A stretch of DNA of 32,805 bases, from the IMG/VR virus record IMGVR_UViG_3300012952_000063, positions 1-32,805 of that record; one strand, 5' to 3'. How positions within the stretch are numbered: the stretch's first letter is position 1; each line of letters begins with the position of its first letter. Made by a program: the position numbers and the translations under genes. Under the pieces are notes generated by a model that did no database searches, had not been told where the DNA came from, and worked only from the letters and a program-made list of their open reading frames with translations. Positions 1 to 32,805 of this stretch are shown here, piece after piece. This DNA comes from a virus. Its lineage: Duplodnaviria > Caudoviricetes.

Positions 1-195
1 ATCCATCATTCTTTCCATATCTTTATGTAAGTCTTCTTTAGAAACGAAATCACGATTTATTTCTTCTCTAGTTCTATTGAGTAATATTTCTAATCGTTTT
101 GTTTCATTATGAAGTTGTACTATGAACCAAACAAATGGAGCTACGATTCCAGTAAGTACTAAATTCCAAAGTAAATGTATTGATTCCAATTCCAT
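1..195 (-). CDS. Small membrane-anchored coiled-coil protein, 3'-truncated by the window edge (possibly holin-like)
   Basis: Not in the ORF track. Manual translation from ATG at 195 gives MELESIHLLWNLVLTGIVAPFVWFIVQLHNETKRLEILLNRTREEINRDFVSKEDLHKDMERMMD, open to base 1. GAGGG Shine-Dalgarno just upstream. One hydrophobic segment followed by a charged helix. Confidence 0.7.
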   Translation of the reverse strand, partial: MELESIHLLWNLVLTGIVAPFVWFIVQLHNETKRLEILLNRTREEINRDFVSKEDLHKDMERMMD

Positions 196-220
196 ATTTC
201 CCTCTATAAAAGATATACTT

Positions 221-931
221 CTATTTAGGGATTTTTAAGTTTCCATCTGGTAAAACCTCAAATTCCATAACATCGTTAAAACTTGTTTGAATATTAGGTG
301 AACCATTCAATCTACCTTCATTTAAATATTGAAACTCATGATTAAATGCAATTGATATTCTATCAAAGTCTACTTCATTAGGTTCTACATAATGTAACAT
401 TGCAGATGGAAATAGAAATAAATCACCTTCTACTGGGTCAACTACAAAATTATCTGCATCTCTTCTTGATGCATGTGTAAAATCTTGCATGTATTTTGCC
501 TGACCACTTATAAATTGCAAACAACCAGACCCCCTAGTTTCTTTCGGAACTTGTAAATAAAATACACCACTATACCAACAGCCAGGATGAGAATGTACAT
601 TATTATATGAATTTTTATAATTTATGTTTACCCAATAATTACCATGGTGTAATTTAAAATCTTTACTTTCATCTCCTGCGTAAAATGGAAATACTTCTTT
701 ATTAAAAACTTTTTCAATACCATTAATCATAGATTGGAAAATTGGTCTCTCATTTACACCATCATTAGACTGCCAACCACTACCATTATTAGAACGACTT
801 CTACCAATTGGGTCATTTTTTCTCATAGTATAACATTCTTTTTGCATTGCATGAAGTTGTTCATCAGAAATATAACCTTCTTTAATTAAATTAACTCTAA
901 ATACATTCCATGAAAACATTGGTATAAACAT
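221..931 (-). CDS. Putative 2OG-Fe(II) oxygenase, TIGR02466/2OG-FeII_Oxy_5-like
   Basis: Motifs SNxxGWQS, WVNIN, NNVHSHPGCWYSGVFY (HxH), LFLFPSAMLHYVEPN (distal His) and RISIAFN. The start overlaps the upstream stop (TAATG at 929-933). Confidence 0.85.
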   Translation of the reverse strand: MFIPMFSWNVFRVNLIKEGYISDEQLHAMQKECYTMRKNDPIGRSRSNNGSGWQSNDGVNERPIFQSMINGIEKVFNKEVFPFYAGDESKDFKLHHGNYWVNINYKNSYNNVHSHPGCWYSGVFYLQVPKETRGSGCLQFISGQAKYMQDFTHASRRDADNFVVDPVEGDLFLFPSAMLHYVEPNEVDFDRISIAFNHEFQYLNEGRLNGSPNIQTSFNDVMEFEVLPDGNLKIPK

Positions 932-1776
932 TATTTAAACTCCTTTTTCGATGCCCAGTTCTTTCTATAAACTTGTTTATATTCATTTCTATCGTCTAGT
1001 GGTTCTCTGTCATTCATTTTTTTTAATTCACCTTGGAATTCTTTTCTAAATTTTCCATGGAGTTCTTCTTTAGAAAGAAACTCAACTGTATGTTTCCAAG
1101 GATATCTAACAAAAGGTACAATCTGTACCAGTGGTGTACCTTTGGGTATTATAAAAGAATTATCAACTTTAGGATAGAATATCAACATATTATTTGTTGT
1201 CAATTGATTAAAACCATCGGTATCTATAACTCCTTGCCATGTTTGAAAGTATGGATTATCAAACAAAAATGGGTCAAGATAATAACAAGAAGTTCCTTTT
1301 GGTGTTTCAATTAAGAAATCCATTTTGAATTTAAATGCCATTTTATCATCCCAACTACTACCTTTAACTTGTACAGCAGGATGACCACCATGTTTTTGTG
1401 AACCTTCTAACCACTCATTCTCTGCAAGAATAAGACCTTTACTATGTGCAATTAATTGTTCTGGTGTTTCAGATTCTTTTATTTTTTTTAATTCTTCTGG
1501 TGTTACATCATCTTTTAATGGAAGAGAAATACTTATTGGTTCATTTCCATCATGTCCTATAAAAACAAATACTGAATGACGATTTCTAATTAGATATCCC
1601 ATAGATAACCAATCATGCATAGCTGGACATTTTTTTATTGTTTCAGATGATTTGTTTAACCCATTAGGTAACATAGTTGGTAATTTCTTATACCACTCTG
1701 GTTTTACTTGTCTAGCTGGAACTGGTTCAAATAAACGATTTTCACTGTCTATTACACACTGAAACTTTATTTCCAT
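931..1776 (-). CDS. DUF6065-like phage protein (dUTPase-like beta-clip region), function unknown
   Basis: Motifs TIKKCPAMHDWLSMGYLI, TPKGTSCYY, GVIDTD and IPKGTPLVQIVPF are typical of this family, which often sits next to phage 2OG oxygenases. The ORF track starts at 1800; ATG at 1776 (MEIKF), just after the upstream stop, is more likely. Confidence 0.6.
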   Translation of the reverse strand: MEIKFQCVIDSENRLFEPVPARQVKPEWYKKLPTMLPNGLNKSSETIKKCPAMHDWLSMGYLIRNRHSVFVFIGHDGNEPISISLPLKDDVTPEELKKIKESETPEQLIAHSKGLILAENEWLEGSQKHGGHPAVQVKGSSWDDKMAFKFKMDFLIETPKGTSCYYLDPFLFDNPYFQTWQGVIDTDGFNQLTTNNMLIFYPKVDNSFIIPKGTPLVQIVPFVRYPWKHTVEFLSKEELHGKFRKEFQGELKKMNDREPLDDRNEYKQVYRKNWASKKEFK

Positions 1777-1781
1777 TTCTT

Positions 1782-1970
1782 TTATCGGGCATTCGTCCAT
1801 AATCTTTCGTGTATATAATATAGTAATAGTTTCAAGAAAAAATCAAATGTCATTATTGCACCAGCAACTTCAACTGACCCTGTTAGTGCATATCCTATTA
1901 ATCCTGTAGTAACTGTTGCTATTATTCTCCATGAAAATGCTTTTACAATTGACTTACTGTGTGAATCCAA
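1782..1970 (-). CDS. DUF2061 family small membrane protein
   Basis: S-x-x-KAFSWRIIAT...two hydrophobic helices...LYYIHERLW signature. TTG start overlaps the end of the APS kinase gene. Confidence 0.85.
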   Translation of the reverse strand: MDSHSKSIVKAFSWRIIATVTTGLIGYALTGSVEVAGAIMTFDFFLKLLLYYIHERLWTNAR

Positions 1971-2742
1971 GTTGTCTCCTAATTTCTGTTGCAGAAATTA
2001 ATTCAGTCTCTTTGTCAAAAGATTCCTGTTCTATTTTATACCCTACATCTCTACCATAAGTTATGTTGACAACATTTGGTACTTTTTGTATAATATAGTG
2101 TACATTTTCTTCGTATCCTTCTCCAAGTAGATACATTTTAATATTTTGTTTAACTGTTTTAAAATCAAATGGATTCTTTGCAGTATTTTCCATTGCACGA
2201 ATCATAATAACCACTTGTCCTGTTTTATCATAACATCGTTTGAATAATGCAAAATGACCATCATGAAATGGTTGAAATCTACCTAACATTTGTGTAGTAG
2301 GTTTAGTTTCGTCAAACCTTCTATTCTCTGCAAGTATTTCTCTTGCAATAACCTCTGAATGTAGTTCACCATTCTGGTCTTCGACCAGATAGTCTACTTC
2401 GTTTTTGAGAGGTCTTTGAAATGCTTTATTGGTATCTGCATATCTACCTTTCTCTATTGTATCCATAAAGACTATATAATCTGGATTTAAAATTTGTCGA
2501 CCTTGAGTAAATGGACATACAAAATCCATAATTGCATATGGTTTTTCGGATTCTCTACATAAGTCTTTCATCCTATGTACCTGTCTCATTCTACCTTCTT
2601 CTGAGAAATCCCAATCGTTGTGTTGGGTTCGGATTGCATCTGCATTGAAATGGTCTGCATCTAAATGTTCAAGTAGACAATTAGAAATATAAGTTTTTCC
2701 ACTGCCAGGCAATCCCATAATTAAAATTGTTTTTGTTTTCAT
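1954..2742 (-). CDS. cysC: Adenylylsulfate (APS) kinase-like domain fused to a C-terminal HxGH nucleotidyltransferase domain
   Basis: N-terminal P-loop ILIMGLPGSGKT, NADAIR, DFSEEGRMRQ and DFVCP. C-terminal MLGRFQPFHDGH (2254-2289) and ISATEIR. The ORF track starts at 2766; ATG at 2742 (MKTKTIL) avoids overlap with the upstream gene. Confidence 0.8.
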   Translation of the reverse strand: MKTKTILIMGLPGSGKTYISNCLLEHLDADHFNADAIRTQHNDWDFSEEGRMRQVHRMKDLCRESEKPYAIMDFVCPFTQGRQILNPDYIVFMDTIEKGRYADTNKAFQRPLKNEVDYLVEDQNGELHSEVIAREILAENRRFDETKPTTQMLGRFQPFHDGHFALFKRCYDKTGQVVIMIRAMENTAKNPFDFKTVKQNIKMYLLGEGYEENVHYIIQKVPNVVNITYGRDVGYKIEQESFDKETELISATEIRRQLGFTQ

Positions 2743-2753
2743 AATAGTATATA

Positions 2754-3575
2754 TTATGCATCCCAAAGGGTTGCTTTATCTCCTCTTACGACCATACTTG
2801 TTCTAAATGGGAATCCATTTTCTTTAGTATATTCTACATCTGGGCCAGGATGTCTATGTGTAATTGCACCATTCATAATGACTAATCGATTTGGTTTATA
2901 TTTTACTCTACCAATTTCATAATCCTCTGCATTTTCTGGAATACCATTATATGAATGGTCATGATATTCACCATTGTACATTATTAAGTCACCACCCCAA
3001 TTATCTTCCCATCTTTCTTGGTCATAGTATAGGAATGTTAAATTGTTTAGACATGAATCATCTAATCCTGTGTCTTCATGAATAGTTCCATCTTGTCCAA
3101 TAGTTTGTCCATTAAATCCACAATATTGAAAATAATTCCAATCAAATTTAAAATCTTGTCTTAGTTTATGTATAAACCAATCTATCATAGGTTCTCTATA
3201 ACCTACATTATTAACACGAAATACATCCTTCTTCCATTCTGATTGTTTCATCCATCTTTTATTTTTTCTATGATATGACTCATAATGGTCTTGTATTGCT
3301 GTATTGTTGTGCCAACTATTTTTTTCCTCACCTACATTATGATATATTGATTCACCCCAATACAAATGTTGCATTTCATTATTACGAATTACTCTATTAC
3401 TTCTACCCCAGTTAACAGATGAATTTCTCCAATTTCTCCAACTCCACCAAATTGGAGGCGTAAGATAATTATCAAATACCCATACTTTTTGGAAAGGTAA
3501 TTTATCAATAGGTTTTGGTTTTTGCAGATATTCTATATTGAGAGGATGCATTAACCATTCGTAATGCATAGACAC
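2754..3575 (-). CDS. 2OG-Fe(II) oxygenase, prolyl-4-hydroxylase-like (2OG-FeII_Oxy_3 type)
   Basis: NGQT..QDGTIHED (HxD), LYY...WEDNWGGDL, YKPNRLVIMNGAITH (distal His) and FRTS (2OG-binding Arg). GTG start overlaps the upstream TAG. Confidence 0.85.
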   Translation of the reverse strand: MSMHYEWLMHPLNIEYLQKPKPIDKLPFQKVWVFDNYLTPPIWWSWRNWRNSSVNWGRSNRVIRNNEMQHLYWGESIYHNVGEEKNSWHNNTAIQDHYESYHRKNKRWMKQSEWKKDVFRVNNVGYREPMIDWFIHKLRQDFKFDWNYFQYCGFNGQTIGQDGTIHEDTGLDDSCLNNLTFLYYDQERWEDNWGGDLIMYNGEYHDHSYNGIPENAEDYEIGRVKYKPNRLVIMNGAITHRHPGPDVEYTKENGFPFRTSMVVRGDKATLWDA

Positions 3576-4213
3576 TATACAGCCCTCTTGTCCTCACCTA
3601 AAGAATCTTGTCCACCATTAACATCGAAAGTATCTGATTTAGTTTCAAATCTATCATCTGACCAATGAGTTTCAGTAAACTCATCCTGTGGTGGTGGTTC
3701 TGGTAATTGATTTAGATAAGTATCAAAGTCTTGCAAATCTCCATCAAGAGTTGCATTTAATTCTTCACATATTCTATATGCAGTACCAACTAAAAAATCA
3801 TTCCAGTCTAAGAATCTTCTTGCAATTTGTCTTCTAGGGTCATTAGAACCTTCTCTAGATGCAATAAGAATTTCAGTCATATTATCAAATTTGAAAAAAC
3901 CTAATCTTTCAAATCCAATTTCTCTTCGATTTTTTACTGACTCTTGAATATCATCTGAATATTGTTTTGTCATTGTGAGTTCCAAAGGTGGTTCACAAAG
4001 TTTAATATATTCTTCAATTTCTGCAATATTTTCCTCAGATAACTTTTCTACTTTTCGATTAAGTTCGTATTCGTAAGAATCATCATATGGTATATAAAAC
4101 ATAAAGTCATAATCAAAACCAAAAGAAGGTTTATCTGCTTTATCATAATTCCAACGAAGTCCTCTTTCGTTAGTTATATGTAAAACATTGTCGTGGTCAT
4201 ATACTAATAACAT
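3575..4213 (-). CDS. Acidic hypothetical protein, probable tail-fibre assembly chaperone
   Basis: GGAG RBS. The C-terminal half (FDNMTEILIAS..SNDP..QIARRFLDWND....YRICEEL...YLNQLP) resembles the helical phage tail-assembly chaperone pattern. It lies immediately downstream of the fibre genes. Confidence 0.45.
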   Translation of the reverse strand: MLLVYDHDNVLHITNERGLRWNYDKADKPSFGFDYDFMFYIPYDDSYEYELNRKVEKLSEENIAEIEEYIKLCEPPLELTMTKQYSDDIQESVKNRREIGFERLGFFKFDNMTEILIASREGSNDPRRQIARRFLDWNDFLVGTAYRICEELNATLDGDLQDFDTYLNQLPEPPPQDEFTETHWSDDRFETKSDTFDVNGGQDSLGEDKRAV

Positions 4214-4250
4214 AATAAAATCTCCATAATATAAAGTATATAGTCTTGGT

Positions 4251-5936
4251 CTAAGGCCAAGGTTTATTCAAATCACCATCCCATGTAGATACTGGTCTAG
4301 TCGAAGGTCGAGTAGATGGTCTAGTACTTGGTCTAGTTGAAGGTCTCGTTGCTGGACGAGTTTGTGTCACCTCATAAGAAGTTGGTCTACTAATAGTCTG
4401 TTCAAATGATGAAGGTCTACTAATTGTTTGTTCAAAACTTGTAGGTCTCGGAGTTTGGAAATTAGCAGGTCTATTAATAGTTTGTTCATAAGAAGTAGGT
4501 CTACTATTTTGTAACTGAGCAGGTCTATTAATAGTCTGTTCATAAGAAGTAGGTCTATTAATAGTTTGTTCATAAGAAGTAGGTCTAGGTATTGTCACTT
4601 CATAAGAAGTTGGTCTAGGTATCGTTTGTTCATAACTTGTAGGTCTACTACCTTGAGTCTGATAATACTGAGGTCTACCTATAGTCTGTTCATAAGAAGT
4701 AGGTCTAGGTATTGTCTGTTGATAACTAGTAGGTCTAGGTATTGTCACTTCATAAGAAGTTGGTCTAGGTTGCTGATAGTTAGTCGGTCTAGGTATCGTC
4801 TGCTGATAGTTATAACTAGGTGGTCTATAGTTTTGTATCTGTGTATTATAACTAGGTGGTCTATAGTTTTGTATCTGTGTATTATAACTAGTAGGTCTAG
4901 GTATCGTCTGTTGATAGTTATAACTTGGTGGTCTATAGTTTTGTATCTGATAATTTTGAGGGCCAGGGTTGAAAGGCCCATCTGGTTGATAGATTGGATT
5001 AAATGATGGACTTGGTACTAATGGGTTAAATGGTGTTAACTGTGCATTAGGTGATTGAACTTGAGTTGCAGCTGCACCAAATTTTGGATTAGCTGCAGTA
5101 TAAACTTGCACTTGAAAAGCTCCTGGCCTAAATCCTGTAGTTTGGAAATATTGTGGTCTATAACCTGTTGCTTGTCCTTGATAATTAGCAGGTCTATTAA
5201 TAGTTCCTTGAGTTTGAAAATATTGTGGTCTATAAGCAGTTCCTTGAGTTTGAAAATATTGTGGTCTATAACCTGTTGCTTGTCCTTGATAATTAGCAGG
5301 TCTAGAAGCTTGTAACTGGCCAGGTCTAGCTATCGTTTGTTCATACTGATTAGGTCTGTTAATTGTAACTTGATAATTAGCAGGTCTATTAATCGTTTGT
5401 TCATAGTTAGCAGGTCTAAAATTCTGTATTTGAAAGTTTGCTGGTCTGTTAATAGTTACTTCATAACTATTTGGTCTGTTAATAGTTTGTTCATATTGGT
5501 TTGGTCTGTTAATAGTAACCTCATAAGATGAAGGTCTATTAATAGTCACCTCATAACTTGTAGGACGAGGTGTCTGGAAATTTGCTGGTCTATTAATTGT
5601 AACTTCATACGATGTAGGTCTACTATTCTGCAATTGAGCAGGTCTGTTAATAGTTTGTTCGTATGTTGTAGGTCTATTAATAGTTACTTCATAACTATTT
5701 GGTCTATTAATAGTAACCTCATAGGGTTGTTGATAAGACTGTTGAAATGGTTGTTGAAATGGTTGTTGAAATGTCTGTTGAAAAGGTTGTTGCACCTGTA
5801 TAGTTCCAGTCTGGAATTCCCATCCAGTTGGAGTCTTTCTTTTTACATCAACTACTTTTTTCCAGCCAGATGGAGTCTTGACTCTCCATCCATTGGTGTC
5901 ATTCCATCCTGCTGGAGTTTTTACTTTTGAACTCAT
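4251..5936 (-). CDS. 561-aa Gln/Thr/Pro/Arg/Tyr-rich mirror-repeat protein, probable distal fibre or appendage
   Basis: GAGG RBS. N-terminal 3x KTPxGW, 40 units of 8-12 aa ending in RP, tetrapeptide repeats at both ends and a 55-aa core. Sits directly after the 1349-aa fibre gene. Confidence 0.85.
   Translation of the reverse strand: MSSKVKTPAGWNDTNGWRVKTPSGWKKVVDVKRKTPTGWEFQTGTIQVQQPFQQTFQQPFQQPFQQSYQQPYEVTINRPNSYEVTINRPTTYEQTINRPAQLQNSRPTSYEVTINRPANFQTPRPTSYEVTINRPSSYEVTINRPNQYEQTINRPNSYEVTINRPANFQIQNFRPANYEQTINRPANYQVTINRPNQYEQTIARPGQLQASRPANYQGQATGYRPQYFQTQGTAYRPQYFQTQGTINRPANYQGQATGYRPQYFQTTGFRPGAFQVQVYTAANPKFGAAATQVQSPNAQLTPFNPLVPSPSFNPIYQPDGPFNPGPQNYQIQNYRPPSYNYQQTIPRPTSYNTQIQNYRPPSYNTQIQNYRPPSYNYQQTIPRPTNYQQPRPTSYEVTIPRPTSYQQTIPRPTSYEQTIGRPQYYQTQGSRPTSYEQTIPRPTSYEVTIPRPTSYEQTINRPTSYEQTINRPAQLQNSRPTSYEQTINRPANFQTPRPTSFEQTISRPSSFEQTISRPTSYEVTQTRPATRPSTRPSTRPSTRPSTRPVSTWDGDLNKPWP
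4293..5789 (-). repeat. Coding tandem-repeat array (12/24/30/36-bp units) in two arms: 5124-5789 and 4293-4958
   Basis: Recurrent ggtct(a/g) (Arg-Pro) every 24-36 bp on the + strand. Exact 51-bp duplicate at 5146-5196 and 5254-5304. Confidence 0.95.
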
Positions 5937-5968
5937 TAATCAATTTCCTCATTCATTATATATTGTTA

Positions 5969-8900
5969 CTATGAGTATGTTATCCAGATATCACCTACTG
6001 CTCCATCCGAACCACCTGGCGCAGAAGAATGTATGAATACATTTCTCATTGCCTTAGCACTTGCACCAATTGTTGTATAACTTGTTGTTGCAGCTCCTGT
6101 GAAAGCAGATGTTCCACTTACTGCTAAACTACTTAATGTACCAACACTTGTAATATTAGTTTGAGCTGCAGTTTGAATTGTACCTGTTACATTACCAACT
6201 AAGTTACCAGTGATATTACCACTTGAATTAATTGATGATGCCGCAACATTTGCAGCTACAAAATCTGCAGCTGTTAATGATAAATCACCAGTTGAAGAAC
6301 CTGTTGCAGTTGTTGTTGCAACTACAAATTTATCTGCACTTTCATCCCAACCTATAAATCCATTGTTACCTGTTGAACCTCTTTCTAGTATAAGACCCAA
6401 GTCATTACTGTTTGAACCAGTATTACCAGAACCAAGTTCTATTAATGCATCTTCAATAGTAGTGTTTGTTGAACTGTTAGTTACTGTTGAACCATTAACT
6501 GTTAGGTTACCAGAAATTACAACATTACCACTTGCAGTAACATCTGTTGCAGCTATATCTGCAAAAGTTACATCACTAGTTGTTGCAACATCCTGTCCAA
6601 TACTAATTGCAGGCTCCCATCCTTCACCAGCACTACCACTTACAGTAACACCAGTTCCACCAGTAACATTGTCTACATAGTTTCCAGAAGTTCCAGAACC
6701 TAATGCAACTGTTCCTACTACTAAGTCTATTGTATTATCTGCATCTTGATATGTTGCAGTAATACCTGTCTCAGTATTTGAACTAAACATTGCACCTACT
6801 GTGTCTGATACTGCCTCTGCAAAGTTTGATACTCCACTAGAAGTAATACTAATATCTACATTAGATGCACTTGTTACTCTACCTTTTGAATCTACTGCTA
6901 CTTGAGCAACACTATCTGCATCACCATAAGTTGCAGCTGATACACCAGAGTTTGCAAGTGTAATTGGTAATGCAACATTACCTGTTCCATCAAATGATTG
7001 TGATGAGTCTGTAGTTGCATCCCCTGTTACTGTAAAGTTTCTTGAAGTTGCAAGTGCAGTTGCAGTTGCAGCGTTACCAGTTGTACTTCCAGAAGAACCA
7101 GATACATTACCTGTAACATTTGCAACCAATGTACCTACTGTATATCCTGTTGCAGTTGTATTAACTGTTGTTGAAGGTACTGTTTGTGTATCTGCAAATA
7201 ATCTAAATGTATTATCTGTAGATGCATCAAAGAATAAACCTGCGTATTTTGTAGTACTTGACTCTACATACTTACCATAGAAACCAAAGTCTGTTGCATT
7301 TCCAGAGTTTGCATTTGTTAATCCTGTAAAGTTTGCATCGGATACTGTTGAACCTGTTTGTGTTGTTGTACCACTAACTACCAAGTTACCTGTAACTGTT
7401 AAGTCATTTGAAATTGTTACATCACTTGGTAATCCATATGTAATTGTTCCAGAATTTTCTACAACATCTACTTCGTTTGATGTTCCAGCAAAAGTTAAAG
7501 TACCACCTAATGATACTGGACTTGTATTTGAACCATCGGAAACTGTTATACTTGAATTTGAAAGTTTACTGTTTGCAATTGAACCAGATAACATTGCATT
7601 GTCTACTGAACCAGCTGCAATTGTTAATGCAATACTAGTATTACCTAGGTCTGTCATTGTACCAGAACCAGTCACATCTCCTGTTAGAGATATAGTTGGG
7701 TCATTAACATTAAAGTCTAAAGTACCATCTGAGTCATCATAGGTGACTGAGATACCATTTTCTGTGTTAGACGATACCATTCCACCTACAACATCTTGTA
7801 CTCTTTCTGTAGTATGGTAAAGGTTACTTGACCCTTCGGATAAGTTGTCTGTGTTAAATCCAGAAATACTTGTTACTAAATCGATAGTTCCATCACTATC
7901 TTCATAAGTTGCAGTGATACCTGTTTCAGTGTTTGAACTGAACATTGCTCCTACAGTATCTTGAACTACTTCTGTAAGGTCTATGTTTGCAGAACCATCG
8001 AATGAAACACCATGAATTGTTCTTGCAGTTTCTAATGCAGTTGCAGTTGCAGCGTTACCTGTTGTATCTTGGTTAAGTGTTCCAACTGTAAAATCTAAAG
8101 TACCATCTGAATCATCATATGCAACTGTAATACCACTTTCGGTATTAGATGTTACCATTGCACCTACGATATCTTCTACAGACTCAGTAAGGTCTGTAAT
8201 AGTTGATGCAGTTGTACTTACTACTAAATCGATTGTACCATCTGAATCTTGATATGTTGCACCAACACCTGTTTCAGTATTACCAGAGAACATTGCACCA
8301 ACAATGTCTTGTACTCTTTCTGCATTTACTGTTACATCACCAGAAGATACAGTAAAGTCTGTTCCATCAAATGATGCAATACCTTTGTTTGTTTCTGTTG
8401 CATCTTCTACAGATATAGTTGCAGTTGAACCTTCACTCGGTGTATGAGATACATCAATACCTTCACCAGCAGATATATCTAATAGATAATTACCAGTTGT
8501 ATCTGTACCTAATGCAACTGAGTCAGCTGCAATAGTTGATGCAATTGATACATTACCAGAACCATCAAATGAAACTGAACCAGTAACATCTCCTGTTAAA
8601 GAGATTGTTCTTGCATTCATTAATTGAGAAGCTGTACTTGCATTACCTTCTAGGTCTGCCAACAATGTTGATTGTGAATGACCAGTTCCAGAAGTATCTA
8701 CTGTAGTTGTAGGTTCTGATTGGTTACCATGGAATAATCTAAATTTACTTGATTCAGATGCATCCCATAATAGTCCTGCGTATTTTGTAGTTGAACCTTC
8801 AACATACTGACCATACAAACCAAAGTCTGTTGCATTTGCAGCGTTGTCTTTTGCAACTTTAACTGAACCATCTGTAACTTGTAATGTAGAAGATGATACT

Positions 8901-10018
8901 GTAGTTGTACTTCCTTGTACTGTAAGGTTACCAGATAGTGTTAGGTCAACTGCACTTGCATTTCCTGTAACTGTTAAATTGTTTCCAATAGTTACATTGT
9001 CTGGTAATCCTACTGTCACTGTTGCAGTTTCAGAACCAGAACCAGATACTTCAATTTCATTTGAAGTTCCAGAAATTCCAGAAACATAGTTTCCTGTTGT
9101 GTCTGTTCCTAATGCAACACTGTTAGCTGCAATAGTTGTACTAATAGATGTATTTCCTAGGTCTGTCATTGTTGCAGAACCAGTTACATCTCCTGTCAAT
9201 GAAATTGTTGGGTCATTGACATTGAAATCTAAAGTACCATCTGAGTCATCATATGTGACACTAATACCACTTTCGGTATTAGATGATACCATTCCACCTA
9301 CAACATCTTGTACTCTTTCTGTTGTATGATATTGATTTGTTCCTTCTGGTACTAATGTTGTACTTGATGGTGTTCCTACAATAGCAACATTACCCATTCC
9401 ACTATGGTTTGCACAATAGTAGTATAATGGGTTTAAACAGTCTTGTGCTAAACCTATTTCTACATATGCACCTGCTGAACCAGCAGTTCCTACTTTATTG
9501 TAAACTTTATATAATGTAGATGCAATCTCTGAACCACCACCATGAGTACCATCACTTGTTGTGGAGAATCTTAAAGGATGTGATGCATTACTATTATCTG
9601 ATTGGTCAAATCTATAAACTATACCCTTTGCCAACTTAAGGATATACTGTGAAGTACCATCAATAACAAAGTAACCACCACTAACTGTAACTGTAACTGG
9701 ATAATAATATGGATTTGTTCCAGCAATATTTTGTTCTACTGCAAGGTCAATAGTTCCATCACTATCTTCATAAGCTGCAGTTATATTTGTTTCAGTATTG
9801 GAACTAAACATAGCTCCCACTGTATCTTGTATGAATTCTGCACCTACTGTTGCACTAAATGTACCAGATGAATCATCATATGAAAATGATATACCTGTAT
9901 GTGAACCAGCAGCGAACAGACTTGAAATCTGGTCTTGTATCGCTTCAATTGCACCAGTAGAGTCTAATTCTCCAGATGCATTTAAAAGGTCTGCAAGATA
10001 TCTTGCTTTAGTTGGCAT
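5969..10018 (-). CDS. Long modular tail fibre protein (1349 aa) with a cupredoxin-like insert
   Basis: Gly/Ser/Thr-rich. Eight copies of the ExxQDxVGAMxSxNTExGIxxxYxDSDGTxDx module, TARTI-type fibre motifs, HPLRF...YYYCANHSGMG, and C-terminal SAPGGSDGAVGDIWITY. AGGAG RBS and an upstream late promoter. Confidence 0.85.
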   Translation of the reverse strand: MPTKARYLADLLNASGELDSTGAIEAIQDQISSLFAAGSHTGISFSYDDSSGTFSATVGAEFIQDTVGAMFSSNTETNITAAYEDSDGTIDLAVEQNIAGTNPYYYPVTVTVSGGYFVIDGTSQYILKLAKGIVYRFDQSDNSNASHPLRFSTTSDGTHGGGSEIASTLYKVYNKVGTAGSAGAYVEIGLAQDCLNPLYYYCANHSGMGNVAIVGTPSSTTLVPEGTNQYHTTERVQDVVGGMVSSNTESGISVTYDDSDGTLDFNVNDPTISLTGDVTGSATMTDLGNTSISTTIAANSVALGTDTTGNYVSGISGTSNEIEVSGSGSETATVTVGLPDNVTIGNNLTVTGNASAVDLTLSGNLTVQGSTTTVSSSTLQVTDGSVKVAKDNAANATDFGLYGQYVEGSTTKYAGLLWDASESSKFRLFHGNQSEPTTTVDTSGTGHSQSTLLADLEGNASTASQLMNARTISLTGDVTGSVSFDGSGNVSIASTIAADSVALGTDTTGNYLLDISAGEGIDVSHTPSEGSTATISVEDATETNKGIASFDGTDFTVSSGDVTVNAERVQDIVGAMFSGNTETGVGATYQDSDGTIDLVVSTTASTITDLTESVEDIVGAMVTSNTESGITVAYDDSDGTLDFTVGTLNQDTTGNAATATALETARTIHGVSFDGSANIDLTEVVQDTVGAMFSSNTETGITATYEDSDGTIDLVTSISGFNTDNLSEGSSNLYHTTERVQDVVGGMVSSNTENGISVTYDDSDGTLDFNVNDPTISLTGDVTGSGTMTDLGNTSIALTIAAGSVDNAMLSGSIANSKLSNSSITVSDGSNTSPVSLGGTLTFAGTSNEVDVVENSGTITYGLPSDVTISNDLTVTGNLVVSGTTTQTGSTVSDANFTGLTNANSGNATDFGFYGKYVESSTTKYAGLFFDASTDNTFRLFADTQTVPSTTVNTTATGYTVGTLVANVTGNVSGSSGSTTGNAATATALATSRNFTVTGDATTDSSQSFDGTGNVALPITLANSGVSAATYGDADSVAQVAVDSKGRVTSASNVDISITSSGVSNFAEAVSDTVGAMFSSNTETGITATYQDADNTIDLVVGTVALGSGTSGNYVDNVTGGTGVTVSGSAGEGWEPAISIGQDVATTSDVTFADIAATDVTASGNVVISGNLTVNGSTVTNSSTNTTIEDALIELGSGNTGSNSNDLGLILERGSTGNNGFIGWDESADKFVVATTTATGSSTGDLSLTAADFVAANVAASSINSSGNITGNLVGNVTGTIQTAAQTNITSVGTLSSLAVSGTSAFTGAATTSYTTIGASAKAMRNVFIHSSAPGGSDGAVGDIWITYS

Positions 10019-10051
10019 TTTAAAGTTCTCCTATTTTAAATCCTTTATAGT

Positions 10052-10059
10052 TATTTATA
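10052..10059 (-). promoter_or_regulatory. T4-type late promoter TATAAATA
   Basis: Exact consensus on the - strand, intergenic, about 34 nt upstream of the 1349-aa gene. Confidence 0.85.
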
Positions 10060-11355
10060 CTAATCATCTATTTCGATGAAGTCTTCTCCTGTGATTTGTT
10101 CTAATCTACGAATCATTTTTTCCATATTAACTTTAAACCTTTTACCAGTTTTCACATTTTCTGAATAGTAAATCCATTCACCTTGAGTATTGTGAGGTGA
10201 TATCTGAGTAACATTACCAGCTTCATCTCTCACAAATAGTTCTGCACTACTTGATACATCTTTTGCATATAAAGATGCACGATTAGTTACACTAGATGGG
10301 TCAGATGCAAGTACTTCTAAATGTACTGGCCCATCTTGTACATCTACATAAGTAGATGGTTTTAGTGTGACTGCATTAGTCCCACTTGATTGAATGTTAT
10401 TTCCATTGGTATCTAAATTACCACCAAGGAAAGGTACTGTATCTAAAAATAAATTTACCTCTGGTGTATTGAAACCATATTCAATTACATCGATAACATA
10501 ATTTGGGTCTGTAAGTGCTTCTACAAAATCAATTTGAGTACCACTACCAGAACTCCATTGTCCTTTTTTTACTAAGACACCATTCACAAATACTTCTGAA
10601 TATTTGGGAATAATACTTAAAGGGTTTCCATTTGCATCGTTTCCACTTATATTAGATGTGGAAGCTGCAGTAATATCATATTGGTTTCTAAAAAATGGTT
10701 CTGAACCTGTGTATGATTTTATGACAACTGTATCATTAACTTGTAGACCAGAACTAAATGTTATAACTGATGAACTAGTTTCTGTATAGTCTGAACCAGA
10801 CCTATTATCCATAAGAACACCATTTAAAAATACTAAGATTTTGCCTGGCGTATATGATAAGGTATTACTATTTTCATCTGCACCAGTTAGTACTGTTTGA
10901 TTAGCAGTTGCAGTAAATTCAAATTGTGCAATACTTGTTAATTTAGATGCAGTAGTTCCACCTAGACCTATAACTTCTAGGTAATCAGAAGACTTTGCAC
11001 CATCATCCAATACAATTGATGTACCATTCGTTGCAGTATAATCATCTGGGTCTAAAAATACTCCATTAAGGAATACTAAAATTTGACCAGTTGTATACGA
11101 TAAGGAATCACCATTTGCATCGGTGCCTGAAAATGTTGTTTGGTTTGCACTAGCATTAAATAGGTTATGAGACATTTGGTTGAACTTAGCTTGTTCTGCA
11201 CCCACCTCAACGATAGATTCAGTTCCACCTACATTCTTTTTAATGTATGCCTTACCATCATAGGTGTTGATTGCAAGTTCACCCAACGATAAGTCGGATG
11301 TACTTGGAATTGCACCACTAGTAGCAGACCTTTTTAATTGGACTGTCTGTGTCAT
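10060..11355 (-). CDS. Virion structural / fibre protein (431 aa)
   Basis: N-terminal QLKRS...P...L..GELAINT.DGK attachment motif typical of phage fibres. Three repeats of F.A.A.QT..SG.D.N...LSY..G.ILVFLNGV....DYT. Confidence 0.75.
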   Translation of the reverse strand: MTQTVQLKRSATSGAIPSTSDLSLGELAINTYDGKAYIKKNVGGTESIVEVGAEQAKFNQMSHNLFNASANQTTFSGTDANGDSLSYTTGQILVFLNGVFLDPDDYTATNGTSIVLDDGAKSSDYLEVIGLGGTTASKLTSIAQFEFTATANQTVLTGADENSNTLSYTPGKILVFLNGVLMDNRSGSDYTETSSSVITFSSGLQVNDTVVIKSYTGSEPFFRNQYDITAASTSNISGNDANGNPLSIIPKYSEVFVNGVLVKKGQWSSGSGTQIDFVEALTDPNYVIDVIEYGFNTPEVNLFLDTVPFLGGNLDTNGNNIQSSGTNAVTLKPSTYVDVQDGPVHLEVLASDPSSVTNRASLYAKDVSSSAELFVRDEAGNVTQISPHNTQGEWIYYSENVKTGKRFKVNMEKMIRRLEQITGEDFIEIDD

Positions 11356-11374
11356 ATGTCACTCACTTTGTCAT

Positions 11375-11390
11375 TAGGGTATATACCCTA
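11375..11390. promoter_or_regulatory. Perfect 16-bp palindrome TAGGGTATATACCCTA (operator or RNA hairpin)
   Basis: Self-complementary and intergenic, 20 nt upstream of the 431-aa gene start. No U-tract follows it. Confidence 0.5.
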
Positions 11391-11402
11391 TATCTTAAAC
11401 TG

Positions 11403-11801
11403 TTATGTAACAGTTATTTTTTCTAAAATTGCACTCCATGTAGAAGTGTCTAATGTAAATTTAATTCTTATCTGGTCATCTGCAAATCCAAGTCCTATGT
11501 AATTAAGTACATCCATTGGTACTTCTTTAATAGTTCTTTGTACATTTGCACCAGTATCCCACCAATCTGTTGGTGGAATCTCATCATTTATCCTCATTCC
11601 TAAATCAAGTTCTCTACCACCCTCTGAGTTATCTAACTTAAGTTTTGCAGTAAAGTTACCATTATCACTAATATAAACTTTTCCATCAATAGGAATATAA
11701 AGTTGTTTCATAACTTCATTTGGTATTTCAATATCAATTCGTCTTTCTTCAACTGTCAATTCTGGTACAGTTGCATTAAAAACTTTTCCATTATAACTCA
11801 T
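11403..11801 (-). CDS. Hypothetical protein (132 aa)
   Basis: GAGG RBS; fills the gap between two fibre genes. Globular, charged composition unlike its neighbours. Confidence 0.75.
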   Translation of the reverse strand: MSYNGKVFNATVPELTVEERRIDIEIPNEVMKQLYIPIDGKVYISDNGNFTAKLKLDNSEGGRELDLGMRINDEIPPTDWWDTGANVQRTIKEVPMDVLNYIGLGFADDQIRIKFTLDTSTWSAILEKITVT

Positions 11802-11816
11802 AATAATTATCCTCTA

Positions 11817-13268
11817 TTAATAACTTCCACCATCTATTGCAGTAATTGAAACTGCACCAGACGATACTGTAAACTCATTTGAGTTAAAAGATGCAATACC
11901 TTTATTAGTTGAAGTTGCATCTTCTGCTGATAAAGTTATACTACCAGCACCATTAGTGACATCTAAACCTTCTCCAGCAGTAATTGTTCCTAATTGCATG
12001 TCACCATTACCTGTATGACCCATTAGAATCTGTCCATTAGTTGGTGCAGAACCATCTACACTTGTAATTGAACCTGCTAAGTCTAATCCACCAATATCTA
12101 AATTACCTTTTGTACCAGATATAATTGAACTTGTATCTGTTGCATCTGGAACAAATGTAAATTTACCTGTACTATCATCAAATCCGAAGAACCCTAATTT
12201 TGCAGCTGACCCATTGTGCCATCTGAATTGCATACCTCTATCTTTGTTATCGTCTGAGCCTGGAGCTGTATCTCCACCCACTACAAAGATTGGGTCATCA
12301 ACTGTGACTGTTGTACTGTTTACAGTTGTTGTAGTTCCATTGATTGTTAAATTACCATCGACTGTAAGGTTATTACCTATAGTCACATTGTCTGGTAATC
12401 CAACTGTAATTGTTTGACCACTTGCAACTGTTTCAATCTCATTTGTTGTACCAGCAATGGTCAACGATTGTGAGTCTAAATCTATTGCACCAGTTCCACT
12501 GTCACCAGCAGTATCTAAATCTTGAGCAGTTATATTTGTATCTACATAATCTTTAACTGCAGCTGATGTTGGAACTGTTGTGTCGTTATCGTTTGAACCA
12601 ATTCCTTCACTTTCTATTACTAAAAAGGAATTGTTAATACTTACTGCACCACTTGATACAGTAAAGTGTGAACTGTTAAATGATGCAACACCTTTATTTG
12701 ATGTACTTGCATCTTCACCAGCTATGGTTATTTGGTTATCGGATACTGTTGTATCAATACCTTCACCACCAGTGAAAGTTAAAGTTTCACCAGTTGAGAA
12801 TGAGTCATTTGACCCACTATCTGCAGCTAATGATAAACTTGATACGACTGTACCAAAACTTAATTGACCAGAACCATCTGTTTTAAGGAACTGACCATTT
12901 GAACCATCACCATCTGGTAATGTAAATGTAGTATTATTTGTTACTGCATTTGGTGATTTAAGTGCTACGAAGTTAGAACCATTATCTGAATCTTCGAATA
13001 GTTGTAGACTACCACCTGTTGAACTCCCATTCCCTACTTTGAAGTTTGCTGGTGATGGTGTCGTTCCATCTAAAATATCAGTATAATATTTACCACCTAG
13101 TTTTTGTATTACTGCACTACCACCACTGTCTTGAGACTCAACATATAGAATTGCACCAGCACCACTATTGGATGCATCCATTGAATATGCTAATTCACCT
13201 TGAGCTAAGTCAGACGCTGTAGGGGCAGAAACACCTGTGCTTCTTTTAATCTGAATTACTGTTGCCAT
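11817..13268 (-). CDS. Tail fibre-like virion protein (483 aa)
   Basis: N-terminal IQIKRS...P...L..GELAY motif, [23 protein letters not shown] fibre motif, two EDAxxxNKGxASF modules and C-terminal IDGGSY. AGGAG RBS. Confidence 0.8.
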
Positions 13269-13286
13269 TATTCTCTCCTAATATTG

Positions 13287-13499
13287 TTAGTAAGTCCCAC
13301 CATCTATCGTGTTGGCAGCTTCAAACTTACCTGTACTTGCATCAAAAATAAGGGTAGTACCACTTTGAAGTGACACTGTGGTTGTATCCACATTTGCCAA
13401 ATCATTCATATTAATCGAGGATGCATCCACTTTACCTACAGTCACTTGTTTGACTTGTTTGTTAAGAGGGTTGGCAACCTTTACTTTTATAGTTGACAT
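13287..13499 (-). CDS. Small virion protein (70 aa)
   Basis: L.DL.NVD......G.TLIFD..TGKF fibre-repeat motif and C-terminal IDGGTY. Confidence 0.7.
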   Translation of the reverse strand: MSTIKVKVANPLNKQVKQVTVGKVDASSINMNDLANVDTTTVSLQSGTTLIFDASTGKFEAANTIDGGTY

Positions 13500-13505
13500 T
13501 GTTTA

Positions 13506-13841
13506 TTAACTCCTACTTACACTTGGTGTTACAATCAACTGCCCTTCTATCAATCTTGTTTTTAATCCACTTGCATCAGTTTGTAAGACATCGTACACAT
13601 ATCTTCCATTTTCTAATGCAGCAGTTTGCACATCGGTGAGACTTAAGGTTAAATTCCCACCGACTCCATCATTGGATGTACTAAATGTTGCTTTTACTGT
13701 ATTCGAAGCATGACTTTTTCTTACCTGTGCAAGAAAAGTATTACTTGCAAGATTCAATGCTGAATCTGTTGCATCAGTCAAGGAGACAGTAATTGTAAAA
13801 TCACTCCCTTGGTCTACGAATAAATTACTGATACTTGCCAT
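13506..13841 (-). CDS. Small beta-sandwich virion protein (BppU-like adaptor)
   Basis: NLFVDQGSDF...AQVRKS...LSLT..QT..L..GRYVYDV......TRLIEG...VTPSV pattern, common in T4-like phages. A late promoter lies upstream. Confidence 0.7.
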   Translation of the reverse strand: MASISNLFVDQGSDFTITVSLTDATDSALNLASNTFLAQVRKSHASNTVKATFSTSNDGVGGNLTLSLTDVQTAALENGRYVYDVLQTDASGLKTRLIEGQLIVTPSVSRS

Positions 13842-13874
13842 ATAAAATACTACCTTTTGATGTTATCTAAGTAG

Positions 13875-13882
13875 TATTTATA
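13875..13882 (-). promoter_or_regulatory. T4-type late promoter TATAAATA
   Basis: Exact consensus, intergenic, about 34 nt upstream of the 111-aa gene. Confidence 0.85.
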
Positions 13883-13886
13883 CGAT

Positions 13887-16403
13887 TTACGACTTTAAAC
13901 TTTCTATTTCTGTTTTAAGTTCTTTGATTGCTTCAATTAATAATGGAACTAACTTTTCATATTGAACTGTCTTATATTCATTATCAACTGGTGCTGGTTG
14001 AACGACTTCTGGTAATATTTGTTCTACTTCTTGAGCTGATACACCAATCATGTTTACATTCTTATCAAACTGATTACTTAAATCAGATGCTGTATCATTC
14101 CAATTAAAGTGGAAACCATTTAACGATTCTACTTTCTCTAGAGCATTTTCAATGTTATCACCTCTGTCTTTTAATCTATCATCAGATGCATATGCAATAA
14201 TATCACCTGTTGATGAAACCTGTGCAAAAGATACACTACTAGTAGTATTAGTTGCTTGGTTAGATGAATATGTTGTATATCCAGATGGGTTAGTACTATT
14301 ATATGGTGTAAATCCTAATGCAGTTGTAACATCGGAAGAACCAATTGCACTAGTGTAATGAGGTGCAGATGTGTTTGTTGCACCAGCTTGAATACCAGCA
14401 AGTTTAGTGTTTAGTGCAGAAGTAAAGTTTATTTCTGTTAATCCACCATTACCTACACTATATGTTGTGTTAGTATCTGTTGATGCTATATTAAATACAC
14501 CAGTTGTTGGTTCTGAAATAGTTACATTACTTCCACTTTGAAGAGTAATACTACCAGTTCTATAAGAACCAGAATCTTCTCTGATTTGTGTAACTGTATT
14601 ATCATTATTATCAGTTGAACTAATTGTTAAACTACCTGTACTACCATCGTATGATACAGAAGTTGCACCACTACCAGATATCATAGCACCAACAATATCT
14701 TCAATATGGTCGTGGTCAATACTTACTGCACCAGAAGATACTGAGAAATCAGTTGAACTAAATGATGCAATACCTTTATTAGTTGCAGTAGCATCTTCTC
14801 CTGCTACTGTTACAGTTGAACCATTTATGACAGTATTCATACCTTCACCACCAGCAATGGTCATTGTTGTTCCTTCGGATACTGCTTTGGTTGAACCAGT
14901 ATCAGCTGCTTGACTCCAACCAGAATATGTATCTACTGATACTTGACCAGCAGCTGTTAGTCTTCCCTGTGCATCAACTGTAAATGTTGAGATTGCACTT
15001 GCAGAACCATATGAACCTGCTGATACAGCAGTATCATCTAAACTTATACTATGTGCAATACCTTCACCAGAAGTTGCACCAGTTGATGTTAAAGCAGTTC
15101 CTGCTACTAATGTACCAACATAGTTACCAGATGTTTTTGTTCCTAAAGTTACTGCATTATTTACAATTGCATCTGTATCTACTGAATCGTCTGCTAACTC
15201 ACTAGCGTTGATTGCATTTGCAGCTATCTCTGAACTTCCGATTGAATTAGCTGCAATATTACCACCGACAATTGTGTTGTCTGCAATCATTGAACTTACA
15301 ATTGCGTCATTACCTATTACTAAATCTAAAGTACCATCTGAGTCTTGGTATGTTACAGTAATACCTGTTTCAGTATTAGAACTGAACATTGCACCAACAA
15401 TATCTTCAATCTCTTCTTGAGTTTTACCAGATGTACTAATTGTTAAAGAGTTTGAAGCGTCATCATATGTTAATGTCATATTAGTACCTGCTACTAACAA
15501 TCCATCTATAGTATCTTGTATTTGTTCTGTAAGGTCTATGTCTGCACTACCATTAAATGATACACCATGTATTGTTCTTGCAGTTTGTAATGTAGTTGCA
15601 GTTGAAGCGTTACCTGTTGTATCTGCTGTTCCTGTTGCAGAAATTACACCAGTACTAGAATTATATGAAATGGTTGAACCATCACCATTGATTAAATTTC
15701 TAACACTCGTATTAAATCCAGATAAATTTGATGCAGTAATTTGTGAACCATTTACTTTTATTTGTCCACCACTTGTTAAATTTAAATTACCATTTACGAA
15801 TACTTCGTTTGATGTACCACCAGTGTTTAAGAAAATATTTGAACCAGATGACTCTAATTGAATTCCATATCCACTTGCTGGTGCAGTTACAATACCTGTA
15901 GCATCTGAGTTTATTACAACACCATTTTCAGTATCATGATTGTAAATAGAACCAGCACCAGTCTTAGTCCATTGTGTTACTGCACCTTGAGTTGCACCAG
16001 CAACACCTTCATATGAACCAGTGAAGGATGTAATTCTTATAATGTCTGAGTTTGCAGCTGATGTTGCAAGAGTAATACTTGAACCATTAGTTGCAGAATA
16101 GTCTGTACCACTTCTAAGTAGTGTACCATTTTTAAATACTAGTACTCTATTAACAGAATATTTTAATGTTTCACTAAAGTTATCTGTACCACTAAATGTT
16201 CTATTTGAACTTGTACCATTTGAACCAGTAAACTCAAAGTCTTGAAAAAAGAAATACTGGTCAATAATACTATTGATAGAATCTACCAGTGAACTTTTTT
16301 GACTTGTTCTAAGACCACCTAATCCACCGACCTCATCTACAAGGTCGTTATAGGAAGTTCTTAAGACTTCTAGTGTATCGTTGTTACTAACATTCTTTGC
16401 CAT
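13887..16403 (-). CDS. Tail fibre protein with a C-terminal peptidase S74 intramolecular chaperone
   Basis: C-terminal ASDDRLK..IENALEKV..LNG..FNWN...GVSAQEVEQILPEVV...YEKLVPLLIEAIKEL (about 13887-14186). Shares fibre modules with the 1349-, 483- and 431-aa proteins. Confidence 0.9.
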   Translation of the reverse strand: MAKNVSNNDTLEVLRTSYNDLVDEVGGLGGLRTSQKSSLVDSINSIIDQYFFFQDFEFTGSNGTSSNRTFSGTDNFSETLKYSVNRVLVFKNGTLLRSGTDYSATNGSSITLATSAANSDIIRITSFTGSYEGVAGATQGAVTQWTKTGAGSIYNHDTENGVVINSDATGIVTAPASGYGIQLESSGSNIFLNTGGTSNEVFVNGNLNLTSGGQIKVNGSQITASNLSGFNTSVRNLINGDGSTISYNSSTGVISATGTADTTGNASTATTLQTARTIHGVSFNGSADIDLTEQIQDTIDGLLVAGTNMTLTYDDASNSLTISTSGKTQEEIEDIVGAMFSSNTETGITVTYQDSDGTLDLVIGNDAIVSSMIADNTIVGGNIAANSIGSSEIAANAINASELADDSVDTDAIVNNAVTLGTKTSGNYVGTLVAGTALTSTGATSGEGIAHSISLDDTAVSAGSYGSASAISTFTVDAQGRLTAAGQVSVDTYSGWSQAADTGSTKAVSEGTTMTIAGGEGMNTVINGSTVTVAGEDATATNKGIASFSSTDFSVSSGAVSIDHDHIEDIVGAMISGSGATSVSYDGSTGSLTISSTDNNDNTVTQIREDSGSYRTGSITLQSGSNVTISEPTTGVFNIASTDTNTTYSVGNGGLTEINFTSALNTKLAGIQAGATNTSAPHYTSAIGSSDVTTALGFTPYNSTNPSGYTTYSSNQATNTTSSVSFAQVSSTGDIIAYASDDRLKDRGDNIENALEKVESLNGFHFNWNDTASDLSNQFDKNVNMIGVSAQEVEQILPEVVQPAPVDNEYKTVQYEKLVPLLIEAIKELKTEIESLKS

Positions 16404-16599
16404 TGCATTTTTCCAAAACTTGTGTCATCATTATCTTCAATTGTGAGACTTCTGACTTTAATTGTTGTATCTCATTGTTCTTTGTTTGCATAATTGTTTT
16501 TCTTCGTTTATACAAAGTATATGCATCCTTATCAGTATTTATAACTGCTTTCGAATATTCATCTTTTATAAGATGGTCTTTTCCTTTAATCTTAGGCAA
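16387..16599 (-). CDS. Small conserved hypothetical protein with a C-terminal coiled coil
   Basis: L.KD..SKAVINTD..AY..Y...K pattern, as found after VrlC-like genes in T4-like phages. TTG start; overlaps both neighbours. Confidence 0.7.
   Translation of the reverse strand: MPKIKGKDHLIKDEYSKAVINTDKDAYTLYKRRKTIMQTKNNEIQQLKSEVSQLKIMMTQVLEKCNGKEC
16536..16543 (-). promoter_or_regulatory. Possible intragenic T4 late promoter TATAAATA
   Basis: Exact consensus inside the 70-aa gene, about 133 nt upstream of the 838-aa fibre start. Confidence 0.45.
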
Positions 16600-19500
16600 G
16601 TGCTAGTCCTCTAAATGCTCTAATAGCACATGGTTTAGTTGTGTCTTTAGATTTCATTACAATCTTGACTGCAAATCCTAAGAACTCTTCTAAGTTATCT
16701 GCATCATACTCGTATGACCTAAACTTACTTGAGTCTGCATCTGGAACATTATCTGTACCAAATTCAGTCCAACCAAGTTCTTCTGTTGGTAGAGTATTGT
16801 CTGCTTTAAGTAGTTTAAAATATGTTTTAATATCACCATCTGCAATACCAGCTGGTCTAAATCCATCAAAGATAACTTTTAATTGTGTTGCTGGGTTTTC
16901 TAACTGTACTAATCTTGTACAATAAACTGCAGCGTTATTATCACCTTCTGGTTCTGTAGGTGCAACAAAAGTTGAATTAGTTGCAAGGTCACTAGAAGAA
17001 GATACTGAGTCAATTCTATTCATAATAGTATTTGAACCAATAGAACCTATATCTACAGCTGGTGATACAAAATCAGAAGTTGATGTCATATCAAGTTCTA
17101 ATCTAAATGATTTTGCAGAACCCATTTCATTTGTTTCGTTAACATCAGATGCAACTATACCAGATGTGACCATAAAGTTATTATCATTTAAGACTATTGT
17201 CTCACTTGCATTTGCAAGTGAATAACTATTTCCTGTACCCTGTGGTTGGTTTGTACTTGTCTTAAATAGTTCTGCACTTATATTTGTTTTAGGATAAACT
17301 ACATTAGGTACTAAAGTATGTACTACATCAAAGTACATATTTTCTGTTGCAAAGACACTTCTACCACCACCACTTGCATTTTCTGTACCACCTAAGTGGT
17401 CTCCTAGAGTCACATTTATTTCATATGAATCTAAATCAAATGATTGTATTGCAGTGTGAGTTGTATTAATCTTACTGATTGGTATTCCACCCAATGTATT
17501 TTCAATAGATGCAACTGTAATTGTTGCAAAAGTTGTTGCACCAGAACCACCGACTGAACTTTGTGGAATTGTAATAGTTTCATTAGCTGCAAAGTTGAAG
17601 CCAGGGTTGTTAATTTTTATTTGACTTATGTTTGTATTAGTATCCAATGTAATATTAAATGTTGCACCAGAACCATTTCCACTTGCAGTACCACTTACAC
17701 CTGTGTAACTTCCTGTTGCACCAGTTCCAGTTACATTTGATGTAACTGATTTAATACCATTATCTTTATCACCCTCAATACCAGAAAGTGTTACATTTGA
17801 ATCTCCATCGTACATACCATGTGACATATGTTGTACTTTTATTCTATCTCTGTCACCTGTTCCAATAACTGTAATTGGGTTAGGGTCTAATTTTTTACTT
17901 GGTAATACTTTATTTTCTAGAACTACTTTACCAGATGTTGAACTAAACTTACATCTGTTGATATTAAATTTCAAGTCTTGTAATTGTTCTGGAGACCAAG
18001 TTGAACTATTTTGTGATTTAAATAATACACCTGCGTATGGTTGTCTATCGATTGGTTCTTTTGTATGAACATCGAAATCACCCATTTGACCAACCCAAGT
18101 TAGATATGCATTTGAGTTTGACTCAAGTACAAAACAGTATTCTGTATTTGGATTTAGATATACTGGTGCTGGGAAAGTAAATTTAGTAGCTACTTGTGCA
18201 TTTGAACTTGTTGTAATTTCACTTGGATATAATGTCTTCTCTGCAAAAGGTAATACTTTCTGAGTTGGTGAACCATTTAACATTTGTCTAATAGAACATG
18301 TTACTGGTAATCCACCACCATCTTTTGCACTAAAGAATACTTCGATTGAGTTTATAAACATACCTTCTTCTTTTTCTACAAGGAATGATTGTGCAAGTGG
18401 GTCAACCCATCTTGTTGTGGTTGATATAGTAGTGATTGAACCTGCTCTTGCTTCGTTTACTGATTCCTGTGTAACTCTACCATTTCTTGTAGAGATAACT
18501 TCTGTTTGTGTAGAAGTCAATGAACCATTTGCCATAAAGTTTGTAAATGCAGATGTAGTTGACAATGCACTGTCGACTGTATCAGTATCAGTAACTTTAA
18601 GAGTTCTAATACCAGTTTCGAATCTTAGTGTATCATCATTCGGTACTGTAAAGACTGCACTTAGTTTACCTTGGTTATCAGTTTTAAGTTTTGTTCCTTT
18701 AGATGTTCCACCACCTACACCATAAGTTCCAGATGAAGGAGTACAATGTGCATTTACATTAATGTTATCAAAGAATACATTCAATGCAGTATTTGGTTTT
18801 AATAATTCACCAGACATTGTTATGTCGATTGTTCTCATGAAATTAATTGCAGATACACCGACTACTCTATCGTTTCTTGTTTCTACAATATCTTCAACAA
18901 CATTGGTTACAATACCAGTTCTGTTTTGTCTTGTTGGTATAGTTCTTATTTGTGTACTACGAATTCCAATTCTACCTCTACCAACATTTCTATTTCTTCT
19001 TCTTCTAATTCTTCTTGCACCTCTGACAAATTCAAACTCTTGAGGTTCAGTTCCAAACAGTCTTCCTCTAACTCTTCCGCCAGGAATAGTTCTAATTCTT
19101 GGAACACCTGCCCATGTTTGTTGCCAATCATTCCATACTGTACCAACTCGAACACCAGCTAATACTGCATCAAAGTTTCCTTCTTGTTCGGTTGTAATAC
19201 TTGGTAGTTGTTCCATGTCATGCCAGACATCCTTGTCTGGACTTAGTTCCATTCTTCCTACAAAGTTTGCAACATCATATGGGTTAACATTCACTTGTTG
19301 TGATGCCTTATTAGAAGTAATAATAGCTTCTTCTGTAAATGGTAATGTAAGTAAATCACCACTCTTAGTAATGTTAGATGATATACCATTATTAAATTGC
19401 ATATCAAAATAATTTGTTCTATGTGAAGGTCTACACATTCCTTCTTTTTGGTCTATTGAAACACCATAATCTGGATGGAATACATCTCCAACTCCATGAC

Positions 19501-22500
19501 CTTTAAATGGGTCTACAACGAATCCAGATTTAAATCTATCAAATCCTTCATCATCTAAAACCTGTAGTGTTTCTGTTTTTTCTTCCAACATAGATAGTGA
19601 CACTGCTGTTTCTAATTGTGTTAATCTTTGTTGTATACCATCAATATCTCTCATGGTATATCTTCTATGTTGTATTAAACTTGTTTGTATTTCACCTACA
19701 TCTGGAGTAAATGCTGGTATATCTATTTCTGCAATCTCAATTGCATTGTCAACTTTTGAACCTTTCTTAGGATTTTCTGATGGTTCACCTGTTACTGTTA
19801 TAAACTCTCCCTGTGAAGATAAGAATAATCTATCCATTCTTCCAAGATAATGGTCATAATCTACTGTAATGTTTGAACCAATCTTTGCAAGGTCTGTAGG
19901 GAAAGAACCATTTCCTTCGAATGCAGTTGCACTATATGAGAATGGATATGAACTTATTGAAGATATATTTTGTGGATTAGATACATCTGCAGCTGGTTGA
20001 TTAGTTAGTTGTCTAGCTGCAATTGGTCTATAGTCAATTGAATCTGCAAGTTGGAAATCACCATCTGCATCAAAGGATGCACTTGGGTCAAACCTGTCTG
20101 CTGTATAGTTAGGTATTTCTTGGAATGCCATAGTACCATATGAGTTACCAGTAAATACATTACCAGAACCAGAATGTGTAAAGAAGTCCATTACAATCAT
20201 TAATGGATTGTTTGGTGAAGGAGCTCCTGCTTTCCTAGTGATTTTTGATACATCATAAAATGCATCTCTTTGACCATCATCAAATATAAAGTTATCTGTA
20301 ATTTCTTTTGAACCATTTGATAGATTACTAATTGTTCCAGATTTTTCTGAACCATCTGTAAAGGTTATGCCTTCACCACTCTGGAATTTTCCAGAACCTT
20401 CTTTATAATAGAAGTAAACAGTATTGGAATCATTTTCAATTACAATACCTCTTGCATTAGAAACACTACCAACAACCTCTGTTCCATTTGTAGATAATGC
20501 ATTACTTCCAGCATCTGCTGTATAAGTAAATGATGGTGGTACTGGGTCTGTTGATGCAGTTGCACCACCAGATGATACTGCATTACCACCTTCGAATATT
20601 CCTCTTATTGCATATACATCTGCAACACCTAATGTGATATCTCTGTGTTGATAGGATTGTCCATAAACTGAGGTTGAGTTTGCAGTATTGACTGTAACTG
20701 TTGAACCTTTTACTAATGTTTTAGATGCTTCTGTTACTGAACCTCTTTGTACTGTAACAATAACTTTAAAGTTTGTACTATTGACACCTGTACTAATTTG
20801 TACTGAACCACTGTTTGCACCATTAGAGATTGATACATCACTAGATGATAAAGATATTTTTGCACCTGTATCACTTCTTGATGCATGATAATCATCTTCA
20901 CTAAATGCAACGAATGTACCATCTGTAGATGTTATTGTACATACACCTGTACCACTTGATTGTACAATTACTTGTCTTCTTACTACTTCTGTTTCGATTG
21001 AAATATCTTTAATACCAGAGTTAGGTAATCCAGAAATTGCAACTGTTTGGTCTGGGTTATAGAACTGAGCTCTTTGTCTTACTACTGTACCATTAAAGTC
21101 TGCTGTTAAATCAGTGACTACTGCTGTATCATTATCTGTTACAGATACTACATTTGCAGTAGTACCATCTGGGAATAATAGTTTGTCCCCTTCGATTAAT
21201 TCAGAAGTAAATTTAGATGCAACACCTGTGATTGTATCGTCTGCACTATTTCCATCGGCAGTACCAAATGCACTACCTGTTAATGTAAAGTTGTTTTCTA
21301 ATAAAACATCTGCACCAAATTCTTGGAATACACCTGTTCCTCTGTCTTGATGTATTCTTCTTATTCTACCAATGTCGAATATTCTTATTGCACTTACAGC
21401 TACACCACCAGATGAATTTTGAATCTTTCTTACTACATCACTAGTATTGAATTGTCCTACAACACTATGTAATCTAACTGTTGTTCCACTTGATACTGCC
21501 TCTGCAACAATACCTGTTGCACCAGAAACAGAACCTATAATTTTTTGTCCTTTTGCAAATGTTACTGATGCAGTTGTTAATTTGGTAAACATCTGGACAT
21601 CAAATAAATGCAATGCATCACTTGACGAGTCAAATTGTTCGTATGCTCTTACTCTTGCAAAACCAATTTTTTCTCCACCACCATCATCACTTGCAACTGA
21701 ACCTTTTGCAGTAGACATAAGGTTTACTTCTGAAAATGCATTTAAATCACCAGCATCACCAATGTCTGGTAAACCATATACATTGTTAACTTTTAAGAAG
21801 TTACCAATTCTAAATGCAGATGCAACATTATCTTTTGATGATGTTGTTCTTGCTTTATCGAATGTTAAAAATGTTGGAGTTTGTTTATCTACTTCAAATC
21901 CTCTTACATAAGATTTACCAGCAGATATTACTGCAACAAATTTAGATTCATCACCTCTAGGAGTTGATGTTGAAGTAAACACACCATTGTTTGATAAGTT
22001 GTTTAGATGTTCTCTAAATCCTAGAGTGAAAGGTTGTAGTGTGTAATCTCCAGATTCATCAAATGTTCTTCTTGCAAGAGTTTCTTGGATTCTATTATAT
22101 TCTGTAATCTCTTGTTTTCTTACTACATCACCAGAAGCTAATCTCATCAATTCGATAAAGTCTGTTGAATCGGTTGCAGTTAAAGATTTCTTTGCAAGAA
22201 CTAATTGTACTTTAAGTCTGTCAGCACCTGGCGCATTCTCGTTTGATGACCCCTGTGCATTATCAAGTAATGTACCATCTTCTGTATATGTTGTAAATGT
22301 TTCTGCAATATCTACACCAACTTTGTATGATGGAGTATTAGAATATTTTTCTAAAATAATTGTTTGTGCTGGAACTTGTACAAACATACCTCTGGTATAA
22401 ATGATACCTTCGGATATACTTGCAGCTGAACCTGCCATTGACCCTACATTTATAGAGCCAGGAATTGATAAAACTTTAAATTGGTTATTTGATGATACAG

Positions 22501-23002
22501 AAGTATATCCACCAAGACCATCTGAGTCTTGAGTTACTTCGTCTAGTGTTTCACCATCTTGGAATTCTGTATAGAATGTAGAACCAGAATTACCTGTTGC
22601 TTGATACTTAACATGAAGTGTTAATGCATCTTCTGTAGTTTTTATACTTGAATTTACAATCTTACCTACAACACCAGAGGTTAAACCTTTAAAAAATTTA
22701 CCTACTGATTCTGTACGAAAAGATTCAGTGGCAGACACACCACTTCCATTTGGATTTGTATCTTCAACCCTTACTCCAAAGTATTGATTGTCATAGTTAG
22801 TTCTTGCACCAAGGATGATTGCACCTTCCTTGAACATATGTGAACCAAATCTTTCAATTTGATTTTGAAGTATTGATTGTAATTGTGTTAGTTCCCTAGC
22901 CTGTATCGCTGCAGATGGTTTGAAGAGGATTCGATGAAAACTCTTATCCTCTGCAAAATCATCATAATAAGGACTAACATTTAGGTCTGTTTTTTGAGCC
23001 AC
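16592..23002 (-). CDS. Large virion structural protein, VrlC/DUF4815-like (2136 aa)
   Basis: N-terminal TDLNVSPYYDDF..K.FHRILFKP..AIQARELTQLQSILQNQIERFG, then NAPGADRLK, LARRTFDESGDY, RRYTMRDI, DRFKSGFVVDPF and DPLAQSF. GTG start directly downstream of gp8. Confidence 0.9.
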   Translation of the reverse strand: MAQKTDLNVSPYYDDFAEDKSFHRILFKPSAAIQARELTQLQSILQNQIERFGSHMFKEGAIILGARTNYDNQYFGVRVEDTNPNGSGVSATESFRTESVGKFFKGLTSGVVGKIVNSSIKTTEDALTLHVKYQATGNSGSTFYTEFQDGETLDEVTQDSDGLGGYTSVSSNNQFKVLSIPGSINVGSMAGSAASISEGIIYTRGMFVQVPAQTIILEKYSNTPSYKVGVDIAETFTTYTEDGTLLDNAQGSSNENAPGADRLKVQLVLAKKSLTATDSTDFIELMRLASGDVVRKQEITEYNRIQETLARRTFDESGDYTLQPFTLGFREHLNNLSNNGVFTSTSTPRGDESKFVAVISAGKSYVRGFEVDKQTPTFLTFDKARTTSSKDNVASAFRIGNFLKVNNVYGLPDIGDAGDLNAFSEVNLMSTAKGSVASDDGGGEKIGFARVRAYEQFDSSSDALHLFDVQMFTKLTTASVTFAKGQKIIGSVSGATGIVAEAVSSGTTVRLHSVVGQFNTSDVVRKIQNSSGGVAVSAIRIFDIGRIRRIHQDRGTGVFQEFGADVLLENNFTLTGSAFGTADGNSADDTITGVASKFTSELIEGDKLLFPDGTTANVVSVTDNDTAVVTDLTADFNGTVVRQRAQFYNPDQTVAISGLPNSGIKDISIETEVVRRQVIVQSSGTGVCTITSTDGTFVAFSEDDYHASRSDTGAKISLSSSDVSISNGANSGSVQISTGVNSTNFKVIVTVQRGSVTEASKTLVKGSTVTVNTANSTSVYGQSYQHRDITLGVADVYAIRGIFEGGNAVSSGGATASTDPVPPSFTYTADAGSNALSTNGTEVVGSVSNARGIVIENDSNTVYFYYKEGSGKFQSGEGITFTDGSEKSGTISNLSNGSKEITDNFIFDDGQRDAFYDVSKITRKAGAPSPNNPLMIVMDFFTHSGSGNVFTGNSYGTMAFQEIPNYTADRFDPSASFDADGDFQLADSIDYRPIAARQLTNQPAADVSNPQNISSISSYPFSYSATAFEGNGSFPTDLAKIGSNITVDYDHYLGRMDRLFLSSQGEFITVTGEPSENPKKGSKVDNAIEIAEIDIPAFTPDVGEIQTSLIQHRRYTMRDIDGIQQRLTQLETAVSLSMLEEKTETLQVLDDEGFDRFKSGFVVDPFKGHGVGDVFHPDYGVSIDQKEGMCRPSHRTNYFDMQFNNGISSNITKSGDLLTLPFTEEAIITSNKASQQVNVNPYDVANFVGRMELSPDKDVWHDMEQLPSITTEQEGNFDAVLAGVRVGTVWNDWQQTWAGVPRIRTIPGGRVRGRLFGTEPQEFEFVRGARRIRRRRNRNVGRGRIGIRSTQIRTIPTRQNRTGIVTNVVEDIVETRNDRVVGVSAINFMRTIDITMSGELLKPNTALNVFFDNINVNAHCTPSSGTYGVGGGTSKGTKLKTDNQGKLSAVFTVPNDDTLRFETGIRTLKVTDTDTVDSALSTTSAFTNFMANGSLTSTQTEVISTRNGRVTQESVNEARAGSITTISTTTRWVDPLAQSFLVEKEEGMFINSIEVFFSAKDGGGLPVTCSIRQMLNGSPTQKVLPFAEKTLYPSEITTSSNAQVATKFTFPAPVYLNPNTEYCFVLESNSNAYLTWVGQMGDFDVHTKEPIDRQPYAGVLFKSQNSSTWSPEQLQDLKFNINRCKFSSTSGKVVLENKVLPSKKLDPNPITVIGTGDRDRIKVQHMSHGMYDGDSNVTLSGIEGDKDNGIKSVTSNVTGTGATGSYTGVSGTASGNGSGATFNITLDTNTNISQIKINNPGFNFAANETITIPQSSVGGSGATTFATITVASIENTLGGIPISKINTTHTAIQSFDLDSYEINVTLGDHLGGTENASGGGRSVFATENMYFDVVHTLVPNVVYPKTNISAELFKTSTNQPQGTGNSYSLANASETIVLNDNNFMVTSGIVASDVNETNEMGSAKSFRLELDMTSTSDFVSPAVDIGSIGSNTIMNRIDSVSSSSDLATNSTFVAPTEPEGDNNAAVYCTRLVQLENPATQLKVIFDGFRPAGIADGDIKTYFKLLKADNTLPTEELGWTEFGTDNVPDADSSKFRSYEYDADNLEEFLGFAVKIVMKSKDTTKPCAIRAFRGLALA

Positions 23003-23013
23003 TGTTAGTTATC

Positions 23014-24450
23014 CTACATTTCTATAATTAGTTTTATATCCTCAATCTGGTCGGCTGCCCTTGCAACTGCACCACGATTCTCTAAGTAAACAATATCACC
23101 AGAGTTTCTTTGAACTTCTGGATATGCTGAACTTACACCACCACTTGCAAGAATAGTTCCTTTTTGTGTACTTCCTACAAAAACACCATTACTATTTGCA
23201 AATGAATTAAAGTTTCCAACTGAATCTACACTTGGTAAGTAATAAACATATCTGTTAGTTGAATCTACAGATACTACTTTACCTGTTGCAGTTCCAGAAG
23301 TAATTGAAGATGCATTTGCAATTGTGTCATCTACTGCTGGCATTGTTGCACCAGTAGCTAATGTAATTCTATTTAATGCACTTAATGTTGTTGCACTTGA
23401 AAGTGTGTTACCACCAGCATTAGTTGGGTTTACAATTAAACCTATTTGTCTAAAATCGTTATCTGTTGGGAAGTCACCAGAACCCTCTGCATATTCTAAT
23501 CGAGAGTTAACGATGACATAGTTTCCACCTAGTTCTTCTACTGCATCTGAACCATGTCCATTTTTAGGACTGACTATTACATCAAAAGATGCACCTGTTC
23601 CAGATGAACTTGTTGCAGTTCTTAATAAACTATTATCAATACTTACAACTGAGTATCCAGAACCTACTGCATTTACTGTTACTGCTGTGATAGCACCAGA
23701 TGATACTGTTACTTGTAGTTGTCCACTTGTACCATCTCCACTTACTGCAACATTATATGTTCCATTTGCACCATAACTAGAACCACCTGCTGTGACTCTT
23801 GCATGTTCAATAGTACCATCTGTTGCACCATTCTCTACATCCCATTGTGCAGAGTTATCATCTGCAGCTGCAGTTCCTAGTCCACCAACTTCTCCTTCAA
23901 CTCCTGCTTTTGCACCAATAGTTTTTACTGGTATAAAATCAGATGTTACAAATTTAATAACATCTGATGCAGAGATAGAATACATAAATTTCCATTTGTA
24001 TCCATCTGCTGTTGTTAAGATATTAGTTGAAGTACCTGTAGGCATTACTGTTGAATTTGCACCATTGTTATTTGAGATTACTTTATATACATGGTAATCA
24101 CTGGTGACAACATAGAATGTTGATGCCCATAGTGTTGATGCACCACTGTTTGCAGTGTTGCTTGAAGTATAGTTATGACGATACTCGTCATATACTGTGC
24201 CTGATGTCCAGTCTCTTCGGATAATGGCATGACTCACATCTGTAGCGGACACTTTTTTAAGTGCAGTCATATTTGCATATGCATCATACTCATCGTTTAG
24301 AGAGTCTACTGGAGTCGGCGGGTTTGAATCATCTGTCCACGATAAAGGTCTTCCAATAAACATATACATTGCATTACCAGACTCGGTTGCACTTTGTTTG
24401 AATTCCTTTGCATTGTGGAGACGAAATTTTTCGGTAATTATCGCTGCCAT
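23014..24450 (-). CDS. gp8: Baseplate wedge subunit gp8
   Basis: MAAIITEKFRL.NA, YMFIGRP..W, RRDWTSGTVYD.Y, FYVVTSDY.VYKVISN, DGYKWKFMY, PKNGHG and C-terminal GDIVYLENR....RA.DQIEDIKLIIE. Synteny after gp7. Confidence 0.9.
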   Translation of the reverse strand: MAAIITEKFRLHNAKEFKQSATESGNAMYMFIGRPLSWTDDSNPPTPVDSLNDEYDAYANMTALKKVSATDVSHAIIRRDWTSGTVYDEYRHNYTSSNTANSGASTLWASTFYVVTSDYHVYKVISNNNGANSTVMPTGTSTNILTTADGYKWKFMYSISASDVIKFVTSDFIPVKTIGAKAGVEGEVGGLGTAAADDNSAQWDVENGATDGTIEHARVTAGGSSYGANGTYNVAVSGDGTSGQLQVTVSSGAITAVTVNAVGSGYSVVSIDNSLLRTATSSSGTGASFDVIVSPKNGHGSDAVEELGGNYVIVNSRLEYAEGSGDFPTDNDFRQIGLIVNPTNAGGNTLSSATTLSALNRITLATGATMPAVDDTIANASSITSGTATGKVVSVDSTNRYVYYLPSVDSVGNFNSFANSNGVFVGSTQKGTILASGGVSSAYPEVQRNSGDIVYLENRGAVARAADQIEDIKLIIEM

Positions 24451-24490
24451 TTTATCCTTTCCTCTAAGTTAAAAATAATTTCTATTAAAG

Positions 24491-24508
24491 TATTTATATG
24501 TATTTATA
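24491..24508 (-). promoter_or_regulatory. Two tandem T4-type late promoters TATAAATA (24491-24498 and 24501-24508)
   Basis: Two exact consensus copies 10 bp apart upstream of gp8; one overlaps the gp7 stop codon. Confidence 0.85.
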
Positions 24509-27500
24509 CACCAGATTGTACAGAAGCTGGGTAATTTAATATCATTGTTCTACCTTTATGTTCCTGTAAGTCTGAAATACTCTGATTTGGATATAAAGTA
24601 CTTATATCACTAATTTTAACACCTTCATATGGTGCTTCTACAAGTAATCTACCTGCTTCACTCTCCATGAGAATATTATCACCATCTTCCTGTGTTATTC
24701 TTTCCTCAAACTTAAGTGTTTGAGAGAAACCTATTCTTGCAAGGTCACCTAGTGTTGGGCCAAGTCTTTCGACTGGTTCACCAAATGATATTGCATTTTC
24801 TTGGATTATTCTACTACCATCTTCGTATACAAGTGTATCTTGTATTTCTGATTTCATAAAGTATGAACCCAAGTTATATGACCTTTCAGTCACAAATCTT
24901 TCATGTTCTTCTATGTCTGTTGCATCTTCTAATGCAAGTCTACTACCATCTTCTAATGTTAGTTCTTCTGTTGGGTCTACAGTCCATTTATCACCAACAT
25001 AATAACGACCATCTGTAGTAGTAACAGAATTATATCTTTCTGGTTCTGGTTCTGCCATCAAGAAACCATGGTCTAATTCTTCTATTAGATATGAACCATC
25101 CTCTGTTATAATAAATTCTTCATCTACATTTGCAACTGAGTTAATAATTTTTGCATCGGATGGAACTTTGTGTCTTTCTCTATTTGATGCAAGGTTATTA
25201 ATTATAGAACCACCAGTTGCACTTTTAATTGTTTCACCCCAATCTAATCCACCCACATATGCAATAGTAGTTGCATTTGCACTACCTCTTAATCCTTGTT
25301 GATTTAAATCTTCTTTACTATCTGCATTTAAGAATGGCCCTGTCTCTTTATCAGTAGATGATGTATCTATCTTTCCTGTATTATGCCAACTTGTATTTCT
25401 TGTTGATACTGGTTGTGAACTTGCAAAGGTTTGTAGTATACTAATATTCTTTCTTTGTTGTCTGTTTGCACCTTCATAGAATTCAGATGCTTTAAAGAAT
25501 GCATTAGGGTCAAGTGTGCCTGGCGGGTCAAAATCATCATTAGGGTCAACTACTTGGTTTTGAGGTGGTGTAACTACTGGAGAGTTATGTCCAATATCAA
25601 CCTTAACTATATTTTCATGTACATGATGTTCTTCTACTGTTATTGCAGTAAAGTGTGTTGTACCACCAGATTCATTTGTAATTCCTTCTGTTGTAAAACT
25701 TCCTACATTTGCACCGAATGAATCTGCACCTTCCCAGACAATAATAAATTTATTGACTGTATCGTGTTCCATAACACGACCTAACTTACCAGAAGTTGCA
25801 CCTTTAACAGTTTGTCCTATTGACAATGCATTATCTAAAGTGTTATAATAGATTCTAGTATGTACATAATGAGGATACATTTCTAATTCTTTGACAACCT
25901 CATGACCATGTGCAGTTACATTTGCACGAATAATCCTATCATACAATCCAACATCTGACTCTGTAATATCTTGACCAACAATAAATGCCTGTCCAGAACC
26001 TTGGTCTGTTTTAGTACTTGCATCTATTACTGTATTAATAATTGCTTTCTTACCAGAAGATTCTCCAATAAGACCATGTATAAATTCTATGTCTGTATCT
26101 GACTGGTCTGTTTTCCAATCACCATGTGTCTCTTTAAACAAACCGAAGACACCTGCTCTTCCACCTTCGGAAGTTAATTGTTTCATTGCAGTATGGTCTG
26201 GTCTAATGGTATCAATAATTATAAATGTTGGGTCTGCAACTAAGTCACCATTTTCATCTCTTTCTCTATCTACAACTCTACCTGTAATTGTTGCAATGTC
26301 TCCACTTTGTGTTTTAAATAAATTTTGTGATACTGTTTCACCTATTGAGAAATCTCTTGCACCACTTGGTGACATATCTGTTGTACTTAAATTTAATCTT
26401 AGTCTATCATCTGCAAGGAATCTTTCGGTTACTACTACACCAGAGTTATCTTCGTAAATTATGTTTTGTTCTTCTGCATAGAATACATCTTCTTCTCCAG
26501 ATGCAACTGTCCCTTCTTCTAGAACAACTTTAGCTGGGTCAATCTTAGAACCAATATAAAGTGTTGGTACAAATGACCTTGTAATTCTATCACCATCAAA
26601 TCCATCATCGTTTGAACCTGTTCTGTATCCTTCTGCACTTCCATCTACACGATTAACAATTGCAACCTCTCCAAAGAAAATCGTACCTGCTGGATTTAAT
26701 AATTGTTGTACAACTGAACGATAGTTATTAATACTCTGACCAACTTTAATTACATATGAAAAGTCTTGATAGAATAATGAATCTTGTATTCTTTGTGATG
26801 TTACAGATGGGAAACCAATATCACTTGTATAGTTACCATCTACTCTACTAATTGAATTATTTTTTGCACCAACTGTTGCTGGGTTACCTTCTAATATCTG
26901 GAATGTTATTCCATCGGATGCAGTTACAGTTTCATTCTTTTTAAACATTCCCTGTATGGGTTCGATAGATATAAGATTTTTATCACCATTTACAATTTTT
27001 ACTGTTCCTGTTGCACTACTAAAGTCACCTGTGATTGTAGTATCGACTACTGGGATACCAGATGCTCTACCATAAATAAAGTGATGTCTAAAGTCTGGGA
27101 TACCAGATGATTTATCAAAATGATTTCCTTCTTCTATAACTCTTAGTTGTCCTACTGTACCAATGTTATTACCATAAGGTAAAAGTTTTGCACCCACACC
27201 TCTAGTAAAACTACTTTGTTTAATTACTGCAATACCACCAGACTGTTGTCCTGTAATCGTATTACCTACTGTAAATGTGGTAGTATCTGTTGTACCTTGT
27301 AGTTTAGCAATGATAAGTTTGTTTGCACCTTTGTCGTGGTCAACTAATCTACCTGTTGTAGTTCCAGATGTAACTGTTTCTCCAATTGTAAATAAATCAA
27401 CAAGACCTTCATCTTCATAGAATACTTCACCACCCACAAAAGCTTCTGGAAGTTTTTGATATCCTATACCACTGGTTAACATTCTAACTCTTGATATTGA

Positions 27501-29447
27501 ACCTGTTGGATTTGCACCAGATTGGTCAAAGAGTAATTTATTTTCTCCTGTTGATTGTAATCCATCTTCCAGAATTAAAGTTGTTTCTTCTGGTTGTGCA
27601 AACACCTCGATAATAGTACCAACATTACCAACATAGTTTGCATGACTACTTTGTGCATAAGTCCCTATGAATACAATTGATGAACCATTGATACCAATGT
27701 TTGCAGAACCCCTTACTTCTTCAAATACTGAAAATGGAATATTACCACCCTGTGCAGTTATGTTTTGTGTTACATCTGCTCTCTTAACTCTTACCACAAC
27801 ATTTTCTGGGTCATATACTAAGAGGTTATTATGTTTATCTCTTCCAGAGAATGTAGTCTGACCACTAGTTGCAACAAATTCAAATGCACCAAATGTAGTT
27901 CCACTCTCTAGAAAAATATCTCCAGATGTAGATGTAACTTCACCTAATGCAAGTGTCCCACCAGAATCGGTGTTATCAAATACAACTAAGTCACCATCTT
28001 CATATCCTGTACCTCTCTGTGCTGGGTCTACTAAAACTTTTTCTACTTTACCATCTTCAATATTACCTACAAGTGTTTTTGCAAATTGACCAACACCAAG
28101 TTCTGATTGTGGTAAATTAACTGTAACATTTTCTGATATAGAATATAATGCACCCTGTGATGCTTCTTCTGATTTCATTGCACCACCAATCACTGCTTCT
28201 GTTTGTGGTGTATTAACTGTTTCTCTTACCATGATAGGTTTTTTACCATGGACTTCGTTTAAACTATTATCTGTTTGTGTTCCTTCTTCTAAAAGAATTA
28301 AGTTGTTTACATCTAATGCAATACTGTCTGTTGCAGTTTCCAACATGATACCTTCTGTATCATCTGATTCAGATGCAAAGAATCCTGTTCCTGTTCCAGA
28401 CTCAAGTCTGAACATAACATTACCATTGTCTTTATCAAGGTCTTCAACAATACCTCTAACAATTGCATTATGGAATTTGTCTGGTGTTTCTCTTGATTGT
28501 AATTCTACTCTATCACCAATATCTAATGAACCTATGAAAGGCTCCATGATTACCAATCGGTAAACATTATCTCCTTCTCCAGATGTTACTCTTGTAATTG
28601 TATCTGCTTGTATTTCAGTAACAATCTGTCCCTCTTTCGTTTTAACTATTTTTCCTTTTGCATATTCAAGGAGATTTTTTTCTGAGAATAAATGTACTAC
28701 TGTTGATTCTGTCCATTTAGAGTTTGAGGGTTTTACGATGTTATCTCTTGGATAACTGATTTCTATATCTTCATTATATAATACTCTGAATAAGAAATCA
28801 TATGATGCCATACTACCTTTTGCAAGATAGATATCATTAATATGTTTTGCAAGTAATCTTTTATCTGCAATTATTTTTGCATCGATTGAAGGCATGAAAT
28901 CTTTTCGGAAATATTCCAAAAAGTCACCTGTGGTCTTATCGACATCTGCATAATCCAATAGATTATTTGCAGCGAACAATGCACCACCTTCAAAAGAATT
29001 TGCTTTTGCAGTATACCCACTGTTTTGACCAACAATGGTTTCACCTACTAGGAATTGTGATTCAGTGAACATCTCTATATAGAGTTTGTTAGATGTATTT
29101 CCTATAACATCAATTCTTGCAGTTGCACCAGAAGTTGACCCAACTACATATTCACCAATCTCCCATGAACCTGTTTGTGCTTGTCCAAGGTTATTTTGTT
29201 CATACAAGAATTTTGCTTTATCTAAAGGTGATGGAGAGAAGGTTGCAGTTTCTTGTATGACTGCACCTTCTCCATCTTCTAACCCAATAGTCTCTAGTTC
29301 TGTACCAGAGTTATAGATAAGAATACCTTTCTCAAGAAAGTCAAAGTATGCAGACAAAAACTTTTTGAGTCCTTGTCCTTCCTCATTGATATACTCTGGT
29401 AAGAGTTCATCAAGTTGGTCTACTATCCTGTCATTGAGAATTGGCAT
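24504..29447 (-). CDS. gp7: Baseplate wedge initiator gp7-like protein (1647 aa)
   Basis: LPEYI......FL.AYFDFLE, LLDYADVDKT, IY.AKGS..SY.FLFRVLY, and RIQDSLFYQDFSYVIK......YR..V..LL.PAG..FFGEV. Position between gp6 and gp8. Confidence 0.85.
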   Translation of the reverse strand: MPILNDRIVDQLDELLPEYINEEGQGLKKFLSAYFDFLEKGILIYNSGTELETIGLEDGEGAVIQETATFSPSPLDKAKFLYEQNNLGQAQTGSWEIGEYVVGSTSGATARIDVIGNTSNKLYIEMFTESQFLVGETIVGQNSGYTAKANSFEGGALFAANNLLDYADVDKTTGDFLEYFRKDFMPSIDAKIIADKRLLAKHINDIYLAKGSMASYDFLFRVLYNEDIEISYPRDNIVKPSNSKWTESTVVHLFSEKNLLEYAKGKIVKTKEGQIVTEIQADTITRVTSGEGDNVYRLVIMEPFIGSLDIGDRVELQSRETPDKFHNAIVRGIVEDLDKDNGNVMFRLESGTGTGFFASESDDTEGIMLETATDSIALDVNNLILLEEGTQTDNSLNEVHGKKPIMVRETVNTPQTEAVIGGAMKSEEASQGALYSISENVTVNLPQSELGVGQFAKTLVGNIEDGKVEKVLVDPAQRGTGYEDGDLVVFDNTDSGGTLALGEVTSTSGDIFLESGTTFGAFEFVATSGQTTFSGRDKHNNLLVYDPENVVVRVKRADVTQNITAQGGNIPFSVFEEVRGSANIGINGSSIVFIGTYAQSSHANYVGNVGTIIEVFAQPEETTLILEDGLQSTGENKLLFDQSGANPTGSISRVRMLTSGIGYQKLPEAFVGGEVFYEDEGLVDLFTIGETVTSGTTTGRLVDHDKGANKLIIAKLQGTTDTTTFTVGNTITGQQSGGIAVIKQSSFTRGVGAKLLPYGNNIGTVGQLRVIEEGNHFDKSSGIPDFRHHFIYGRASGIPVVDTTITGDFSSATGTVKIVNGDKNLISIEPIQGMFKKNETVTASDGITFQILEGNPATVGAKNNSISRVDGNYTSDIGFPSVTSQRIQDSLFYQDFSYVIKVGQSINNYRSVVQQLLNPAGTIFFGEVAIVNRVDGSAEGYRTGSNDDGFDGDRITRSFVPTLYIGSKIDPAKVVLEEGTVASGEEDVFYAEEQNIIYEDNSGVVVTERFLADDRLRLNLSTTDMSPSGARDFSIGETVSQNLFKTQSGDIATITGRVVDRERDENGDLVADPTFIIIDTIRPDHTAMKQLTSEGGRAGVFGLFKETHGDWKTDQSDTDIEFIHGLIGESSGKKAIINTVIDASTKTDQGSGQAFIVGQDITESDVGLYDRIIRANVTAHGHEVVKELEMYPHYVHTRIYYNTLDNALSIGQTVKGATSGKLGRVMEHDTVNKFIIVWEGADSFGANVGSFTTEGITNESGGTTHFTAITVEEHHVHENIVKVDIGHNSPVVTPPQNQVVDPNDDFDPPGTLDPNAFFKASEFYEGANRQQRKNISILQTFASSQPVSTRNTSWHNTGKIDTSSTDKETGPFLNADSKEDLNQQGLRGSANATTIAYVGGLDWGETIKSATGGSIINNLASNRERHKVPSDAKIINSVANVDEEFIITEDGSYLIEELDHGFLMAEPEPERYNSVTTTDGRYYVGDKWTVDPTEELTLEDGSRLALEDATDIEEHERFVTERSYNLGSYFMKSEIQDTLVYEDGSRIIQENAISFGEPVERLGPTLGDLARIGFSQTLKFEERITQEDGDNILMESEAGRLLVEAPYEGVKISDISTLYPNQSISDLQEHKGRTMILNYPASVQSGV

Positions 29448-29457
29448 TTAATTATCC

Positions 29458-29925
29458 TTATGCAACTGAGAAAGAATGTCCACCTATAACAACCCAACCA
29501 TATGTTGAACCAGTGTATAACATTACAACTGAATCACCAGCACTGTCAAGTGTTACTTTAGTACCACCTGTGAAAGTACCAGAAGGTGTAATTTCTGGAG
29601 AACTACCACCATCACTTACTAACACAAAGTACTTAACTTGTCCTGTAGAACCATTTCCTAATGTTAGGACATCTGTTCCACTTGAACTTGATGTTAAGTA
29701 GTGTGCCCATTTACCTGCTGTTGCAGTTGCAGCGTTCGAACTGAACGATACAGCTTCTGCTGATTGAGCAAATCCCAGATAATCTGGAAGGTTATTTAAA
29801 ACATTACTGACTGAAACCTTTTTGTTTACTGGAGTACCAGAAGGGTCGTCAATAACATGAAGCAAGTCTTCACCTGCGATGCCTGTCCCTAAGTCGGACA
29901 ATGCTGTTACTTTTTTATCTGCCAT
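29458..29925 (-). CDS. Small virion structural protein (155 aa)
   Basis: MADKKVTAL.......[21 protein letters not shown]-terminal fibre-type motif; beta-rich C-terminus ending GWVVIG. GAGG RBS. Confidence 0.75.
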
Positions 29926-29954
29926 TTTTAGTTCCTCTCTAATTTAGCATTATT

Positions 29955-29973
29955 AAAACCCACACCATGTGGG
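29955..29973 (-). terminator. Putative intrinsic terminator after gp6
   Basis: The - strand reads CCCACA-TGG-TGTGGG followed by TTTT (6-bp GC-rich stem, short U-tract). Confidence 0.5.
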
Positions 29974-30006
29974 AATATTACTTCATGCATACACATGAAT
30001 CATAGT

Positions 30007-31878
30007 TTAGGAGTAACTAGAAGAGGATGTATATCCAACCCCAGCACTCGTATCACCAGATGCGATGGAGTCTGTTGCTCCAGTCACACTAATCAATGAT
30101 GTGTTGATGTCTAGAAGATTACTTCTATATGCAACACTGTCATTTGAATTCGGAATCACTGTAAAGTGAATTGTATCATCGGTGTTAGATGTCTCTAATA
30201 TATTAACACCATTGACTGTTATTTTACCATTTGTATAGTCTACTGTTCCTGCTTGACTATCTGCATAAACTCTTTCTGAACCACTTAAAGAATATCGTCT
30301 TAGATTTCCATTTCCATCATCATCAAAAAAGAAAGTATCGGTGAATCCAGATACTTTAAATCCAGTGGTTGTTATAATACCACCACCAAGTTTGTTATGT
30401 CCTAGGTGAGGATTATAAAACTTATTTCCATCACCGAACTCTATATCATAACCTTTAGATTGTCCTAAAGTAGGAGATATAGTTTTTCTAAGTTTGACAG
30501 TTGTTATGTTCGAGAGAATCGAAGATTCTGCATTGTCTATGTCTGTCGCTAGAACTGAATGCCTAAAAATACTATCAAACCCACTTAGATAGGTACTGTC
30601 ATGTGTAATGATTGCAGCCCTTACTAGTGTTTCTAATTCAGATGCAGTCTTAGTAGTTGCTCTAGGATTGAACTTAAAGTTACAAGTCACTAGGATTTCG
30701 ATTACATCAGCATCTACTATTTCTGGTCTGACTGTTAACATATTTAGTCTTCTCATCTTATCTCTTAACAAAGTTTTTTCGGATGAAGTTAATTTATTTA
30801 CATTCTGTGAAGGTTTAATTGCAATGAATATCTTTCCATATTGTGGTGGATTATTATCTTCACCACCCCAGACAGAAATAGAATCTGCGCCAGGGTATAG
30901 AGTTTGCAGTTTAGACTTATAATCGTCTACTGTTACCAACCTGTTTTGTGAGGTGTAAAACTTTGAAGCTGCAAATCTAATTGATTCAATATCTTCTTTA
31001 TCTTTACCACCAGATGATGCATTCTTAGTAATGAGAGTTACATCGGAGTTACCACCAATGGAATCTGACATTGTAAATATATTTGCACCTTCTGTATGTA
31101 TTGAATTTGTTACTAGATATGATATAGTAATAGTATCACCATCTAAAGGTTCTGCACTAATAACACCATCACCAAAGTATACTTCAAATAAACCTTGGTC
31201 GTTTTCTTGTACATACCATACTTTACTGTCTTTATCTACACCACTAATATCTTCTGACTTTGCCCATGCAGATGAACCACCACCTGTTGATTGTATTGTA
31301 ACTGTAATACTTGAAGTATCAACTAACTCTTCTGATAATGCAAACCTTTGATTTTGTATCTGACCATTATATGCAAAGATATCAGAGTTCATAGTTCCTT
31401 GATATAACTTAAGGTTTTCAAATTTAAATATACCATCTAGAGGTGAAATAGTTTTTGATTCTAAAAGAACATATGGAAATACAGAACCATCATAGGATGT
31501 TTTAAATTTATGTCCTCTATTAAGAGTTAATGATGTTGGAATTTCTCCACCAATTAAAGGACTGTTTACTTGTAAATCTATTGTTGCCATAGAGGCAGTT
31601 GCACTTGTAGGAGTATATCCTATTTCTTTTGCACGAGAGACTACATTCTTTCTTATTTGTGCAGTGTCTAAGAACAATTCAGATGCAACCATGTTTGCAT
31701 TAAAAGCTGATACATGGGAACTGTATGCAAGAAGGTCAATTAATAAACTAATATTACTACCTTCGAAGTTGTAGTCTTTAAGAGTCGATTGACCCTTAAG
31801 ATATTCTTTTAGATTGGATGCAATATCATCGAAATCTAAATCAGTGATATTGACTTGTGAACTTTTTACTGTTGCCAT
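30007..31878 (-). CDS. gp6: Baseplate wedge subunit gp6
   Basis: LDFDDI..NLKEYLK.Q...KDYNFEGS....LIDLLAY, E.FLDTAQIR.NVVS.AK.IGY.P.S, FEVYFGDG, SQNRLVT.DDY and VWGGEDN.PPQYGKIFI. Confidence 0.95.
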   Translation of the reverse strand: MATVKSSQVNITDLDFDDIASNLKEYLKGQSTLKDYNFEGSNISLLIDLLAYSSHVSAFNANMVASELFLDTAQIRKNVVSRAKEIGYTPTSATASMATIDLQVNSPLIGGEIPTSLTLNRGHKFKTSYDGSVFPYVLLESKTISPLDGIFKFENLKLYQGTMNSDIFAYNGQIQNQRFALSEELVDTSSITVTIQSTGGGSSAWAKSEDISGVDKDSKVWYVQENDQGLFEVYFGDGVISAEPLDGDTITISYLVTNSIHTEGANIFTMSDSIGGNSDVTLITKNASSGGKDKEDIESIRFAASKFYTSQNRLVTVDDYKSKLQTLYPGADSISVWGGEDNNPPQYGKIFIAIKPSQNVNKLTSSEKTLLRDKMRRLNMLTVRPEIVDADVIEILVTCNFKFNPRATTKTASELETLVRAAIITHDSTYLSGFDSIFRHSVLATDIDNAESSILSNITTVKLRKTISPTLGQSKGYDIEFGDGNKFYNPHLGHNKLGGGIITTTGFKVSGFTDTFFFDDDGNGNLRRYSLSGSERVYADSQAGTVDYTNGKITVNGVNILETSNTDDTIHFTVIPNSNDSVAYRSNLLDINTSLISVTGATDSIASGDTSAGVGYTSSSSYS

Positions 31879-31879
31879 T

Positions 31880-32293
31880 TTATCTTACTCTCTGTAATAT
31901 TACTTCTAATTCTTGAGGTTCTCTACTACCTATCACACCATAATGTATATTAACATTCATAGTATTTGGTTGTGACTGATTTAAATATATTTGGTCAATC
32001 TTTACTCTAGGTTCTAACATTTCTAGTGCTTCTGATATTTGATTTCTTATTTCCATTCTTGTTATATCATCTGCAAGTTCAAATAGGAGTCCCCTAAGAT
32101 TTGCACCAAAGTTTGGTTTAAAAGGTCTTTCATAATCATTAGTCAACATAATATTTCTGACTGACCTTTTGACTGCCTCTTTATCTTGTTTTAAAACTAA
32201 ATCACCAGAAGAAGGATGTGGTGTGATATTTAAATCAATATCAGTATAGAAATTTTTTCTTGCAGTAATTTTGTTTTTACTTTGAACACTCAT
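31880..32293 (-). CDS. gp25: Baseplate wedge subunit gp25
   Basis: YTDIDL....HP..GD.....D.EAVKRSVRNI.LT..YERPF.P.FG.NL..LLFE...EPRV and C-terminal LQRVR. Confidence 0.95.
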   Translation of the reverse strand: MSVQSKNKITARKNFYTDIDLNITPHPSSGDLVLKQDKEAVKRSVRNIMLTNDYERPFKPNFGANLRGLLFELADDITRMEIRNQISEALEMLEPRVKIDQIYLNQSQPNTMNVNIHYGVIGSREPQELEVILQRVR

Positions 32294-32298
32294 AATAG

Positions 32299-32306
32299 TA
32301 TTTATG
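32299..32306 (-). promoter_or_regulatory. Possible variant late promoter CATAAATA
   Basis: One mismatch from consensus, immediately upstream of gp25 and overlapping the upstream stop codon. Confidence 0.4.
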
Positions 32307-32805
32307 CACCTTCAAGTGCTAGTTCTACAACATCTATTTGTTTTGGAAAACCAAGGAACTCTAAGAACGAACATAGAGTAAATGGTATCGGTATACCAGA
32401 TGGTATAAGCATCCCAAGATATTTTGCAAGTTTTGCTAGAACTGCTTCAAGTAACATTTGAGGTAGATTTTTTATGAAGTTATCAATTCTGTCTCTTAAC
32501 TTATCTATATTCCAGTTTGGAAAATCTACTTTTTTAAACTCACCTATTTCTTCTAAATCAATTAAGTCACCTAATGTCTCTGGTAAATCGAGTCCTACTA
32601 ATTCTGCCTGACCAGCTATTTCTGATACTACTGGTAAAGGGTATGCAAGTAATTCTGTTTGAAAATCTTTACCTGCTTCTTTAAATTGTTTTTTTAATCC
32701 CATAAGAAATGCATCGGTATCAAAATCTAGTTGACCACCATTTACAACCATGCCTGGCAAACTTATTAGTAAGTCTAGGTAATCTGTGAATGGACTTCCA
32801 GCTGC
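32302..32805 (-). CDS. Hypothetical protein, 5'-truncated by the window edge
   Basis: The frame stays open from the TTG at 32760 to base 32805 (AAGSPFTDYLDLLISLPGM...), so the real start lies outside the window. No family recognised. Confidence 0.75.
   Translation of the reverse strand, partial: AAGSPFTDYLDLLISLPGMVVNGGQLDFDTDAFLMGLKKQFKEAGKDFQTELLAYPLPVVSEIAGQAELVGLDLPETLGDLIDLEEIGEFKKVDFPNWNIDKLRDRIDNFIKNLPQMLLEAVLAKLAKYLGMLIPSGIPIPFTLCSFLEFLGFPKQIDVVELALEGA

Follow-up and report, generated by a model that had tools for sequence, protein, structure and literature searches.

Phages avoid restriction sites, and overlapping methylation can block restriction.

The closest described enzymes are phage C5-methyltransferase/TET pairs, which methylate and then hydroxylate cytosines in GpC[C/T] or GpC[C/T/G] in E. 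coli; those of clade I methylate GpC[C/T/G] and not GpCA (Burke et al. 2021, PMC8256090). The enzymes are already known from that work (Burke 2021, PMC8256090), where, in the parts considered here, the assays used E. coli DNA and in vitro reactions and no footprint in a phage genome was reported. In the sections considered, Pyle et al. (bioRxiv 10.1101/2023.12.21.572611), from the team that discovered the enzymes, called broad protection from nucleases with non-GpC contexts unlikely, and stated the substrate, phage or host DNA, to be unknown. A literature search found no paper on the GpC/CCWGG codon footprint described below.

The window analyzed here is a 32,805 nt fragment of a marine T4-like phage, and its sites were read against the 22 main minus-strand ORFs. 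Its CCWGG/GGNCC pattern was probably left by a C5-methyltransferase/TET pair of the phage, which would mark the phage's own GpC[C/T/G] and block host nucleases.

CCNGG and GGNCC sites in the window

The window contained 16 CCNGG sites (Table 1). All were CCWGG with a flanking 5' G or 3' C, and the recount matched exactly the flanked Pro-Gly coordinates listed in the first-pass annotation. The 22 ORFs held 16 Pro-Gly pairs, one per site, and no CCWGG was found elsewhere in the window, as had previously been judged by eye. The flank codons were also as described before, with GGC at 13/16 Pro-Gly and the other three preceded by AGG, GCG, and GCG, which are rare in the window (AGG, 28/366 Arg; GCG, 8/697 Ala). 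A Fisher test of this GGC usage after Pro against 7/941 after other residues gave p = 5e-22. Based on window codon use, only 0.78 of the 16 sites (about 0.8) were expected to be flanked, and the probability of all 16 was 1.6e-23.

With expectations from synonymous shuffles, shielded CCWGG in the window numbered 16 against 2 expected and unshielded CCWGG 0 against 16. The corresponding values for GGNCC were 6 against 1 and 0 against 8, and all Gly-Pro sites (6/6) were GGSCC. CCWGG and CCNGG are indistinguishable as the target, because CCGG is separately absent from the window.

Table 1. Positions of shielded sites and of the word pattern in the window.
Feature	Coordinates	Strand	Remarks
Pro-Gly CCT GGC	581..586	-	2OG-Fe(II) oxygenase ORF 221-931; single flank, AGCC context
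TTG CCT GGC A	2704..2710	-	ORF 1954-2766; both sides flanked (TGCC/TGCC)
Pro-Gly-Pro CCT GGC CCA	2842..2849	-	ORF 2754-3575; one GGCC common to CCWGG and GGNCC
Pro-Gly-Pro CCT GGC CCT	4960..4967	-	repeat protein 4251-5936; one GGCC common to CCWGG and GGNCC
Gly-Pro GGG CCT (GGSCC)	4975..4979	-	
AGG CCA GGA	5122..5127	-	flank from Arg codon AGG
Pro-Gly CCT GGC	5319..5324	-	GGCC context
GCG CCA GGT	6015..6020	-	fibre ORF 5969-10018; flank from Ala codon GCG
Gly-Pro GGG CCA (GGSCC)	10328..10332	-	
ACG CCA GGC A	10843..10849	-	both sides flanked
Pro-Gly CCA GGC	12258..12263	-	AGCC context
AAC CCT GGC	17600..17605	-	ORF 16592-23002; AGCC context
Pro-Gly CCT GGC G	19079..19084	-	CGCC context
GCG CCA GGT	22227..22232	-	flank from Ala codon GCG
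Pro-Gly CCT GGC T	22457..22462	-	AGCC context
Gly-Pro GGC CCA (GGSCC)	24757..24761	-	
Gly-Pro GGG CCA (GGSCC)	25336..25340	-	
CCG CCA GGC A	25518..25524	-	baseplate wedge ORF 24504-29447; both sides flanked
TAC CCT GGC G	30889..30894	-	gp6 Pro-Gly; GGC in 40/40 gp6 alignment rows keeping the aligned Pro-Gly
TTG CCA GGC A	32752..32758	-	both sides flanked (TGCC/TGCC)
Window-wide word absence and GpC-only words	1..32805	.	T4-like baseplate and fibre region (gp25, gp6, gp8)

Context of the predicted mark

The single-flanked window sites were A/C/G-GCCWGG in 12/12 cases and T-GCCWGG in 0/12. TGCC made up 59/83 of the other NGCC in the window, giving P = 3.4e-7 for the exclusion of T-GCC, and T-GCC appeared only at the 4 doubly flanked sites. 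The cultured phage Melnitz tolerates single T-GCC flanks (15/37). An RGCY context, which is CviJI-like, was ruled out by the CGCC flanks of 4/12 single-flanked sites.

The T-GCC exclusion fits two marks per site, placed by an enzyme with the GpC[C/T/G] specificity published for clade I. The codon footprint would thus point to the same context as 5mYOX clade I, as far as described in the parts of PMC8256090 considered. The shielding by GpC modification proposed in the first-pass annotation gained support from the gene pair in relatives, but the predicted mark is better described as a two-strand mark at GpC[C/T/G] than as a mark at GpC in general.

Modification genes in the window and its relatives

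The first-pass annotation had suggested a search for a C5-methyltransferase or TET gene, which was negative in the window itself and positive in relatives, namely G001 and four more long records. The 22 window ORFs included no methyltransferase or TET family, a result for a 32.8 kb fragment of structural genes that does not imply absence from the phage. No Rfam match was obtained in the window.

G001 is the closest long relative, collinear with the window at 75-83% DNA identity. The C5-methyltransferase and TET genes were adjacent and parallel in G001, G002, G005, and Melnitz. In G001, the pair consisted of neighbouring PF00145 and PF12851 genes, with PPC and ENV motifs in the C5-methyltransferase and HxD in TET. 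The identities of the Melnitz pair were 55% and 53%, and Melnitz gene 6, annotated as hypothetical, was the TET homologue. Among 72 TET loci, 67 held a C5-methyltransferase, and 4 of the other 5 start at the TET gene. No match to the pair was found in G003 and G004, and no long relative closer than G001 covers that region. G006 (69% complete) spans both slots used for the pair by relatives, and neither gene was there.

Ploopntkinase3 was located two genes downstream of the G001 pair, and Hsp20 and Redoxin were about 11 kb away. A P-loop kinase accompanied the pair in G001, G005, and Melnitz, and G002 had instead an epimerase and a glucosyltransferase (glycosyltransferase). No glycosyltransferase was found among 141 G001 ORFs (>=70 aa, outside the window-like region). 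These loci resemble the clade I/A 5mYOX clusters, as described in the parts of PMC8256090 considered, in the adjacent parallel C5-methyltransferase and TET, in the P-loop kinase or epimerase with glycosyltransferase, and in the Hsp20 and redoxin near the pair in relatives. Unlike for those clusters, the evidence here is evolutionary, with the genes in relatives rather than in the window.

Association of the flank rule with the gene pair

That the flank rule travels with the C5-methyltransferase/TET pair was supported across relatives and isolates. All CCNGG sites of the four pair-bearing records were flanked (206/206), with 50/50 in G001, 45/45 in G002, 59/59 in G005, and 52/52 in the 100 of 141.5 kb counted for Melnitz, and GGWCC was zero in each. 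In five isolates without TET, 67/311 CCNGG were flanked (50 kb each) and GGWCC occurred in all five. The pair-less G006 had 14/86 CCWGG flanked and 72/86 unflanked, and unflanked sites were as frequent as neutrally expected (68 vs 67 in ORFs). At orthologous positions, Pro-Gly was flanked at 25/25 in G005 and unflanked at 22/25 in G006, and Gly-Pro was GGS at 17/17 in G005 and GGW at 17/17 in G006. Across the 72 loci fetched by TET, only 3/114 CCWGG were unflanked.

Several genomes departed from this pattern. G007 was intermediate (20/41 unflanked), and the pair was not found in its 39% fragment. The TET locus L142 had unflanked sites, L151 obeyed the rule without an adjacent methyltransferase, and GGWCC was retained in nine distant TET loci. 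P-HM2, with neither gene, still used GGC at 13/29 Pro-Gly (p = 5e-11). A tree of full-length gp6 from 149/158 loci, with 10 dropped for too few sites to call, needed 5 state changes. Strong branches force only 2 of these, so independent contrasts are few.

A host search with gp6 against genome contigs gave no credible host, as its 3 loci lay in two MAGs and were probably phage contigs binned with them.

Other avoided or shielded words

GATC, ACGT, CCGG, ACGG/CCGT, GGWCC, and CTGAAG were absent from the window, and CCTGA, CCTCC, CCTGCA, and GGNNCC were present only where GpC overlaps. About ten words besides CCWGG and GGNCC were absent or retained solely over GpC. Synonymous shuffles showed depletion beyond codon and amino-acid composition (observed/expected) for GATC (0/99), ACGT (0/48), and CCGT (0/68). 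CCTGA numbered 4 against 4 expected when shielded and 0 against 75 when unshielded. Against a simple shield model, shielded CTGAAG was also missing from the window (0 vs 7 expected).

The G001 sites touching GpC were 13/13 MCGK, all GGNNCC, and 19/22 CCTGA. The avoided word sets varied by lineage, as host restriction repertoires would differ. Several side patterns were also present in genomes without the pair. G006 had weaker GpC exceptions (observed/expected) for CCGG (shielded 18/20, unshielded 4/38) and CTGAAG (shielded 27/31, unshielded 11/50), and HTVC008M likewise had weaker exceptions.

Proposed explanation and alternatives

We infer that the phage of the window carries the pair outside this fragment. 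The predicted action of the pair is on the DNA of the phage itself, at cytosines in GpC[C/T/G]. Synonymously removable words (GATC, ACGT) would have been erased, going to zero as in known restriction-site avoidance. Protein-forced words (CCNGG from Pro-Gly, GGNCC from Gly-Pro) would have been moved under the mark via rare codons, and the overlapping modified base would block cutting, as overlapping methylation can. Unlike plain avoidance, the response would be conditional, with protein-forced sites kept under an unrelated short-context mark. CCWGG in this lineage would need two marks, which could occupy the two strands of a single GpC step (V-GCC) or else each strand's outer C (GCCWGGC), and CCTGA would tolerate one. 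The selective agent would be a patchwork of host restriction enzymes.

As in the glucosyl-hydroxymethylcytosine of T-even phages, a C5-modified cytosine is predicted to be the nuclease shield. In T-even phages every C is substituted ahead of replication, according to the parts of PMC8256090 considered, whereas the predicted mark is post-replicative and sparse and would require a genome adapted to it. It is likely that such sparse GpC hypermodification is a broad anti-restriction shield, around which a widespread marine myovirus lineage rewrote its synonymous sites. If so, the specificity of the mark and the number of marks needed per host nuclease could be read from sequence alone.

The enzyme class and the GpC limit are shared with the post-replicative GT hypermodification pathways of Pyle et al. 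(10.1101/2023.12.21.572611). Unlike the view in the sections of that preprint considered, the footprint argues for phage DNA as the substrate and for protection via co-adapted codons, and provides comparative evidence on both broad protection and natural substrate. Naming the cultured Melnitz as TET-bearing makes the question directly testable. The footprint also offers a sequence-only route to flag modified phages and to predict the modification context from fragments without the enzyme gene.

An unlikely alternative is that the GpC mark is real but guards against a phage-encoded nuclease, used for host-DNA degradation or rival exclusion, which travels with the pair. The near-universal CCWGG rule in pair-bearing loci, including distant ones and Melnitz, would agree with this, as would G006, whose neutral rates of unshielded CCWGG and GGNCC indicate no such pressure. 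However, about ten words are hit in lineage-specific mixes. Pfam on the 141 G001 ORFs, from a record 81% complete with many ORFs unannotated and the window-like region excluded, gave only a PDDEXK_1 exonuclease also present in G006, one HNH without a match in G002, and a TnsA-like protein.

It is very unlikely that the words are targets of a host Dcm-like methyltransferase, whose methylation would do harm, by deamination or by incorrect TET tailoring, and which the flanking GpC mark would exclude. The two words that obey the rule most strictly are palindromes containing C, a common kind of C5-methyltransferase target, and the flank rule is tied to TET-bearing genomes. However, the asymmetric CTGAAG and CCTGA showed the same GpC exception in G001, and GATC and ACGT were purged in the pair-less G006 too, as plain restriction would do. 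In addition, TET43 oxidises only Gp5mC in vitro in the assays of PMC8256090 considered.

A reading with no GpC mark, based on longer degenerate restriction words (e.g., WCCWGGW plus CCNNGG) or codon-pair bias, is very unlikely. The partial GpC exceptions without the pair (Pro-Gly in P-HM2; CCGG and CTGAAG in G006) would agree with it. However, unflanked CCNNGG is common in the window (18/22, ruling out CCNNGG avoidance), GGC is used at 3 window sites although C already precedes them, and in five records the flank table has no counts except in its G row and C column. This reading also leaves the T-GCC exclusion and the gene-pair link unexplained.

Minor patterns

The absence of GCA-GCA at Ala-Ala (0/43 in the window) was rejected as part of the GpC rule. 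It was not diagnostic, since GCAGCA was equally rare without the pair (G006, 1 vs 56 expected; Mosig, 1 vs 22). The TGCA excess (876/1550 GC steps in the window) and the loss of third-position C after G (9/1002) would fit a GpC[C/T/G] mark but were dropped because they overlapped the controls, with G/A ratios of 0.30 in Melnitz, 0.27 in G006, and 0.28 in HTVC008M.

CCWGG sites in the window

The window (G+C 34.7%) comes from a T4-like marine phage and carries baseplate, fibre and oxygenase genes in one block on the minus strand; gp25, gp6 and gp8 were identified by Pfam. The best isolate matches of its gp6 were Methylophilales phage Melnitz and the pelagimyophages Mosig and HTVC008M (39–43% identity). 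The first-pass annotation had reported 16 CCNGG sites, all CCWGG and one per Pro-Gly pair, and our count agreed position for position (16/16 CCWGG, matching 16 Pro-Gly pairs). The claimed enrichment of GGC after proline was confirmed (13/16 Pro-Gly vs 7/941 other glycines, p = 5e-22), as was the upstream flank of three sites, supplied by AGG, GCG and GCG codons. The expected number of flanked Pro-Gly sites, with a 5' G or 3' C creating an overlapping GpC, was 0.78 (P = 1.6e-23 for all). The flanking of CCWGG in the window is a real and very strong feature.

Other depleted words

Word counts were compared with synonymous shuffles of the 22 window ORFs, and a motif was called shielded when its C lay in G-C-[C/G/T].

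Observed vs expected word counts in the window
Word	Shielded	Unshielded
CCWGG	16 vs 2	0 vs 16
GGNCC	6 vs 1	0 vs 8
GGNNCC	3 vs 2	0 vs 16
CCTGA	4 vs 4	0 vs 75
CCTCC	1 vs 1	0 vs 26
CCTGCA	1 vs 1	0 vs 25
CCGT	0 vs 3	0 vs 65
CTGAAG	0 vs 7	0 vs 22

GGWCC is absent because all 6 Gly-Pro pairs use GGC or GGG. GATC (0 vs 99 expected) and ACGT (0 vs 48), for which GpC overlap is impossible, were also missing. The control words CATG, TCGA, CTAG and ACCAC were not purged in unshielded contexts of the window. By synonymous-shuffle comparison, GCAGCA was purged window-wide (1 vs 31), in G006 (1 vs 56) and in Mosig (1 vs 22); Melnitz retains the word (40 vs 64). This purge is independent of the enzyme pair described below, and GCAGCA is probably a separate target word. 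Neither the loss of GCAGCA, nor the excess of TGCA, nor the loss of GpC at third positions was specific to genomes bearing that pair.

Methyltransferase and TET genes in relatives

A search for C5-methyltransferase and TET genes, to which the first-pass annotation had pointed, found no enzyme gene for the modification in the window itself, but recovered an adjacent pair in the relatives G001, G002 and G005 and in the cultured phage Melnitz. G001, the closest long relative (146 kb, 81% complete), aligns with nearly the entire window at 75–83% identity. Its 421-aa C5-methyltransferase adjoins a 334-aa Tet_JBP protein, and beyond them lie a 329-aa ORF without assignment and P-loop kinase 3. The G002 pair is accompanied by an epimerase and a glucosyltransferase. 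The shorter fragments G003 and G004 gave no match to the pair. Among 50,697 phage records, full-length TET matches came from four Melnitz genomes only; this TET adjoins a methyltransferase, is annotated as hypothetical and matches G001 at 53% (kinase homologue, 54%). G001 (L085–L088) also encodes curli CsgF/CsgG, CHASE2 adenylate cyclase, ribosomal protein S21, alternative oxidase, NifU and aspartate decarboxylase.

Features and their coordinates
Sequence	Position	Strand	Feature
Window	221–3575	-	2OG-Fe(II) oxygenases, DUF2061, kinase/cytidylyltransferase-like fusion; cassette directly downstream of repeat protein
Window	4251–5936	-	561-aa Pro/Tyr/Gln-rich repeat protein; tandem arrays of 30–36 bp
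L094 (Melnitz)	4010–8090		C5-methyltransferase, TET homologue and P-loop kinase homologue in one cluster
L142	118–3972		Every site in this TET locus that breaks the flanking rule
L151	9998–11549		TET and P-loop kinase, no adjacent C5-methyltransferase; ~0.9 kb upstream without any ORF of 100 aa

In the available excerpts of the following sources, the C5-methyltransferase/TET system is already described, with anti-restriction one of several suggested roles (PMC8256090); Pyle et al. (bioRxiv 2023.12.21.572611) consider it unlikely that protection is broad, and state that the substrate in nature is not known; the Melnitz paper (PMC9004378) mentions only the methylase; and T-dioxygenases are grouped with enzymes lacking an adjacent C5-methyltransferase (PMC13229309), which argues that the TETs of the pair act on 5mC. 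Literature searches, with subscription journals mostly outside coverage, found no publication on this codon footprint. What is apparently unpublished is therefore the co-adaptation at genome level, the enzymes themselves being known.

The pair and the flanking rule across genomes

Every CCNGG was flanked in G001 (50/50), G002 (45/45), G005 (59/59) and the 100 kb of Melnitz read (52/52), and GGWCC was absent from each. Five isolates without a TET match in the whole record, counted over 50 kb each, had flanks at 14/52 (HTVC008M), 9/49 (Mosig), 9/71 (S-B43), 14/30 (P-HM2) and 21/109 (S-CRM01) sites, and GGWCC was present in all. Among 79 gp6 loci, which include many near-copies, unflanked CCWGG was confined to L076 and L079; two of the other 77 had no site at all. 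The 72 loci retrieved with TET contained 114 CCWGG, of which three lacked a flank; all three lie within the first 4 kb of L142, which may be a chimeric assembly or a recent recombinant. Nine distant TET loci (L176–L184) retained GGWCC and had flanked CCNGG.

The sister clade L187–L207 lacks the rule. Its long member G006 (124 kb, 69% complete) spans gp44–gp62 and hsp20–polB, the pair slots of G001, G002 and G005, with neither gene present, and 72/86 of its CCWGG were unflanked. Aligned Pro-Gly sites were flanked at 25/25 in G005 vs unflanked at 22/25 in G006, and aligned Gly-Pro codons were GGC or GGG at 17/17 vs GGA or GGT at 17/17. Between G001 and G002, GGC and GGG were swapped at 5/18 Gly-Pro and the flanked side at 2/21 Pro-Gly; the constraint has therefore been maintained while synonymous codons changed. 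Five state changes were required on a gp6 tree of 139 rows (FastTree), two of them forced by strong branches.

Several results weigh against the link, among them the lack of an enzyme gene in the window and the word biases, noted above, that are not specific to the pair. P-HM2 has neither gene, yet uses GGC at 13/29 Pro-Gly. Weaker GpC exceptions occur in G006 (CCGG, CTGAAG, CCTCC) and HTVC008M (CCGG). G007 (L267–L270) is intermediate, with 21/41 CCWGG flanked and GGWCC present, perhaps through a decaying footprint or another enzyme. L151 obeys the rule with TET and kinase and no adjacent methyltransferase.

Proposed mechanism

We consider it likely that the phage self-modifies GpC[C/T/G]. Its enzymes would act on the phage's own DNA, methylating these cytosines and then modifying them further. 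Words lacking protection would be selected against by host restriction; removable words would vanish and those forced by protein sequence would be recoded under the mark. The near-universal CCWGG rule in pair-bearing phages would also suit a phage-linked nuclease as selective agent, but the mix of avoided words differs by lineage, which favours host systems over a single phage nuclease, and 141 G001 ORFs yielded no restriction-type family in Pfam; we judge such a nuclease unlikely. Cross-talk with a host methylase, with which the same near-universality agrees, appears very unlikely. Longer-word or codon-pair effects fail on CCNNGG and on the flank tables, and are the least probable source of the flanks. 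A gp6 search of genome contigs found no host; two contigs of a Synechococcus MAG (L271, L272) carry gp6 86–89% identical to that of the window and are probably co-binned phage DNA.

Sequence context of the flanks

A preceding T is avoided at single-flanked sites: T before GCC occurred at 0/12 in the window (P = 3.4e-7), 1/35 in G001, 1/36 in G002 and 4/46 in G005, but at 15/37 in Melnitz (P = 0.29). In the window, T-GCC occurs at doubly flanked CCWGG and all 4 CCTGA sites. According to Burke et al. (PMC8256090), methylation by clade I enzymes covers GpC[C/T/G] but excludes GpCA. Under this rule one mark would fall on T-GCC, two on V-GCC and at least two on GCCWGGC, giving 16/16 window and 49/50 G001 sites two marks or more. 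Alternatively, the enzyme may disfavour T at minus one.

GCSGC was nearly absent despite containing GpC (both strands: window 2, G001 4, G002 6, G005 0); one possible cause is a modification-dependent GCNGC nuclease (BisI family). The word was common in Melnitz, G006, HTVC008M and Mosig, and numbered 0 in P-HM2.

Follow-up and report, generated by a model that had tools for sequence, protein, structure and literature searches.

A mirror-repeat protein encoded among the tail fibres of a T4-like phage, marine and uncultured, with arms that may zip into a fibre-tip rod

Why should the repeat units of a phage protein run through a series of lengths, reach a core and then run through the same series backwards? 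The question is raised by a protein of 561 aa (P0001) encoded in the 32,805-nt stretch of viral DNA analysed here (IMG/VR record IMGVR_UViG_3300012952_000063; hereafter, the window). The reading that we favour, with a probability of about 0.6, is that the two arms of the protein zip onto each other to form one rod, which would dock on the end of the fibre encoded upstream and carry the variable core at its far tip. The gene and its parts are the following:

4251..5936, minus strand: mirror-repeat protein P0001, 561 aa
5946..5950, minus strand: GAGGA, a ribosome-binding-site-like motif 9 nt ahead of the ATG, read from the sequence
5790..5936, minus strand: head, aa 1-49, with three K-x-KTPxGW repeats
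5901-5927, 5859-5885 and 5817-5843, minus strand: the three K-x-KTPxGW repeats of the head
5124..5789, minus strand: outgoing arm, aa 50-271, 5 tetrapeptides and 20 units of 8, 10 or 12 aa
4959..5123, minus strand: core, aa 272-326 (55 aa), with a conserved PK[FY]G motif
4293..4958, minus strand: return arm, aa 327-548, 20 units and 5 tetrapeptides, the mirror and type-complement of the outgoing arm
4254..4292, minus strand: tail, aa 549-561 (13 aa), with a WDG...WP motif

Cutting the translation after each RP reproduced the mirrored series of repeat lengths claimed in the initial annotation, with both arms measuring 222 aa (49+222+55+222+13=561). The tetrapeptides read QPFQ QTFQ QPFQ QPFQ QSYQ in the outgoing arm and ATRP followed by four STRP in the return arm; three kinds of boundary are not RP cuts, namely those of the N-side tetrapeptides, the one at which the first unit starts and the one that closes the core, after GP. 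When residues i and j are set face to face at i+j=597, 38 of 45 RP ends reflect onto RP ends, and the next best sum reaches 26. The same multiset of 18 inner unit lengths could be arranged in 1,113,840 orders and the length series within a single arm is no palindrome. Thus, neither chance nor the simple duplication of one arm explains the mirror. The gene contains 573 direct 12-mer pairs versus a single inverted one (9 others are reversed without being complemented), as expected from the earlier description of the DNA as direct-repeat. We therefore rejected a DNA palindrome or hairpin as the source of the symmetry.

The mirror is also kept by relatives of the protein. Together with the window's own copy, three scans yielded 46 distinct proteins of full length, and the mirror test was run on the 45 that have a core. 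Read from the outside in, 35 of these 45 are exact mirrors, in 22 different length patterns that a minimum spanning tree connects by at least 62 unit edits; arm lengths thus co-vary among homologues, a check that had been proposed from the window sequence. Two of the relatives, L001 and L041 (91-92% protein identity), have a length pattern identical to that of the window protein. The full-length relatives that are not exact mirrors (11 of 46) include six records at least 99.4% identical to a mirrored record, whole-unit indels aside, which is the pattern that assembly collapse or fresh slippage would leave. In L035 the order is mirrored with 12-residue units opposite 13-residue units, L012 and L072 have one additional residue beside the core (an 11-residue unit facing one of 10), and L045 and L062, for which the set contains no close mirrored twin, miss units from one of their arms. 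Repeat collapse is a real hazard in such records, and no compared contig spans the whole P0001 gene, two points that speak for misassembly (or a palindrome at the DNA level) as the origin of the mirror. Yet collapse breaks mirrors and could not produce 22 different ones, the pattern recurs in L001 and L041, only one 12-mer is inverted, and contigs of run X2 matched six pieces of the gene with 0 differences; we regard an artefact as already refuted and give it practically no weight. A contig of run X15 (record 5, on window positions 5061-5805) skips 36 and 228 nt in frame in the outgoing arm, which represents a variant or an assembly-graph artefact. Contigs from RNA libraries overlap parts of the gene and are not evidence of transcription, and five genome-contig matches, in MAGs of five unrelated taxa, point to no host.

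Codon changes against L001 and L041 differ along the protein. In the arms, silent changes outnumber replacements (61 vs 33 and 56 vs 34, respectively), the head has zero replacements, and the core has 14 replacements vs 8-9 silent changes. Mean identity follows the same profile, at 96% in the head (across 33 relatives), 46% in the core, the least conserved part, and 98% in the tail; in 13 relatives the core is an RP-free stretch of 27-70 aa. The proposal that the symmetry is selected at the protein level is supported. The mirror is real, selected and far outside known families.

How the arms match each other is apparent from the types of the facing units. In 359 of 393 facing pairs the two units are of opposite type, as compared with 255±6 (maximum 279) in 2000 shuffles within protein and within length; this count takes one representative per pattern, omits the outermost pair and applies three type rules derived from the same data on which they were scored. 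Across 35 proteins, 8-mers of the V/L-QN type lie opposite the Y/F-QT type in 98 of 99 cases and never opposite their own type, EVT faces EVT in none of 319 inner pairs, and YN-type 12-mers are never opposite YN. The types are interchangeable between arms, each occurring on either one. The outermost unit pair of the window protein, which stands outside the code counts, places V opposite V. Covariation was examined in 205 pairs of E-type 10-mers. At unit positions (5,5), (1,8), (8,1), (2,8) and (8,2) it was higher than in any of 1000 shuffles within proteins, the parallel positions (8,8), (1,1) and (2,2) did not rise above shuffles, and (3,3) was weakly raised (2/1000). Covariation on the anti-diagonal and off the parallel diagonal is an antiparallel signature.

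From these sequence patterns, we consider it very likely that the arms physically pair in antiparallel fashion. A contact map centred near i+j=598 had been predicted; the pairing code, the anti-diagonal covariation and the two-gene versions described below support such pairing, with the register at 597 in this protein, and with it a placement of the core at the end opposite to the two termini. Facing residues at 597 include I-Y, E-T, P-P, N-S, R-T, Q-Q and V-Q. The cross-strand E/R pairs that had been proposed as well are lacking at sums of 597-599 and appear (20 of them) only at 600, so this part of the early model did not hold. Pooled mutual information within the window's own group was best at +9 with +4 to +8 close, and does not fix the residue register. 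In six relatives, the arms have HxH motifs that form mirror pairs and move together, their His-His pairs, like A/T pairs, falling at 599, two residues from the 597 register. Units of this kind, with HQH opposite HVH, HTH, HLH or HFH, were seen in L015, L067, L070, L037-L039 and L187, and such mirror-paired units are possible metal sites.

A poor AlphaFold2 model of P0001 (34 sequences, pLDDT 40, pTM 0.16) was examined through its DSSP string. Reflection at exactly 597 places the 70 strand residues of the outgoing arm, without exception, on the 70 of the return arm, as against 38 matches for the best parallel shift; the arms contain no helix and the head was called beta, with low confidence. 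A Foldseek search of the PDB with this pLDDT-40 model gave no match at E≤0.001, a result that is uninformative on fold novelty, and the best VIA-align result had a Z of 2.1 and an rmsd of 7.7 with 67 aligned. As to the giant beta-hairpin or ribbon first envisaged, the antiparallel pairing is supported but a continuous, regular ribbon is not, as P lies opposite P every 8-12 residues and the pLDDT-40 model has strand in only part of each arm. The arms are probably organised as short beta-paired segments with proline cross-overs rather than as one smooth hairpin. The length of the proposed rod, first put at 70-75 nm, becomes 60-75 nm when recomputed for 222 residues at 2.7-3.4 Å per residue.

The same design recurs in other fused proteins and in a two-gene form. 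A third group comprises ten fused proteins (434-753 aa) with another repeat vocabulary and the same WDG...WP tail. All ten (10/10, leave-one-out) prefer the register given by the position of the third head Trp plus that of the tail Trp plus 6, a sum that equals 597 in the window protein. Fused mirror proteins of 378-753 aa written in the vocabulary of the split clade were seen at L188, L190, L191, L195, L197, L201, L202, L204, L205, L209 and L385; the L195 type has RPAT-like units in the outgoing arm and PFQQ-like units in the return arm, opposite to the window protein. A larger clade shares the head, has no tail and shows no whole-body mirror in single proteins; the neighbouring gene encodes a repeat protein that bears the tail. 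We had considered these head-bearing proteins as linear, unpaired fibres, an idea overturned by the finding that the return arm is the neighbouring gene. In the two-gene form, gene A encodes the head, the outgoing arm and the tip, and gene B the return arm and a WDG/WDN..WP tail, in the order A-B or B-A behind the same fibre end and sometimes with a gene of 90-100 aa in between. Two-gene loci include L081-L158, L189, L220 and others, as well as L194, L199, L276, L347 and L388.

With a pair matrix trained on the ten fused proteins only, 81 offsets were compared, and the +6 register came first in 63 of 66 gene pairs. It did so again in 29 of 30 additional pairs (11 of them with gene B ahead of gene A), and 8 other A genes had no complete partner in the DNA examined. 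Together these make 92 of 96 pairs, many of them close kin and hence not 96 independent events. Cognate A:B combinations scored 0.88 vs -0.46±0.26 for non-cognate ones, and the cognate partner ranked in the top 3 in 87 of 91 cases. One head, one tail and one register link the fused and split forms: W11, W25 and W39 are invariant in 72 heads of both types, and the WDG...WP motif stands at the end of every fused relative and of the return-arm proteins that are encoded separately.

Pairing in trans is thus encoded in the split form, and covariation is blind to whether contacts lie within or between chains. Both points would suit an antiparallel homodimer of extended chains, in which the N arm of one lies on the C arm of the other and no chain folds back. 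Such a dimer is nonetheless very improbable, given that the symmetry centre is occupied by freely variable cores of as few as 27 aa, one A and one B suffice for a whole rod with a single head, and the strands of a single-chain model are already mirrored.

In at least 45 of 66 pairs, by a rough rule for arm ends, the return-arm protein starts opposite the point at which the outgoing arm finishes, and therefore the end domains of gene A (Hint, globular or short) would replace the core of the window protein at the distal position. A Hint-like C-terminal domain was recognised by a C...HN pattern in 31 of 94 A proteins (for example, L081:4001-5284), in 20 of the 31 directly after GGGG, and the Pfam intein/Hint matches fall slightly below the cut-off. 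Predicted in this way, the Hint domain would lie at the distal tip, where it might cleave itself or ligate a molecule. Two genomes with a group-3 copy (L310 and L312) carry, in addition, a second fused mirror protein of 508 aa (L310:2507-4030, L312:2555-4078) behind a fibre ending in GHLWFVI. This protein has one register (1.02 vs -0.22) and a weak match to phrog_13729, and in place of a KTPxGW head it has short motifs of a similar kind, with one copy at the N-end and two at the C-end. Two small proteins of 130-140 aa (P0185 and P0188) consist of three [KN]TPxGW repeats and a short body, with a weak PKD match in P0185; judging from such sequences, the KTPxGW head may be a general fibre-tip adaptor.

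Where the rod would be attached is suggested by its neighbours, two of which flank the gene:

5969..10018, minus strand: upstream tail-fibre-like protein, 1349 aa, ending in RN..S.P...DGAVGDIWITYS (GDIWITYS), with PHROG tail-fibre matches
3575..4213, minus strand: companion gene, 212 aa, conserved, of no known family

Of the 158 head-bearing locus records (among L001-L159, duplicates included), 156 have an ORF with a GD[ILM]W end immediately upstream and the other 2 are cut off; in B-A loci the return-arm gene is inserted between this fibre and gene A. Because the ends of the protein are 96-98% conserved and the linkage to the GD[ILM]W fibre holds in 156 of 158 records, docking through the base is the favoured arrangement; the rod is likely to be attached to the fibre end, with the 1349-aa protein as the presumed partner of the P0001 head. 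The fibre gene is preceded by a TATAAATA motif, the T4 late promoter consensus, at 10052-10059. The window is a T4-like structural region with gp25-, gp6- and gp8-like genes, a VrlC-like gene (phrog_358, so named by its position) and several fibres, and its gp6 is most similar to those of the isolates Melnitz (43%), Mosig (42%) and HTVC008M (39%). A separate fibre of 838 aa with a Peptidase_S74 chaperone is encoded at 13887-16403 (minus strand), and downstream of the module, at 221-3575 (minus strand), are 2OG-Fe(II) oxygenase-like genes, an APS-kinase/cytidylyltransferase-like gene and a DUF2061 gene. In phages of this kind the region between VrlC and the neck genes is described, in the available part of the source, as a host recognition cluster (PMC7029224). 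The same text places many non-fibre genes in this region of pelagimyophages (PMC7029224), which would allow the paired arms to form a head or neck appendage, or a non-virion protein, away from the fibre tip. We consider this improbable in view of the tight linkage to the GD[ILM]W fibre across fused, A-B and B-A orders and of the combination of conserved ends with a variable tip.

Relatives of the companion gene lie behind fused and split modules at 22 of 43 loci, many of the others being likely cut by the flank. Its product shares 30% identity (E 4e-25) with the copy in L194 and matches nothing in Pfam or PHROG, and a tree of the 22 rows sets the window's group apart; an assembly factor is a possible role. 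Behind split and group-3 modules, but not behind those of the window's group, there is a gene of ~500-525 aa (in part phrog_28018), as at L194:3852-5405 and equivalents.

The rod docked on the fibre end invites comparison with the distal adhesin gp38 of S16- and T2-type phages, which is encoded directly behind the distal fibre gene and, in the sections of the source at hand, has an N-terminal module with three conserved Trp-bearing elements and a variable distal part (PMC6851490). In S16, gp37 and gp38 form a monomer-on-trimer joint via three Trp (PMC6851490, in part). One chain per fibre is favoured here because the head consists of three internal Trp-bearing repeats, as in S16 gp38 on trimeric gp37; by this analogy, the three KTPxGW repeats would match the three fibre chains, a stoichiometry to which we give an even chance. 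The differences are also clear. According to the same partial text, gp38 uses an alpha-helical bundle to attach to the gp37 end that remains once an S74 chaperone has been cleaved, and a polyglycine sandwich for binding (PMC6851490), whereas P0001 has a head predicted to be beta, a presumed fibre partner that lacks an S74 domain and has a GD[ILM]W end, and a body proposed to be a long rod. There was no GP38 (PF05268) or Gly_rich_2 match in P0001, which has 20 Gly in 561 aa. An ESM Atlas model of the head resembles the N-ends of GP38 and Gly_rich_2 clusters (TM 0.58), a modelled likeness to be taken as a lead only; a Gly_rich_2 protein is the product of the gene that comes after the last fibre gene in HTVC008M and Mosig.

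The closest topological precedent is the needle of T4 gp37 (D10 knob plus D11 stem and tip), in which, in the accessible parts of the sources, each chain runs out, turns at the receptor-binding tip and returns, with the termini at the base (PMC9603124, PMC6957217, PMC9659904). Antiparallel strands, large-small cross-strand packing and, in some relatives, HxH motifs are further likenesses; useful points on needle size and HxH motifs also come from the available portions of PMC13730344, PMC3004832 and PMC11705849. The anti-diagonal covariation and the mirrored model strands indicate, indirectly, that the P0001 chain likewise goes out and back with both termini at its base. The likeness raises an alternative in which the out-and-back pairing is kept and three chains assemble into a six-stranded, gp37-like needle, paired in part between chains around a buried Y/V/I core. 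T4 chains do have both termini at the knob (PMC9603124, as far as available), and the out-strand residue G921 packs on F970 in the return strand of another subunit (PMC6957217, in part), a contact comparable to the A-Y, G-Y and A-F pairs seen here. A bare two-stranded rod would also expose a Y/V/I face, which counts against the two-stranded view; two covarying registers (597 and 599) and the mirror His pairs of six relatives would suit a trimer with six-His sites, and the single His-His pairs of L039 would make a six-His site only if the rod were trimeric. Yet the window protein has no His, a head with three internal repeats would fit one chain per three-fold tip, similar motifs appear to be divided in the L310/L312 paralogue between one N-end and two C-end copies, and no sequence match to gp37 was found in the PDB, Pfam or PHROG. 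We consider the six-stranded trimer a serious rival, though less likely, and favour the rod of one chain, or one A:B pair, per fibre.

Other differences from gp37 concern scale and composition. The stem strands of gp37 have 50 residues (882-931 and 960-1009) versus 222 here and a maximum of ~500 in split relatives; in the partly available sources, gp37 has seven Fe sites and no modular repeats or unit code are described, whereas P0001 has no His and mirror-paired HxH motifs in the arms occur in six relatives only. The mirror-repeat family also has natural two-gene versions, unlike gp37. As to homology to the gp37/gp12 collar and needle, there were 0 PDB sequence matches at E≤10 and no such Pfam or PHROG family. 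The stalk of streptococcal antigen I/II proteins (SpaP, SspB and AspA) is a second precedent, as one out-and-back chain whose paired repeat regions project a variable domain; in the available text, the pairing is between an alanine-rich alpha-helix and a polyproline helix, so that the arms are unlike (PMC3178794). By analogy, the variable domain of P0001 would also be at the apex, with a core at 46% identity between ends at 96-98%, but both arms share one vocabulary, with types that swap and spaced Pro, and the protein is phage-encoded with no wall anchor. A pairing of an Ala-rich helix with a Pro-rich polyproline region was not found, Ala accounting for 23 of 561 residues and the arms having no helix in the model.

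Family libraries returned low-complexity matches only, all below the cut-off (Keratin_B2, Extensin and two unknown PHROGs), and nothing significant for the head alone; none of 50,697 records of isolated phages carries the head. A word-indexed protein search gave 1 match, a chimeric-looking record, and a search of representative proteins gave fragments, unrelated repeat proteins and the lead P0089. The RBPseg atlas lists no such fibre class in its available part (PMC12143355), and no description of this design was found in a literature partly covered, without supplements. The topology therefore has precedents; for a modular complementarity code common to fused and split strands, we found none.

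Put together, the proposed rod would work as follows. The two 222-residue arms, with their complementary unit types, would zip antiparallel into a rod of 60-75 nm. Head and tail would meet at its base and dock, through the three-tryptophan head, on the fibre with the GD[ILM]W end. At the distal end, the variable core would be the likely host-contact part, and we lean slightly towards the tip being a receptor binder. Reach and tip could then evolve as units are gained, lost or swapped in step on the two arms. It is an open bet, at even odds, that these proteins represent duplex-like fibre extensions, with strands of 200 to more than 500 residues paired by an antiparallel modular code, made from one chain or two genes, attached in one copy to the end of a trimeric fibre and fitted with exchangeable tips that include self-cleaving Hint domains.

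Among known out-and-back fibres, we found none that holds register over more than 200 residues via interchangeable complementary modules. The ~150 natural variants amount to a table of permitted facing residues, information that previously came mainly from short model hairpins. If the proposed reading is true, the arms would constitute a programmable two-strand protein zipper and a molecular ruler, and the family would be a new class of device for recognising hosts, in T4-like phages that are abundant in the sea and have fibre genes for the most part without annotation.

What the first reader, a model, noticed from the sequence alone, without database searches (positions are those of the whole stretch)
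4293..5789. A base-pair-like complementarity code between repeat types in the two arms
Seen: mirror partners are different unit types paired by consistent rules. xQLQxSRP always faces xN(F/Y)QxPRP, in 3 of 3 cases (AQLQNSRP/ANFQTPRP, ANFQTPRP/AQLQNSRP, GQLQASRP/TNYQQPRP). QY(F/Y)QTxG units always face QIQN(Y/F) units, in 4 of 4 cases, including the single odd unit inside each 8x10 run (ANFQIQNFRP/QYYQTQGSRP), where the arms swap roles. ANYQGQATGYRP faces PSYNYQQTIPRP (2 of 2). xx(Y/F)(E/Q)(V/Q)T units pair with each other, and Qx(F/Y)Q faces (S/A)TRP (5 of 5). The block AQLQNSRP-TSYExTINRP-ANFQTPRP appears in the same orientation in both arms and is self-complementary, like a DNA palindrome. 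Inference: this is a peptide pairing code that fixes the register of a long hairpin, and it could be useful for protein design.
Basis: partly seen in the sequence, partly recalled or inferred. Interest (0 to 1): 0.9.

Follow-up and report, generated by a model that had tools for sequence, protein, structure and literature searches.

The report
Self-zipping phage fibre-tip protein
A tail-fibre gene of an uncultured marine phage encodes a protein whose two halves match each other piece by piece in reverse order under fixed pairing rules, and it likely folds back on itself into one very long two-stranded rod that is predicted to sit as a single copy on the end of the fibre, a design I could not find described.

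Summary
ORF 4251-5936 (minus strand, 561 aa) ends a T4-like tail-fibre block. The mirror holds in 40 of 48 distinct full-length proteins, with 23 different unit orders. 749 of 778 facing pairs obey the class rules; slid or parallel registers give 23-47%. Class changes hit both arms together (18 cases, against 2 one-sided). There is also a residue-level code: Val never faces Val (0 of 216 pairs). A sister family splits the protein into two genes that still mirror each other (27 of 37 pairs, against 31 of 1324 mismatched). One N-terminal cap is predicted to dock on three fibre ends (0.89, best control 0.07), which favours a single two-stranded hairpin attached like a gp38 adhesin over a gp37-type trimer. 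No confident structure was obtained, so the fold is inferred. The scan found both the one-gene and two-gene forms earlier on other DNA.

The parts
4251..5936 (-). ORF, 561 aa, mirror-repeat fibre-tip protein
   Evidence: relatives at 42-92% identity; no family above cut-off in Pfam, PHROGs or NCBIfam
5793..5936 (-). N-terminal cap, res 1-48, three K-T-P-x-G-W hairpin motifs; predicted to dock on the fibre trimer end
   Evidence: conserved in all three families; complex prediction 0.89 vs best control 0.07
5730..5792 (-). QQP(F/Y) 4-mer tract, res 49-69, faces the STRP tract
   Evidence: the same RP-faces-QQ rule runs through whole arms in L185, 19 of 19
5124..5729 (-). left (outgoing) arm, res 70-271, 20 units, 202 aa
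4959..5123 (-). central tip, res 272-326, variable in length and sequence around a conserved P-K-(F/Y)-G motif; likely receptor-facing end
   Evidence: centres of 29-61 aa; role inferred
4353..4958 (-). right (returning) arm, res 327-528, 20 units, 202 aa
4293..4352 (-). (S/A)TRP x5 tract, res 529-548
4251..4292 (-). C-terminal W-D-G...W-P tail, res 549-561 and stop; ends the second gene in the split family
5562..5639 (-). self-complementary 8-10-8 block, left copy (res 100-125)
   Evidence: 62 of 78 nt and 13 of 25 same-residue codons identical to the right copy
4443..4520 (-). self-complementary 8-10-8 block, right copy (res 473-498)
5969..10018 (-). upstream 1349-aa tail-fibre gene; its conserved C-terminal end (5972-6151) is the predicted docking site
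   Evidence: PHROGs tail-fibre hits; end motif conserved in all three families
3575..4213 (-). downstream 212-aa gene of no known family, kept near all three fibre-tip families; candidate assembly chaperone (untested)
   Evidence: 30% and 33% identity to the neighbours in L120 and L182

Best explanation
Shown: mirror lengths, class rules, residue rules, concerted change, a split two-gene form. Inferred: proline-punctuated strands with proline opposite proline (i+j=597); matching unit lengths keep the prolines and the in/out pattern in phase; heterotypic pairs (long-short side-chain complementarity such as V/Q, T/A, Tyr or Phe against Gly or Asn) make the native register fit better than slipped ones; the rod (up to about 70 nm if fully extended, from textbook strand rise) would carry the variable tip towards the host surface.
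For: Window: 20 of 20 pairs. Family: 40 of 48 distinct full-length proteins mirror-symmetric, 23 length patterns; 8-mers L/F 103 of 103, 12-mers N/G 105 of 105, in both orientations; one protein per pattern 431 of 451 against 202 of 428 and 203 of 428 slid by one unit and 102 of 451 in parallel. Class changes between same-pattern relatives: both arms 18, one arm 2. Paired 51-aa inserts move together to three different positions. Residue level: V/V 0, V/Q 189, Q/Q 24 of 216 unique generic pairs; V/Q heterotypic 194 of 214 vs shuffle maximum 146; residue after the proline MI 1.30 bits vs shuffle maximum 0.15; the five strongest couplings lie at sums n and n+2, as for direct and diagonal neighbours on one face of an antiparallel ribbon (geometry from my own knowledge). 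30 of 35 His-x-His motifs face another His-x-His at one offset. Split family: 27 of 37 cognate gene pairs match at 90% or more of prolines vs 31 of 1324 non-cognate, with its own codebook. Third family: RP faces QQ 19 of 19 in L185, with the axis inside G-P-K-G and no central domain. AlphaFold2 with 34 sequences: arm strands mirror at i+j=597 (low confidence, not independent of the covariation). Docking: score 0.89, best of 3 controls 0.07; the mark was reached by 116 of 157 solved complexes and 2 of 215 mismatched pairs (counts hold only roughly: own alignments, job unlike the calibration); runs agree in at least 94% of contacts, partner pLDDT at least 82; equivalent residues of all three fibre chains touch the one cap.
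Against: 8 of 48 proteins are asymmetric; 6 are at least 97.6% exact matches of a symmetric sibling with repeat deletions or one insertion (assembly collapse or recent slippage, not told apart), 2 (L053, L089) have no such sibling. 10 of 37 split pairs fall below 90%; L182 gives only 16 of 23. Unit classes were defined by me after seeing the data, and relatives are not independent. Aromatic and aliphatic residues sit mostly on one strand face, which a lone flat ribbon would leave exposed, so coiling or bundling must be assumed. The docking job tested one cap only; it does not test whether rods bundle. How both arms change together is unexplained.
Confidence: 0.72

Rival explanations
1. Same out-and-back pairing, but three chains bundle into a six-stranded needle like the T4 gp37 stem, with the hydrophobic faces and occasional His-x-His motifs in a shared core.
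For: One-sided hydrophobic face; His-x-His motifs in 12 of 40 proteins; two coupling registers could be two neighbours in a barrel; gp37 has this out-and-back layout (PMC6957217, passages).
Against: One cap with three motifs is predicted to occupy all three fibre chains; the window protein has no His; 58 prolines on one strand parity would block further sheet growth at the edges (inference); no collar domain or gp37 similarity.
Confidence: 0.15
2. The code pairs arms of different molecules (domain-swapped dimers or end-to-end chains) rather than of one molecule.
For: The split family shows that arms can match across separate chains; sequence covariation cannot tell cis from trans.
Against: Relatives with 29-aa centres and L185 place the symmetry axis in a short turn-like motif, which suits a tight intramolecular turn.
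Confidence: 0.06
3. The arms pair in mirror register but in a non-beta geometry (for example an extended, polyproline-like two-chain helix).
For: 77 of 561 residues are proline; model confidence is low.
Against: Nearly all units have even length and keep a strict two-residue alternation; predicted elements are strands.
Confidence: 0.05
4. The mirror is a by-product of DNA duplication or of assembly, with no protein pairing.
For: Exact direct DNA repeats up to 51 nt in the gene and collapsed variants in the collections.
Against: No inverted DNA repeat over 12 nt; partners are different sequences; the mirror holds across two separate genes in either gene order; two other DNA runs tile the gene with long pieces free of differences.
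Confidence: 0.01

Closest known systems
Needle (domains D10-D11) of the phage T4 long-tail-fibre protein gp37 (PMC6957217, passages read)
   Same: Nested out-and-back layout: stem residues 882-931 and 960-1009 with the tip 932-959 inserted between them; distal end of a tail fibre; receptor binding at the turn.
   Different: gp37 is a homotrimer with iron held by His and about 50 residues per strand, non-repetitive; here about 220 residues per arm, modular repeats with a pairing code, no His in the window protein, no collar domain, no sequence similarity, natural two-gene forms, and a predicted single copy.
T-even gp38 adhesin on gp37 of Salmonella phage S16 (PDB 6F45; PMC6851490, passages read)
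   Same: Separate gene right after the fibre gene; a single adhesin caps a trimeric fibre through three Trp-bearing elements placed every 120 degrees; here three Trp-bearing motifs are predicted to contact the three fibre ends.
   Different: gp38 attaches by a three-helix bundle and carries a beta-helix and polyglycine sandwich; here the cap is a hairpin-type K-T-P-x-G-W repeat and the body a long mirror-paired rod; no GP38 family hit.
Tandem beta-zipper of staphylococcal FnBP repeats on fibronectin type I modules (PMC7480013, figure legend read)
   Same: Linear repeats add beta-strands to a partner module by module in a set order.
   Different: There disordered repeats bind folded domains of a host protein; here two linear repeat arms of the same phage complement each other and co-evolve.

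Membership tests
T4 gp37-type needle | chain runs out and returns with a tip inserted between two stem halves | tested here: met
   by sequence symmetry and covariation and a low-confidence model; not by a solved structure
T4 gp37-type needle | sequence homology to gp37 or a D10 collar domain | tested here: not met
   no Pfam, PHROGs, NCBIfam or PDB sequence hit
T4 gp37-type needle | His-bound iron along the stem | tested here: not met
   window protein has 0 His; His-x-His occurs in 12 of 40 symmetric proteins only
T4 gp37-type needle | homotrimer | not tested
T4 gp37-type needle | same fold by structure comparison | tested here: inconclusive
   low-confidence model
T-even gp38 adhesin (S16 type) | gene directly downstream of the distal fibre gene | tested here: met
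T-even gp38 adhesin (S16 type) | one copy caps the trimeric fibre end via three Trp-bearing elements | tested here: met
   by prediction only: 0.89 vs control 0.07, all three chains contacted
T-even gp38 adhesin (S16 type) | N-terminal three-helix attachment bundle | tested here: inconclusive
   model shows strands in res 2-41 but at pLDDT near 50; no GP38 family hit for the cap
T-even gp38 adhesin (S16 type) | glycine-rich motifs forming the polyglycine sandwich | tested here: not met
   20 Gly in 561 aa, no glycine runs
Tandem beta-zipper adhesins | repeats bind folded tandem modules of another protein | tested here: not met
   the partner is a second linear repeat arm

The most novel reading that the evidence does not exclude
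A natural, programmable polypeptide duplex: two proline-punctuated strands of about 200 residues or more hybridise antiparallel by a modular code with several alphabets (three families), in one chain or across two genes, forming a free-standing two-stranded rod mounted singly on a phage fibre, with optional His-x-His cross-strand metal staples; cognate units would bind selectively enough to be recombined like DNA strands.
Probability: 0.5. Interest if true: 0.92.

Novelty: categorically new. Interest (0 to 1): 0.82.

Why it matters
If the inference holds, this is a protein architecture in which register is written as a readable complementarity code, with hundreds of natural compensatory examples. 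It would give a ready rule set for long beta-ribbons and orthogonal two-chain zippers, which current predictors do not model well, and a new kind of fibre-tip extension in abundant marine T4-like phages whose variable tip likely sets host range. It also poses a tractable evolutionary question: how two distant tracts, or two genes, change in step.

Tried and rejected
Single-sequence AlphaFold2 gave no usable model. Fold searches with the alignment-based model found nothing meaningful in PDB by Foldseek, BFVD or VIA-align (best Z 2.6); the model is too weak for this to show a new fold. Word-index protein searches found only a chimeric record and short fragments. The profile search of 1.84 billion representatives gave mostly low-complexity hits; I read 17 of the 150 listed, and two of them led to the sister families. 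Cultured phage records: only weak low-complexity matches in Lactobacillus phages. PDB sequence searches with the whole protein, the cap and the fibre end: no relative. Keratin, extensin and cementoin Pfam hits are composition-driven. ESM Atlas: unnamed viral clusters only. Promoter scan no better than shuffles. RNA-run contigs cover parts of the gene from a related strain but cannot show transcription. Covariation alone does not decide between register n and n+2; the model gives n. Literature searches for a description of this architecture (listings only) returned none; the library lacks most subscription papers. A DNA palindrome explanation was rejected.

Full report
Setting. The window is a 32.8-kb fragment of a virus record with a run of minus-strand genes for T4-like baseplate wedge proteins and tail fibres. 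The finding lies in ORF 4251-5936 (561 aa), directly after a 1349-aa fibre gene and before a 212-aa gene of no known family and several 2OG-Fe(II) oxygenase-like genes. Public runs that hold the stretch are marine metagenomes (14 of 24 listed rows hold half of its words or more). The protein has no family hit above cut-off and no PDB relative by sequence.

Observation. Cut after each RP, the protein reads: 48-aa cap, five QQP(F/Y)-type 4-mers, 20 units, a 55-aa centre, 20 units, five (S/A)TRP 4-mers, a 13-aa tail. Unit lengths mirror exactly (1 in 2,713,200 given the composition). All 20 pairs obey the class rules, against at most 17 in 200,000 shuffles; with lengths fixed the window alone gives P=0.002. 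The DNA has no inverted repeat over 12 nt, and the two copies of the self-complementary block share only 13 of 25 same-residue codons, so the symmetry is a protein property.

Homologues. 101 loci were fetched. My parser found 77 complete proteins including the window's, 48 distinct; 25 loci were set aside as partial or missed by the start pattern (L033 and L052 among these are complete and were read by eye). One locus is identical to the window and is not counted separately. 40 of the 48 are mirror-symmetric, in 23 different length patterns. In these 40, 749 of 778 facing pairs obey the class rules: all 103 8-mer pairs are L/F type and all 105 12-mer pairs N/G type, in both orientations; homotypic L/L, F/F, N/N, G/G and G10/G10 pairs never occur and I10/I10 twice. 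With one protein per pattern the mirror register scores 431 of 451, a one-unit slide 202 of 428 or 203 of 428, parallel pairing 102 of 451. Among relatives of equal length pattern, class changes involve both arms in 18 cases and one arm in 2, both units my classifier left unassigned. In one subfamily a pair of 51-aa inserts sits at three different mirrored positions; L033 uses bulged pairs of 12/13, 28/29 and 20/21 residues. Of the 8 asymmetric proteins, 6 are near-exact copies of a symmetric sibling with repeat-sized deletions or one insertion, which may be assembly collapse or recent slippage; 2 have no close sibling.

A finer code. The generic 10-mers are not interchangeable. At position 5, Val faces Gln 189 times, Gln faces Gln 24 times and Val never faces Val in 216 unique pairs (outermost pair excluded; in the window that outermost pair is V/V); heterotypic pairs are 194 of 214 against a within-protein shuffle maximum of 146. 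The residue after each proline covaries with its mirror counterpart (T/A, S/T, P/Q, G/T; 1.30 bits against at most 0.15). The five strongest couplings fall at position sums n and n+2, the pattern expected from direct and diagonal neighbours on one face of a twisted antiparallel ribbon (my own knowledge). 30 of 35 His-x-His motifs, found in 12 of the 40 proteins, face another His-x-His at the n+2 offset. Prolines keep to one parity (58 of 61 in the arms) and Ile, Val, Arg and most Tyr and Phe to the other.

Sister families. Two profile hits sharing the cap led to 85 more loci. In one family the protein is split: gene A carries the cap, repeats and a variable C-terminal head; gene B carries repeats and the W-D-G...W-P tail. 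In 27 of 37 distinct complete pairs at least 90% of B's prolines face prolines of A when B is read backwards, against 31 of 1324 non-cognate combinations, most of them close relatives; both gene orders occur. The codebook differs from the window's. A third family is single-chain with an RP arm and a QQ arm, expanding the window's 4-mer rule: 19 of 19 in L185, 16 of 23 in L182, 14 of 21 in the truncated L186, with the axis inside G-P-K-G. All three families follow a fibre gene with the same C-terminal motif and lie near a relative of the 212-aa gene.

Structure. AlphaFold2 failed on the single sequence (pLDDT 33). With 34 sequences, only partly in register, mean pLDDT was 40, and 52-66 around the tip; the predicted arm strands are mirror images with i+j=597, proline opposite proline (read from the secondary-structure string, not from contacts). 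This is weak and not independent support. The complex job asked whether one cap binds three fibre ends: score 0.89, best of 3 controls 0.07, the mark being reached by 116 of 157 solved complexes and 2 of 215 mismatched pairs (roughly applicable only); runs agree in at least 94% of contacts, partner pLDDT at least 82; the same residues of all three fibre chains touch the cap, the first and second Lys motifs meeting the conserved Gly-Asp of different chains. No like complex was found in the PDB by sequence, but a pass from memory cannot be excluded and the score is not a measurement.

How it most likely works. Shown: mirrored lengths, class and residue rules, concerted change, persistence across two genes. 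Inferred: the arms form an antiparallel two-stranded ribbon interrupted at facing prolines; matched lengths keep the phase and heterotypic side-chain pairs favour the native register among many near-identical repeats; cap and tail meet at the base; one molecule caps the trimeric fibre and holds the variable tip (or, in the split family, the variable head) up to about 70 nm further out (textbook strand rise; less if coiled). Arm length is held at 191-231 residues in the one-gene family. Open: how the hydrophobic face is buried, whether rods bundle, what the tip binds, and how both arms change in step.

Comparison. It works like the out-and-back stem of T4 gp37 (stem 882-931 and 960-1009, tip between; PMC6957217, passages) and is predicted to attach like the monomeric S16 gp38 adhesin (three Trp into three pockets; PMC6851490, passages), and it resembles a tandem beta-zipper in principle (PMC7480013, figure legend). 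It fails defining tests of each (no homology, no His core, no polyglycine motifs, no folded partner modules). Six literature searches (listings only) found no description; the library omits most subscription papers. Earlier notes of this scan describe both the one-gene and two-gene forms on other DNA; I tested those claims here independently. A word search of those notes for single-copy docking returned nothing.

Verdict. A real, family-wide pairing code, most likely a long self-zipping ribbon mounted singly on a phage fibre end. Interest 0.82; categorically new on present evidence, with the fold still unproven.

Noticed in passing
L102-L181 (e.g. L120:2986-4573, L102:3001-5626): Two-gene version with the same cap and tail but another repeat alphabet; gene A ends in a variable head domain, sometimes followed by a small 95-aa gene before gene B.
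   Followed up: yes
L182-L186 (e.g. L185:3001-4242): Third single-chain family built almost wholly from the RP-faces-QQ rule, turning at G-P-K-G with no central domain; the shortest and simplest candidate for structural work.
   Followed up: partly
L034, L035, L036, L041, L074, L092; L015, L081, L086: His-x-His motifs face His-x-His motifs across the axis (30 of 35), suggesting cross-strand metal sites; absent from the window protein.
   Followed up: partly
window 3575-4213: 212-aa gene of no known family conserved next to all three fibre-tip families; candidate chaperone.
   Followed up: partly
window 221-931 and 2754-3575: 2OG-Fe(II) oxygenase-like genes lie just downstream of a protein with 77 prolines; whether they modify it is untested.
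   Followed up: no
window 4873-4908 and 5183-5218: Contigs of two RNA runs of one study (X16, X15) each skip 36 nt, one in each arm, at roughly mirrored 12-mer positions; could be a related strain with one pair fewer, but the two skips are not on one contig.
   Followed up: no
L033:4001-5575: Variant with bulged pairs (12/13, 28/29, 20/21 residues) and RP-free 8-mer sub-units that keep the TQG-faces-IQN rule.
   Followed up: partly
ESM Atlas, row 4: A 509-aa viral cluster whose model aligns to residues 2-450 (TM 0.42-0.46) carries an intein/Hint domain in 48% of members; a lead only.
   Followed up: no
L022, L023 (just downstream of the gene): The usual 212-aa neighbour is replaced by a gene that looks like a secreted outer-membrane beta-barrel protein (by eye, recalled resemblance, not tested).
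   Followed up: no
L103 and L109: One contig carries two split-family loci about 9 kb apart.
   Followed up: no
P0001: Database chimera: the first 70 residues of this protein fused to a peptidase M16-like sequence.
   Followed up: yes
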